The translations under genes and the position numbers were made by a program. DNA of 64,000 nt from a virus (Duplodnaviria > Heunggongvirae > Uroviricota > Caudoviricetes), in IMG/VR virus record IMGVR_UViG_3300035520_000451; one strand, written 5' to 3'. Shown piece after piece: positions 1 to 64,000 of this stretch. The notes below the pieces were generated by a model that worked only from the letters and a program-made list of their open reading frames with translations, had not been told where the DNA came from and did not search any database. How positions within the stretch are numbered: position 1 is the stretch's first letter; every line of letters starts with the position of its first letter.

Positions 1-4
1 AAAT

Positions 5-856
5 ATGGTAGTAGATGATAATGGTAATGTTCAGTCAAGTTTTAAAATGACTGCTGACCAAATAAATTTATCATCAACTGGCAGTATAGCTCTCAACGAT
101 GTTTTAAAGGTAGTTGGCTCTAATGTACTGATAAATGGTTATTTATCTATAGAATTTACAGATTTAGACGAATCTGTATCTAATGGTAGTAATACATTAT
201 ACGATTTAAGTAATCCAACTCAAGGTGTACTTCTTAAAAATACTTTTCAAGTAAAAGTAGACAATAGTCAATATGGATATAAACCGCAAGATAATTACAG
301 AAATATAAAAGTTGTATTACCATACGACAAAGAATATATTGGAACACGTTGTATTATATGGAATAATGGAGGTGGTAGAGTAACTCTTCCTAATAATGGT
401 GCTCTAACTGGGAATGTTTATGCGGCAGAGATATGCGAGATAGTTTCTCAACCATTACAATCAAAAGTACTTATACGTAAAGACGAGTATTATGAGGATG
501 GTGTAAAATACAATGAAGAAACTGATACGGAGTATGCATCTGCTTATCCTATCAATAATGTTTATTCTGAAAGTGATATGGATATAAATACTCTAGAATC
601 TTGGTTTACTTCCGTTTATTTCCAATATGGTATAATAGAACTTTTAGGAGTTCCAATCTACGTAAATGTTACAAGATATTATGACTACGGTACTGATGAT
701 GAAAAAGTAGAAACCGTAAAAGAAATTATTGGTACACAATGGGTTATCATTAATAGACGTTGTGCGGCATTTGGTACAGGAACTTATGTTAGTTATGGTA
801 ATACAAATTATCCATTTAAGCCAACTCAATGGTGGGAAAATTATAATGAAGAATGA
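5..856 (+). CDS. Tail fibre/tail-associated protein, C-terminal part (probably truncated by the window edge)
   Basis: 283-aa ORF open from the window start with no in-frame TAG. Beta-rich composition, and it lies directly upstream of BACON-like and fibre genes. Function is inferred from context. Confidence 0.5.
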   Translation: MVVDDNGNVQSSFKMTADQINLSSTGSIALNDVLKVVGSNVLINGYLSIEFTDLDESVSNGSNTLYDLSNPTQGVLLKNTFQVKVDNSQYGYKPQDNYRNIKVVLPYDKEYIGTRCIIWNNGGGRVTLPNNGALTGNVYAAEICEIVSQPLQSKVLIRKDEYYEDGVKYNEETDTEYASAYPINNVYSESDMDINTLESWFTSVYFQYGIIELLGVPIYVNVTRYYDYGTDDEKVETVKEIIGTQWVIINRRCAAFGTGTYVSYGNTNYPFKPTQWWENYNEE

Positions 857-1131
857 AACATATAACAGCATATTTAAAGAGCTATATTAGAAGTGATGGT
901 GTTCCAAGTAGTGCAGAAATATTTTCTATTGGTGCAGATACAGAATTGACTTCTAGTGTTATGCCTACTCTTATGTGGGCGTTATCAAGAAAGACTGATT
1001 ATTATATCAGAGTCCATCCTAAAAATGTTTGGGTAGGTAGTCAAGGAGATGCTTCAATACTTACTGTTGATAGTAATATTAAATGGAGAATAACAGATGA
1101 TAATAATAACTATATTGAAGTCAGTTCTTAA
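853..1131 (+). CDS. Small protein with a BACON-like (Ig-like) repeat; the frame continues past the TAA to 1206
   Basis: ATGA overlap with the upstream gene. It ends with LTVDSNIKWRI, resembling the 'lTV.SN..W.i' C-terminal strand of BACON domains. Confidence 0.55.
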   Translation: MKHITAYLKSYIRSDGVPSSAEIFSIGADTELTSSVMPTLMWALSRKTDYYIRVHPKNVWVGSQGDASILTVDSNIKWRITDDNNNYIEVSS

Positions 1132-1225
1132 AATATTAATATAGGAATACAAGGTAATACAAGTGAACTTACAATTAATAGTAACGTAGCTTGGAATATA
1201 GAATAATAAAAATTAAAAATTAATT

Positions 1226-1900
1226 ATGGCAAGTTCAACTTTAAAAAATTGGGTAAAAGTCAATCCTACAACTGGAGCTTCTGGAAGTACATCAGTAGCA
1301 ATATCAGCAGATGCTTATTATGGTCGTGTAGCAAGAAGCGCAGTAACTCTTAATGTAGATGCAGCAGAGCTTACAGGGCATAGTTCAGCAGATACTACAT
1401 TTACAGTAGCACAGGCTGGTAGAGGTAATTATATGGATTTAAGTAATCCAAAAATTGCTATTGCAAAGGGAGGTGGTACTGCTACTATTATTGGTGAATG
1501 TAACTGGGCAAGTATGTATGTAACCACTATATCAGGTGATACAAGTTATATTAGTGGGTATAGTAGTTCAATGAAAGGAAGCATAAAACTTACTATTAAT
1601 AGTGCCAGTTCTGCTCAAAACCAAGGAGCTATATCAGGAGACCCTGGAGCTACTGGACTATATACTTGGAAGTTAGATACAATAAACTTGTTGGCAAACT
1701 CTACAACTGCAAGTAAAACAATAAAGATAATATTATCACCTGCTAGTACAGAATCTACTGAGTCTGTTACTATAACAATAACCATAGCAGAGGGCGACCC
1801 ATATGTAACTTTGTCTACAAATGCAATTACCATCCCAGCAGCTGGTACTGCTCAGACATTAACAGTTTCTTCAAATACTAATTGGAGTATTACTGAATAA
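1226..1900 (+). CDS. BACON-domain-like virion adhesin/tail protein
   Basis: 224 aa, Thr/Ser/Ala-rich. The N-terminus WVKVNPTTGASGS...RVAR...TVAQAG and the C-terminus ITIPAAGTAQTLTVSSNTNWSITE match BACON repeat patterns common in crAss-like tail genes. Confidence 0.65.
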   Translation: MASSTLKNWVKVNPTTGASGSTSVAISADAYYGRVARSAVTLNVDAAELTGHSSADTTFTVAQAGRGNYMDLSNPKIAIAKGGGTATIIGECNWASMYVTTISGDTSYISGYSSSMKGSIKLTINSASSAQNQGAISGDPGATGLYTWKLDTINLLANSTTASKTIKIILSPASTESTESVTITITIAEGDPYVTLSTNAITIPAAGTAQTLTVSSNTNWSITE

Positions 1901-1911
1901 TTAATTAAACT

Positions 1912-2166
1912 ATGAGTGTTAGTAAGACCATAAATGGTATTACTCTTTCGGGTACAGGAGAGAGTGGGAGTTCTACTCTCTCCGTATCTGCGGAAGTTAA
2001 TGAAGGACTTGATAGGTTAGCTATATTTACAATATCAACTACAGATAATAGTGGCACTAAAACAACTCTTTCAGTAACTCAAGAAGGAAAGAGGGAAGTA
2101 TTTAATGCTTCAGATGGTAGTTTCTTATTGAGTGATAGTACAACATTTAATACATTGAAATCATGA
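1912..2166 (+). CDS. Small BACON-like tail protein
   Basis: 84 aa containing SGTGESGSSTLSVSAEVNEGLDR...LSVTQEGKRE, a partial BACON-type pattern. ATGA overlap with the next gene. Confidence 0.55.
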   Translation: MSVSKTINGITLSGTGESGSSTLSVSAEVNEGLDRLAIFTISTTDNSGTKTTLSVTQEGKREVFNASDGSFLLSDSTTFNTLKS

Positions 2167-3788
2167 GTTATAATAGTTCATATACAGGAGCACAAATAGA
2201 AGAGAAACTTGGTTTAGTAGATTCTACAAAGAAAACTTCAGAGATATATTCAGAGGCAAGTACAGCTTCAACAAATGCTTCTTCGGCAGTTACAACAGCT
2301 AATAATGCTCTAAGTGCAGCAGCTAATATAAAAGGAATTTTGAATTGTGCTTCAGATACTACTTCTACCCTTAAAAGTGCTATGTTAGCAATGCCTGATA
2401 ATAGTGCTATTTATTATTCAATAAGTGATAAAGCTACTGTAAGTACAAGTTCAAGTGTTACATTTAATAGTAGTCTAGCTTCTTTTATTACAAAAGCACC
2501 ATATACTTATGTATTGAGCAATTGGGTTGGAGCTGGAACAGCAAATACTTCTTTAGGAGCTAGTAATGGAGATTTATTGGTTGTTATCAAAGCTAAAGTT
2601 TCATCAGTCAATACTTGGTTAATTAAGATAATTCCTTTAAACGATGCAAAGGTAGCAAGTGGAGATTTCCCTGGCTGTGATGGTTTGGAAACGATATGGG
2701 ATAAAACACAGATAAACAAGATACCTGATGCAATAACAGAATTAGGTAAGAAGTTATCTTTGCCACATAATAGTGAGGCTAATATGAACAATGCCCTGAC
2801 TTCGGGTATTTATTATTGGTGTAATTTAGGACGCCCAGCAGGTTCAACGGGATATTATACATGTGTTGTTTTGCGTAGTTCAGATGCAGATGGTAATGGT
2901 TATTATAGTATAGAACAGACTGCTTATGGTAGAACAGACGAGTTAGGAAGAGTATTCAAGAGAATGATATTTTGGAAGAGTAGTTCCGATAGCGTGTATC
3001 TTGATTGGGTAGAGGTTACTGCATCTTCTTCAAGCTCGGATTCTAGCGATAGTGATGGCATAGATTTTAGTGATTTGTATATTGTTACAGCGAGTGATGA
3101 AGGTACACAATATGCGTACCCTGCATGGCGCACTAATTTTGAGGATTGGACTTGCAAAGTAGTGAGTATGGAAGGTAAAATAATTGAGGAAGATATTAAT
3201 ATTCTATATGTCATTGGTATTGCCATTAAAGTGGGTTCTCGTATGCTTATGATGGGATTGGGAGATACACCTAAGTATAGTGCTGATTACACCTACGAGA
3301 GCTTTACAGTATCAGACTCGGATGATATATTCAACGATAAGGTAGATGGAAAAAAAATTCTTGCCTCTTCTGCCTCTACTGCCATGTTTTTATATGAGCA
3401 AGTAAATGGATATTCACCATCAAGAACCTATTGGAACCATGGAGATGAAGACAAATATTACCCAGCAGGAAGTTGGTGGCTCCCGACTTATATAGAATGG
3501 AGAGCAATTTTACCAAAAGTCCCTGCTATTAATAAGATACTAAGTAGCCTATATGAAATAACACATGGCGAAGATACTTATCCAGCTCAATTTTATAACT
3601 GGGAATATGTAAATGCTTTTGTAGAGTTTAGAGCTTATACTACCTGTACTAGCCCCGATGATAGTCATATCTATATGGCGATAATATATACGTCAGAAAG
3701 TAAAATAGAACTTATTTATATGCCTGATGCGTTGGGGCACCTTCGTCCTATTACTTTCTTAGACCCTGATGTAAAAATCTACAACTAA
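2163..3788 (+). CDS. Mosaic tail fibre / receptor-binding protein
   Basis: 541 aa with no TAG. It has an N-terminal MSYNSSYTGAQIEEKL anchor, an Ala/Ser-rich coiled segment, a central fibre-knob-like segment (NMNNALTSGIYY...IEQTAYGR...GRVFKR) and a C-terminal domain with GSWWLPTYIEW. Confidence 0.6.
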   Translation: MSYNSSYTGAQIEEKLGLVDSTKKTSEIYSEASTASTNASSAVTTANNALSAAANIKGILNCASDTTSTLKSAMLAMPDNSAIYYSISDKATVSTSSSVTFNSSLASFITKAPYTYVLSNWVGAGTANTSLGASNGDLLVVIKAKVSSVNTWLIKIIPLNDAKVASGDFPGCDGLETIWDKTQINKIPDAITELGKKLSLPHNSEANMNNALTSGIYYWCNLGRPAGSTGYYTCVVLRSSDADGNGYYSIEQTAYGRTDELGRVFKRMIFWKSSSDSVYLDWVEVTASSSSSDSSDSDGIDFSDLYIVTASDEGTQYAYPAWRTNFEDWTCKVVSMEGKIIEEDINILYVIGIAIKVGSRMLMMGLGDTPKYSADYTYESFTVSDSDDIFNDKVDGKKILASSASTAMFLYEQVNGYSPSRTYWNHGDEDKYYPAGSWWLPTYIEWRAILPKVPAINKILSSLYEITHGEDTYPAQFYNWEYVNAFVEFRAYTTCTSPDDSHIYMAIIYTSESKIELIYMPDALGHLRPITFLDPDVKIYN

Positions 3789-3944
3789 CATCACTATGAA
3801 GCAGGAAGCAAGAAAATAAACTCCAGATTTGCCAAAGAAAAAGAACGTGACGAAGATATTAGTAATCTAAAGAATAAGATAGGAGGTCTAGAAAATAAAA
3901 TGGACACATTAATATCTATTCTATCTAAAGAAAAAGATAAATAA
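3789..3944 (+). pseudogene. Start-less 3' remnant of a small coiled-coil phage gene
   Basis: In frame after the TAA at 3786-3788 the sequence reads HYEAGSKKINSRFAKEKERDEDISNLKNKIGGLENKMDTLISILSKEKDK* with no upstream start codon. It resembles, from memory, the C-terminus of a conserved Bacteroidota-phage protein (..LNPQFAKEKE..). Confidence 0.4.
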
Positions 3945-3952
3945 TTGTTATT

Positions 3953-4132
3953 ATGAAAGGTTTTATTGAAGTTAAAGAGGATCAATACGAAGATACCATA
4001 GAGCACTTATATAGAATAAAAATGCTTGCTTGCAAACTAATTAAAAAACTTGCAGGTAGTTCTGAAGTGTATGATGAAGATGGTGCCGAAGAAGAGATTA
4101 CAAGAGCAAGAAGAGGGAGATATGTTTATTAA
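3953..4132 (+). CDS. Small hypothetical protein (59 aa)
   Basis: MKGFIEVKEDQYEDTIEHLYRIKMLACKLIKKLAG...RARRGRYVY*, with an AT-rich leader ahead of the ATG. Confidence 0.65.
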   Translation: MKGFIEVKEDQYEDTIEHLYRIKMLACKLIKKLAGSSEVYDEDGAEEEITRARRGRYVY

Positions 4133-4188
4133 TTAAATTATGGGTGGCGACAAGTATGTTGTCACCCATTTTTAGTTTAATTGCAACT

Positions 4189-4563
4189 ATGGAGGATTTT
4201 ACTAAATATGATATTAAACCGGAGGGATTTATAAATTATCTAAGATATTACGGAGAACATTTTAACAAAAAATTATGTGAATTTGCTTGTTCCCATTTGA
4301 ATAAACATACATATACTAAAGAAAAGATAGATGAACTTTTAAAGAATCATAGTGCAGCAATTCCAAATGCCAAATTATACGATGCTGTATATGTAGCAAA
4401 TTGGTGCGATTCTATATTATATAATTCAAGTATTTCTGACGAAAAACATTTTATATTCTTTTTATAGGATATGTTTGAAAAGTAGGGACATCTTATATTT
4501 AATAGGTGGTATGCAGATATGGCTAAACTAGGAATTCCAATAGAATGGGAAGATATGATTTAA
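4189..4563 (+). CDS. Conserved hypothetical phage protein (TAG=Gln)
   Basis: Reading TAG as Gln at 4465 and 4480 extends the ORF to ..FLQDMFEKQGHLIFNRWYADMAKLGIPIEWEDMI*, a C-terminal pattern (F.R.YAD....G.PI.WEDM) I recognise from Bacteroidota phage proteins. The ATG at 4189 is preferred over the GTG at 4144. Confidence 0.7.
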
Positions 4564-4576
4564 ATTATTGTTTTTT

Positions 4577-4613
4577 AAGTGCTGGAAATTTATTTTTATT
4601 TCCGGCACTTTTT
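4577..4613 (+). terminator. Rho-independent terminator
   Basis: 13-bp stem AAGTGCTGGAAAT / ATTTCCGGCACTT (one G-U pair) with an 8-nt loop, followed by T's. Confidence 0.7.
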
Positions 4614-4616
4614 ATA

Positions 4617-4624
4617 TATATTTG
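4617..4624 (+). promoter_or_regulatory. Bacteroidota-type -7 promoter element (TAnnTTTG) upstream of the endolysin
   Basis: TATATTTG in the intergenic gap, about 48 nt before the ATG. No clear -33 TTTG. Confidence 0.5.
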
Positions 4625-4672
4625 CCCAAAGAGAAATTAAGATAGAAAACGAATATTACAAATCTTAAGAAA

Positions 4673-5284
4673 ATGACCAATATTAAACTTGGAAGTAAAG
4701 GAGAAGAAGTAAAGGTTATACAAAAGAAACTTAATTGCATTGTAGATGGTATATTCGGATAGGTAACTGAAGAGGCAGTTAAAGCTTTCCAAAAAAGTAA
4801 AGGACTTACAGTAGATGGTATTGTAGGGCTAGAAACTTGGAATGCTTTAACTAATGTTAGTGATCCTAATCCTAGAAATATTACTGAAATTATAGTGCAT
4901 TGTACTGCTACTCCAGAAGGAAAAGATTATACTATATCATAGATAAGAGCTTGGCATTTAGCTAGAGGATTTAATGATATAGGATACCATTATGTAATAT
5001 ATCGAGATGGTTCAGTTAATATTGGGCGAGCTGAAAGCAAAATTGGTGCACATTGTACTGGACATAACAGTAATTCAATAGGAGTATGTTATGTTGGAGG
5101 TTTGGCTAGTGATGGTAAAACAGCAAAAGATACTAGAACTTCTGAACAGAAGGAATCTTTAGTTACTTTACTTACACAACTTAAAGCTAAATACCCAAAA
5201 GCTACTATACATGGGCATAAAGAGTTTGCTAATAAAGCTTGTCCGTCCTTTGATGCTTATACTGAATATAAAAATATTAAATAA
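4673..5284 (+). CDS. Endolysin: peptidoglycan-binding domain plus N-acetylmuramoyl-L-alanine amidase (Amidase_2, T7 lysozyme-like), TAG=Gln
   Basis: 203 aa. PG-binding motifs LGSKGEEVK.IQ..L...DGIFG*VTEEAVKAFQ..GL.VDGIVG..TW. Amidase motifs IIVHCTAT, GFNDIGYHY, GAHC.GHN..SIGVCYVGG and HGHKEF.NKACPSF. In-frame TAGs at 4760 and 4940. Confidence 0.93.
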
Positions 5285-5487
5285 TGGATGAGTTATTACA
5301 AAAAATAGAAGCGTTAGAAAAACGTGTAAAAGAATTAGAGTCAAATTCTTCAAAGATGTTTGGCAGATCTTATACTACAATAGGCAGTTCATCTTCGGAT
5401 TTACTACTTAAGACTAGAGGATAGGTTAAAATATAGTGGGGAAATAAATTTATTGACCTAATAAAAGATGGAAAAATAAATGTTTAA
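5284..5487 (+). CDS. Small conserved crAss-like protein (TAG=Gln)
   Basis: TAATG overlap with the endolysin stop. Reads MDELLQKIEALEKRVKELE...LLLKTRG*VKI*WGNKFIDLIKDGKINV. Confidence 0.7.
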
Positions 5488-5502
5488 AAAATGAATTAAA
5501 TT

Positions 5503-6555
5503 ATGGCAATAGGGATTAATGATTTGGATTATGATGAGGACGACGATTTGACCACAACTCAACAACAAGATACAGAGGAACCTCAAGAAGATTCTTCTTC
5601 TTATTAGGAGCCTGAGGAACCTCAAGATGATAGAGGAATTCTTTCAGAATATCTGAAGTCAAAAGGAATTGAAGATATTTCAAAGATCAAGTATGAAGGA
5701 GATGATGGTAATTATGAAGAGGTTGATTGGGACACTTTGGACTCTTCAGAAAAACTATCTATTCTAAATAATCTTGATTCTACGAATGACACTGGTTTAG
5801 ATGATTCTGAAATACAATTAATTAATTCTATCAGAAGCAGTAGAATGTCCCCTGCGGAATACTTAAATTATGTTGCACAACGGGGCGCAGATCAGTATGC
5901 TCAGAATTTAGCAGGAGCAGAATAGACTTATGAGATTGACCAATACAGTGATGAAGAATTGTTTGCAACAGATCTGATTACTAGGATGGGGAAGGATAAT
6001 ATTACAGACGAAGAAGTTCAGGAAGCATTAGATAAAGCCAAATCTAATGAATCTTTGTTTAAGAAACAAGTAGCAGCTCTTCGTAACGAATATAAGAACA
6101 TTGAAGATTAGAATAGACAGTATGCATAGTATATGCAGGAACAAGAAAAACAAGAGCAATTTAATCAGTTCGCAAATGCAATACGAGACTAGATTATAGA
6201 TTTTAAAGAATTTCATGGTTTTGAACTTGACATGGATAATGAAGATAAAGAAGAATTATATGACTTCATTACTGGATTTGACGAAGCAGGAACTAGTATT
6301 TTGGGCAAAGCTATGAATGATCCTGCCACTCTAGTAAAGATGGCATGGTTTGCATTGCATGGTGAAGAAATGCTAGATGACATTTCTGAATATGTCAAAT
6401 CACAAGTTAGTACAATACGAAAAACAAGCTATAATCAAGGCGTCTCAGATGCACGGGCTGGTAAAGTTAAAGATAATAATAAAAAACCGGTCACCGCATT
6501 TAGACCAAAAACAAATACTAATTCAAATCATTTAAGTATCGACGATTTGGATTAA
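5503..6555 (+). CDS. Acidic/coiled-coil protein upstream of the major capsid gene, possible scaffolding protein (TAG=Gln)
   Basis: 350 aa. One frame joins the track ORFs at 5737 and 6232 when TAG is read through. Acidic N-terminus, helical middle and basic C-terminus. Function is inferred from position. Confidence 0.65.
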
Positions 6556-6573
6556 TAATAATATTTAGAAAAT

Positions 6574-7386
6574 ATGATAGTTGCAAATTTCGTTACTAAC
6601 AGACCTACAATGTCTGAAACTAGAACTTATGAGGATTTTTATAAATTTTTAGGTGCTCGTCCTCATAAGTTGGGAGTAGTTTCAAGATTATATCCTGAGA
6701 ACACCGCCACTTATTTGACTGAATCTCTTAAGAATGTTTTCTACAATGATGTAAAGGGAGCTAATAAGTTCCAATCTGTAGATTCCATGATGTTTGAGTG
6801 GGAAGTAGAAACCAACTTTATTAAGAGAATTGAATTCGCTGATGTACCGTCTGAGACAGGCGAAAACGGAGGTGAAATTGTAATGGCTTTTAAAGAGCGT
6901 TACTATGAGAAGTATGATATTTTCAAAATTGATAAGACTATGCAATAGTGTATCGTAGTAAGTCGTCCGGTTCGCAAGCGTGATGATTATTGGGAAGTTA
7001 CTGTTCGTCTTATTGATAATGACTATTCTACCGAACTTGACCTTAGCGGTTGTCAAGTAGGTGATACTACTCGATTCCAGTCAAATGCTATGCCAGAATT
7101 GTCTGAAGAGGGTTATACTAAGAGTCAAAGCAATATTGAAAAGCACAGAAACTTCATTACTACTTTCCGTAATGATATTTCTTGGTCTTCTTTGTATGCT
7201 GCTCATGAGGATACATTTATTAGCATTGCTGAGGGTAAGAATCAGGGTTGTCTGAGCGAGACTATTTACAAAATGAATAAGAAGGAGAAAGAATTACTTG
7301 AGAACTTCATGATTTCAAGAAATCAAGGCCTCTTATTTAACAAGACTAACATCGATGTAAACGGAAAAGCAACTGTATGTGATCCT
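6574..7386 (+). CDS. Major capsid protein, exon 1 (271 codons; one TAG=Gln at 6946)
   Basis: Reads MIVANFVTNRPTMSETRTYEDFYKFLG... through ..NGKATVCDP. Codon usage looks like a highly expressed gene. Joined exons give a 473-aa crAss-type MCP with the junctions DP|DTGRPIYIGDG and YPG|VGGLSG. Confidence 0.85.
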
Positions 7387-8723
7387 AAACTCCTGTATTG
7401 GGATCAAGTAGGTTAACATAGCCTACTAAGTAAAATCTACTTAATTGCTGGGAACTCCTTAGGTATGAGGACAATCAGCAGCCAATATTACATATAAGCA
7501 GGTCTTTTAGATAGCATGTAATAAGGTTCAACGACTAGCCGCAAGGCGTACACTATTCAAAGTGGAAATGGTAGATAATTTATTTTAAAATGTTAAAATA
7601 TTTAAATATGAAATATATAGTATATTGTACTACAAATTTAGTTAATAAGAAAATTTATATTGGAGTACATTTATGTAAATCTGAAAAATTCGACGGTTAT
7701 TTAGGATGTGGAGTTTATGAATCTAGGCCCAGTACTTATAATAAACCAAAAACAGCATTTCAATATGCAGTTTAGAAATATGGGCCTTCTAATTTTAAAA
7801 GGATAACAATAAAAGAATATGATAATTCTGAAGATGCCTTTTTTTTAGAATCAGAACTAGTTAATCCTACTTTTTTAAAAAGGAAAGATGTATATAATTA
7901 GGTAATAGGAGGATTAGGTGGAGATTTAGCAAATTTATCTATTCCTTGTTATCAATATGATCTTAATGGGAATTATTTGCGAGAATTTAAATCTTAGTAG
8001 GCCGCCTCTAATTATATTAATCGAGGGTATACTACTATTAAAAGAGCAATTAAAGAAAAAATAAAATCTGCAAATAGTTATTGGTCATTAATAAAAGTAG
8101 AACATCTAGATTTATCAGAATATAAAACAACTGATAATCGAATTCCTGTTTTTCAATATTCAGAAACTGGAGAATATGACTGTTGTTATGAATCTATAAG
8201 TGATGCAGCTAGAGTAAATAATTGTTCGTCTACAAATATTTCAAGAAGTTGTAAGCTCGGCTATAAATGTAACAATAAATATTTTTCTTATGAATTTAAT
8301 TCAAATTTTTCTTATGCAAAAACGGAGTCTATTAAAAATAGAAAAGTATATTAGTATTCTCTATCTGGCGAATTTATAAAAGAATATGATTCATATTTAA
8401 TAGCTTAGAAAGAATTAAATAAACACGGTTTATCTAATGCTATTAAATTAGACAGAATATTTGCTGGATTTCAATGGAAATTAGAAAAATTTGATAAAAT
8501 AGACTCGGTTAAAATAAAAAGCGAAGCTAGAAAAGTAGGACAGTATGATTTAGAAGGTAATTTAATTAAAATATATGATACTGTAACTAAATGTAGAAAA
8601 GATTTCCCCGGATGTCGCCAAGTTCTTAGTGGCAAATATAAAACATCTGGTGGATACATATTTAAATATATAGAATAAATTAATGATATAGTCTGATCTG
8701 TATAGTAATATACAGTTAACATG
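7387..8723 (+). mobile_element. Group I intron 1 in the MCP gene (IA-like, 1337 nt)
   Basis: P1: exon GAUCCU pairs with GGGAUC (7400-7405), with U-G at the splice site. P10: CCUGUAUU (7392-7399) pairs with 3' exon GAUACAGG. P AAUUGCUGGGA at 7443, Q AAUCAGCAGC at 7473, R GUUCAACGACUA at 7526, S GAUAUAGUCU at 8685, terminal G at 8723. Confidence 0.9.
7590..8678 (+). CDS. Intron-encoded GIY-YIG homing endonuclease with NUMOD1-like repeats (TAG=Gln)
   Basis: KYIVYCTTNLVNKKIYIGVH...DGYLGCG, conserved E (FLESE) and N (VYN*VIGG), and repeated YQY.L.G....Y.S units. Six in-frame TAGs, TAA at 8676. The start could be 7608. Confidence 0.88.
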
Positions 8724-9200
8724 GATACAGGCAGACCTATTTATATAGGCGATGGATTGATTCCGTAGGTAGAGCGTTTTGCTTCTAAGTATGTTTATAA
8801 TGACAAGCCTACTGTAGAAATCTTCCATACTATTATGCAAACTATGAATGAGAAAGCTGAAAAGGCAACAGGTAATCATTATCATTTTATTGTTAATGAG
8901 AAGCTGTGGAACGACATTCAATATACCCTTGGTAAGTATCTTGCTGATTACAAAACCGATGGTTGCTATATGTATTCTAAAGCAGCTAACGATTATGTAA
9001 AGGTTGGTGCTACTTATTCTACTTATGAGTTCGCAGGTAATTCTATTTCATTCTCAGTGGATAGAACCTTTACTCGTGAGTATGGTGATAAGGGTTATGG
9101 TTTATGTTTGGATCTTTCTGCAGATCTTACAACTGGAAAACCTGCTATTGCTATGTTCTCATTGAAAGGTTGCGATGTACTTACTTCCAAATATCCAGGT
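8724..9200 (+). CDS. Major capsid protein, exon 2 (159 codons; TAG=Gln at 8766)
   Basis: Reads DTGRPIYIGDGLIP*VERFASKY...LTSKYPG and is in frame with the track ORF at 8835. Confidence 0.85.
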
Positions 9201-10539
9201 AAATTCCTTCAGTGCCTGGCTGCATAAAAATTGCAGAAAACAATTTCTCTAATTGCTGGAAACTCCTTATATAAGGACAATCAGCAGCTAATACATAGAA
9301 TATGAAAGGCTTTAAGCACTCTCTATGTAAAGTTCAACGACTAGTCCGGATGGACGTACATTATTTATTAATGGAAATGGGAAATAACTTAATATTTAAA
9401 TTATGAAATATATTGTATATTTAACAACTAACGTACTTAACAACAAAATATATGTTGGAGTACACCAAACAGAAAATCCTGAAATATTTGATGGTTACTT
9501 AGGATGTGGGGTAAATATTCATGATTCTAGCTCAATTAACCATCCAAAAACTCCGTTTCAATACGCACTTAAAAAATATGGGTTTAATGCTTTTAAAAGA
9601 AGTACTATTCAAATATTTGACGTTTTATAGGACGCTTTAGATTTAGAAGAATCTATTGTAAACGAAGATTTTATAAAAAGATCTGATGTATATAATGTTA
9701 CTGTTGGAGGAGGTTATCCACCAATATTAAATAAAATAATTTATCAATATTCGTTAGAGGGTAAATTTATTAAATAGTGGAATTCTATAACAGAAGCAGC
9801 CATAAATTTTAATATAAATTCTTCAGCTATTGGTAATGCAGTATTACATTGTCATACTAGTGCTAATTATTTATGGGCAGATTACCAAGTTGATTAGTTA
9901 AATTTAGCTAATTTTAACATATACGCACCTAAAAAACCCGTATATCAATATAATTGTTTTGGAGAATTTGAATGCTGCTATGATTCTATAAGCGCTGCTG
10001 CAAAAGCATTAAACGTACATTTATCAAATATTCAAAGATCTTTAAAAGGTGGATATAGAACTAAAGAACACTATTTTTCTTTAGAATTAAAAGCTACTTT
10101 TTCACAGGCTAAAAACACTAGATTGAGAAATGCTCCTGTACATCAGTATTCTTTAGATGGAATATTTATAAAGTCTTTTGCTAGCATTAAAGAAGTTGAA
10201 AAAGAATTTGGGTGTAGAATGGATGGAATTAATGCTGCTATTAGAATGGGTGGACAGTGTAAAGGATTTCAGTGGTCTAGAGAAAAAGTAGAGGCATTAA
10301 AACCTTTGCAAAAATTATCATCTGAGAGTAAGAAAGTAGGACAATATACTCTAGATGGAAAATTAGTTAAAATATACAATACTGTTAGAGAATGTAGAAA
10401 AGATTTTGGAAATGTTTCTAAAGTTTTAAAAGGAATTGCAAAACATTGCAAAGGATATACATTTAAATATATAAGTTAAAGATATAGTCTGATCTTATTA
10501 GTAATAATAAGAAGTATTAACAACAAATCCGCTTATTTG
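9201..10539 (+). mobile_element. Group I intron 2 in the MCP gene (IA-like, 1339 nt)
   Basis: P1: exon CCAGGU pairs with GCCUGG (9214-9219). P10: UCCUUCAGU (9205-9213) pairs with 3' exon GUUGGAGGG. P at 9251, Q at 9279, R GUUCAACGACUA at 9332, S GAUAUAGUCU at 10481, terminal G at 10539. Confidence 0.9.
9403..10479 (+). CDS. Intron-encoded GIY-YIG homing endonuclease with NUMOD1-like repeats (TAG=Gln)
   Basis: MKYIVYLTTNVLNNKIYVGVH...DGYLGCG, 358 aa, three in-frame TAGs (9628, 9775, 9895). Clearly homologous to the intron 1 ORF. Confidence 0.88.
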
Positions 10540-10671
10540 GTTGGAGGGTTAAGCGGCACAGAATCAGGTATTGTTAGCTCACCTGTTGCTGGAAGTAAAT
10601 TAATCATGTTAGGATATGCTGGACTTGGCGTCTTTGCACCATACAGAAGCTTTATCCTTAGACAAGCATAA
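10540..10671 (+). CDS. Major capsid protein, exon 3 (43 aa plus stop)
   Basis: Reads VGGLSGTESGIVSSPVAGSKLIMLGYAGLGVFAPYRSFILRQA* and is followed by a terminator hairpin. Confidence 0.85.
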   Translation, partial: VGGLSGTESGIVSSPVAGSKLIMLGYAGLGVFAPYRSFILRQA

Positions 10672-10702
10672 GATAAATAAAATAAAATAAGAAAATTAGA
10701 TC

Positions 10703-10736
10703 AGACAGAGGGTTATATTCCCTCTGTCTAATTTTT
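10703..10736 (+). terminator. Rho-independent terminator after the MCP gene
   Basis: Perfect 10-bp stem AGACAGAGGG / CCCTCTGTCT with a 7-nt loop, followed by AATTTTT. Confidence 0.65.
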
Positions 10737-10754
10737 ATGACAATATGAAATAAT

Positions 10755-11612
10755 ATGGCTAAGAAAGAAACTACTCAAGCAGACTTAATTTTTGATAATA
10801 AAATAGTTCTTAGAAGTGTATATGGAAAAGTGGGAATGAAATACTTTATTCAACCTTGTAAAGATAAGATAGGACGGTATCCCGAATGCGTTAAGCAAGT
10901 AGACTCTCATGGAGATATGATACTTAGTGACGCTGAAAGAAATCTCTATGCTTCTAAATAGAAAGTGTTTTTCCCTGTAACTACTACTTTTGTAATAACA
11001 GATGGAGAAGTATTTGATTTAAAAAATCCAGAAGATAGTGCTAAATGGGAAGCTATTTAGAATTGTCCTTTGATTGCTCCAGAACTTAATGCAAAAAATG
11101 CAGATGGTACATATATGATTCATGGAACTATGGATCGTAAAGAAGTGAAACATCGTAGATATGGTACCGCAGAATTGTACATAGATAGACCTGGATTGGA
11201 AACTCAGAAACGAGTTACAAGAAAGCAAAAAGTTATCAAGGCTTGTAATTATATTATTGGCGACGATAAGGGTGCTGAAGGACGTCTATTGAAGGCTAAA
11301 TTGTTAGGTAAACATATGACTAATATGCCATCTACTGATGTAGAGGATTACTTACTTACTGTTGCAGAAAAAGATCCTGAAAGAATTATTAAATTATATG
11401 AAGCAGACGATCAAGATTTACGTTTGCTTTTAGTAGAGGCTCGCGATAAGGGTGTTGTTACTATTAAGAATAAAGTATATATTTATGGAACACGTCCTAT
11501 GGGAGGTACAGAAGAAGCAGTTCTTGAATGGATGAAGAATCCAAGTAATAAGAAGTTTGTAGACCTTCTTCAACAGGATACTTTCCCCGATTTGGTGCCT
11601 ACAGAAGATTAA
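10755..11612 (+). CDS. Conserved crAss-like protein downstream of the MCP gene (TAG=Gln)
   Basis: 285 aa. The track ORFs at 10755 and 11070 are in one frame, joined across two TAGs. Confidence 0.75.
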
Positions 11613-11641
11613 GCCATACTATCTTTTAAAATTATAAAGTT

Positions 11642-12640
11642 TTGACTGCTAGACAAATATGGGAAGGCTTACTTACTGAACTAAGTAAAGTAAATGCTCC
11701 AAGCATGCTTCTCCAAGACTTTAATTATTTTTTCAACAAGGCGGTTAATCAATATATAAATAGACGTTATAATATTTATGATGTTAATTAGTAGACCACA
11801 GATGATCTAAGAGTACTTAAAGCTACTGCAATATTAGAGCCTACTAAAACAACCAAGTATGACGCGGCAACACAATACACAGCAGGAAAATCTAAATTAT
11901 TTGGAGCTACTTATGAAATTGTTTTGCCCGATGATTATTTACATATGTTAAATTGCGTATGTATATATCATTTGGCAAAAAATTACAAATGCTACGATAA
12001 AGATAATTATGTAGAATTTCCTGCTAAGCGTTTAACTGCTGATGCTTGGTCTATTGTTGTTAATGATTATTATAACAGACCTCTTCCGGAACGTCCTTAC
12101 TATTATATACATAATGTAAATCAACAAACGGATTTGCCTACTAATATAATTTCGGACGAAATTGCTGGATCTACCGATCAAGTATGGACTGGACAAGAAA
12201 CTAGTACTGGGTATCAATCGCATGGGGAGTATCCAAAAACTATTAATTTAAAGGTAGGAAATGAAGAGCTTACAACTACTTTAATAGAAAAAGTTCCAGG
12301 ACTCAGATACGCTAATCCATCTAAAGTTAGATGTGAAATTAGATACGGTCGTGACGATTCTGTATTTGAGTTGAAAAAGGTATTTATTGATTATATTAAA
12401 GCCCCATAGACAATTAGACTTACTCAAGAACAAGTAGATCTTACTGAGGATACTTCACAAATAATGGAGTTTCCAGATTATGTATGCCAAGAGATTATAA
12501 ATGAACTGGTGCATCTTGTGATGGAAAATACAGCCGATCCAAGATTATAGTCACATCCTATAGTTACAACATCTATTGCAAATCCAGTTCAGCAATAGAC
12601 TCAAACTCCTACTTCTACAGCTACTAGAAGTTAGGCTTAA
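11642..12640 (+). CDS. Putative neck/ring (head-tail connector) protein, TTG start (TAG=Gln)
   Basis: Reads (M)TARQIWEGLLTELSKV.APS.LLQDFNYFFNKAVNQYIN.RYNIYDVN**TTDDLRVLK...EFPDYVCQEIINELV, 332 aa. The N-terminus resembles crAss-like ring proteins I recall (..NQQTTDDL..). Confidence 0.7.
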
Positions 12641-12652
12641 TAAATTTTAATT

Positions 12653-13615
12653 ATGTTTCAATTTACAACCACTACCGTAATTAACGCAAATCAAGACTAT
12701 ACTACTGGTCTTACTCCCCTTTGGGGAATTCAGGAAAAAGATGGTTCTACCAGTTTTAATATCAAGCGTCATCTTAACTTTAAGAAAGATAATGTATTGA
12801 GTATTACTAAGGCAGAATATTCTGATCCTAAGATTGCGAAGGCTACTTTAGACCTCTCAGCTCTTGGCAAGACTGAGGGTAACTTCCGTATTTCAATGTA
12901 TATTAAGTTAGCACAAACTTCTGCTAATTCTTATTATGCAAATGATCTCGTATTTAAGGGTAAACCTTTGTATGTAGAATTTGTATGGAAGAAGGGCGAA
13001 ACCGCTGCAAAAGTAGCTTCAAAAGTAAAAGAGATTGTAAAGAAATTTATGCTTACTGTTTATGAGAAATCTCTTGTAAACGTAACTGTTGAAGGTACTA
13101 AGATTATTATTACTGGTACCGATGAATACCAACGTTTTGTTAAAGTTGATATTGAAGAGTATGTAAAGGACGATTCTCCTTTGTACGGCAAGTATGAAGT
13201 TGTTAAATCCGCACTTCCCGAAAGTTTAAAGGATAGCGAGGATTATGATGCAAACTTCACTGTTGAACAAGGTGAGGAAGGCTTTGGTACTTACCAATGG
13301 ATTCTCAAGAATCTTCGTTTGCCGACCGCAACTAAGACTTCTTGGACTGCTATTACCGCAGATGAAGCTCCTGTTATTGGTGCTAAATATAACGAATATG
13401 TTATTCGCTATTGTGTAAATCGCGGCATTATGGGCGGCGATGCTGTTGGTGAGGTAACTAAATCACTTACTACTCATGTATTCTTTGTTAATCAAGATGT
13501 TGCTGACGACTTTGAAAAGGGATTAGCTGCAATTGCTCCTACCGCTGGTGTTGAGACAGTTCCTGCTGAGGCTGTTGAGAGTGTTGAGAGTGTAAGCTCT
13601 GACGAAGCTGAATAA
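12653..13615 (+). CDS. Abundant structural protein (possible auxiliary capsid protein)
   Basis: 320-aa ORF with no TAG, codon usage like the MCP gene, and its own terminator. Exact role is inferred. Confidence 0.6.
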   Translation: MFQFTTTTVINANQDYTTGLTPLWGIQEKDGSTSFNIKRHLNFKKDNVLSITKAEYSDPKIAKATLDLSALGKTEGNFRISMYIKLAQTSANSYYANDLVFKGKPLYVEFVWKKGETAAKVASKVKEIVKKFMLTVYEKSLVNVTVEGTKIIITGTDEYQRFVKVDIEEYVKDDSPLYGKYEVVKSALPESLKDSEDYDANFTVEQGEEGFGTYQWILKNLRLPTATKTSWTAITADEAPVIGAKYNEYVIRYCVNRGIMGGDAVGEVTKSLTTHVFFVNQDVADDFEKGLAAIAPTAGVETVPAEAVESVESVSSDEAE

Positions 13616-13666
13616 GCAACAAGTTTTTAATTAACTGATTTATTAACAAATATCTAATATACAAAG

Positions 13667-13701
13667 AAGGCGAGGGCGAGTAGCCTTCGCCTTTATTATT
13701 T
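13667..13701 (+). terminator. Rho-independent terminator
   Basis: Stem AAGGCGAGGGC / GCCTTCGCCTT with loop GAGTA and a T-rich tail. Confidence 0.75.
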
Positions 13702-13706
13702 TAATT

Positions 13707-14393
13707 ATGTATACTCAAATTGACAAATTAGTTTCTGCCATTAGGAATGATGTAGTATCAGGATTAAGAGGTTATCATACTAATCTTTCAATGTCAGATG
13801 AACAGCTAGCTGATGATATTATTGATGAACGTCTTTAGGTTATCAAAGAATATTCTTTAAAAGGATTATTACCTGTTAGGGATCTTTATATATCCATTAA
13901 TTGCATTCCTGTAGATTGTAAAGATATTGAAAGGTGTAGATGTAATAACAATGCAGATTTAACTCCTACAGCTCATTTTGAAATACCACAACTCTTAAAT
14001 GATTATGGATTACAATCAATAGATTATATAGGATCCAGCGATAGATAGCTGCCTTTCATTTATTATACTTCTTCTACTGCTTTTAGATACCATAAATATA
14101 AGAAAAGGGGAAAAGATAAACCCTATGTATGGATTGATACTACTCCTAATGAAAATGGTATGTATGATTGTTTCGTATATAATGCTCCTTTGTTAAAAAC
14201 AGTGTCTATTGCTGCTATTTTCAAAGATTTGCGACAATTAGATAAATATGAATGTTGTAATGATTATTAGGATAATAATTTAACATTTATAAATAATGAA
14301 ATTAAAAAAAGAGTAACCGAGAAGAAAATTAGATATTATAGAAGTTTTGCAGCTTCTAATATGCCGAACGATCAACAATATACAGCTGGATAA
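13707..14393 (+). CDS. Putative tail ring/adaptor protein (TAG=Gln)
   Basis: 228 aa reading MYTQIDKLVSAIRNDVVSGLRGYH...DDIIDERL*VIKEY..., missed by the track because of TAGs. TAATG overlap with the next gene. Confidence 0.7.
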
Positions 14394-15091
14394 TGGAAAA
14401 TCTTAACAATTTTCACTACGCAATGACCTTAATGGATTAGCTTTATGGCGTGACTATGCAAGAAGATAGTTGGGAAGAATTAGCACTTGTTGCATGGAAT
14501 CTTATAGGTAATAAAAGATATAGATTATATAGATATACTACATGCCCTTCTGGATGTAATAATACTGTAGAGTTGCCTTGTAATGCAGATATAATTGAAG
14601 CAGTAACTACATCTTTTGAAGACTGGAATAATACTTCTAATATTTACCCAGATGGAGATTTAAATTCTGCATATACGGAAGCTTATATAGAAAGTAAGAA
14701 AGACTTTAAAAGTCCATTATATGCAAGTGGTAAATTTATAAAGTATCATAGAGTTGGAGATACTTTATACTTTGACCGTCCTTATGGAGCTGTAAATATT
14801 TTATATAAGGGAGTAATATTAGATGAAGATGGACTTCCAGAATTGAATGATAAAGAAGCACTTGCTATTGCTACATATTGTGCATATATTAATAAATTTA
14901 AAGAGGGGTTATCCACTAATAATACTAATATTGCAAATATGGCAGCATATCTTAAAAAGGAATGGAATGTACAATGCGACTAGGCAAGAGTTACAGAATA
15001 TTTAAATCAAAATGATATGGATCAAATTCTAGATGCTAAAAGTAATTGGAATAGAAAGATTCATGGAAAATCATATAAAGCTTTTAGATAA
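14393..15091 (+). CDS. Putative tail tubular/ring protein (TAG=Gln)
   Basis: 232 aa containing ..FDRPYGAVNILYKGVILDEDGLPELNDKEALAIATYCAY.., a D..GLP motif typical of crAss-like ring proteins. Confidence 0.7.
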
Positions 15092-15540
15092 TGTTAAAAC
15101 AATATGCTTTAGGTTGTGCATTTAGTTGTAAAGAATTATTTGAAAACTTTCCTTTTAAAAAATTAAAAACTAATTGTGCAAAATGTAAAGAAATTATAGG
15201 TAACGCACATCGTGATATGCTTGCTACTAAAATATTTACAGAATGTGTACAATTAGTTTTAAATGATGTAATAGATAATAATGCTACTTTCTAGCTTCCT
15301 CTTAAAGGTAATAGAAAGTGTGATATTCATATGCAAAGATTTACTGGAGATAAATTTAAAACTCTTAGGAAATCAGGAAAGTGGGCAAATATTAATTTTT
15401 TGAAGTCTTATTTTACTGGGTATCAATTAGGACTATTTATGTATGGAAATAGAACTCCGAGAGTGAAGAACATTTATGTTAATAAGGAATTGCGAGATAA
15501 AATTACAAATAATACTAATGAAGGTAAACAATATTGTTAA
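15091..15540 (+). CDS. Conserved crAss-like protein, possible IHF/HU-like DNA-binding protein (TAG=Gln)
   Basis: 149 aa, basic, formed from two track ORFs in frame across the TAG at 15292. The IHF-like label rests on synteny with crAss-like tail regions only. Confidence 0.55.
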
Positions 15541-15556
15541 TTACCTATTAAAGTTG

Positions 15557-15564
15557 TATATTTG
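15557..15564 (+). promoter_or_regulatory. Bacteroidota-type -7 element
   Basis: TATATTTG in a 42-nt intergenic gap, with ATTG about 20 nt upstream. Confidence 0.45.
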
Positions 15565-15582
15565 TAAATACAGCAATGAATT

Positions 15583-16158
15583 ATGAAAATAACTAAAATT
15601 GAAGATTATTATGAAGAACTGTATAAAAAGTTTCCTTCAGTACCAAAAGAAGACATTTAGCGAATTGTAAACTTTGGTTGGAGATCTCTTTATCTTCATA
15701 ATAGTTATGGAGGTGATACTATTATAAATAGTAATAATTTATGGTGTTATATTGGAAATCTTAAAAAGAATCCTATTCAACATTTCAATTATTATATTAA
15801 GAAATTAATAGTTAAATTAAGAGTATTATATAAGAGAAGAAAGTCAGAATGGGATGGATATTATTATTTTGGATTAACAGAATCTGCATATCAAAATTAT
15901 TTACAACAGAAGAATAAAAGAGGTCGTCCTAAGAAATACTATAATTTCGGACAGGTCTTTATGTATCAAATGTTAGATGAATGCAAAATTGCAGAACATG
16001 CTTCTAAATATATATTCAGAATTCCATATATAACATAGATGACTTTTAAATTTTATATTCCAGAATTAATTACTGATAAAGCAGAATTAATTATTATAAG
16101 AGAACCTTTAAAATTTAAAGATATATTAGTAACTAATAATAATTATGATATTCTATGA
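15583..16158 (+). CDS. Basic conserved crAss-like protein, possible DNA-binding (TAG=Gln)
   Basis: 191 aa reading MKITKIEDYYEELYKKFPSVPKEDI*RIVNFGWRSLYLHNSYGGDT... The frame was read fully to the TGA. Confidence 0.7.
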
Positions 16159-19100
16159 AAAGATAGGAAACTACTAATACCTTCTCAGATGGATTAGTAA
16201 TGGATTTTAATCCTCTACTCACTCCAAATACGGTATTAACTAATGCATTAAATGCTACAATCCTAACGATGAATGGCAATGAAAATGTCCTTTAGAATGA
16301 TATGGGAAATGGAAGGGTAGAAACAGCCTGTCTTCCAGAAGGATATATACCATTAGGAACTGCAGAATTAGGGGGAATTATATATATTGCATCTTATAAT
16401 CCTTTAACTAATAAATCTCAAATAGGAAGTTTTCCATCCCCTGAAAGAAATGTGACTTCTGATGAAGTTGGAAATGTAACTTACTTACATTGTAAAGACT
16501 TTTACGGAACTTATGTTATAGATTATGAAGATGATTCTTATTATCCTGTAATTACAGATACTGTTAAAGTATTGCTAACTGATACTCAATTAAAAATTGG
16601 AGATAAATTTTGTGTTGGAAGTAACAATATTTAGAAAAATTCAGAGGTGCTAAGTGCTTTTAATAATTAGGATAATAATATAAATAAAGATCCTAAATAT
16701 TTGAAATTACATATTGTATCAATACAAGATGATGGTAAAATAGTATATTTAGATGATAATTTAGTTTGGTATAGTAATCCAAATTATTATATAAATAGTA
16801 CTGAACCTATAAGTAATGGAAAAATAACTTTGTCAGAATATCGAGATGTAATAAATTCTAATTATAGCGTATTTACATCTTCTGTTCCCGGAAAACTTGC
16901 TATTATTGCTAAGTTAGAGGTTATTGAAGAATTTACAGCTTCAGTTAAAGTTGCAAAACAGAAAGACGATTAGGTTACTTGTTCTTTCAACACTAATTGG
17001 ATTTATAATAACGATGATCCAGAATCTAGAAAATTAGTAAATCCAAAATACATTGTAGTAAATTGGAAAAAGAAAACAGAGAACTAGGGAGAGGTTGCAG
17101 GCTGGACATTCTTAGAAATACCCACAGAATAGTTACAAAATAGAAATAATGACGGATTCGATCCTGAAATATCTTTTTCTGAAATATTGGATATAAGCGA
17201 TGCTGTAGGAATTGTAAAATTAACTATCTATCCAGTAATGGAATATGGTTATATTGAATATTTAGGTACTTCTGTAAATATAGATATGGATAAGTTGGGA
17301 AAAGATATTACAGACTTAAATGAATATCGTTATTATATAGAAGATTCTATACTAACATTATCTTATGGATTTGATTCTTATCCTAATATTGGAGAATCTG
17401 TAAATTCTGTAGAGTTTAATTTTTATCCTTTTAATGATACTAACTATAAAGCTTTATTTTTAGATGGGTATGATGTAGACAATGATGCTGAAGGAAATGA
17501 TTGTGCTATAAGTAATCTTTGGACTACAACAAATATAAATTTAGAAAAAGAACTCGAATATAGTATAGAAAATAAGGCTAGTTCTATGCTTGGTCATTTT
17601 GATAAAGTTATTTATTTTGACCAATCTGAGGAATCAGGATTAAAAAAGAATCAATGTTATATTGTAAAATTAACTATAAATTATACTAAAGAAACTAGAT
17701 ATTATTATCGCATTCTATATACTTCTGATATATTCAATTCAGCATATTACTCAGAAACTGATTTTAATGAATTAATTTTAGAAAATTATATAGAATTTAC
17801 ACCGAAAAGTTCAGTAGCTATAAATACTATTTCAGAATCTAGAACTTTACAGTAGGATAATAGCACTATAGATTAGATTCCTTATAAACAAGACGAGAGT
17901 ACTACTTAGGAATATAAAATAATAGATTAGTTTGAAGATGAACTTTCTGCAACTATTTCTTTAGATTCTTCAAATTCTATAATATCTAAACATATAACAG
18001 GTGTTCAAGAATATGAAATAAGTACTTCTAATGATCATAATTCTACTATACAATATATAAGTAATGCTATTGAAGTATCTAATATAACTTTTGCAGATAC
18101 TACTAAACTTTTTGATATAAAAGCTGACAATTCGGGTAATATTAAAATAACTAATAAATATGTTTATAGTCTATTTACTCCGATAAAAGTATTTTATAAT
18201 GATCTAAATTATTTACAAACTGCATATTAGTTGAGTAATTTAGAAGGAACTATTTTATATCTAACTTCTTTTGGACAAGATACTCATTTTATTTTGGGAC
18301 TTTCGGATATTAGAGAGCATCCTGCAAGCAGTTCTTGCACAGTAAAAACTGGAGATGATACAACTAAAGATTATACTAATTTATAGAGTATTCCAACTAT
18401 TGGAACTGGTATTTAGAGAGAATTATAGGATCGAGATTGGATTGCATTATAGTTTAATGTTTGGACACATAAGAAGGGGTCTCCATTTATTTTCTCAATT
18501 GGCGAAAGTAAAAATCAAGGAGTTGGAATTAATAAACAAGACATTAAAACTACTATTGCAGACGGCACTGCTTAGTTCTCTATTGTTTTATTCTGTTTAA
18601 AGACAGAATCTGGATTTGTAACTTTCGTTCCTTATAATTATTTTGGAACGGAGTGGACTAAAACTCCAGATGAGTATTCTGGAACTAAAGCAATGGAATC
18701 TACTGAGACTAATATAAGTACTGATAAAGAATTTTATCCGAGACTTTCTACATTAGGAACTACAGAAGAAGATATTAAATAGTAGTTTTCTGGTTTTTAT
18801 AAATTAACATCTTATACTGGTTAGGGAATTCCTTGTTATACTTATAGTAATATAGGGTATTGGAATAATTATACTGCTACTAGAACAACAGAAATAGATG
18901 TAAAAGTTGATTATACATATATTATTAATAATACTGTAGTACAACGAAAAAGTGTTATTCCTAATTTGTGGCACAATGGAAACAATACTGAAAGTATCAC
19001 TTATAAAACTACTAAAAATATTAATATCTCTAATATTTTACAAAATATAATGAATTTTAATTTGGTTGCTTCTGATAAGATATATAATGGGGAAACTTTT

Positions 19101-19376
19101 ATTAATTTAAAAGGAAATAAACAATCTATATACACTAAAGATGGATCTGTAGTAAAATCAATCTTTAATTCTAATGTATCTTTAAATGGAAATTATTTAC
19201 AAATTACAGAAAATACCGGATTAAAATCTATGATACTTACATGTAGATAGGAAGAGTAGGGATGCTATATTTAGGATATTAAATTAGTAAATAAAATAGA
19301 GAATAAAACATATAATAAAAATTATTATACAGATAGTTCAGAATATTTTGTAGACGATTCAGACATAAATGAGTAA
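16155..19376 (+). CDS. Large tail protein (stabilisation/muzzle-type) 1 (TAG=Gln)
   Basis: 1073 aa starting MKR*ETTNTFSDGLVMDFNPL.TPN.VLTNALNAT..T.NGNENVL*NDMGN, a conserved crAss-like tail protein start. The track ORFs at 16302, 16701, 17187 and 18966 share one frame. Confidence 0.75.
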
Positions 19377-22300
19377 TTTAAACGAAATTGATTATGAATT
19401 CTCAACTGCTCTAAAAGTATTTCCGACAAAAGGAAATCTAGTTTATGAATATAATCCTTTTAGGAATTATAGGATAGAGTAGGATATGTTATATTATAAT
19501 AACAGATTGTGGACTTATGAAGAATTTTGTATAGAATTTTATAATATTGCTAAGGGGCTGACTTTTAATGAGTATAAAGAAATAATAGCTAAAAATATAC
19601 AAGATAGTATATGGGGGAGTGAATCTCCCCCAGTAATATATTAGAAAGGGCAATTAGTTGATTTTGAAACGGATGAACTAAATTTTAATTTAAATAATCC
19701 AGTAAATATTACTCCTTAGTGGTCTTATGATAATTCTGTAAATCTTATAATAAACGATGGAAAGAATGCGCCCAGGCTTATAAATTCTAGATTTAGTCCT
19801 ACAGAAAGAAATAAATATTAGATATGTGATAGAAAAGGTAATAATGATACCAATATATATAATTAGGGAACCTAGTTTGATTTGGATACTTCTCTTTATA
19901 GAAAAACTACTACAATTCCTAGATTAAATTTCTTAGGAGTACAATATGGTGGTAGATTAGGTATTGGTAATTATCATTTCTATTTTAGATATGTAGATGA
20001 AGATGGAAATGAAACTGATTATTTTGCAGAATCTGGGCTTGTTTCTATATTTGTAGGGTACACTCCAGATTCTATATATTCAGGATTTAGAAATGAGAAT
20101 TCCCATAAATTAGTTAAATTTTATCTTACTAATACTGATCCTGGATATTATAAAGTAGTAGTATATTATACCGTAGCTACTTCTGATATAAATGAAAATT
20201 CTACAATCACTGCTAAAAGAATTAATTAGGAGTATTTAATTAATCAATCTTCTAATACTATACTTACTATTACAGGTTTTGAAAATACTACTGAAGTTCC
20301 ATTATCGGATATAAATCCTATTTATTAGATATATGGTTCTGTTGAAACTCAGGCAACTTGTTAGAATATGTTATTCTTAGCCAACGTAGATAGACCTGAA
20401 ATTCCGTATAATGATTTAGCAGATTGTGCTTTACGATTCTTGCCTCTGCTGGAAACTGAATAGTATAATAGTAATATTGATGAAGAGTATAGTGGAAGTG
20501 CTTCAAATAATTACTATGACCCAAATTATATATACAATAAAGTTGGATATTGGGATGACGAAATTTATAGATTCGGAATAGTATTTATACAGGCGGACAA
20601 TACTTTAACTCCAGTATTTAATACTCGTGGATTATAGAATTTAAGTAGTTCTACCAAAGTTGGAGATTATACTTCTATTGAATTTAAAAAGAATGATGAA
20701 CGTTTCTATATAGCCTACAATGAAGAAACTCAGATATTAGAAAAAGGTCACACTTTAGAAAATGTAAAAGGAGTAATTTCTATAGATTAGCCAGATTCTA
20801 ATTTGATTACTGGAATTAACTTTACAGCTCCTAAAGAAGTTATTGATTATTTAAAAGATACTTTACATATAAAAGGGTACTTCTTTGTAAGACAGAAAAG
20901 AATGCCCACTACATTGTGTCAAGCATATACTATTGCCACAGATATTGAAAGTCATACTCCAGTATTACCTGTTGATAATGTTGCCAGTTATGATAAAGAA
21001 GGAACGACTAGTAATTATAATTATATCGCAGAAAGCTTTCTATCTTAGAGAAACTTTACATCTTCTGACGAAGACTATTCTAAGTCTAAAAAGGGAAAGA
21101 AGATTAAAACTTTAAGTCATACTTTCTCCGAGCATTTAGTTGGTCTTACTGATTCATATGTTAAGAAACATGCGGCAATTTGCCCAGATTATGATGTAAA
21201 TTCTCCATATCTAAATTCTTTATTTACTGGAAGTGAATTTAGTATAAGACCTAGTTCACAAACTGTTAATTTAGTCCAATCTTCTGAATCCAGACACTTT
21301 TATGTTAAATCCCAACAATCTTGGAATAAATCTTCCGAATACACTAAAGTTAGAATAATCGGAGTTGAAGACAATGTAAAATTAGTTGGAATAGGTTCTG
21401 AAATGTTTTCGGCTAGAGCTGGAGAAGCAGAAGAAGCTTTTCGTTATGAATACATAGGTAGAGAGCAAAAAATTACAGAAGGTGTTAATTTACTTCGAGG
21501 ATCTTTCGGGCCGTATTTAGGAATAACAGGATATGAAGAACCTGGATCTTTAATAGATATTAAAATTCCCGGATACTCAAAGTCTAATATGGATAGTTAT
21601 TTTAAAATAAGATATGCAGATAAGTCATCTTATTATGCTATTTCTTATAGAATTGATTTAAGTAACTAGAATGATTGGATGTTTGAAGAAACTTATAATA
21701 TTAAAACAGAAGAGTCAGAAGAAGAAACTGAAACAAAATTTTATAAATTAAATTCAGCATTATATAGAGGTGATTGTTATATTTGTTAGTTCACACATAG
21801 AGTTAATAGAAATTTCTAGGATCCTTCTGCCCCTAATAATAATATTATTGCTGATCCTACTTGTTGGAGAGAAAACTTTGAAGTATCTGATGGAGTAGTT
21901 AAAAAGGAGAATTTTGATAAAATAAATTTAGGAGATGTAAATGCGGTCGGACTTGGAATGTGGGTTACTTTTACTGTTAGGTCAACTTTCAATTTAAATA
22001 TACGAGCATTAGATAGTTCAGTAGTAGATGAAATGTCTTTATTTGGACACGCTAGAGGATTTTATCCATATCATCCTATAACTACTAGTGGTGCATATAA
22101 AATTCCAGAAGCTCTTTGCTTTAATAAAGGATTTGAAACTTCTGTATCTTAGAGATGGAATTATGAAGTTCCAGACGTACCTTGGATTAAAAATGAATTT
22201 AGTAATCGTATTGCTTATTCAGATATTCAAGTTACCGATGGTTTTAGAAATGGTTTTAGAAACTTTAGAGGCTATGCTTATAGAGATTATCCAAAGACTT

Positions 22301-24231
22301 ATGGTTCTATTACTAAAATTATAGAATTAAATGGAAATTTACTTTGTGTATTTGAACATGGGGTTGGATTAATTTCTGTAAATGAACGAACTTTAGCTGG
22401 GTCTGGACAAGGCGGAAATGTTTATGTAAACACCTCTAACGTGCTTCCAGAGAATCCGAAAATACTTTCTGATACATTCGGCAGTTAGTGGAGAGAATCC
22501 GTTATAAAGACTCCCAGAGCCGTTTATGGAGTTGATACGGTAGGTAAAAAAATTTGGAAAACAGATGGAAATACTTTTGATATTATATCAGATATGTATA
22601 TATAGGAATTTTTACATGATAATATTTCTTTAACTGAAAGAGAACTAACTCCTATTATAGGAATAAGAAATGTAAAGACCCATTATAATGCTTATAAATC
22701 TGATGTAATGTTCACATTCTATGATAATTTACATGGTTTTGAAGAAAAAGTATGGAATATCTGTTTTAATGAAATTCTTAAAAAATGGATTACATTCTAT
22801 TCGTGGGTTCCATCCTATTCTGAGAATATATATAATTAGTTCTTTAGTTTTGACAGAAATACTTCTAAATGGATTGCTAAGTTAGGAATTAGTAAATCAG
22901 ATAATGCCTTTTCAGATGGTGTTACTTTAGACAATGTAATTATTGAATCTAAAGAATCTAATACTTACGAACCAATTGGAAAATTAAGCTTATCTAATAG
23001 AATTATAAATAATTTAAATTATACATTAGAATACGAACTTGTTAGAGACAATTATGGGCATTACACTAATGAGGAAGATTTTAAAATAATTGATGAAGAG
23101 TATCTTGCATTTAATTATTCTAAATATAATGAATACTTTAATAAAAATGAAGCTGTTATTCTTTTAAATATTAGATGTAATATAATTGTAGATGATACTT
23201 ATAATACAACTTTAGCATAGGCTTTTAGTAATACTGCAACTATTGATGCTGGTTATTATGAATCTACCATAGCTATATGCTTTAAAGATAAATTAGCTAA
23301 TTTAACAACTGATTTCTGGAAACATGGAAATGCTGGAATTATAGATATTAAAGATTCTCTAAAACCTACTTATTGGTATGGTAAACAACATCCGTTTGAG
23401 TTAGAATTTATAGTAGCAGAAAATCCAGCAGCTCATAAAATATTTGACAACTTAGAAATTATTAGTAATAATGCAGAACCAGAATCTTTCCATTATGAAA
23501 TAATTGGAGATTGTTTTGATTTTGCAAAAGATAAGTAGAATATGTATATTCGCTAGGAAGCTACTAAGGAATTCTTTTAGTATAATGGGCAGGATATAGT
23601 ATTTGATGATACGTATACAGATTTAACTTCTACACATCGACCTTTAAAAAGAGATGATGGAACAGAAGTTACAGGATATTATGATAAATCTACTATACTT
23701 CCTTTATATTATTTTAGATAGGATACTATTAATGAAATAGAAGATTCTTATCATTTAAGAAATGATATTAATACTAAAGATTTCTCTGCTAAAGCAGGAG
23801 CTGAAATAGTACACTATAATACTTTATAGGAGTATAGAATATGGAATCATGCTCTAGCGGTAGATCTTAGAAAAGGTGGTAGACTACGGGGTAATATGTA
23901 GTATAAGGAAGATAAATGGGATATTTAGATTAATCCTATTAATATTGCTTATAAAAATGAGGACTCTTGGGATAAAAATGATTTAGCTGGACGGAATACT
24001 TCAGCAGATAAAGTTCCTATAGAAGTAAGTCAATTTCATCTTCCAGAAACTTTAAATCAGGCACATATACCATCAACCTTTGATGATAGATCTATAGTTA
24101 GATGGGTTAATTATAAAACTGACGAAATAAAATTAAAAGATAAATGGATAAAAATACGAATTAGATATTCTGGAGAAAAGTTGGCTATAATAGCAGCTAT
24201 TAAAACTTTATATTCAATAAGTTATGGGTAA
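19369..24231 (+). CDS. Large tail protein (stabilisation/muzzle-type) 2 (TAG=Gln)
   Basis: 1620 aa with motifs GNLVYEYNPFRNYR, RDYPKTYGSITKI..LLCVFEHGVGLI.VNER, WITFYSWVP and C-terminal KDKWIKIRIRYSGEKLAII.AI.TLY. Track ORFs are in one frame. Confidence 0.75.
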
Positions 24232-25462
24232 TTTCACATTTGATAATTTAAAGTTTTCTACTCCCGATTTAGGTTAGGGAATTTATAACGGTGTAACTCC
24301 ATTATTATAGGAAGCTTAGCAAGATCCTTTGGGAGTTTTTAATACTCTTGGTAAGGTAGACGAAAAGCAACCTAAATAGAAAAAGGATATAACTAAAACT
24401 GCTAATACTTGGGGAAAGATAGGTGCAGCTGCTGATTTAGTAAGTAGTGCATTACCATAGAAGTCAGAGTTATCTGGAACATATGGTAATTATACTTAGT
24501 CTTTAGATGCTGGATATAATGCTATTGCTGACAGTGCGGCTATGTTTGGGCCCGCAGGAACAATTGTTGGCGGAGCTATGAAATTAGGTAGTGCAGCAGG
24601 TTAGCTAGCAAATAATTTAGGAGCAGGCACGGACGGCCTGACCAAGACTGACGCTATTTTAGGTAGTTCTTTTCTTAGTTTAACTCCTATAGGATTAGCA
24701 AATGGTATTTTTGGCTCTAAAACCATGTCTTTTACTAAAGATGAAGATGCTCTTGCTTAGGTTGGCGGTTCATATTTAGGAGCCGATACTATGGCTAATA
24801 AAGCTTTATCTTTATCCAATAAAAAAATTGGATGGCTTAGTTCTGGTTCTAAGAAAAAATTTAATGATTAGATATAGAAAGCATAGGATGTGCAATCTAA
24901 AGTTAATTGGATAGCAGGAAATGCTAGAGATTCTTTTGATCTTCAAAATAATATGACAGCTATTAATAGTAATAGACGAGAATATGATTTAACAGGAGGA
25001 TATGATTACGGAACTGCAGTAGGTAAACATGGTATGGCTATAAAAGATCTTTACAGAGCTAAAAGAATTATAAGTGCAGCAAAGTATTAGAAAGGAGGAA
25101 AGACTGAATTTAAAGTTATAAATCCAGATATTATAAATGAAGTTTCTGTAGAACTTCCAGAATATAGAGAAGGAGGTAAGTTTAATGTAATTCCAGAAGG
25201 TGCTCTACATGCTCGAAAGAACAATATGGAAATGGAAGGCATTACTAAGAAAGGAATTCCCGTAATTAGTGAGTCTGAAGGAGGAGAAATAGAACAACAA
25301 GCTGAGATAGAGCGCTCTGAAATAATATTTAGATTGGAAGCAACTAAAAAGTTAGAGGAATTAGCTAAGGATGGCTCTGATGAAGCAGCAATAGAAGCTG
25401 GAAAATTGCTTACACATGAGATATTACATAATACAATCGACAATACAAATAGTTTAATATAA
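24224..25462 (+). CDS. Putative cargo/ejection protein with Gly/Ala-rich membrane-like segments (TAG=Gln)
   Basis: 412 aa with the hydrophobic stretch AMFGPAGTIVGGAMKLGSAAG. The C-terminal part has KY*KGG and GGKFNVIPEGALHARKNNM..GIPVI..EIE..EIIF. Confidence 0.7.
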
Positions 25463-27201
25463 TGGCGAAACCAAGAAGTATTTTAGAATTATTAAATCTT
25501 TCTGAATTACCAGTTTATGATTATTCAACTCCAACAGATGCCACGAGAGTACACAAAGTAGTTCAACCATAGTCTGTAAGAATAGCTTAGAGTGCTGCTC
25601 CAACAACTTAGGTTACTCCTGTAAGTTATACTACTCCTGCAGATGCTGTAAATAGTACTTTAAGAGTAAGCGGAATAAATTACAATACTGGGAATGTAAG
25701 AAAACAACAACAGGCAGTAAATGATTAGCGCTAGGCTATTAGAGCCGAATATCGTAAAAGAGTTCCCAATGGTAAATATATGACAGATGCTCAAGTAGAT
25801 AGAGCTATAGCATTAGAAGCAGAATCTGCTAGAAATTAGGCTTAGGTAAGTTAGGGATATGCTTCTCCATATACTGAAGAACAAAGACAACAAGCTGCTA
25901 ATATGGCTTAGTTACATAATAACTTCATATTAGGCGGGCACTAGGTAAATCCTTAGTATGCTTATTATAATCCTGGTTATGCTTATAATTTAATAAATTA
26001 GGATGCTAATATCCTTCTAAATGCTCTTTTAGGAGCTTATAGTTTTAATGCCCCGTCACTTACTGCAACTACTCTTAATGCAGCTAGACAAGGTTTAAAT
26101 ACTGCAAGTAATGTAGCCACTAGAGTTTGGAATGCCGCTGCTGGAGCCGCCAAGAATGCTGGTACAGTTGTTACTAATCCTAGATGGGCTGCTACTACAG
26201 GAATGTTCTGGGCGCCTACAATTATGGAAGCAGCTGATGGTTCTACTTAGAATAGCGGAGGTTTTTGGAACTGGGTTGGAAATCATCCTTGGGAAACTAT
26301 GGCTTTAGCAGCTGGGGCATATAAATTAGGACGTTCTGGATTTAATTGGACAAAAGGAAAACTTAGACTGCCCGCCGAACCCGAAGGTCGACCTATTTTT
26401 AAAGAAGTGGAAATTGAAAAAGAAATTAATCCTTACCCATAGGATAGAATTCCCTGGACTCAGCCTAAGGAACCAGTAATTACTGACTTTTAGACTACAA
26501 TGACTCTTGAAAAACCTGCTGATTTTGCATTACCAGAACCTTTAAAACCTGGCCCAAAACCAACTGGAGGTAAAGGCAAAAAAGCGGAAAGAAAGTTAGC
26601 GGAATGGGAAGCTAAAAATAAAAAATATTAGGAATGGCAGCAGGCTAAAGCAGATTACGATGCCCAAATGGAGTAGTATTAGTATAGTTTGGATCATCCT
26701 GAAATTATAACAGATCAGGAAAGATTTGAGGAAGCAAAGCGAGAGTATCCTGAGGACCTTGCAAGGTGGGAGCAACGTGAGGCTGAAAGAGCTGAGGAGA
26801 ACGCAAGGTATGACTCAAAACAAGCAGAAATAGATGCTAAATACGATAAAGATGTAAAAGAACAAGCCGATAAAAAAGCTGCGTGGGAAAAGGCTAATAA
26901 AGAGTATGAAGAAAGTGAGGCTTATAAAAAGTACTTGGAGAGAATAGAATATATTAAGAAACTTAGGCATAAGGCTTGGGCATGGCCTTTGAAAAATTCG
27001 TATTGGATAGTTCCAGCAGCTGGCATAGGATATAAATGGTTTACTGGTGGGTACGGAAGTAACACTGAAAATAATACTGAAAATAATACTGATAAAAATA
27101 GTACACCGGTTGATTCTGTACAATTTGTTAAAATGCCAACTTATTAGCAGCAACAAGATAATACAGAGGATAATGATACAATAACATTCTACGGTGATTA
27201 A
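25462..27201 (+). CDS. Low-complexity/coiled-coil protein, putative cargo (TAG=Gln)
   Basis: 579 aa with an Ala-rich hydrophobic middle, a Pro-rich linker and a charged coiled coil. TAATG overlap with the upstream gene. Confidence 0.65.
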
Positions 27202-27766
27202 TATAAAAATAAATAATAAAGAATACAAAGTAAAAGAGGCTTCTACTTAGGAAGAGAAAGCTAAAGGTCTTTAGGGAATTTCTTCTTTGCCAGAAGATGA
27301 AGGTATGATCTTTTACTTTGATCCTCCCCAAAAAGTATCATTTTGGATGAAAGATACTAAAATTCCTCTTGATATTGTATTTATTAATGAAGAATACGAA
27401 GTAATTAAAGTTTAGGAAGGAAAACCAAATGACGAAACTCCTATAACTGCTGATGGTGTGTCTTATGTATTAGAAGTAAATCCTAATTCAGGTATTAAAG
27501 AAGGAGATACTTTAGATATTGAAGAAACTGAACCAGTTATGAAAGTATTATTCTAGGATGGAACTGAACAGTATCAACTTTGGGGAGGTGAGCGTATTGT
27601 TTCTAGAAGAGAAACAAAAATATTGGTAAAGAAAGCTAAGAAAGCAGAAGAATCGTAGAAGGATAAAGACTTTAAAGCTTTGGGTAAATATATGTTTAAA
27701 GTACTTAAAGGTTAGGATGAACGTCCAGCAGAGTATGTAGAATCTCCAGATAAGAAAGAATCTTAA
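27194..27766 (+). CDS. DUF192-family protein with a C-terminal extension, GTG start (TAG=Gln)
   Basis: 190 aa with the DUF192 signature KGL*G...L..DEGMIF.F......FWMKDT.IPLDIVFI...YVLEVN..GIKEGD. Confidence 0.8.
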
Positions 27767-27796
27767 TAGAATTTTTCTTAAATATTCTTAATGCCT

Positions 27797-27827
27797 TTTG
27801 AAATTAGATTTATTTTATATATATTTG
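27797..27827 (+). promoter_or_regulatory. Bacteroidota primary-sigma promoter (-33 TTTG, 19 bp spacer, -7 TATATTTG)
   Basis: TTTG at 27797-27800 and TATATTTG at 27820-27827 match the TTTG-N19-21-TAnnTTTG consensus, 60 nt before an ATG. Confidence 0.75.
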
Positions 27828-27886
27828 AATCGTTCAATTAGATTGTTTAGATAAAGAAAAAATTATAACATTAATGTTTATAAATT

Positions 27887-28213
27887 ATGAAATTTAGACC
27901 AAAGGATAGCGTTAGAAAATTTCAGATGGGTGGTGATATGGCACCCGCAGAAGAGCAAGAGCCTGTTGAAGGTCAAGCACCTGCTGAAGAAGCTCCTGCA
28001 GAACAAGGTGGTCAAGGAGATCCATTGATGCAAGTCGCTCAGTTAGCAGCTTAGGCTTTACAGAGCCAGGATTGTAATGCAGCTATGCAAGTATGTCAAA
28101 TCTTCCTTGAAATGATTCAACAAGCACAAGGACAGCAACAAGGTGGTGGAGCACCTCAAGGTGAACCAGTATTCCGTAGAGGCGGTGTTCTTGTAAAGAG
28201 AATTAAGAAATAA
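27887..28213 (+). CDS. Small Gln/Ala/Pro-rich cargo-like protein (one TAG=Gln)
   Basis: 108 aa reading MKFRPKDSVRKFQMGGDMAPAEEQ...GEPVFRRGGVLVKRIKK*. It has its own promoter and terminator. Confidence 0.75.
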
Positions 28214-28225
28214 TTTTTGTGAACA

Positions 28226-28261
28226 GATGGGAGTATGTACTAGTTATATACTCCCATTTTT
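28226..28261 (+). terminator. Rho-independent terminator
   Basis: Stem GATGGGAGTATGTA / TATATACTCCCATT followed by TTT. Confidence 0.65.
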
Positions 28262-28273
28262 ACTATATACTAT

Positions 28274-31192
28274 ATGTCATTAATGGTAGAAAAATTTTAG
28301 GGAGGAGGAACCCCTAAAGTACGAACATATAAACGATCAACTGATGAAGTTGATTTAAATGATTATATCAGATAGGCAGAAGCAGGTTTTGATAATTGGT
28401 TATCCAATGTAAGTTTAAAGGATAAAGAAAAACAAGCTGTAAGATCTGCCTATGTGGATATGCTAGGAAAGATAAATGAAGATCCACAAGGATTTGCAGC
28501 AAAAATTGGAGGGGGATTTAATAATAATTATGGTATCCATAATGCTCAAAAAGGATTTGACGCTTATGGTATAGCTGCCAATTATCTAGGTACAGTTCTT
28601 AGAAGTATGGATACTTATACAGATCCAAATAAGAAAGCTGTTTATAATAGAGATTAGGTATTATTAACTCCAGCAATGCAAAAACAAATATTTGGAAATA
28701 ATCCTGATAATTTTATAGCTCTAGATGCAGAAGATCCAGAAACAGGCACTCGTGGTACTGCTAATAGAGTAGCATAGACTATTAGAGGATTAGAAGCTTT
28801 AAAAGGAAATCTTTCAAATTATTATTCTTTTGATACCAATGAAGATAGACTTTATGCGGAATAGGCTATAGATAATACTATTGCAGCTTTAAGAGATAAC
28901 GATATTAACAACGATTACTTTAATCTAGATAAGCTTGGAGTTTCTTCTGCCAGTTCTTTATTTAATACTGAAGGAACCCCAAAAGTAGAAAATCCAAGTT
29001 AGTAGGAAGCTCCTTAGTACACTCCTGAACAACAAGCTCAAATTGAGCAGGCTGAACAAGCTAAAAATTTACAGGAAGCTTTTACTTCATTTGTTAATAC
29101 TAAGTATCCTAATTATACTGGAAATTTAGCTACAATAAATTTGGATTATTCAGGGGCTGCTCCAGTAGGATATTAGGTGGAGCAAGCTTTAATTAAAGGC
29201 TTGAATAATAAAAGTAATTAGTTTTTAAAATAGTTCTTTCAATATCTTATTACTAAAGGAACAACTGACTAGAAAGCTACTGTAAATTAGTGGATGTCTC
29301 AGATATTTCCTAAAGCACGGCTTAGTTCATATTTAACACGTGCTTATATACTTAGTAAGGTACTTAACCAAATGAATATAAACGGTCTTTGGCATGATCA
29401 GGGTGATGGAACTTACTATATAGAAGGATCTCGTAGTCAAAAAAATGGGGGATATACTGGTTGGATATTAAATACTAACAATAAAACATTACAATAGTTA
29501 AGTTTACATGATATACTTTATTGGAAAGATAAAATCATAAAAGAATTCCAATCTCAATACGACACAGATTATTGGATAAAGACTAAATATGCTCCATTAT
29601 TTGAAAAACAAGGTGGTATTTTGAAATATTATGGTGGAGGTGGAGTTGGTCGTACTAAAGATAATTATTGGTATGACGACGTATTTTCATCTTATGCAGG
29701 GGACTTATTACAGGCAGCCCAAACAGCTACTGATAAATCAGCTTTTGCAAATTCTTTAAATGCTACTCAACATGCTCATAGTCGATTGAAAGCAAAATGG
29801 ACTGGGGGAGCAGGAACGGTATATACAGAAGCAGATGTTGGAACTTACTAGAAAGGAATAAATGATAATTATTCATATGTAAATCAAAAAGGAATTGCAG
29901 GTGCTAAATAGAAAAATATTTATCAGTATGTAAATAACCCTACTTCTGGAGATAATTCCAATACACAATGGAAACCAGATAATCAATATAGCAGCCAAAC
30001 GGATGATAGACGAGTACTAGGACGTGAAGGAGATTTTACTGAGGAGTAGTTTAATTTACTCAAAACTAAATTCTCTGATGCTGGATATGAAATGTATTTA
30101 GATGATGATGATAAATATTATAAATTAAGAATTCCCACTACTAGAAGTTCTGACAATACATCAGATAATACTTCCGATATTAGTCCTACTTCTGGAGAAG
30201 ATGCTTCATCAAGTGCTACTACTAGAAGTGCTCCAGCTACAGTTAATGAAACTGGATGGAAATCTAGAATTGATGAAATTTTAAAATCAAAGCATTTCAA
30301 TCCTTATGAATATATTCCATTAGCTACCGATTTAGCTAGTTACACAAAATCTTTAGCGACTAATAAAGCTAACTATAAAGATCTTGCAGCTGCGCAAGTT
30401 CCTAAATTACATAACACATGGGGAGCATATGCTCCTGTAACCGGAGCCTTTTCTACTAAATAGCTGTATAATAGTTAGGGTGCAGATGTAATGCGCGCAA
30501 GTTATCAACCATTTACTTCAGATGCTTATTTAGCTGCTAATAGAATGCTCTAGGGACAACTTGCTAATAATCAAGCGTAGCAACAAGGCAATCAAATAGA
30601 TGATGCCGAAATTAAAAGAACTGCTTAGGTTGCACAACAATTATCTAGGGAATGGGCTCAAAGACGTTCTGATATTGCTAATTATAATACGGATGCTATT
30701 ATTTCTAATAATTAGGCTTTAGCATAGTTAAAAGCTGCTAAAAGAAATTCGGATTATAAATCATTTGATGCTTTAATGAAGGGAGTTGGTACTTGGGCAA
30801 CTAGTAAATCTCAAGATTGGGCAACTAAGAAAGCAGAAGAGGAAGCATATAAATTACAACAAGCACAAGCATTTACATAGCGTAAGTACTAGAATGAATT
30901 AGATGAAATGACTTAGATGAAAAAATCTTGGCAATTAGCTCATCCTAATGAAAGTATTTATACTACAACTTGGTATCCACAAATGCTTGCTAGAGCTAAA
31001 GAAATATCTAGTAGAATGGCTAACGATAATAATATGTTCTATGGTAAAATTAAAGGTTATCCATATTTAGATTTATATGGATCTAGTACTTATCTTCCGC
31101 AGTCTTGGTAGTATATACTTAGAGAAAAGAATGGAGGTAAATTAAATAAGTTAATTACTAAAGTAATAAGAGACAATGAAAATAATTCCTAA
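28274..31192 (+). CDS. Putative cargo/ejection protein (TAG=Gln)
   Basis: 972 aa starting MSLMVEKF*GGG. Five track ORFs lie in one frame, and the C-terminal part is Gln/Ala-rich coiled coil. Confidence 0.7.
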
Positions 31193-33125
31193 ATTTCAAG
31201 ATGGTGGATTAGCTTCTCTTTTTACTACTTTTACTAATCCTGTAATGGCCTACCAAGCATAGTAGGCTGTTGCAGGAAATAGTAGAAGAAGAGAAAGCAC
31301 CAATGAATCAACTAGTAAATCTTCTGATAAAGAATCAACTAGTAAATCTGGAATTTCAGAAGAAAAAATAAGTGAATTAGTTGCTAAAATAGATGCTCTT
31401 CCTGGAGATAGAAATAGAATTCAAGCTAAAACTGAGCAACTTCTTACTATGGCAGATGGAGACCCCGCTGAAATGGGACATATTTATAGGCAGTGTGCTT
31501 ATGATATTCAATAGAGTGCTTTTATAAAAGATCAGTATGATAAAATTTATTCTAAATTAGATAAAAATAATGCTCTAACTGAGATTGTAGTTGATGGTGG
31601 CAATGTAATTGTACAAGATAAACACAATAATATTAGACAAGTAACTGCTTCTGAATATTTAAAAAATAGAGACAAATATAATCCATTAACATATTCTAAT
31701 ATTTTATATTTAAGAGCTTGGGATCCTAAATATGCCGGAAATACAGAGATACTTAGAATTGCATCTAAAGGTATTTCAATTTAGGATGTAAACTCTTATA
31801 TAAAAGACATTATATCTTCTTTAGGAACTTCGGAATCTACACAATCGGGATACTTGGTTAAAAAGGAGAATGACTTATATCAAGGAATTCAAGCTCTTCA
31901 ATAGGAAGATGCAGCTCGTTTGATTCAAGAAAAAGGAATGTCTTTAGATGGTTTATATAGCACCAAGGTTATTACTAAAGACTAGAAAAATCAAGCACAG
32001 GCAGCTTTAGCCTACATATATACGACTCTGCCAGAAGAGGCAAAAACTCTATTAGCGGTTAAATCTGGAAATCCGAATAGAGAAAAGGGAATTCAAAGTA
32101 TGTTAACATACTTAATTTCTTCTAAACTTACTAGTATTAATGACTTCTCTGTAGATTATGAAGGAACTCTAGAAAAAGTACTTAAAAATGGTACTAAGTC
32201 TTCTTCGAATTCTTCAAGTTCTTCTAATATTAGCAATGGTGATGCTTCATTTGATGATGATATTAAAACTGGCCCATATTATAATATGTCAAGATAGATA
32301 GGAGGTACTCCTACTACTGTAACTATAAATAGAGGGTCTAAAGGACAAATGCAAGTAGATGGTGTTTCGTATTCTTCAATTCCTGATAAGAATGGAGCTC
32401 CAGTTGGTGCTACTAGCTTAAGAACTTTAATGGATTCTGGATTAGCAGGAATTACAGTTAATCAACATGCTGTTACATTTGGAGATAGAGTTCTTAGTGA
32501 AGAAGACTTTAACAATACAATGTATAATGGTATGGGAGGTGTAATGACTTACTTACCAACTACTACATCTTCAAATGGTACTAAAATAGTAGATTTAGAT
32601 GCTATTAATAGATGGGAGAATTTCTAGAAAGACTTACGAGCTAAAAATATCACTATGGGAGATCCCAATAAAGCTCAAGAAATAGCATAGTTACTACATA
32701 AGAATAATCTTGATCGTATTATAAATCGTCAAAGTGGTGGTGTAGATTGGTCTTGCTTAGGTCAATTCTTAGTTGTAGAAGGATATAGTGTAGATAAAAC
32801 TCAAAGAGATACTAAATTTGGAGACAGTAAGTTTGTAGTTAGAGTTTCAGATGATGATGCTATGGATAGAATTGAAACTACTCTTTCTACCAATGATAAG
32901 AAAGATAACTATAAAATAGATAGAAATGAACTGTATGATTTTAATGGACATGATGATGTATATAAAGGATGTATTTACATTCCTATAACAAATAATTAGG
33001 TTTAGGCTATTACTGCTGAAGGACAACATTATAAAGAACCTGCAATGCAGCAAAAAGAACTTGAATTCCAGATGTGGAATAAACAATTTAATGCTAAATC
33101 TGTAAAATCTGACGTTGTATTATGA
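31176..33125 (+). CDS. Putative cargo/ejection protein (TAG=Gln)
   Basis: 649 aa starting MKIIPKFQDGGLASLF. The track ORFs at 32100 and 32349 are in frame. ATGA overlap with the next gene. Confidence 0.7.
31305..31349 (+). repeat. 18-bp direct repeat GAATCAACTAGTAAATCT, two copies (encodes ESTSKS)
   Basis: Exact copies at 31305-31322 and 31332-31349 in a Ser-rich linker. Confidence 0.8.
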
Positions 33126-36100
33126 AAGAAAATGATTGGATAGTAGCGAACATAAATAATCCTACATTTAATAATTAGGACTTTAAAGATGTATTTGATA
33201 TGAGTGTGGAGAATACCCAAATTCTTCCATACTCATAGTATGTTAACAGTACTTTTGTAACATAGAATGATTTATTTAAAGATAATAATGGAAACTTTAG
33301 CGAAGCTAAATTTAAAGATTTCTATAAAGATAATCTTACTAAATTTTAGTCTTTTAGTGAAAGTAATCCAGCAACAGATAATTTTGAATATAGTTTATTT
33401 GATACTTCCAGAAGAAAAAATTCTAGAGTAAAAGACCCAAATTTTAAATTTACTACTGTAGCTAATCCCGATAGAAATACTATTGGTATAGCAGGTATAA
33501 ACTAGGTTGAAAGAAACACTTTATCTTAGAGTGAATTAGCTTAGCAATCTAAAGTATGGGATTCTAAAAATCAAAAATGGCTAGATTATTCTCCTAATGA
33601 TAGAGCCTTAGTTAATAGTCCGATAGGTTGGATTAAAAATTTATTTGATGAACCATTAGTGCTTGCTACTTGGGATTCAGATGGAATTGATCCAAAAACT
33701 GGAGAAGAGCATTAGAAGGGATAGGCTAAGATAAATGAATTTGGGGATTATTATTATGAAACATTAGGTGATCGATCTTTAGTTGGTAAAGAAGTATTAT
33801 CTTCTTTTGACACTTTAACAGTAGATGGAGAAGGTCTTAACAAATATGATTGTTTTGATGCAGATGGTTTAGATAAATCTCCAGCAGGTGTTATAGCTTA
33901 GACTGCCTTAGCTGTACTTCCTATGTTCTGGGGGCCTTCTGCAGCTATTTATAGTGGAGCTTTAATAGCCAGAGAAATGGGCAAATCATTACCTATGTTA
34001 TATGGTATGGTTTCTTCAATTTGGGGAAATGAAAAAGACTCTCAAACATTAAATGCTATAGCTGCCTTTGGGGATAAACTTACAACTGGAACATCATAGT
34101 ATTCTAAAGAACACGTTTTTACACTTGAAAATATAGGTTCTCTTGTAGCAGATGTTGCTAATCAATGGGGACAACAAAAATTAATTGCTAATTCTATAAG
34201 TAAATTAAGAGGAGGAACTTCTGAATTGGAATTAGCTTATCAAAAAGCTACTGCAAGTTATGCCAATCAAAGTTAGGCAATGTTACAGTCAGGTGTTCCT
34301 AATGCAATGTCTTATATTGGGAATACAAAAAAATGGGCAGAAAGTCCTATTGGTAAGGCGGCTATTTAGAAATTTGTAATGCCTGTTTAGGATGCTTTAT
34401 AGAAAAAAGCACGTTTAGGAGCGGATGCTTCTCTTGTTTACATGGCTATTATATCCAATACGGATGTATATCAATCAATGCTAGAGCACGGTGCTAATAA
34501 AAGAGATGCTGCATTAGTAGCTTTTGGTAGTACTCTTGGTATGTTTTCTGTTGATAAATATTTAGGTCTTGGAGAAGTATTTTTTGACGAACTTTAGAAT
34601 GATACTAGAATAGCATTAAGAAATGCTATTAAAAAGGATGCTAATAGCGTTGCAAAAAGTATGTTCTAGGAAGGAGCTATAAGTAATCCTATTAGTAATA
34701 AATCTAGTAATGCAGTTAAAAAGCTTATATAGAAAGGTATTGATTTAGGAAAGAATTCTACTTCTGAGTTTATATAGAATTTAAAAGATCATTCTTTAGG
34801 ATTTGTTGGTAAAGCTATAGGTGAAGGTACTGAAGAGGTTGCAGAAGAATTAGTAACTGATCTTTCTAAACAATTATATGAATGGGCAGGAGAATTATCT
34901 CCAAATATATTCAATACTTCAAGACTTACTGATGTAGGTGCTTGGGAAAATATGGGGGCACGTTATGGTATGTCATTCTTTGGTGGTGCGCTTGGTGGTG
35001 GTTTATTCTATGGGGTAGATGCTTTTAAGAATGGACATTTTATGAGAGACACTACTAAAGATGAATTAATTTATTTAGTAGCCAATAAGAAAACCAAAGA
35101 TGTGCTTTCTGAACTTGAAAAATGGAGAGATTCTGGTAAATTTGGAAGTACTAATTTGTCTGCATCTAAATATGAATATGACAAAGATGGCAATCCAGTA
35201 TATTTATCAACTGAGGACAAAGCTGATTCTTAGAACGAATATGTTTATAATCGTTTAAGAGAGGGTGTTCTCCAATTAGATAATATCTTAAATACAACTA
35301 AAACTAATCTTAGTGAGTCAGAACTATTTGATCAAATGGTTTTATCTGAAAAGAGATTCTTAGATTTAAAAGAATTTCTACAAGATTAGTCTTATGTTAC
35401 AAGATATTAGGAACAATTTAGAGAAATTACTAGAAAATTAATTGATGCTGAAACGGATTTAAGTAAGGCTAATAGAACAGCGGACGGAACTCCTAATGGT
35501 GAATTACTTCCAGACAGTCCTGGAACTTAGGTGTTAAATGATCCTAATAGATTGCATAATATTGAGGAAGCTTAGAAGAAATTAGACGATTTACGTAAAT
35601 AGAGAGATTCTTTCTTAAAGGGAGAATAGTCTTTGCCTTATACTGAAAAAATGTTATTCTTTATAGATAAGAATCTTAATGCTCCTTTTATGTCTGCTAC
35701 TTATGATACTTGGTTACAAAATAATAAGCATAAAACTATTGATCAATTATCGGAAGCAGAAAAAGAAACTTATAAAAAAGAATATTTAGCTTATAAAAGA
35801 AGTGGATAGTCTCTAGATTTAGATTAGGCTTTTGATATTTATAAGCAAATGGGAGAAAAAATTAATCCTATATTAGATGAACTCTCAAAGAATGTTGACA
35901 AAGTAAAACAATCTTAGGAAGCTTTTTCACATTTAGATGATGCTATTGAAGAGGTTATGTAGCCTTTGTCTCCCGATATTAAATTAGAGGATGAATCCGA
36001 TGAGGATTTTGAATTTAGAAATGTTAAAAAAGAAGATGAAACTGATGAACAATTTATAAAGCGTCATGATGATAGAATTGAAAAGATTCAAAAATTACAA

Positions 36101-39100
36101 GACGAAAAATCAGAAGAATTTGCTAAAACAATTTCTAAAATGATTGACGATGCTGGTGAATATATAGATCCAACAACTCAACGTTATATTCACAGACTTC
36201 TTGTCACTAGACGTTCTGATATTGCTAATTGGTTAATATCTAATTATATAGATTAGAATATTTCTGATTCTAATATTAAATAGATATTTGCTAAATTAAA
36301 AAGTGATTTTAGTAATGCAGAAGAAGTTAAACAAAATTTGGAAGATTATCTTAATAATATGTATTTAGTAGCTCCAATAGAACCTATTAGAGAAGGATTA
36401 GAAGAGATGTTTTCTGATTTTGGATATGACCATCCCCTTACTAACCTTACCGATGTATATAATTTTGCAAAAGAGTTAGTATAGAGAGTTAAAAATAAGG
36501 ATCCTAAAATACAAGAAATTTTAAATAAGGAAGGAAATGAAGGACTTAAGGATAATGTAGAATCTTAGTTGGAAGCAATAAAAGGAATGAGTGATGAAGA
36601 TGCTATAGATTCTATATTAACATTTGATCCTAGTGAAGACTATATTTTAACGTATTACTTAGATCCAGAGTATGAGGATTTTCATAATTACGTTAATAGT
36701 TCTAATTATCTTGCAAATAAGGAAGATTTTCCAAACTATTTTAAAAATATCTTTGATAAAGATTAGGATTTAGGAGCTAATTTATAGCAACTTACAGCTA
36801 TAGACGATACTATAAGATAGGATACTTTAATTAAAATGTTTGACAAACTTCAAGATAAAGTTTCTAAAAATAGTCCTGTTATAGCTTTATTAAATAAAGT
36901 ACGTGTAGCTTTAGATCCTGAAAATAAAAGTATTGAAGAAATTTTATAGCAAATACATCAAAAATTTCTAGGAGAAAAGAATAGAGAAGATTTTAAAATA
37001 GAAGATGAAGAAATTGTACTTAATGAAGCTACTTTAATTTTAAAATCTTTAAAAGCGTATCTATATGCAGCTGGATTTGATGCTAATTATATATTGCCCG
37101 TTGGGCATAATCGAGCAATCAATGAATATGCAGAAAAACATAAAGATATTTTTAAAAATTATAATTAGTTGCCAACTTTAGATTAGAATACAACTGAAAT
37201 ATATGCTTTTGAAATATAGAAATATTTAAATGAATTGGATGGGGATAATCCATTTTCTTGGATTTCTTTATCTGATAATAATAAAATTAATAAAAGATAG
37301 AAGTTAATAACTGCAGACGAGAGATTTACTATGGCTAAAATAGATTTCTTTAGAGTTTTATTTAATCTTCCTAAATTTACTATAAATGGTAAGGAATATG
37401 ATTTATTAGAAGGAAAAGATAAAATTCCTGGAGATAAGCCTGCAGTTTTAGTACATAAATTAGAAAATTTATTCTTTATTAATTTACATAAGATTTTAAA
37501 TGATGGAATTTCTTTCAAAGAAATTCTTGAAAAATCTTAGATTTTAGAAACTTAGTTAGTAGATGTTTCTTTTAAAGCCTTATCAAATTAGGTTACATCA
37601 GAATTAAATGAAACTATTGATTATAGTAAATTTACTGACTTCGATAAATTTACCTATCTTCTAACTATTGCCGGAATTAGCTCAAATGAATACAATAATT
37701 TCATAAAATAGACTGTCGAAGAGTCCCAAAAAGAAGAAGATGTTTCTAAGAAAAAAGCTCCATTAACTATTTAGGAACATGCTTCTAGAATCGCTATGGC
37801 AACAATAAAAAGTCCTGAAATAATTTCTCAGGCTTGGGATTACGTAAGTGAACGATTAGGAGAAACTTCCTCAATTGTAAAACCTGTACTTGATCGTTTT
37901 GTATTTATAGACGGAAGTGCTGGGGTAGGTAAAACACAAGTAATTGCAAGAAATGCTATAAAATTTATTGGTTCTAAAAATATTTGGCTAAGTGCTCCTA
38001 AGGATACTCAAATATAGACTTTAAAGACAATTGCTCCAGATGGTACTTCCTATACTAGAAAAGATTTAATGGAATAGATTATTGGCGTGGAGGATTATAA
38101 AAAAATAATGTCAGATTTAGATAGTAATTCTAAAAAATCTGATTATTATACTTATAATAATATTCCTGGATATTCCACGACTTTAGAAATACTAGTTCCA
38201 TCTAAAATTAAAATAAATAAAGTTAAGGATGCTCCAAAAGCTGTAATAATTGATGAAATTACTCATTTTAGTGGAATTGAACTATAGATTTTAAATCTTT
38301 GGGCAAAAGAAAATAATATAAAAATTATTGCTTTAGGAGATACTAATTAGAACGGTTATACTAAAATATGTAGAAATATAGACCGTGAAAAAATTATGGT
38401 ATTACGTTCTCCTAAATTATCTATTTCTCTAAGAGATGTAAATGTATAGAAATCCGAGAATCTTTTAACTACTTAGAAAATTATTAATGAAATGTCTAAG
38501 TTAGAAGAAGATGATTCTAATTACCAACAAAAATTTGATAATTTAAAAGCTCAAATTCAATTTTTAGATTTTAGAGTATATAATCAAGATGAATTAAATG
38601 GAGATCTAATTACTTCTTCTATATCTAAATCCGATATAACTAAACTAAAGGGAGATATTGCATTTGTTGGAGATACTAATGGTACAGCTTATCAATAGTT
38701 AGTTGAAAATTATGACTCTAAAAAAATACATGTATTAAAACCCGATGAAATACAAGGTTAGGAGTTTGATTATATTATAGTAGACCAAAAATGGGCATTA
38801 TCAGATAATGCTTCTGATGTAGCTGTTTTTAATTTCTTAACTAATTTATATACTCTTATGAGTCGAGGTAAGTCTGGATCTATTTTTATTGATAATGGAC
38901 TATCTCAAATAATTGGAGCAAATAAAGAAAATTTACAAAAGAAATTAGCTCCAAACTTAAAGGATGCTATAGAACCTTTTATTAAAGCTAAATTAGAAGT
39001 ATTAAATTCTTTAGAATTAATTCCTAATGAAGAATTTGAAAAATTATACGGTGGGGAAACTGTTGTATAGCCAACCACAGAAGAAAAATCCGAAGAAGAA

Positions 39101-42100
39101 AATTAGCCTAAAGAAGAAAAGTAGGAGGGAAAACCCAATACAGAAGAAAAAACACCTAAAGAAGAAACTCCAACTACTGAAACACCCAGTTAGGAACCTT
39201 CAGAAGGATAGTCTGAATCTACAGAAGAATAGCCGGAGACTCCAATTATAGCTACTACTGAAGGAACTGCAGTATCTCCTACTTCTGCTCCAGCGTCACC
39301 TACTTCTACTTCTGAGACTTCAGTGTCTCAAGTTGAAGATGACTCAGTTAAACCTGTTACTGATACTATTATTATAGATGATGTACCTCCAGTAATAACA
39401 GATGAAGAACAATCTAAATTAAGAGAGGATATGCACGATATTCTTGAAGATAAAGATCTTGAAGAGCTTGATATAAAAGTAGATAACTTAATATCTTTGG
39501 AAAGCTCTCCTATAAGAATTTATGGATCTGCCCATCTTGCTGGTTTAAATCGTGTTGTAACTAAAGATGCCTAGGGTAAAGAAATTGTATCTTATGTAAA
39601 TCCTAGAAAAGCTATAAAATCTGACTTGTAGATATTTACAGATAAAGACACAATAACAAGCGGTGCTGAATTAAATGGGTTAGTCACTACTTTATTAGGA
39701 TTAAAATCGGTAATCCTTTATAGTAAAAGTTTAGATGACTTGCCTAGTTCTGTAGCTTCTGTAGTTAATGCTAAACATCTTGAACAAATAAAATATAAAA
39801 TAGAAATTCGTCCTAGAAAAGATTCTGATAGTTTTGTAGGTTTCACAGGATTAAAAACAGACGGGCCTGGAAACAATAAAATAGAAATAAATGGTCTAGT
39901 TTATACTTTAGTAGGAGAATTCAAAAATAATAAAGAAGAAACTTGCAAAATAACTTTAGGATTACTAGCTAATCCCGATAGTTTCTATGTTTCCGATCAA
40001 GTAAAAGAAAGCGATAAACCAGCAGTAAAAGCTAAAATTAGATAGTATAGGGCACTTTTTGATGCAATGACCTAGCAATATAAAGATAATGGGAATGTAT
40101 TTTATAAAGATGTAACTCCAATATTTTCTAGCCTTACAAGTATTAGAAAATTTACTGGAGTTGGAGAATATAAAAAACCAGTCCCAACTGTAAATCTAGA
40201 AACATTTAGAAAAACACATCCCTATACTGTTATTTCTGATCCTTACATTTATATTGGAAGTAACTTTAACGGAGTAAATAGTGATGCTATTAGAGGAAAA
40301 GCTGTGGTATTTGTATCTAATGACACTACTTTAAATCCAAATGATCTAATGCAAATTTATTTAGATCAAAAAACAGCTATTAATGCAAATAGCCCTCTTG
40401 AATCTGGAAATAGTGTTAGATTATTGCCTTTGGATAATGCTGGAATTCCATTTAGTACTCTTATACAATAGAACTATCACAGTGTTTATAATACTACTCA
40501 GAAATTACCAGACGGAACCTAGATTATTAAAATTTTTCCATTTGAGGAAGATTATATGGGAGCTAGAATGCTGGCGGCTCTTTGGAATTATCGAGCTAAT
40601 TTATATAGTTTTATAAATGCTGTAGATTCTTTCTGTAAATAGAATAATTTAGAGTATAAAGATCTAGTTAGAATTGCTAAATATGCTGATGCTAAATGGT
40701 ATAAAGAAAATAATGCAGAGGAAGTAGATGAAGAAGTAGACAAAATTTTATCAGAAACTACTGCAACTTAGGAAGAACTTAAGTTACTTTCAGATTTTAA
40801 TGATAGTTTAGCATCTAGAGTACGACAATTTCGAGTAGGTGGTAGCAGACTTGGTTCGGGAACCTATTTAAGAGAACTAACTAATATTAGTGCTGATAAT
40901 GGATTTTATAAAGGACTTAATAAAACTCCGGTAGGAATATATATAACTCCTTTTACAGCTCAAAAATAGTATAAAATGTTAGATTATCTAATATCAACTG
41001 TACTTAAAGATACTGTCAAACTTAAAACAAATGATGGAAAGGAGTGGCCTAAAGATAGACAAATTACCACTAAAGAGGGATTTAGAAATTCAATATCTGG
41101 ATTAACTTCTTCTTTAATTACTGGATCTGCATTATCTTTTACAGAAGATGGAGTTAATTATGAAATATAGTTTCCAAAGAAAGAAGCATTAAAACATATT
41201 CCTAATGTACTTTAGTATATTTATAAAAATCTTTATAGATATTAGTATAATGAGGATTATAATATTGCTCCTATTGTTTTAAAAGACGCTAATGATAAAA
41301 CTAAAGATATAAAGTTTTATTATGGAGAATTTGTAAATTCTAAAAGTGATATTTACATACCTAGAGATCTCGGGGAAGATTTTCATGATAATTCTTTTTA
41401 TGATTTAATTTCTCTAGCATTCCATGGTACAACTGCAAATCCTACTAGAACTAATTGGCACGCAACTGATGCATATTTTCCAAATGGTATTTATATTGAT
41501 CCAATGGGTGCTGAAGTTGTTGGAGAAATTAATAATTAGGCAATGTTTAGAAAATGTATTACTAACGAAAAATTATTAACGGTTAATGCTGATATTGACA
41601 TGCCTATATTTGTAGTTACTTTAAATGAATTACAGAAAGCTGTGGAATCGACTTAGGTAGAAGAAACAGAAGAACCCCCAATAGAACCCACAGAAACTCA
41701 TTCTCAAGAGACTTTAGATTTAATAGCAGAAAGTTAGCAACTAGGTATTTCAGACGATCAAATAAATAAAATTAAGAAGAAAGCTGAAAATGACGATGCT
41801 ATCTAGGAAGCTCTTATCCCACTTATAAATAAAGAATTATCTAAGAATAGCGAAAGATTATTTAGCCAATAGTTAGTTACCGGTAATGAAATATATCATA
41901 TGTCAAAAGGAGAATCGGGAATTACTAGAGTAACTATTCTTGAACAAATTTCTGAAAAGGCTAATTTAAAAGAACCTATTAAAAGTATTAATCCTGAAGA
42001 TATTTCTTGGGAAGATAGTACATTAATATTAACTTTACCAAATGGTACAATATTAAAAGTAATAAGAGGTAATAAAAATGGTTTAAAAGTCGAAAAAATT

Positions 42101-42469
42101 GTTAATAAAGCTATAAGTACAGAAATTGAAGAAGCCGCTGAAAAAGCTAAAAATAATTCAGAAGTAAGTGAAGAAGAACTAATAAAAATACAACAAGCTA
42201 AATTAGAATATCTAAAATCCTATATAACAGAATGGATAAACAGTAATTAGGAGCTTATTGATACTTTTAAAATGGATCCTAGTTTAATAGAATTTGTAGA
42301 TTTCTTAGAAGGCGGCTACAATAGTTATGGTAATGAATCTAAAACATCTAAAGATTATTCAGATAGTATTAATAAATTAATATCATTTGTGGAAGAATAG
42401 GTAATGCTTGCTGGAGAAGACGCAGTTGATGAATTATATGCAGGACTTACCTCCAAGACAAATTGTTAA
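33122..42469 (+). CDS. Giant virion-associated protein with membrane-like segments and an SF1 helicase core (TAG=Gln)
   Basis: 3115 aa with 12 track ORFs in one frame. Walker A GSAGVGKT (37913), Walker B IIDEITH (38246), GDTN* (motif III, Gln via TAG), QG*EFD and YTLMSRG. Ends in ..KTNC*. Confidence 0.8.
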
Positions 42470-42486
42470 TAAAATAAAAATTATTT

Positions 42487-45400
42487 ATGGGGTACTGTAT
42501 AAAAGAAACATTTAATAATACTCATAGTCCGAGCTTGGTATCTATACTAAGCTCGGCAACGAGGAAAAACAAGGGTAAAGGAGTTGATGTAGTATATGGA
42601 GCAATAATTAATGCTCTTAAAAGTGATGCCGTCGCTTTCGAATTTGGAGATAAAACAAATAAAACTTAGAAATACTTAAAGTCTATTCCTTTATTATAGC
42701 AAACTTTAACAGGATTAATTGAAAAATGGAGAGATGTATTGTAGAAAAGTGTAGATGTAGATTCTCTTTTAAAAACTATAAATGAAAACTTTATTACTGA
42801 TTCTGGATTAAATGCAGAGGATATAAAAACTGAAACAGATCCGGAAGAACCTGAAATTGAAAATCTTGAAGATTTTCCTAATGAAAAGGATCGATTAAGT
42901 TAGAAACTAAGAGATATAGTAGAGGATTATTATGGTACGGTAATTAAAGCAAATGATTATAGAGTAGAACAATTTGGAAGAGATATTTCTAAAGTTACTG
43001 TTGTAGACGTAGACAATAGGCAGCTTATTAGAACACGAGCGGATTTAAATGATGCTATATGTGACATTAAAAATAGGTATTTTAAAAATATTGTAAATTA
43101 TTTAAAGTCTATCAATCCGAATTATAATTTTGGAGAAGAATTATATAATGAAGACGGTGAACTATAGAAAGGATATTTACAAGTTTTAAATCAATTCTAC
43201 AATGAATTAAAAAAAGTTAAAGACGAAGGTTTAAAAATAGATTAGGAAAACAGAACTCTTGAAGATTTAGTTACAGAAGGTTGGAGAAAACGTCTAAATG
43301 GATATTCTGATAGCTTCTATGATGCTTTAAATTCTTATGTTAATTTAATCTATTTTGACGACATGTTAAAAGATGCTGTAGGAAGAAGTATAGAATTAAG
43401 TGATTCCGGATTAAATAATGTTGAAATGGATTCTTCTTTTTTAAAATACAGATTTGCTAAAGATGATGAACATAAAGTAAAAGGTTGGGAAACTTCCGAC
43501 GATAAAAACAATGCTTTAGATCATATCGGCAAATTTTCAAAATTAGCAATCAGTACTATTCCAATATATTCAACAACCGAAAATAAATTTTTAAATAGAT
43601 ATTGTTCTATAGGAAGTTTTACTCGTGCTAAAGAAGATTTATTCGTTAATGCCGATCGATTGTCTAATGCTATTACTCTGTAGAAAGCAATTAAAAATTT
43701 TCATAATGATCCGTAGGTATATAGTAAAATAATATTTTAGGAAATTTTAAAACCTGAAATGGCTTATAAATTAAAAGCTGCCGGAATTAATGATTTTAAT
43801 CTTAATATACTTACTTCAGTTGCTAAATATGTTTTTGATCTTAATAATGAAAATTCAATTAGAAGAATTGAAATAGAAGCTCTTAAGAATAGTTTTACAA
43901 TTAATGGTTATTCTGTAGTAGATGCCATTACAGGAGTAATGGACAGAACCATGGATTCTACTTATACTCAAGCTGTGTATTCTAAAGAATCTAATATGGT
44001 AGAAGTAACTACCAAAAAGAAGGGGGCAGCTAGAAAAGGTTAGTATAATGTAATAAATAGAATTAATAGTGAATACGATTCTATAACTAAAAATGACGCT
44101 CTTAGAAAAGCTTTATGTGATAAATATCAACTTATAGATGAAGATATGTCAATCGAAGAGTCCAAACGATTAGGAAGACACGATTGTCATACATATTCTA
44201 TTAAAGTTGGGGATTTTTACATTACAGGAACTACTAAGAATGATATGGGTATTTTATCCTCCAAACCTATTAAAATAACTTTTTCAAATCCTAGATTAAA
44301 TACAATATTTGATCAAAAAGATTCTACTATAGATTTAATTTCCGAATCCTCTATAAATAGAATACTACAATTAGGAAATAATCCTTCTGCATTGTCTTCT
44401 GATGAGAAATTGTTTAGGGATACTATACAATTAATAGACGATTATTTAGGAACTGATTTTTTATCAAAAGATGGATTAACTAAATTGTTATTCTATAAAG
44501 GATATGACGCTAATAAAAATCTATACATTGAAGAAATCTTAGGAAGTGTATTTAGAACTGCTGTAGTAAATGATTTGTACCACAGATTTAATGTAAAATT
44601 GAAAGAAGGAAAATATCCTAATAAAATGTATTTTACTGAATTTCTAAAAAGTAGTGATGGGTATTTGCCTTTTAGAAATTTGAATTTTAATTCGTATGAA
44701 AAATATAAAAACTTTTTAAGTAACACTTTAGGAATCCCAAAATTAATTTCTGTTAGAACAAGTGATTCTTGGATAGATAATTTAGCCGATATAGAGTCTC
44801 AAATAAACGGGGACATTTCTAAATCTACTACTAATGATATTAACAATAATAAAATTGCTAATAGTAGAGTATCGTTTTTAGGTGGAAATATAAAATACTA
44901 TTTATCTTAGTATTAGAAAGCAGAACAAGAATAGAATGGATAGGCTACTACGCCATTATTATTTACAGAAAACAATGGATTAATTGCACAAACTGTACTT
45001 AATTAGGATGCACAATCTAGAACAGGTATAAAAAAGAGTGTTAAAGATATGAAGGCATCTGAGTTGTTTTATTCCTCCATTATCTAGAATTTTTATGGAA
45101 ATTATTTATAGTCTAAATTAAATTCTGATAAATTTGGTAACACTAAAAATAAATTACATGAAACTATATTGATATAGCCTACAACTTATTCTGATAAAAC
45201 TTCTTTTATTACTTATGCTATTAAGGCTAATAAGAAAATTAAAGCTCCTAATAAGTCTTATGATAATAAATCAATATGGGAAATGTCTAGTGATAACTTA
45301 ATTGATTTATACTAGGACACGGTAGGTTAGGCTTATATAAATTCTTATAATAATATACTAAACGATTTAAAAAATGTAATGGGTAAACCAGATGCTTCTT

Positions 45401-48400
45401 TGGAGGAAGTTAATTCTTGGTTAAATACTGTTTCAGAAGAGCAATTATTAAGTTTAGCTGATTCAAAAGGAATATCATTAATTTTAGATACTCATTATAG
45501 AAAAAATGGGGAACATTGTAAATTTAATGAACTTTTATATCATTATGCAACTAATTTATATGCGGATAGAAATTCTTTGGTAAATCGTTTTAAACGAGAA
45601 CAGTTTAATTTTTTAAATGATTTACTTTCTTCAGGAGTTAATTTCTATGTATCTTATTTTGATGATAACGATCCCAATATTAGAAAAGGAATAACTAGTA
45701 ATCCTATTTCTCGTATTATTGATGAAGTATTTTCTAAAAAAGAAATGATCGAAGGTTCGACAACAGTAACTAAAAATGAACATTATAGGAATAATTGGAT
45801 ATATCATAATAAATTAATATTAGCTAAAGTAAATGGTGCGAATATTTATCAAGGTTCCGAAATTGAATATAATGAAAATGATACTATAGAATTAAATCCT
45901 TTATTAGAAAAATATTTCTTTACTGATACTCTTCTGGCTAATAATTTACGATTTGAATTAACAGGTTCCGAAATTGCTCATCCAGATAAGGCTAAAATTA
46001 ATTATACTTCAGAGTTATTAAAATTAGGTATTAATCCTTAGAATAGTCCTCAGTATTTTAAATTTTTTACTACTGGAACTAATTTTGAATTTAATAAAGT
46101 TAATACTAATGACATTAAAACAACAAAAATTAGTGATACTGAAATATAGTTAAGTACTGATGAAGGAAATGCAGTATTGACAACTGATGGTATAGGTAAT
46201 TATACATTAGATGGAACTAATTTAAATGGAGTTCTTATAAAAAATATTATTAATGTATTACCTATGGGAGCAAAACTTAGTTATTCTGACAATATTAAAT
46301 AGAATATTATTCAGGAATTTAATAAGAATTTATATGCTCTTGATGGAAATATTTATCAAAAATATGAAGCTAAGGATAATTTTAAGGATTTAATTTGGGT
46401 AAAATAGCATTCAGATTTAAAACCATTATATGATAAAGTTATTACTAAAATTGAAGCTGTAGCACAAGGTACTCAATTAAAACGTAATGTAATTATTCCT
46501 GCTACTCTGTAGTATATACAATAGAATGTATTAAATGGAGTTCCAGCTAAAATGAAGGTAGCTGTTATTAAAGATACCCAAGCTAAGATATTTAATTTTA
46601 GAGGTGACTCGGATACTGAAGATGCTCATGATGGTTCTGCGTACATTAATCCTTTTGTATCAATTCTTGAAAATAGAGGTTTACAAGATTAGGAAGTTGG
46701 AGTCGATAAGAAACCAATTTGGCATAGTTACGATACTAGAACAATGTCCGCAACTCTTCTTAAATTTGCAACATTTACTATAACAAATGAAAGAATGCGA
46801 ACATCTCTTAACTCGGATATTAAATTGTATGATTTGTTTAAGCAAATGACTAATTTACAATGGACAACAGTTGGAGAGGATGGGCAGGTAACCTGGAATA
46901 ATGATAAGGGAGTTCCTTTTGATCTAGTTAATTCTAAAGGATATAAAAAGAATGGCTTTACTAAAATTGATTTCTATTAGGATATATTAGCAGGTAGAGA
47001 ATTATTCTATGAGGAAAATGGCAGCTATTATAGAATCGTTGATTTTGGATTAGATGAATTTGGTTATTATACTAAAGAATTTGCTGTAAATATAAGTGGT
47101 GATAGAGTAAGTTCTGGAGATCCTGTTAAAGTATATCATAGATTTGATGCTGATAGTAATCATCTTAAATTTAGAGGAATTTCTCCGAAAGTTAAAGGAA
47201 CTCATAATATAAATTCTTTATTTGAATTATTTAATGTTCTTGGAGGTATTTACTCTATGGAACGAGTACTAGATGATAATGATACTAATGTTCTTAAATA
47301 TTCAGATGTTTCTTCATATGCAGTTGTAGGATTCATGAATAATGTAACTATACGACAAGAAAATGCCGATAGTGATATTATGAGTTAGAGCACTTATTAT
47401 CAACCTTTAAAGGATATGATGATTTCTTATGCCGCAAATTAGTCTGCTGTTAAAAATGGAACTGCAAATATAAATGGTGTAGAGGCTTGGAAAGGTTAGA
47501 CTAAATTAAGGTATATGACTTTAAATTCTAATGGATTAGGAATTCAAATGGATGCAGACCACGATATTGACGATGCTCAAATGACTGAGTTTACTCAGGT
47601 AATATCAGCTTTGGAAGCTGGGGGTCGATTACATGGAATATCTAAGCAAGTATATAGAACATTAGGATATTTATGCACCAAAGCATCTGAAGAAGAAATT
47701 AATGCTGCTGTTAAATATATTAGAGCGAAAAGTAATGATTTACCTACTATTGCTATTAAATCTGAAATGTATGATATTATAGGTAAAACGTTATTAAATA
47801 ATTATAAATAGCGTGTAGATCAAGTAGATTTAGCGACACCTATAGTATAGGAAATTAAGAAAAGATTTAATTTAACAAGTGATCATACATTAGATAATCT
47901 TAAGTTACCTCTTAGTGATAGTAATTTATTTACTTAGATCATTCCTACATTTATTTCTAATTTAAATAAAAAATCCGTTAAACGTAAATTTCCAGGATCT
48001 GGGTGTGTAATGGTACCGGGATATGGAATTATTTAGATTTTTAAGTATAATGGAAATGAGGAATAGTTTGATGATGTATTAAAAAAAGCTAGATAGTTAC
48101 AACGTAAAGAATCTTTTTTTAGAGATTTTGACCCTTCTAAGGAAAGTATTGCTATTTATAATAAAAATTTAGTGGCTGCTTATTTACATACTTTTTAGGA
48201 AAAAGAATGGAAGAAGGCAACATTTGATAATACTAAATTTTAGCCTACTGATATAGTAGATATTTTAATAAATGGTGAATATGCAACTACTTTAAGACTT
48301 GATGATCCATATAATTATTATGCCTTTGAGGGGCGTACTAATAATGATATAACAGGAGTTTATAGAAAAGAAACTACTAGAAATTTTATCTAGAAATTAA

Positions 48401-50658
48401 TTGGTAGACAACTTAATCCTGAAGATGACATATCTTATGCAGTAAATGTTACATAGGCTAGAGACTTAGCTCCTGCTAGAATATCTTTTGAATATGACGA
48501 AGATAAAGCTCCAAATGATGCTATTTTAGGGAAACAAACTGATAATGAATTTGGATCTGATGTAGCAGTTATTTTAAATAATAAGAAAGAGAATGTGCAT
48601 TTCTTAGGAACCACATAGGATATTGAGCAATTTAAAAATTGGTTTGCACTTTAGCAATAGTCTGAAACTCCTAATTTAGAATCTATAAGTTAGAATACGC
48701 TAGATTAGGTACGAGTAGTAATGTAGCAAAACCCGGAATTAGCAACTACTCTATAGGAAATAAATGCAACAAATGAAGATTATGCTCAGTACATTCGCAG
48801 TATTTATCCCAATAGTGTTGAAAAAGATATATATTGGCACGGTTCTAATTCTGATTATTCTAGAGGTTTCGACAGTGCTGTTAAAACTAAAGGATCTGGG
48901 GCACCTGAAGTTGGGGATGAGTTTTATGTAGCCAAATAGCCATATTCTATAATTTAGTATGTAGATGGTTAGAATAGAACTGGTTAGGATGTGGAAGGTT
49001 TTGCCCACTGGAATAAACTTTATTGGGAATTAAAAGAAATTATGTCTAATGGGCGTCGATAGAATAATGATTGGAAAGATCTTACTATTGACGAAAAGAA
49101 TGTTAGGCAAGAAATTCCAAATAAAAAAGGAGAACTGGATTTAAAGAATGGTCATGGAAAAACATTAAAAGAAAGAAAAGCCAGATATGGTTACTAGGAC
49201 AAAACTGATGAAGAATTCTTTAAAGATATATTTGGTATAGAATATGGTAAGGATACTTTCAATACTTGGGTTGAAAGAAATCGGGAAATATTTAAGAAAA
49301 AATTAGAGGATGGCAAAGTTCCAGGAATTTATGCAGTCGTAATAAATACTGTTAATCCTATCGTAGAAAGAGGTAAAAATACTTACTACGAAGAAGAAAG
49401 AGGATTGAAGACTTTAGCTAAGGCTACTACACATAGAGTCTCTACTAATGTATTCTTAACAGAACCAGTAGTGTAGTCATTTTTAAATAGAGAAGATTCT
49501 AATTTTAATGCTACTTAGAATAGACGTGAAATTTAGAAAATGTTTGATGAACTAGAAAAAGGATTTTACAAAGGTAGAAAAATATATAATTTAAAAAACG
49601 AAGCTGCAGAATTAGTAATTTCTAATATGTATGCTTCTAAGTACAATACTTCTGGAAGATCTTTAGCCGAATTAAAATCTTTCGGTGCTAATTATTTTAA
49701 ACCTAGAAGAATTACTCCTATTATTTCCAAACATTATGATATGGCATTTACTACCGGTAGCGGTAAACATACTTACATTACTTTTAAAACTCCTAAAGTA
49801 GATCCAGAAAATGTATTTAAACCTAGAAATATTGGTTGGAAATATACTTTAGAAAAAAATAATGAAGTATATGCTACCACAAAAGATAATTAGATTTTAT
49901 TTAAAGTAGGTAAGAATATAAAGACAAAAGATATAGTTTATCAAAAAGGTAAATTTTATAGTGCTAAAGATAATACTGAGATTGTAGATCCAGAACTTAG
50001 ATACTATAAAGGCGCTGTATATAGATATAAAGAATATGTTTCTAACTATTAGATAGTTGAAGTTAAAGGAAATCATCCTATAACCTATAATCTAAGACAT
50101 TTTAATATTTAGAATATGTTATCAGCCTTTGGAAAGGATACTGGATTTACAGATTCAGAAGAATATTAGAAATTAGATAAAGACTAGAAAGTAAAAGCTC
50201 TCAGAGATAAACTTATGAATGATGTATATAAATAGATTGGAAGTATTATGACTAAAATGTATTATGAGAATAATTATAATGGCATAAGACTTAATGATTC
50301 TATGTATACATCATCAGCTGACCATATTAAGAGTATTATTCCTCATATAAACATTACTGGAAAAGCTGGAGAATTTTTAAATGAAACTCTAGAAGAATAT
50401 TTAAAACCAGCTAAAATAAAAAATGATCATATTAATATAGATACAAAGAAATATAATGCAGCTTTAGTAAATTATTATTCACAATTTGCAGAGGAAGTCT
50501 ATTCTTCTTTCTTGAAATCTTTATATTTTACAGCTGCTCGTATCCCTGCTTAGACTTTACAGTCTTTTATGTAGATGAAAGCAGTAGCTTTTACGTAGAG
50601 TAGCAAGAATATATGCTATGTAAGCCATTGGCAGACCTGGCTTTAGGGTTCTGACTAT
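42487..50658 (+). CDS. Virion (crAss-like) multi-domain RNA polymerase, exon 1 (2724 codons, TAG=Gln)
   Basis: Starts MGYC. Motifs EDAHDGSAYINP, KRKFPGSG and AARIPA*TL*SFM*M. The exon ends at ..WL*GSDY, the first half of the catalytic DxDxD motif. Confidence 0.85.
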
Positions 50659-50911
50659 TGATACTACCATACCAGAGTAGTATGACATAACCCCTTCTAG
50701 TTAAACTAGATAAAATATTGTAGTCATAAAATCTCGTGAATTGCGGGAAACTCTTTAAGTTTATATATACTAAATTAGAGTAGAAATACATCTAATGGCA
50801 ATAATTAATTACTATTGGTATAGTAAAAAGTATATAAAATTAGACAATCCGCAGCTAAGCATCCTAGGTAAAATTTATATAAATTGATTAGTCAATTGAT
50901 AAAATATTTAC

Positions 50912-50919
50912 TATATTTG
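50912..50919 (+). promoter_or_regulatory. Possible intron-internal -7 promoter element upstream of the LAGLIDADG ORF
   Basis: TATATTTG in an AT-rich insertion between the Q and R elements, about 76 nt before the ATG at 50996. No canonically spaced -33. Confidence 0.4.
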
Positions 50920-50995
50920 CAAGGATGAAAGTTCACAGACTATCCCGAAAGGGAGTAGAACTTTTATTCAATGTTTAATTTAAATTATTGAATAA

Positions 50996-51697
50996 ATGGC
51001 AAGAAAAATTCAAAAATCACTTAGTAAAGAACAAAAAAGATTATTAATAGCATTATTACTGGGAGATGGCACAATCTCTAGTAATTATGTTTTTAAACTT
51101 TCTCATTCTGTAGAGCAACGAGAATATTTAGAATGGAAAGTTGGATTACTTAATAAACTCGGTATAAAAAATAATGGAATTAAGGAGTATATATCTACAT
51201 GCGGATATAATAAAGGTAAAGGTGTTTTATACTCTCAAATATCTTTACATTCCACTATTAAAGCTTTAAGACGCTCGGTGTATACTCCAAAGAAAACCTT
51301 TACAAGAAACCTATTGAATTGGCTGGATGCTCAAGGTCTTGCCATATGGTTTATGGATGATGGTTTTATTAATATAAATGAATCAGAACAAAGAAATGGA
51401 TCAATTCAAAGAAGTATTAAAATATCCACATGTGTCAATGAAGAAACATGTAAGATGATAATAGAGTACTTTAAAGATGTCTGGGATATAGAATTTAGAC
51501 CTTTTATAGAAAAATCTAAATTATATTCTATTTCAGTACGTACTAACAATGATTCTGATAAATTTATTAAAATAGTAAAACCATATATTGAACAAGTTCC
51601 ATCTCTTTTATATAAAATACGAGAAAGTTCTACTAAGAAAGAATTCATTGCACAGCATAGTGCTGTTTCGAAGCGCGAGACACTTGATAACAAGTGA
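50996..51697 (+). CDS. Intron-encoded LAGLIDADG homing endonuclease (two-motif, LAGLIDADG_2-like)
   Basis: 233 aa with motifs LLIALLLGDGTI and GLAIWFMDDGFI and no in-frame TAG. The stop codon abuts the intron S element. Confidence 0.9.
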   Translation: MARKIQKSLSKEQKRLLIALLLGDGTISSNYVFKLSHSVEQREYLEWKVGLLNKLGIKNNGIKEYISTCGYNKGKGVLYSQISLHSTIKALRRSVYTPKKTFTRNLLNWLDAQGLAIWFMDDGFININESEQRNGSIQRSIKISTCVNEETCKMIIEYFKDVWDIEFRPFIEKSKLYSISVRTNNDSDKFIKIVKPYIEQVPSLLYKIRESSTKKEFIAQHSAVSKRETLDNK

Positions 51698-51738
51698 TGA
51701 TATAGTCGAGCTTATGTTGAAAGACATAGGGTATACTG

Positions 51739-54700
51739 GATATTGATAAAGCATATATAATGGGATATGAATTTGATGATAATGGAAAATATTTAGGATG
51801 GAGTAATTTATTTGATTATTCCTCTATAGATACTCTTAGAGCTTCTGAATATTTACCTATACCAGAAGGTGTTAAATATGTAAAAAGCGATACTGGCTTT
51901 GATATTTCAGATTATATTAGTAAAATTGCTTCTAAAACAACTAAAGTAGAAAAGATTAGAGCAGAAGCTGATTTGCTTAGAGTTTTACAAGATAAACCTA
52001 TTACTTATTCTAAGGGTAAACAATATCAATATATAACATGGACTGTAGACGATAATATAGCTCAAGATATAGTTAATGATTTACAAAGCCATCAGGATAC
52101 AGAAATAACTCCTAATATGATTTAGAGATGCTTAAAAAATTCTGTTTCTTCTTCAATTTCTAATATTATTTAGAATTTAAGAAATATGGACTAGGCATAT
52201 TCTCCAATTGCAATGTCTTCTATACGTAAGGCATCAGAACAAAGTCCTAAAGGTAGTAAATCTGAAAGAATGACTTTAATGAATCCTCTTACTAAATTCT
52301 TAATGCAAGAACAAAATATGGTAGGTAAAGGAGTTATTGGTATTACAGCCGTTGGAGAAAAAGTATTCTTTAATACTAGCCACTATTGGAATGAAGGATT
52401 AATAACTGGAGATCCGATAAGACTTAGAAATATGTATTTTAATTAGACTTTTAATAGAATACAAGGAAGATCTACTGGTAATATGTAGTCCCTCACTAAG
52501 AATACTATCGCAAATATAAATTTCGAAAATAACGAACAATTAAGATTATATTTTAATGCAGCTTCTGATATTGATGCTGAGTTAAGAGCCAAATATAATA
52601 TCACAGATGCAGATATTGAAAATAAAACTGAAACATGGCAAGCTTATAATAAGGAATTAATTGAGGCTGTTAGAAATATTTAGGAAAATGGTATTTATGC
52701 AGACGATTTAATTAGTCAATTATTATCTGCGGCAACAGATAATGCTAAGGAGCTTATTCTTGCGAAGATTAATGCTGGAACTAATTTAGCCAAATGTTAT
52801 TTACATCTTATTATGATGGGGTTCAGTATTAATGATATAGTTAGTTTCATGACTAGTCCTGTTGTATCTATAGCAAATGATCTTAATAACGTAAATATGT
52901 TTGATGAATATTTGTACAAAACAAATATGAATAAGGTTATAAGATGGATGCGAGGGCACATTCCATATAAATAGTTTTTAAGTGGTACTTCTAAAGTTCT
53001 TGATGAAGAATATGGAAATTATGTATCACAAGCCTTATATAATCAAGCTTTTGCAGCTCTTAATGCTAAAGTTTCTAAAGCATTACATGATGCTGGGTAT
53101 GGAATGGAAACTTAGACTATTACCAAGAAAATGAAAAATGAAGAGGGTGCAGAAACTGAAATTTCAGAATCTAAATTAGTTCCAAAAGAATATAACTTTG
53201 ATGAATTATTAAAAGATTTCTTCTTTGCTAAAATATCTGGAGAAATAGACTAGGAATTATTTGATTTCTTAGATACTTCGCAGCAAGCAACTAAGTCTAA
53301 ATTAAATAATGGAATAATGGCATTATCTGATTTTATTGAAAATTTAGTTGATAAGGTTAAGGATTCTGGATTAACTGAATCTGATTATATTGCAGACTTA
53401 GAAGAGTTTGAGCATGTTTATAATTTAGCTACTGAAACAAGTGAATTGGGATCTACTTTATTAGGATTTAATTAGGGTATTCCAACTTCTATTGAAGAAT
53501 TAATAGCTTTAAATATTAGAATTAATAAAATAGTACATAATAAAGAAATGATGTTTGCAATAAGTGCTAAATAGTTTGAAAATGAAGATTATTTTAATAA
53601 TTTAGTACAAACATTAAAAGATAGAAATTCTAAATATTCAGAAGAAGAAATTAGAACAATTTTGACTACTGCTAAAGATTTAGGAATTGTAAATACTTTT
53701 AGTTTTTAGAAATGGTTAAATAATCAAAACGGATATCGTAAAGCTACTTCCGATTATTATAATTTAATAAAAGGAACTTGGAATGTATTTGACATAATTG
53801 ATAAATTACCTCATTTTAAATCTATATTTGATATTCTTAAAGCTGTCTACACTTTTGAATAGACTTGTATAAAAAAGACTGCCCTTGTTGAAAATTTAAC
53901 TGCAAAATTATTTGATGACTATGATGTTATTGACGATCTTAAAATAAAAAAATTAATTGATTATGTTGATGATGTTTTAATATTAAAGTTCTTAAATGAG
54001 CAGCAATTTAAATATCCTATATTTAAGGATGATAAAATAATAGACTTTAACTGGGATGATCAAACAGTTACAAGTGAATTTGATCATATAGTAGTAGATT
54101 CTGAATATAGTAGAGGGTCTTTTAAAAGATTAATAGAAGAAAAGTTATTTTCAGAATTAAAACAAGGTTATTATTCCGACGTTGTAGATGGTAAGGTAGT
54201 GAAGAAAGAATTTCCTATGGACAATAAATTTATAAGGAATTTAGTATTTGACTTAAATAATGAGAATCAAAGATTTTTAAGATTAAATCTCGATATGTAG
54301 AATGTTGTTTCTACAGCTGAAAATGAAGGTAAATATCAAGAATGTTTAAGTGATTTTATTAAATTACAAAATTATGAATTAGGCGGGAGACCTTTATCGG
54401 ATTGGTTTATGTTATATAATTTAGTAGTTAATAAAAATAAATTTGGTTCTGATAGATTGACTACTTTATTTGGAAACTTCTTAGGCATAATAAAAAATGA
54501 TTCTATTATTAAATCATTTATGAAATATGTAGGAGATTTAGATTTTGTGGATGCTAAAATGCCAGAATCTATAGCTGAGTTAGAAGAATGGGGATTTAAT
54601 ATGGATGATGCGCGTTATAAAATTGCTCCTGTAATTTCTGAAACTTAGGAAGGTAGTCATAATGAGGATATAGTCAGAGAATACATAAATGGCAGAATTA

Positions 54701-54969
54701 TGTATAAACGTAAATATAAAGGACAATATAGAAGTCCTAAAGATTTAGTTCCAGATGTTGATTATTATGCAGATTAGAAAGAAAATGATGCCATAAAGTA
54801 TAATAGAATTTAGAATTATAATGATTATGGTTGCATAAAAACTCCTTTTGCAAATTTAAAAATTAATGCAATTGCAGGTTTAAGATCTAATGATGTGGCA
54901 TAGATTGTAGGAATTTTAAATAATTTAATAAAGAGAGGTTTAATAATTATTAATACAGAAAATTGTTAA
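51739..54969 (+). CDS. Virion RNA polymerase, exon 2 (1076 aa plus stop; total protein 3800 aa)
   Basis: Begins DIDKAYIMG, completing GSDYDIDK. It includes LISQLLSAATDNAKELIL.KINAG and ends ..NTENC*. Confidence 0.85.
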
Positions 54970-54970
54970 G

Positions 54971-57337
54971 ATGGGATGTGATATAGTATTCAATATAAAT
55001 GGTATTCTTAGGGAGGGCGATGAAGCTCTCCCTAAGATTGTTATAGAAAACAGTAACCTTATTCCGAAAACAGTAAATTTAACAAATATAGCTAAGGTTT
55101 TAAATTCAAATACAGAAATAAAAGAAAACTTAATAGATATTATTGAAAATTTAAAAAAGTATGATAAACGAGCTGTAGAATTAAAGGATTTAAAAGATGG
55201 TATAGTAGGTAATTGTAAATTTCATACATTACAATATGCAAATCCTGATGGGTTTCCTAATATATCTGAAGATCCTGATATACTTCTTATAGACGTTTTT
55301 GATTTTAATGGTATTAATATTAGAGATGTTATATATAAGAAAAGTAGTACAGGGGGTTTAGTGTACGTAGTATAGAATAGTCCAGGAAGTATTAAAAAAT
55401 TATATGCGCATTTAAGAGCAAAAAATAGTGTATTAACCAGTTACAAAGAAGATGATAGAATTTCGGCAATAAAACCAATAGTAGAAAAAGCTTTAAAAAA
55501 GAAATTTAAAAGTTCTCAGGACTTGTTAATAGATTTTTTAACTAATAATGCTCCATATAGAACTTCCCCCGTTGGACGCGGAACTTATGGATTACTTACT
55601 GAAACTATTAGGACTTTAACTAGTAACTCATATATAGGATATAGCCAACCTTTAGATATGGAATTAAACGCTAGAACTGATAAAGTAAAAGATTCTAATA
55701 GTAGTATTCTTACTTATGATTAGCTTGAACTTATACTTAAATAGTTTTTTCCCAATATTAAATTAAAAAAAGGTTGGAAAAAGGATGAACAATTCGTAAA
55801 GGATTTATTTACAGAAATACAAAAAAATTTAACCGAATTATCTTGTAAAGTATAGAGTATAAATGAGGATGCTATAGTTTTAAAAATAGCTTTTCAAACA
55901 TTAGATAGTAAATTAAATCTTACTTATGATTCTATTAACGAATATACTACGAAAGTAGAAAATTATAGAGGATTTACTATTTATAAATATATTAAAGATG
56001 ATAAAACATCTTATATTTATAGTAGAGGATTACTTGCTCCAACAGATTAGCCTAATGAGTTTACTAATATGGCTCAAGCAAAAAAAGCTATAGATATTTT
56101 ATATACGGATTCTAAAAGAGGATCCTTTAAGAAACTATTTGATATAGGATTACGGTTTCCAGGAAGTTATAATAGAACTTTAGAAGTAAATAATAATATT
56201 TTTCATATAAGTGGAAGTGGTATTCAATTACTAAATATTGATTTAGATAAAAATACACATTTAAACTACGATGAATATACAATGCTAAGATCTGATTAGA
56301 CCTTAGAAGACTTTTATGAACACTTTAAAGAACAATTAACAGAGTCTTAGTTTTTGAGTTTAAAGAATATTGTTAATAGTATAGAATCTGCTGGAATATT
56401 TACCTATTTAATAAATCAAGAAACTGGAGATTCTATAGAAGATAGAAAATTAACAAAAGAAAATGCTGATAAATTTAATAGTATTTTAATAACTATTAAA
56501 AACGCTATAGACAATAATAATTATTTAAGATATTATGTTTAGAATTCCCATAAAGTTGAATAGGCAGAAAATAGTTATAAACAATCTAGTTATATTTTAA
56601 ATGTAATTCCTTTATCTGACGATAAAATTACTGTAAACAGTAAATATAAAAGACCTTAGCCGATCATAGGATTAATTGATGAAGTCGTAGAACATTTAAC
56701 GGAAAGATTTAATGTAAACGCCAAAGTGCTCACATAGGATGAAGTAACTACTTAGTTCCCAGAAGTACCTGCTGGTACTAAAGCTTTTATTCGGAAGGGT
56801 AAAATATATATAAATGGAAGTGTTGCTACTTCTGCAGACGCAATTCATGAATACACACATTTAATTCTAGGTGCTTTAAAGGCTTCCAATTATCAAGCAT
56901 ATGAAAAATTACTTGGAAAAGTAATTGCAACAGAAAAAGGTCGTAATTTAAAATAGTTTTTAAAAGCTAAAGTTTATCCAAATTTAGCAGATATTGACGT
57001 AGCAGAAGAAGCTTTTGTAAAACTATTTTCTGAATTTATATCTGGTAAAAACTCCTCTGAAATATTTGATACTAATAGATAGGAAACTAGTGACGAAGCT
57101 TTAGAAGAAACTAAAGAAGAAGTTGATAAACTTCTTCCAAGAATTTTTACATTGGCAAAAGAGGATGATATAGATTCTATATATAAAGGAAAATTAAATA
57201 ATGTTTTTTTACAATTTAATAAAGATATTGGAAAATCTGCCACAGGTTTAGATTTTGAAACAGGAAAAGTATTCAGAGAGGCATCTAATTGGATAGCTAA
57301 AGAGATAAAGGAAAAGAATATAATTGAAAAATGTTAA
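54971..57337 (+). CDS. Large protein with a zincin-like metalloprotease motif (TAG=Gln)
   Basis: 788 aa starting MGC. AIHEYTHLILG (HExxH at 56846-56860) is followed by DVAEEAFV as a candidate third ligand. Ends ..IEKC*. Confidence 0.8.
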
Positions 57338-57338
57338 T

Positions 57339-60300
57339 ATGGGATGTACATATACTTTTAAAGCTGATCCAAATAACAAAAAACATAGTTACTTAGATCT
57401 TATTGAAGAATACAGAAAAAAGAGAAATGCAAAAACTGCCAATGATTTAGTACTTAGCAGAGATGCAGCATTAATAACTTAGGAAGATATTGTGTCTAAA
57501 TTAGTAGAACTTAGGAAAGAAGGATTTTCAAAAAGCAATACATCATTCTTTGATGGAGAACCTATAATTTCAGACAATGATTCTATAAGTGGTCAGGAAT
57601 TTATTGATTCCAATCAATTTACTCTAAATGGAAAACCTCTAATTTATAAATTACATGATTCTGATTATATTTCTGAGACCGCAACAGCATTAGTATCAGA
57701 AGGATTAAGTGAAGAAGAAGCTAAAGAAATTGCTCAAAAAGAAGTAGATAAATGGCAAATAATTGCAGATGACGGTACAGATTTACATATTCTACTATCT
57801 AAAATGAGTTCTAAAGATTACGATCGGCAAGATTTTGAGAGTGATGCTAAAGGAACTAAATTTGAAGCCGTAGCAGGAGAGCTTTGGGATAGTTATATTA
57901 CTTTTAAAGAAAAAACTCTTGGTGGAATACTCAGAAAGAATGGGGGACAGCATTCCAGAATAATATATAATTTAAATATAAAAAATAAAATAGAAAATAT
58001 AGACAAAGATTTATTTGGACATATAGATATGGTTGTAGTAGATGCTTCTGGAGATGTACATTTATTTAATTTTAAAACAACCACTAGTACTATATAGCCA
58101 CAATCTGTAAAGCTGGAAAAGTATAAATATCAAATGGCTTTACTGAAACAAATGTTGGCAAGTTAGGGTATTAGTGTACGTCACGCTACTTTAAATATTG
58201 TTCCTGTTAAAATAAAATATAATGATGATTTATCTGTAGTAAAATCTGCAATAATGCGAGACACTCCTATTGAATTGACTGTATTTAATGGAAAATATGT
58301 ATTTGGCAAATATGATAAAGTTGCCCGTAATTTTATAAAATCTTCTGTAGTATTAGATTCTATAAACGATGAAGATGTTGATATAGTAAATGAGCAACTG
58401 AAACTTATATTTCCAGCTAGAGATATTCAAGCCGATGGAGTTAGATTAACTGCATTAGAATGGGTTAAAAAGAATAAATCTCATATTTTAGATAGTAATA
58501 ATCCTGAATATGCTTATTAGTTAGAATTAGGGCAGGATAAAATTATTCCCATAAAATCTAATGCAAAACCAGAAAAAAATACCGAAATTTTAGAGCATGT
58601 AATTAGAAATGGAAAAGAGTTATTTGATACTAATAATGATGTTGTATTACACCGTCTTTTAAAAGATATTAAAGCTGGTATTAATACTGGCATTACTTCA
58701 TTTTTAACTGATTCTGCGTATGCTACAAATGGAGCTTATTTACATAAAATATTAAGTAAATATTTTGTTCAGAAATCTAAGGAAGAGGGTTCTGATTGGG
58801 AATTATTAGAAAACGATACTCTTAATAGCGCTGGAATTATTCTTATTAAAAATAAAATAACCCATCAATTAGATGTAATTACTTTAAGTACCTTTAATTT
58901 AGGAACTGAAATAAATATAGGTAAAAGAGGCAATACTGTATTGGGATATTATTTACCCGATAATAAATCTGGAAGTTTATTTAATTATCGTGCAAACTAC
59001 GGTAATATTGAAGCGGTTAGAACAATGGTTCTTTTAAACCAAGTTCTGCCGAAAATAAAAGGTGATTTAATATTGGGTAAATTACAAGTACTATCACTTA
59101 GGAATGGAGGTCAGGGAATTCCATTTAGCATAGAAACACTATCAAAAGAGTGCTTTACCCCTATTATTCAATATGTAAATACTAAATTACCAAATACTAC
59201 TATTAAAAATAACTTTGGACAATATTATTATATAAGCAGATTTTAGACTTTGCTGTAGGAATATGAATCGATTATACAAGATAACAAGGCTTCAGAATCC
59301 GAAAAGTAGCAATTAATTGAAACAGGATTTGGGGCATTAGCATCTGCTGAAACAGTCGAGGCTAAAATAACAGCATTAAGAGAAGTTGAAAAAGCTTTAA
59401 AAGACGGATTTCCGCAACTTGACACTACTGATTTTTAGGTTCTTTTAAAAGATCCTTCCTTTAAAAAAATAGCTCTTTTATACTAGTAGGTTGTTAATGC
59501 TATTACCTACTATACTGTTGGAGAAATTAGTCCTACAGAAAAAGTACTTAGTGGTATGGATAGATATGGTTTTGTAAGTGGTAGTGTTCCAAATAGAAAT
59601 TTTCGTATAATTGTTGATTTATATACTAAAACTATTAACTCTATAGCCGAGTAGGCTGAAAATAAATGGGTGCCAATTCGTAAATTATTATATAAATATT
59701 ACGATGATATTGGATACACTAAATTATAGAATGCTACTATTGGTAATTAGGCTTCGTAGTTTGAAGATTTATATAGAAAAGATAATCAAGGGCATAATTT
59801 ATTAAGATTGTTAAATCCTTACGATGTTAATGATATGGCTTAGATAACCAGCCATAAAAGTGTTAAATAGGAATTCTTAAAAAGAATTTTATTTGAATTT
59901 GCAAAAGTAAGGTATCCAATGATGGGAATATCTTTTAATTTTACAAGTGTGGAAGATCCAAATTTACAAGCTTTTATTAAAAATCATTCTGATACTTATT
60001 TTAATATTCCTCTAGAAAGAGCTTCTAAATCTACTCGCCTGTAGAAATATTCTATAAAAGAAAAATTATCCTACGCTAAAAATTTAGCCATGGAATTATT
60101 AAAAAATCCAAAAAAAGGAGTAGAAGAATATATTAATGATATAGATAATAAAGAAGAATAGGAATTACGAGATGTTAGCATTAAAGCTATGAAATTATAG
60201 AATAAATTTTTAATAGGGGAACGAGTTAAAAGAAATAACTATATGGAAGGATTAACTCGTGAAGGATATATTTCTGAATATGGAGAAGGATATTTTGAAA

Positions 60301-61949
60301 CTAATCTAGAAAGTTTATTAGCAGATTTTATAGAACGCGATATTGAAACTAGAGAATTAAATAAAGCTTTAATCGTTATTAAAGGAGTTTTATTTTAGTT
60401 AGACATTTTAGGAGAAAATCCAAATATGGAAAAGGTAGTTAAGTAGACTATTTCAATGATTGATGACTTCGTAAAAGTAAATGTTTTCAGAACTTCTATT
60501 ATGGATGAAGCATCTCAAAGAATAGTTGGATTAACTACACCTCTTAGAAGACTAGTATCTAATACTTTAATTGCTGGAAATATAAAAGGAGCAGTGCGAG
60601 ACACTTTTGAAGGCGCTTGGCAAAATACTATGAGATCTTTAAATCATTATCAAACTAATATATCTCCAAAATCTTTAACAAAGGCTTACGGCACAGTAAT
60701 AAAAAATTCTTTTTCTGATAGTCGATCTATTAACATAGTAAATCAATTATGCTAGATATATAGACTTTCAAATATGGATATATCTAGAATTTCAGAAGGA
60801 TTAAAGTCTGAAAGAGGAATAACTAATTATTAGAACTGGATGTATTCAACATTACGCGCCCCTGATTTTCTTAATAGAATGACTTTATTTGTTGCTAAAT
60901 GCTACGAAGATGGAGTTTATGATGCTTTTGATATTAAAGATGGGAAATTAGTTTATGATTGGAAAAAAGATGAGCGTTTTAAAATATTTGCATCAGGTAA
61001 TAAAAGTAATCCAAAATATTATGAATAGATGGGAGCATATTTTAATGCCATACGAGCATATAATCAAGATCATCCTGAATAGGCTCTTCAAATGAGCGAC
61101 GACCTTCCAATGCCTTATAATTTTCAAGAAGTTAATGTAATTAGACATGCAGCTGATACTATATATGGTTCTTATGATAAAAGTACTAGAGCGGCATATG
61201 AACACATGGCTTTGGGAACTTTCTTTGGAATGTTCTCTACCTGGATGAACGGCATCTATGCTAATTATATGTTAAAACCAGGACAATATTCTAATACCGA
61301 ATTTAAACTAGAATAGGATTTAGATGATTCTGGGCGTCCTTTATTTTTTGATAACTCTGGCAGATTAATATATGCAGTACAGGATAATGGAAGTACTAAA
61401 TATTATTATGACGGAACAGAAATAGAAGCTACAGAAAATATAACTCATATTTAGCCAGTATTAAAGAAAGTCCCAACAATAGTTTAGGGTATAATGTATA
61501 CTTTATATGATGTTTTTAAAGCTGTTCCATAGGGAACTTTTAAAGAAGATATTTGGTTAGATCCTATGCAAAGAAAAAATTTAATGAAATTACTTACAGA
61601 TGGATTAGCTTGGTTATTCTTTGGAACTCTATACAGTTAGGTATTGAATCCAGCATATAGTAATTTTAAGAAAGAACAGATGCCAAAAAATAATGCTTTA
61701 GTAAATGCCGCTGTTGAAATTTTATACGGAGGATCTTCTAGATCTTATGATGGATTTAGAGGTATTTATAATGTATTTGAATATTTGGGAGAAAATACAA
61801 ATCCTCCTATATATTCTTAGAATATAAAACTAATGACTGATTTATTGAAAGTTTCGTTAGGTGAAAAAGCTGCGACCGATATGGCGGTTTAGAATATAGC
61901 CGTGTTAAAATCATTTCAAGATACTTATAAAGCAGAAAAGAAAAAATAA
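57339..61949 (+). CDS. Large virion-associated protein with an N-terminal PD-(D/E)XK-like domain (TAG=Gln)
   Basis: 1536 aa starting MGC, with six track ORFs in one frame. Motifs GTDLH..., GHIDMVVVD.SG.VHLFNFKT and Y.YQMALL. Confidence 0.75.
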
Positions 61950-62024
61950 GCCGACAACTTAGATAAAGTCATCGGCTTAAAAAATAAGGGGGTTAGCCTG
62001 GCAATCGCCAAACTAACCCCTTTT
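61947..62024. terminator. Tandem hairpins between convergent gene blocks (bidirectional terminator)
   Basis: TAAGCCGA..TCGGCTTA (61947-61979) and GGGGTTAG..TGGC-AATC-GCCA..CTAACCCC (61989-62020), flanked by A runs on the left and T runs on the right. Confidence 0.75.
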
Positions 62025-62027
62025 ATA

Positions 62028-62339
62028 TTATAGATCTTTTTTCTTTACAGAATTATTTAACCACATTATAGTCATTATAGCATAATTTGCCATATCTTGT
62101 AATGTATCTTTTATAGATTCATCATTTACTTGTTGTTTTTTAGTACTTAAAGATTCTATACGATTCATTTTATCTCCAAGTCTTACTACTGCCGCAATAA
62201 TTCCAAACTTATCTAGTGAAATTTCAAAAGAATTTCCATAATCGTGATTTTTTCTTTTAAATACTTCTAGCATTTCTTTAGTTATAGCTTCAAATTCAGC
62301 AACTGGAGACGATTGTTTTATAAAATTATTATTTTCCAT
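62028..62339 (-). CDS. DUF1599 / nucleotide-modification-associated domain protein
   Basis: Signature F.RKNHDYGNSF...GI....VRL.DK..RI..L....DESI.DTL.D.ANYAIM. Confidence 0.8.
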   Translation of the reverse strand: MENNNFIKQSSPVAEFEAITKEMLEVFKRKNHDYGNSFEISLDKFGIIAAVVRLGDKMNRIESLSTKKQQVNDESIKDTLQDMANYAIMTIMWLNNSVKKKDL

Positions 62340-62562
62340 TTCGTGTTTTCTTTTTTCGTATAGTATTTACTTTATCTAAAAGAGTCCAAGTAAGATTTAC
62401 ATTAGGATAATTCTTTTTAACTAAATTCTGTAATCCATCTATTGTCGTTACGTCTTTTAATCCTTTAATTCTATCAAACTGGGTAAAATCCATATTTTCC
62501 CACTGTAATTGATACCAGTGTTTACCTTCGTCAAAACTCACTTTTATTAAGTATTTCATCAT
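62329..62562 (-). CDS. Hypothetical protein
   Basis: 77-aa ORF overlapping its neighbours in an operon-like array. Confidence 0.55.
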   Translation of the reverse strand: MMKYLIKVSFDEGKHWYQLQWENMDFTQFDRIKGLKDVTTIDGLQNLVKKNYPNVNLTWTLLDKVNTIRKKKTRNGK

Positions 62563-62743
62563 ACAACATTTCTAAATTATCATCAAATGAACAATCCTCA
62601 TTATAATCAATAGACCATTCTTTATTTGCTCCAGAATTAGAAATATATCCAGCATATAACTTTCCATCTTCATAAAATACTCCTAATTCACAAGATTCAT
62701 CTGGTGATAATATTGTACAAGATCTTGTATCACAAATTTTCAT
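62531..62743 (-). CDS. Hypothetical protein
   Basis: 70-aa acidic ORF overlapping its neighbours. Confidence 0.55.
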   Translation of the reverse strand: MKICDTRSCTILSPDESCELGVFYEDGKLYAGYISNSGANKEWSIDYNEDCSFDDNLEMLYDEILNKSEF

Positions 62744-63320
62744 TAATCCAATATGTTTGATTTATATTATTCTTTATCTGGGTATTTATAATATGTTTCA
62801 AATTATTAAAAGAAATAGGAGTATAATTATTAAAATCTACTCCTACATCATATTGAGTTGGACACGTTAATTTTATTCTTTCATAATTTCCATTATTGTT
62901 TTTACACAAATGGACATGCCCATGAATATTCCAGATATTACTTTCATTTTCAGTTGATCCATGATAACAGAGTAACGGAAAATGAGTTAATATTAATTTG
63001 ATATCCTCAACTTTAATTGTAAGTTGTTCCTGCACAGAATCAAAATATTGTCTATATTTATTTTTAAATGTGGTACAATCATGATTTCCTAATATAAGAT
63101 GAATATGTCCATTTAATTGAGAAAGTATTTCTTCCCAATTTTTTTTAAACATAAAATCTCCTAAATGAAATATAGTATCATGCTCAGATACTGTATTATT
63201 CCAATTTTCAATTAATTTTTGATTCATTTCCTCAACAGAAGAAAACGGTCTATTACAATACTTAATAATGTTTGTATGATAGAAGTGTGTATCTGATGTA
63301 AAGAATATATTTTTCATCAA
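62730..63320 (-). CDS. Calcineurin-like metallophosphoesterase
   Basis: Motifs FTSDTHF.H, HLGDF, GNHD, THFP and HGHVH. Confidence 0.9.
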   Translation of the reverse strand: MMKNIFFTSDTHFYHTNIIKYCNRPFSSVEEMNQKLIENWNNTVSEHDTIFHLGDFMFKKNWEEILSQLNGHIHLILGNHDCTTFKNKYRQYFDSVQEQLTIKVEDIKLILTHFPLLCYHGSTENESNIWNIHGHVHLCKNNNGNYERIKLTCPTQYDVGVDFNNYTPISFNNLKHIINTQIKNNINQTYWINENL

Positions 63321-63322
63321 AT

Positions 63323-63868
63323 TTAAGCATTTTTTAATTCCTTTTTTAATTGTTTGATGCCTTCTTTATTTAAAGACATTGCAACACTTGGGACAATATA
63401 TTTACATGGGGATAGCACATCCTTAGAGCCACCTTCAGTATTCTTAAATTCAAATATATATTTATATAGTTTTGAATTACCTTCCCATACTGGAAAACAT
63501 GTTAAAGTGTGATGATAATAAAGATAATCCAGCATATATTCCCAATAATACATATTTCCAACTACTCGTTCTCCAAATTCATTTCTATAATATATATCAA
63601 AATTAATAGAGAATCCGAATTGTTTAAAGAAGCATACCCATATAAAAGGATCTCTTTCATGCCTAGGACTGTTATATTTATCTTTCCAAAGAACATCGTC
63701 AATATATATATCTAATATTTTACCAACATTCTTAGTATATGCTATTGGGCAATTTTGAGAAAGTTTCCAGAAGAAATGAAAAGATATTTTAGGACGCTTA
63801 AAATACTTTCTAGCTTTCCACCAAGTCTTAAAAGGATTATATATTAAATATTCTATATATTTACTCAT
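63323..63868 (-). CDS. Hypothetical aromatic-rich phage protein
   Basis: 181-aa ORF containing DVLWKDKYNSPRHE..P, tightly packed with its neighbours. Confidence 0.65.
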   Translation of the reverse strand: MSKYIEYLIYNPFKTWWKARKYFKRPKISFHFFWKLSQNCPIAYTKNVGKILDIYIDDVLWKDKYNSPRHERDPFIWVCFFKQFGFSINFDIYYRNEFGERVVGNMYYWEYMLDYLYYHHTLTCFPVWEGNSKLYKYIFEFKNTEGGSKDVLSPCKYIVPSVAMSLNKEGIKQLKKELKNA

Positions 63869-63998
63869 TTATTGATTCTATTACTAGGTTCGTTATTAAA
63901 TCAATATTTAGCATAACTTGCCAATGTACATCTACTTTTTTCTCATCTTTAGAATTAGGCCAATCAGATAAAATTATTTCATATTCACAACGTGACCA
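63861..63998 (-). CDS. 3' end of a hypothetical protein running in from beyond the window
   Basis: Open frame WSRCEYEIILSDWPNSKDEKKVDVHWQVMLNIDLITNLVIESINE*, whose stop overlaps the ATG of the next gene. Confidence 0.6.
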   Translation of the reverse strand, partial: WSRCEYEIILSDWPNSKDEKKVDVHWQVMLNIDLITNLVIESINE

Positions 63999-64000
63999 CC

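What the first reader, a model, noticed from the sequence alone, without database searches (positions are those of the whole stretch)
24224..31208. Recurring K-[FY]-Q-x-G-G and x-GG-[KVI]-[LF] peptide signal across the cargo genes
Four otherwise dissimilar proteins share the motif: KY*KGG (25082), KFQMGG (27917), KF*GGG (28292) and KFQDGG (31191). Two of these use TAG at the Gln. Looser forms occur as YREGGKF (25163), FRRGGVL (28172), EKQGGIL (29603) and EKNGGKL (31124). The motifs cluster near N-termini, C-termini and domain boundaries. They could be a capsid-loading or ejection-targeting signal, or a di-glycine cleavage site for a phage protease; the HExxH protein at 54971 is one candidate. 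The motif is seen in the sequence; the function is inference, and I cannot check whether it has been described.
Basis: partly seen in the sequence, partly recalled or inferred. Interest (0 to 1): 0.7.

Follow-up and report, generated by a model that had tools for sequence, protein, structure and literature searches.

The report
Shared end-tag on crass-phage cargo proteins
Several otherwise unrelated proteins that this crAss-like gut phage probably carries inside its particle share a short conserved peptide (hydrophobic, Lys/Gln/Arg, any residue, Gly-Gly) at their ends and module joints. It is most likely an undescribed handling tag for loading these proteins into the virion.

Summary
K-[FY]-Q-x-G-G occurs exactly four times in all six frames of the 124.6-kb genome. 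All four copies lie in the 9-kb gene block after the crassvirus muzzle gene, and three sit within the first 16 residues of a protein. The looser form, [KR]-x-G-G-[KVI]-[LF], occurs four times in the same proteins and nowhere else in a gene. The Gln and Gly codons differ between copies, so the constraint acts on the protein.

The tag is conserved:
- 120 of 120 relatives of the 108-aa protein keep the N-terminal tag, and 117 of 120 keep the C-terminal tag.
- 52 of 57 relatives of the 649-aa protein keep the leader.
- 130 of 150 representatives of the 412-aa protein's family have the tag directly before an invariant NVIPEGALHARKH block.
- About 20 of those 150 also carry the N-terminal leader, which this phage's copy lacks, so the tag is portable.

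The tags lie outside the confidently folded cores in the models. I found no recognisable GG-specific or prohead protease, and the HExxH protein matches no peptidase family.

My best reading is an address or docking tag for cargo handling. Cleavage at GG is not excluded, and the receptor is unknown. This scan has already noted the same tag in several other crAss-like genomes. I found no description of it in the papers I searched.

The parts
19369..24231 (+). Muzzle protein gene (1620 aa). It marks the start of the cargo block by synteny with crAss001 gp44.
   Evidence: PF25731 crAss_MUZ E = 1.1e-28 and PF25729 crAss_MUZ_C E = 2.6e-07; crAss001 gene order gp44-gp45-gp46-gp47.
24224..25462 (+). 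Cargo protein P0001 (412 aa, 12 TAG=Gln). It has a Gly-rich hydrophobic stretch, then two tags 26 residues apart, then an invariant NVIPEGALHARK block and a small hairpin-plus-two-helix domain.
   Evidence: The family has 1,319 representatives at E <= 1e-3. AF2 model.
25082..25099 (+). Tag copy KYQKGG (P0001 residues 287-292; Gln is TAG). It lies at the end of the conserved N-terminal block, where relatives carry insertions of about 100-300 residues.
25163..25183 (+). Tag copy YREGGKF (P0001 residues 314-320), directly before the invariant NVIPEGALHARK block.
   Evidence: 130 of 150 family representatives have hydrophobic-x-x-GG at exactly this place: F or Y in 125, K or Q in 115, GG in 136 (listing).
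25462..27201 (+). P0002 (579 aa), a cargo-block protein with no tag in this phage. Its counterpart in L005 ends in KRLGGILGILKK.
27194..27766 (+). P0003 (190 aa), a DUF192-domain protein present in the cargo block of all five genomes compared. Its tail carries a tag-like YQLWGGERI.
   Evidence: PF02643 E = 1.6e-24; synteny.
27887..28213 (+). P0004 (108 aa), a small protein with a tag near each end, variable Pro/Ala/Glu linkers and a two-Cys helical hairpin core.
   Evidence: 373 homologues; conservation profile; AF2 gives helices 46-59 and 63-84 at pLDDT about 80, with both tags outside the core.
27917..27934 (+). N-terminal tag KFQMGG (P0004 residues 11-16).
   Evidence: 120 of 120 homologues have [FYL]Q-x-GG here. 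Q13, G15 and G16 are invariant, and the x position varies (M, V, D, E, I, Q, A, T).
28172..28192 (+). C-terminal tag FRRGGVL (P0004 residues 96-102), followed by a basic tail.
   Evidence: 117 of 120 homologues have [FY][RK][RK]GG[VIT]L[VI].
28274..31192 (+). P0005 (972 aa from the likely start Met14 of the 985-aa ORF at 28235), a large cargo protein with an N-terminal, an internal and a C-terminal tag.
   Evidence: orthologue start MSLVIKKFAEGG in L006.
28292..28309 (+). N-terminal tag KFQGGG (Gln is TAG).
29603..29623 (+). Internal tag EKQGGIL, followed by YYGGGG.
   Evidence: Orthologues have HKEGGILKA (L006), YKEGGILKA (L008), and YKEGGILKG, MRSGGILKA and LRNGGILKA (L009).
31124..31144 (+). 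C-terminal tag EKNGGKL, 18 residues from the end of P0005.
   Evidence: L006 has RKHGGPL at the same place.
31176..33125 (+). P0006 (649 aa), the cargo-block protein just before the 3115-aa giant. It carries the leader MKIIPKFQDGG.
   Evidence: 57 homologues at 27-46% identity.
31191..31208 (+). N-terminal tag KFQDGG (P0006 residues 6-11).
   Evidence: G10 and G11 are at least 90% conserved. 52 of 57 homologues carry the leader; the other five are gene calls that begin at the Met just after GG.

Best explanation
The motif is a short linear peptide tag with the core hydrophobic/aromatic, Lys/Gln/Arg, any residue, Gly, Gly. It comes in two flavours. The first is an N-terminal leader, a basic stretch followed by K-[FYL]-Q-x-G-G, ending 10-19 residues from the start. 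The second is a joint or C-terminal form, [FY]-[KRQ]-x-G-G-[VIK]-[LF], often followed by a basic tail. It marks the ends and module joints of the small and medium cargo proteins encoded between the muzzle gene and the giant RNA-polymerase proteins of this crAss-like phage.

The most likely mechanism is inferred, not shown. A common virion component reads the tags as address or docking handles during procapsid assembly, so that unrelated cargo modules are recruited and held until ejection. Candidate components are the portal region, a scaffold or the inner capsid surface. Several tags per protein would give multivalent attachment, and new modules could be inserted between two tags without losing loading.

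Shown here: the tag's specificity to the cargo block, its conservation, its portability between protein families, its position at insertion hot-spots, and its position outside the confidently folded cores. Inferred: that it is bound rather than cut, and by what.
For: 1. Specificity. There are 4 strict and 4 loose copies in 2,923 cargo-block residues and none in 35,579 other residues of the genome. Codons differ between copies.
2. Conservation far above the surroundings. The P0004 family keeps the N tag in 120/120 and the C tag in 117/120, while the linkers between vary. The P0006 family keeps the leader in 52/57 down to 27% identity. Five syntenic genomes, using both genetic codes, keep the tags at the same places.
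3. Portability. About 20 of 150 P0001-family representatives begin M..K[KR][YF]QxGG, but this phage's P0001 does not. L008 and L009 have the leader on that protein, and L005 and L009 lack it on the P0005-like protein.
4. Joints. 130/150 family members have the tag directly before the invariant block. Insertions of 100-300 residues and extra tag copies lie between the two tags of P0001. Spacing between copies is bimodal, at 20-39 and 110-200 residues.
5. Linear-motif character. The tags lie in low-confidence, linker-flanked segments outside the confident cores of both AF2 models.
6. crAss001 C1 (gp45) also has a basic leader ending IFDTGG (residues 16-21) and EYTGG plus a basic tail at its C-terminus. 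Its cryo-EM model runs unbroken from residue 425 through AFGG and TQGG (PMC10172136; positions), so those GG copies are uncut and ordered next to the portal.
7. No C39, C48, S78 or S77 peptidase was found in the record.
Against: No receptor is identified. In both AF2 models the tags are simply low-confidence, which fits a cleavage site as well as a docking site.

The same short consensus at leader ends and at internal joints is what phage T4 shows for its prohead-protease sites (established knowledge), so cleavage would explain the distribution just as well.

The crAss001 GG copies that are seen uncut have a different spacing (aromatic directly before GG), so they may not be equivalent.

The genome record is only about 72% complete by CheckV's estimate, and a host protease or a novel protease fold cannot be excluded.
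Confidence: 0.45

Rival explanations
1. Targeting plus trimming, as in phage T4. The N-terminal leaders bring proteins into the procapsid. A maturation protease then cuts after Gly-Gly, removing leaders and basic C-terminal tails and splitting multi-module cargo proteins at their joints, so the cargo genes are in effect small polyproteins.
For: The same consensus ends short N-terminal leaders (GG ends at residue 10-19) and marks internal joints and near-C-terminal sites. T4 CTS and gp21 sites, and adenovirus (M/I/L)XGG sites, are distributed the same way (established knowledge). Residues after GG vary widely in the leaders, as expected for a tolerant P1' site. Tags are exposed in flexible linkers. 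Some close relatives carry an HELWH module between tags (P0066, P0084).
Against: No C39, C48, S78 or S77 peptidase is present in the record. The HExxH stretch of the 788-aa protein has no peptidase match. The HELWH module is in only 2 of 150 family members. The crAss001 structure paper reports no processing: zero uses of 'cleav' or 'proteol'. It models gp45 continuously through two GG copies and proposes one chain spanning tail and capsid. In the P0006 family the residues after GG (F-M-S-L-F..Y.P) are conserved too.
Confidence: 0.3
2. Structural joint or link. The Gly-Gly makes a tight beta-turn flanked by short strands. These act as flexible hinges between modules that must unfold and thread through the narrow portal and tail channel. 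Alternatively, they act as strand-pairing ends that couple one cargo protein to the next, fixing an order of ejection.
For: AF2 draws a tiny hairpin around RRGGVL in P0004. In P0001-family members, short tandem units of tag, strand-like SIIELI or SINVIP, then tag recur every 20-39 residues. The crAss001 authors propose partial unfolding during ejection (PMC10172136).
Against: A mere hinge would not need the conserved Lys, aromatic residue and Gln, nor a position at the extreme N-terminus. Counts of N-type and C-type tags do not match one to one. The hairpin has only pLDDT 52-62.
Confidence: 0.15
3. Chance or compositional by-product of Gly- and Lys-rich low-complexity proteins, or a nucleotide-level signal such as a ribosome-binding-like GGAGGA.
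For: Two copies are encoded GGA GGA. The patterns were chosen after looking.
Against: Shuffles of the same proteins give a mean of 0.007 against 4 observed. The other copies use GGT and GGC, and the Gln codons differ. The tag is near-invariant in hundreds of relatives while the neighbouring linkers vary.
Confidence: 0.02

Closest known systems
Capsid-targeting sequence (CTS) of phage T4 internal proteins (IPI-III, Alt), removed by the gp21 prohead protease
   Same: A short N-terminal leader of about 10 residues shared by otherwise unrelated proteins that are packed in the head and injected. The leader ends in a short consensus that also occurs at internal sites.
   Different: The sequence differs: basic-[FYL]-Q-x-G-G here, against a leader ending L/I-x-E in T4. 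Copies also occur at C-termini and module joints. No gp21-like (S77) or S78 protease was detected. Neither removal nor targeting is shown here.
crAss001 cargo protein 1 (C1, gp45; Pfam PF25725; Bayfield et al. 2023, PMC10172136)
   Same: Same genomic place, directly after the muzzle gene. It has a Gly-rich hydrophobic stretch, a basic leader ending in hydrophobic-x-x-GG (IFDTGG) and a C-terminal EYTGG with a basic tail. Aromatic-GG copies lie at the borders of both cryo-EM-resolved segments: 209-210 before segment 214-245, 425-428 at the start of segment 425-552 and 561-563 after it.
   Different: PF25725 is not detectable anywhere in this genome. Profile and fold comparisons of the P0001 C-terminal domain with gp45 gave nothing. 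The crAss001 copies mostly have the aromatic residue directly before GG. Here the cargo is split over six genes.
Gly-Gly maturation sites of adenovirus ((M/I/L)XGG-X, adenain) and ASFV or poxvirus core proteins
   Same: A hydrophobic residue a few positions before Gly-Gly, found on several internal virion proteins near both termini.
   Different: The register differs by one residue (hydrophobic-x-x-GG). No clan CE peptidase was found with PF02902. The adenain family itself was not searched. The host range and virus lineage are unrelated.
Double-glycine leader peptides of bacteriocins, cut by C39 peptidase domains
   Same: An N-terminal leader that ends in Gly-Gly.
   Different: The leaders here are shorter (GG ends at residue 10-19), basic, and lack the LSxxELxxIxGG pattern. 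No C39 domain is present in the phage record. The proteins are virion-block proteins, not exported peptides.

Membership tests
T4-type capsid-targeting sequence system | Short N-terminal leader shared by unrelated head-internal, injected proteins | tested here: met
   P0004, P0005 and P0006 begin with basic-K-F-Q-x-G-G. The leader is found on different protein families in relatives. Virion-internal location is inferred from synteny with crAss001 only.
T4-type capsid-targeting sequence system | Phage-encoded prohead protease (S77 gp21-like or S78) that removes the leader | tested here: not met
   PF03420 and PF04586 have no match at E <= 1 in the 124.6-kb record. The record is about 72% complete, so absence is not proven.
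T4-type capsid-targeting sequence system | Leader absent from the mature virion protein and sufficient to target a foreign protein | not testable with these tools
   Needs virion N-terminomics and reporter fusions.
Double-glycine leader with C39 peptidase | Leader of 15-30 residues with the conserved hydrophobic pattern LSxxELxxIxGG | tested here: not met
   GG ends at residue 10-19, and the consensus is basic-K-[FYL]-Q-x-GG.
Double-glycine leader with C39 peptidase | C39 peptidase domain encoded with the substrates | tested here: not met
   PF03412 has no match in the genome. The control genomes, including Bacteroides thetaiotaomicron, do match.
Adenovirus or ASFV type GG-X maturation (clan CE protease) | Clan CE cysteine protease gene in the virus | tested here: inconclusive
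   PF02902 (C48) has no match. Adenain (C5) and other CE families were not searched. The record is incomplete.
Crassvirus cargo protein 1 (crAss_CARG1, PF25725) | Match to the PF25725 domain | tested here: not met
   No match among the six proteins at E <= 0.1 nor in six frames of the genome at E <= 10.
Crassvirus cargo protein 1 (crAss_CARG1, PF25725) | Gene directly downstream of the muzzle gene, with a Gly-rich hydrophobic segment | tested here: met
   P0001 overlaps the end of the PF25731 gene. There is a local match of the Gly-rich segment to gp45 residues 139-155, pairwise E = 0.013.
Crassvirus cargo protein 1 (crAss_CARG1, PF25725) | Domain that binds the portal wing, as in the solved crAss001 virion | tested here: inconclusive
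   Profile against PDB sequences gave none. hhalign against gp45 400-580 gave probability 0.35%. Foldseek and VIA-align gave only generic helical matches.

The most novel reading that the evidence does not exclude
Crassvirus cargo genes are small polyproteins. The hydrophobic-x-x-Gly-Gly tag would be both the address that brings them into the procapsid and the cutting site of a maturation protease with a fold not yet recognised, or a host protease. [quoted passage not shown] Either way, the tag would be a portable label for loading foreign proteins into the most abundant phages of the human gut.
Probability: 0.3. Interest if true: 0.8.

Novelty: new variant of a known kind. Interest (0 to 1): 0.62.

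Why it matters
How crassviruses load several megadaltons of protein into the capsid and tail, including a giant RNA polymerase, and eject it in order is an open question that the crAss001 structure paper itself raises. This tag is short, portable and present on hundreds to thousands of cargo proteins, which gives a concrete handle on that question. It can be mutated, fused to reporters, looked for in existing virion proteomes and searched for in cryo-EM density. It also explains how new modules can be added to cargo proteins without losing packaging: they are inserted between two tags. In practice, the tag is a good marker for annotating cargo genes in uncultured crAss-like genomes. It also gives an internal check of the TAG=Gln reading, because the invariant Gln of the tag is TAG in two of the four copies.

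Tried and rejected
1. I tested whether the P0001 C-terminal domain is the portal-bound domain of crAss001 gp45. A profile of 91 sequences against PDB sequences found nothing. hhalign against gp45 400-580 gave probability 0.35%. Foldseek against PDB had no hit at E <= 0.001. VIA-align wide gave a best Z of 4.8, with generic helical hairpins only. PF25725 is absent. The homology is not shown.

2. I ran one complex prediction of a portal relative (P0216, alignment A4) with the tag-bearing C-terminal part of a P0001 relative (P0094, alignment A5). The result was no verdict, with scores of 0.00 and 0.00. This is not evidence either way. I did not pursue either.

3. Pairwise BLAST of P0001 and P0005 against gp45, and of P0006 against gp46, gave only the Gly-rich segment match.

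4. Pfam and PHROGs scans of the six proteins found only DUF192. Pfam scans of ten long P0001-family members found only inteins.

5. A related-locus scan of viral contigs with P0005 found nothing.

6. I looked for proteolysis data on crAss001. The structure paper has none. Its only held supplement is a reporting summary. The 2018 isolation paper lists gel bands, but the band-to-protein table is not held.

7. A literature search on DUF192 was uninformative.

8. I tested a zincin module as a general tag protease. HExxH occurs in the inserts of only 2 of 150 family members.
Full report
**What the window is.** Under the standard code the + strand of 4-62 kb is broken into small ORFs. With TAG read as Gln it gives one long operon of large genes. 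The 1620-aa product of 19369-24231 matches the Pfam crassvirus muzzle families (PF25731 E = 1.1e-28; PF25729). It is followed by six genes:
- P0001, 412 aa
- P0002, 579 aa
- P0003, 190 aa, DUF192
- P0004, 108 aa
- P0005, 985-aa ORF
- P0006, 649 aa

Proteins of 3115, 2724, 1069, 788 and 1541 aa come next. In crAss001 the muzzle gene gp44 is followed by cargo proteins C1 (gp45) and C2 (gp46) and then by the RNA-polymerase-associated giants (PMC10172136). So 'cargo genes' is a fair label by synteny, but no proteome exists for this phage. The whole record is 124.6 kb and about 72% complete. Relatives lie on contigs of 145-178 kb.

- K[FY]Q.GG has exactly four hits in six frames of the whole genome, all in this block.
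- Against a non-overlapping ORF set this is 4 in 2,923 residues versus 0 in 35,579 (Fisher p = 3e-5). Shuffles of the block proteins give 0.007 on average.
- [KR].GG[KVIL][LFIV] is also 4 versus 0.
- The copies use different Gln codons (TAG, CAG, TAG, CAA) and different Gly codons, so the constraint is on the peptide, not the DNA.
- The 985-aa ORF probably starts at Met14 (window 28274), because its L006 orthologue begins MSLVIKKFAEGG. Three of the four strict copies therefore end 11-16 residues from an N-terminus.

**Conservation is the independent test.** Two distant GenBank phages, MT835470 (standard code) and MT835492 (TAG=Gln), match P0006 at 24-26% identity. Both have tag copies at N-termini of genes just upstream of that match. 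Four metagenomic relatives have the same gene order: muzzle, P0001-like, an optional P0002-like gene, DUF192, a small protein, a large protein, P0006-like, then a giant. They keep the tags at the same places. These are L005 (standard code) and L006, L008 and L009 (TAG=Gln).

| Family | Result |
|---|---|
| P0004 (373 homologues) | 120 of the best 120 have [FYL]Q-x-GG near the N-terminus, with Q13, G15 and G16 invariant and x free. 117 of 120 have [FY][RK][RK]GG[VIT]L[VI] near the C-terminus. The Pro/Ala/Glu linkers in between are poorly conserved. |
| P0006 | 52 of 57 homologues (27-46% identity) start M-K-[IV]-I-P-K-[LFM]-Q-x-G-G. The other five are gene calls starting at the Met just after GG. 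|
| P0001 (1,319 representatives at E <= 1e-3 in a 50%-identity library) | 130 of the best 150 have hydrophobic-x-x-GG directly before the invariant block NVIPEGALHARKH. F or Y in 125, K or Q in 115, GG in 136. |

**The tag is portable and sits at joints.**
- About 20 of the 150 P0001-family representatives begin with M..K[KR][YF]QxGG, although this phage's P0001 does not.
- In L008 and L009 the P0001-like protein has the leader. In L005 and L009 the P0005-like protein lacks it.
- Many family members match P0001 in two pieces, query 57-295 and query 310-412, with 100-300 extra residues between them. That gap is exactly between the two tags of P0001, and it holds further tag copies.
- Spacing between successive copies is bimodal, at 20-39 residues and 110-200 residues.
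- The inserts have no Pfam match apart from inteins in two proteins.

crAss001 gp45 shows the same layout in a slightly different register. It has a basic leader ending IFDTGG (16-21) and EYTGG plus a basic tail at the C-terminus. Aromatic-GG copies lie at 209-210, 331-333, 426-428 and 561-563. The two segments resolved by cryo-EM, 214-245 in the tail barrel and 425-552 on the portal wing (PMC10172136), are each bordered by such copies.

**Structure.** AlphaFold2 was run on P0001 274-412 with 91 sequences. It gives a confident hairpin plus two helices for the last 70 residues. It leaves both tags, and even the invariant NVIPEGALHARK stretch, below pLDDT 50. For P0004, with 110 sequences, it gives a helical hairpin at 46-84 (pLDDT about 80). 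The tags lie outside it at pLDDT 52-62, with a minimal hairpin drawn around RRGGVL. The tags therefore behave as conserved linear motifs in flexible regions. They are either bound in trans or cut.

**Docking or cutting?** I could not decide this.

Against cutting:
- No C39, C48, S78 or S77 peptidase is detectable in the record.
- An HELWH module occurs between tags in only 2 of 150 family members.
- The crAss001 paper never mentions processing. It models gp45 without a break through AFGG and TQGG (425-435) and interprets the protein as one chain spanning tail and capsid.

For cutting:
- T4 and adenovirus show the same distribution: a consensus at the end of short leaders, near C-termini and at internal joints (established knowledge).
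- The residues after GG are very variable in most leaders.
- The record is incomplete, and a host or novel protease cannot be ruled out.

I put the uncut address or docking tag at 0.45, targeting plus trimming at 0.30, a structural hinge or chain-link role at 0.15 and an artefact at 0.02. Any residual is unassigned.

**Relation to what is known.** The nearest functional analogue is the T4 capsid-targeting sequence. The nearest relative in kind is crAss001 C1. Membership in either family fails on at least one defining feature: no prohead protease for the first and no PF25725 domain for the second.

In the literature I could search, none of these describes such a tag or any cargo processing:
- the crAss001 structure paper
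- a 2023 Crassvirales review (PMC10136315)
- a 2025 paper on zeta crAss-like phages (PMC12386605)

Broader text searches also found nothing.

**Earlier notes in this scan.** Within this scan the same tag has already been noted and followed up on other crAss-like genomes: e1-1940115, e1-5372829, e1-1857056, e1-5372762, e1-3408790 and e1-1881482. My results agree with them. They add family-wide counts for three protein families of this clade, the link to the borders of the resolved gp45 segments and the negative protease searches.

Noticed in passing
window 24224-24250 and L003:24509-24535: P0001 begins M-G-N-F-T-F and crAss001 gp46 (C2) begins M-A-N-F-S-F. The L005 counterpart has NTFSIF near its start. 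This may be a second, different N-terminal signature on cargo proteins.
   Followed up: no
window 27194-27766: A DUF192 (PF02643) protein sits in the cargo block of all five genomes compared, always just before the small two-tag protein. Its tail carries a conserved tag-like [YF]..[LW]GGERI. Its function is unknown, and it is a candidate partner of the tags.
   Followed up: partly
window 33122-61949: The giant proteins have cysteines at or next to their ends: residue 3115 of 3115, residue 4 of the 2724-aa protein, residue 1069 of 1069, residues 3 and 788 of 788, and residue 8 of the 1541-aa protein.
   Followed up: partly
window 40829-40850 (residue 2573 of the 3115-aa protein): A tag-like RQFRVGGSR is conserved in the L006 orthologue (RQFRIGGSR at residue 2529). 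Each of the five largest virion or cargo proteins has one loose hydrophobic-[KQREN]-x-GG copy.
   Followed up: no
window 6574-10479: A capsid-protein fragment (phrog_11589) is followed by two homing-endonuclease genes (phrog_314), so the capsid gene is interrupted.
   Followed up: no
L007:15834-17333 (minus strand; genome outside the window): A 499-aa ORF with Hint and LAGLIDADG homing-endonuclease domains lies upstream of the portal gene (L007:11852-14038). It is probably an intein in a packaging or structural gene.
   Followed up: no
P0074 and P0155 (relatives of P0001): Two members of the P0001 cargo family carry inteins (Intein_splicing; one also has LAGLIDADG_3).
   Followed up: no
P0066 residue 529, P0084 residue 479 (closest relatives of P0001): An inserted module with an HELWHY[IL]SQNKP zincin-like motif lies between two tags. 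It has no Pfam match.
   Followed up: partly
window 28235-28273: The first 13 codons of the 985-aa ORF (MYQLYTPIFTIYY) are probably not translated. The orthologue starts at the equivalent of Met14.
   Followed up: partly

Follow-up and report, generated by a model that had tools for sequence, protein, structure and literature searches.

Reciprocal terminal cysteines at the breaks between giant Crassvirales cargo proteins suggest an end-to-end linked cargo thread

Comparative analysis of a 64,000-nt stretch of DNA from a crAss-like gut phage (hereafter, the window) and its relatives revealed that the giant cargo proteins of Crassvirales phages carry cysteines at the ends that face each other across every break examined in the cargo module, whereas the outer ends of the module have none. 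This terminal cysteine rule was confirmed to be real, conserved, dependent on breaks and far beyond chance. It suggests an undescribed end-to-end tying of the cargo into one thread, probably for injection. It seems fairly probable that disulfides link the four proteins of the window (A, B, C and D) head to tail, giving a chain equivalent to the polyprotein found in relatives with fused genes.

Under translation table 11, no giant ORFs are found in the region, and they open once TAG is read as glutamine (Table 1). No tRNA genes were found in the window. Homologues of gene A contain SF1-helicase-like P-loop domains (PF13604, PF13245). An in-frame TTG is located upstream of gene D, at 57324, and the ATG at 57339 is favoured by homologues. 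Among the common forms of the module, that of the window is split into the most parts; only MT835492, with five proteins, is divided further.

Table 1. Coordinates of the cargo genes and junction cysteines in the window.
Feature	Position	Strand	Remarks
Gene A	33122..42469	+	3115 aa (TAG=Q); starts MKENDW, ends KTNC; first in the proposed chain
Gene A last-residue Cys	codon 42464-42466; stop 42467-42469	+	N-terminus without Cys
Gene B exon 1	42487..50658	+	virion RNA polymerase residues 1-2724; starts MGYC (Cys4 codon 42496-42498)
Group I intron in gene B	50659..51738	+	splits the catalytic motif
LAGLIDADG ORF in intron	50996-51697		
Gene B exon 2	51739..54969	+	residues 2725-3800; ends ..NTENC; Cys codon 54964-54966, stop 54967-54969
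Gene C	54971..57337	+	zincin-motif protein, 788 aa; starts MGC, ends IEKC
Gene C terminal Cys	Cys3, 54977-54979; last-residue Cys, 57332-57334	+	
Gene D	57339..61949	+	1536 aa; starts MGC, ends EKKK; last in the proposed chain
Gene D Cys3	57345-57347	+	C-terminal region without Cys

The preliminary description gave protein B as 3800 aa, a length that is obtained only after an intron, absent from that description, has been spliced out. Exon 1 stops two residues into the catalytic DYDID motif, and the exon joint (..GSDY/DIDKAY..) was placed by alignment to an uninterrupted homologue. Exon 1 ends in U and the intron in G. The intron matches the group I family of Rfam (RF00028) with an E-value of 8.4 × 10−6 and 31.6 bits, which is under the gathering score of 50, and it holds an ORF for a LAGLIDADG homing endonuclease (Pfam PF03161; E-value, 8 × 10−23) that has no in-frame TAG. 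The restored motif (B residues 2723-2727) aligns with DFDID at position 1361 of phi14:2 gp66, whose structure has been solved, and with DFDVD at 1483 of crAss001 gp50. Gene B fits the motif context of crAss-type RNA polymerases, ..RIP.Q..GSD(F/Y)D(I/V)DK.Y(I/V)M. Overall similarity of B within a 12-sequence BLAST set is confined to local matches (E-values, 2 × 10−5 and 3 × 10−4), and searches of PDB sequences with phmmer and with a 6-sequence profile built from the catalytic region of B gave no matches at E ≤ 1.

Protein C contains the HExxH motif and a Glu downstream of it. Across 64 homologues, invariance is limited to M1, C3, N615, H626, E627, H630, Y644, E679, E680 and C788. In the AF2 model of C (pLDDT, 83.8), both terminal cysteines lie outside secondary structure on short free tails of 3–8 residues, which adjoin ordinary secondary structure. 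Comparison of the model to the PDB by Foldseek yielded weak matches only, to zinc-metalloprotease domains (E-value, about 0.01; TM, about 0.1). Among GenBank phages, relatives of C and D were found only in MT835470, MT835492 and one fragment, and a scan of viral contigs with protein C as the only query returned no relatives.

As the preliminary description claimed, cysteines face each other at all three junctions of the window (A ..TNC to B MGYC.., B ..ENC to C MGC.., and C ..EKC to D MGC..), the start of A and the end of D lack them, and cysteine is rare in the four proteins, with an interior frequency of 0.25%. At this frequency, the chance of three last-residue cysteines together with three cysteines at positions 2–4 is about 7 × 10−15, and chance was rejected as the explanation. 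Interior cysteines amount to 0–0.25% in the cargo proteins as against 0.85–2.0% in the remaining ORFs at these loci; with 23 interior cysteines in A–D, the purge is weaker in the window than in phi14:2 or crAss001. Attention had also been drawn to a DNA layout, TGT-TAA-N-ATG-GGA-TGT, shared by two of the junctions (54964-54979 and 57332-57347). The layout is present, but it has no significance of its own, since it is a mere footprint of the conserved residues and a 1-nt spacer. Junction DNA varies in relatives: TGC, GAA or GCA codons occur, as do a spacer of 3 nt and an additional Lys codon.

Junctions were sampled in the window's clade, Steigviridae, Intestiviridae, Suoliviridae, Crevaviridae and the cyanophage Lbo-JY46 of Leptolyngbya; all four Crassvirales families were thus represented, with cr3_1 taken in place of p-crAssphage, which belongs to the same subfamily. 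When the rule was defined as a cysteine within about 9 residues of the upstream C-terminus and within about 8 residues of the downstream N-terminus at each break, cysteines were present on both facing ends at 45 of the 45 junctions in relatives (about 24 phages). All three junctions of the window are kept in relatives at 27–48% identity, with synonymous TGT/TGC changes. A cysteine is located no more than 3 residues from the C-terminus in 63 out of 64 A homologues and in the first 10 residues of none of them (0/64). For C, 107 out of 109 homologues have the N-terminal cysteine and all 109 the C-terminal one, while the first cysteine of D homologues is found at positions 3–6 in 43 out of 43, none of which has a cysteine in the last 10 residues (0/43). 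The chance expectation for terminal cysteines in these counts is about 1.4–2%. The sole A homologue that lacks the C-terminal cysteine (P0206, 2789 aa) is encoded by a 9.8-kb contig and is probably truncated. In phi14:2 (4 cysteines per 5398 residues), L022 (4 per 6223) and Lbo-JY46 (2 per 4300), every cysteine of the cargo is at a junction. Intramolecular closure between the N- and C-terminus of the same protein is ruled out by the two-protein systems, which have one cysteine per protein. Two apparent exceptions proved to be artefacts: gp051 and gp049 of cr116_1 are two exons that an intron separates at the catalytic motif, and the boundary between gp055 and gp056 of IAS virus falls inside a run of N.

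A test named in the preliminary description was whether the terminal cysteines keep to the order of the proteins when gene splits and fusions differ; they did so everywhere, with cysteine pairs at splits and none at fused joints. In MT835492, protein A is cut into A1 and A2, and the new break reads ..ACKVIA at the upstream end and MQSNC.. at the downstream start; unsplit A proteins have no cysteine at the matching point. The A+B fusion of cr1_1 (4551 aa) contains cysteines only at positions 4026 and 4548, none of them at the fused joint. Likewise, the fusions of B with the zincin protein (crAss002 gp33, cr3_1 gp24 and cr127_1) have no cysteine at the fused joint and, as in cr1_1, cysteines are retained at the remaining break. 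The rule is obeyed by systems of two, three, four and five proteins. In the fused polyproteins (crAss002 gp33, cr3_1 gp24, cr1_1 gp19430 and cr109_1 gp53), the domains and their order are the same as in the window, and the points held by a cysteine pair in the window are occupied by a peptide bond.

Splits and fusions also bear on the possibility that the terminal cysteines do not pair mutually, and either bind a third partner, such as DNA or a protein of the portal or capsid, or homodimerise. Cysteine counts alone cannot assign pairing, and several heterotypic disulfides are found among crAss001 virion proteins (PMC10172136). Such binding is nevertheless quite improbable, as it leaves unexplained the cysteine-free N-terminus of the first protein and C-terminus of the last one, the gain of cysteines on both ends of a new split, and the loss of both on fusion.

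A role of the cysteines in making or breaking peptide bonds, whether through a thioester, a reaction resembling native chemical ligation, or an intein-like Asn-Cys cleavage, is very improbable. Many upstream ends do read ..N-C (KTNC, TENC, RINC), and the fused forms have been proposed to be made as one chain and later cut into parts (bioRxiv 10.1101/2020.03.07.982082). However, other residues take the place of the Asn (..IEKC, ..QEIC, ..KYCK), 1–8 further residues often follow the cysteine, and a Pfam search of C and D found no family and no intein/Hint domain. A split intein or trans-splicing was rejected on account of this search and of the shortness of the cysteine tails in the C model. The fused joints lack cysteine, so it is not a cleavage-site residue, which also rules out a cleavage-site relic.

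These comparisons support the suggestion of an ordered joining of the proteins via the cysteines at their ends, but the order that is conserved is that of the module (A, RNA polymerase, zincin protein, D) and not that of the genes. In crAss001, DAC15, IAS virus and cr116_1, the gene for the first protein is located on the opposite strand from that of its partner, and the cysteine pair is kept. Judging by the sequences compared, cysteine pairs follow chain breaks rather than genes. This arrangement leaves almost no probability to the cysteines being a by-product of translation, either of a ribosome hop between cysteine codons similar to that of T4 gene 60 or of a nucleotide signal for translational coupling. 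The shared layout at two junctions of the window would offer identical take-off and landing codons 10 nt apart; yet genes on opposite strands mean that translation is not the cause, spacers and codons change while the residue stays, and in many relatives the cysteine is 1–8 residues ahead of the stop. A programmed bypass or coupling signal was ruled out on the grounds of the opposite-strand genes and of cysteines that often do not adjoin the stop.

All junctions have motifs in common: the downstream protein starts M-x-C-x-hydrophobic-x-hydrophobic, and the upstream one ends hydrophobic-x-E-x-C. These conserved flanks favour another reading, according to which the facing termini are joined by a shared metal site (e.g., Zn or Fe held by two thiolates and a carboxylate) or by a cysteine-dependent, non-covalent plug-and-socket. 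A Glu is found two residues ahead of the C-terminal cysteine in 84 out of 109 C homologues and an Asp after the N-terminal cysteine in 32 out of 107. The Glu could be a metal ligand, which counts against a disulfide chain, as do the reducing cytoplasm in which virions are assembled and the anoxic gut habitat, in both of which a metal site is able to form. No phage-encoded thiol oxidase came to light either: profiles of Erv1/ALR, thioredoxin and glutaredoxin had no match above cut-off in the genome of the window, of which about 72% is available. On the other hand, each end has a single cysteine, with no conserved His or second cysteine nearby in the 109 C homologues, and the Glu is not universal at the ends of A and B (..RINC, ..TKLC, ..IINC). 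A two-thiolate tether would also be weak for chains that unfold under force. The purge of interior cysteines is expected if stray thiols scramble disulfides, and avoidance of such scrambling matches it better than a metal site does. The metal site or plug-and-socket is thus regarded as rather unlikely.

Disulfides between the facing termini are the reading preferred here. One cysteine per end matches the need of one disulfide, and we infer from sequence both the bond itself and its disulfide nature. Proteins A, B, C and D would be synthesised separately, each with a single cysteine on a short flexible tail at every junction-facing end, and each C-terminal cysteine would be disulfide-bonded to the N-terminal cysteine of the next protein. 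The product would be a linear chain, A-B-C-D, which at about 9,200 residues would share the topology of the single polyprotein of fused relatives. The similar motifs at all junctions count against such a chain, since the choice of the right partners is left unexplained, and so does the weaker purge of interior cysteines in the window.

The same module is known from phi14:2 (gp67-gp66-gp65) and crAss001 (gp47-gp50-gp49), where it consists of a giant first protein, a DFDxD RNA polymerase and a zincin-motif protein, and both phages share the terminal cysteine rule with the window. The window differs in having four proteins, with the zincin protein C separate and followed by D, of which no BLAST-detectable homologue was found in crAss001 or phi14:2, and in being recoded (TAG=Q), with B split by an intron. 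Mass spectrometry has detected all three module proteins in virions of phi14:2 and crAss001 (PMC10172136; bioRxiv 10.1101/2020.03.07.982082), and neither of these papers mentions the terminal cysteines. Since these homologues are packed in the virion, a chain would fix the 1:1 stoichiometry and the order of the cargo. In crAss001, gp47, gp49 and gp50 need partial unfolding for passage through the tail, and what orders their exit was left open (Bayfield 2023, PMC10172136). Intermolecular disulfides are present in crAss001 virions, and those resolved by cryo-EM at the tail and portal vertex likewise connect different virion proteins (Bayfield 2023, PMC10172136). The latter staple rings and hubs side by side, whereas the cysteines of the window are at the extreme termini of the cargo and would form a linear chain. 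The crAss001 disulfides were observed in particles purified in air, which counts against a disulfide chain.

The wider proposal is that of a redox-reversible pseudo-polyprotein, and the case for it is about evenly balanced. Each partly unfolded protein would trail its predecessor through the narrow tail channel as part of a fixed-order thread, so that feeding of the thread through the tail would hard-wire the order of protein entry, and thiol reductants of the host cytoplasm would dismantle the chain. Over evolution, gene splits and fusions could interchange freely with cysteine pairs. We infer the ejection of a thread and its release by reduction; a parallel is offered by AB toxins, in which one interchain disulfide keeps a chain attached while it crosses a narrow channel in unfolded form, and cytosolic reduction frees it. 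The analogy would be one of mechanism only, with no homology: the two chains of these non-phage toxins are cleaved from one precursor, whereas the giant cargo proteins, three to five in number, each have a gene of their own. The N4 virion RNA polymerase with its partners, T7 gp14/15/16 and P22 gp7/16/20 are also packaged proteins expelled via the tail before or with the DNA, and the N4 cargo likewise includes a giant RNA polymerase. To our knowledge, no covalent head-to-tail link has been described for the ejection proteins of N4, T7 or P22, and no published description of a terminal-cysteine linkage of cargo was found.

Among the phages of the human gut, Crassvirales are the most abundant. 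Structural work has left open how their giant cargo is ordered and delivered (PMC10172136), and an order-wide end-to-end tying by cysteines would make the question of cargo order directly testable. The rule suggests how cargo stoichiometry and entry order may be fixed, and it explains why the module remains functional whether it is encoded by one gene or by as many as five. In annotation, the rule is of use for the prediction of true start codons (crAss002 gp33) and for the recognition of false gene ends, which result from introns (cr116_1) or from gaps in the assembly (IAS virus).

With the standard code, no long ORFs were found in the cargo region of the window; translation with TAG as Gln opens an uninterrupted run of giant genes there. 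In-frame TAG codons are confined to the block of long plus-strand ORFs (4568-61949), and none occur in the ORFs at the window start (2-3788) or in the minus-strand ORFs at its end (62730-63868). The window lacks tRNA genes of any kind, which means that the suppressor is either encoded elsewhere or host-derived. The TAG=Gln translations bore out the preliminary description, which had placed Cys at the facing ends of four consecutive cargo proteins, A–D; its length of 3800 aa for B was reproduced once the intron was removed, with the joint set by homologue alignment. The Cys frequency in the interior of A–D is 0.25%, from which we calculate a joint chance of ~7e-15 for the six terminal Cys.

Features of the window and its relatives
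Feature	Location	Description
A	33122-42469	3115 aa; starts MKENDW, ends KTNC
B	42487 (MGYC start) to 54969 (TENC end)	probable group I intron within
C	54971-57337	788 aa; MGC..IEKC
D	57339-61949	1536 aa; starts MGC, ends EKKK
Probable group I intron in B	50659-51738	Rfam match E=8.4e-6, below gathering score
Four consecutive ORFs just upstream of cargo block	24224-31192	Cys-free; 412, 579, 190 and 985 aa
ORF in relative L001	5346-6461	371 aa, HTH-type; at or near B intron site
ORF in MT835470 (L007)	23282-24049, reverse strand	LAGLIDADG; at or near B intron site
gp050 of cr116_1 (L014)	10680-11327	at or near B intron site
ORF in relative L002	17012-17785	T5orf172/NUMOD1-type endonuclease-like; directly after gene D
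phi14:2 g067		Cys: last residue
phi14:2 g066		Cys3 and penultimate Cys
phi14:2 g065		Cys3
Lbo-JY46, first protein		Cys: last residue
Lbo-JY46, second protein		Cys4
crAss001 gp47		2341 aa; one Cys, ..LRCNS
crAss001 gp50		starts MSKRC..; further Cys nine from end
crAss001 gp49		1349 aa; one Cys, MAKKC

Among all relatives examined, Cys was present on both sides at 45/45 junctions, and two seeming exceptions were annotation artefacts. In C homologues of ~40% identity, MGC.. and ..E(K/R)C hold the only invariant Cys; on their contigs, likewise with TAG=Q, B ends ..TENC and D begins MEC, and the residues are kept while codons vary (TGT/TGC, GGA/GAA). Two IMG/VR genomes, both complete (167 and 154 kb), retain all three junctions, the C-terminal Cys being sometimes penultimate (..NCK, ..ECK, ..PKCD). 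In MT835470, which uses the standard code, the only Cys of A (2970 aa) is five residues from the C-terminus, the only two of C are Cys3 and the last residue, and D has Cys3 alone. The phage phi14:2 carries four Cys in 5398 residues, all terminal, and the two giant proteins of Lbo-JY46, an unclassified cyanophage outside the order, contain only the junction Cys. Four further divergent metagenomic loci follow the same rule. Interior Cys makes up 0–0.25% of the cargo proteins, compared with 0.85–2.0% in non-cargo ORFs from these loci. The ends share the motifs M-x-C-x-hydrophobic-x-hydrophobic (N-terminal) and hydrophobic-x-E-x-C (C-terminal).

An exhaustive search with C yielded 109 near-full-length cluster representatives. 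A Cys lies within three residues of the C-terminus in 109/109 (chance 2.0%) and in the first eight residues in 107/109 (chance 1.4%), and across an alignment of 64 sequences these Cys match the HExxH motif in invariance. The C-terminal Cys of all these stand-alone homologues implies that a D-like partner would always follow in this large clade. D homologues have the N-terminal Cys (position 3–6) in 43/43 and none near the C-terminus (0/43); for A homologues, the counts are 0/64 near the N-terminus and 63/64 near the C-terminus. No BLAST-detectable counterpart of D is present in crAss001 or phi14:2.

The terminal Cys track the breaks where genes are split or fused otherwise, a test put forward in the preliminary description. 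In MT835492, A is divided into A1 and A2 (aligning to window A 1–1410 and 1447 onward); A1 has its sole Cys five from the end and A2 begins MQSNC, while unsplit A proteins have a variable, Cys-free linker at this point. Where A and B (cr1_1, cr109_1) or B and the zincin protein (crAss002, cr3_1, cr127_1) are fused, the joints are Cys-free and the pair is kept at the remaining break. Translational explanations of the pairs are excluded by crAss001, in which gp47 is encoded on the strand opposite gp50 and gp49, and by DAC15, IAS virus and cr116_1, which are arranged likewise. The annotated start of crAss002 gp33 (L012:5270-5368; MVLDYS..) is probably wrong, as Met33 begins MSCTPS and fits M-x-C; the rule can therefore correct start codons.

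All features point to facing termini that pair, replacing peptide continuity. A disulfide would be the simplest chemistry, and probably the correct one, given one thiol per end, the purging of stray Cys, the lack of other conserved ligands and the intermolecular disulfides known from crAss001 virions (PMC10172136). Alternatively, the same Cys could coordinate a bridging metal or form some other joint that depends on them, which we consider unlikely; little weight falls to the remaining readings. In the predicted structure of C (pLDDT 83.8), both terminal Cys are on free tails. Searches of the window's genome turned up neither a thiol oxidase nor a thiol reductase. Since cargo proteins are packaged, must unfold in part for tail passage and have no known ordering principle (PMC10172136), the cargo may be ejected as a thread, and the chain would be released by reduction. 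The nearest working analogy is the interchain disulfide of AB toxins; the link would therefore be of a familiar type, placed in a new setting. Terminal Cys are mentioned neither in the phi14:2 polymerase paper (bioRxiv 10.1101/2020.03.07.982082) nor in the crAss001 atlas (PMC10172136), and a full-text literature search found no description of the rule.

Precomputed Pfam annotations assign AAA_30 and AAA_19, both SF1-helicase-like P-loop domains, to homologues of A, so this leading protein of the chain may be a helicase or translocase. B is a putative polymerase by its aligned catalytic motif and synteny, without a significant database match. Its intron contains a LAGLIDADG endonuclease ORF (PF03161); alignment with an uninterrupted homologue gives the exon joint ..GSDY/DIDKAY.., and intron and homing endonuclease lie exactly within the RNA polymerase catalytic motif (GSDY/DIDK). 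Different endonuclease ORFs occupy this site or its vicinity in relatives, which suggests that homing has struck the most conserved site repeatedly.
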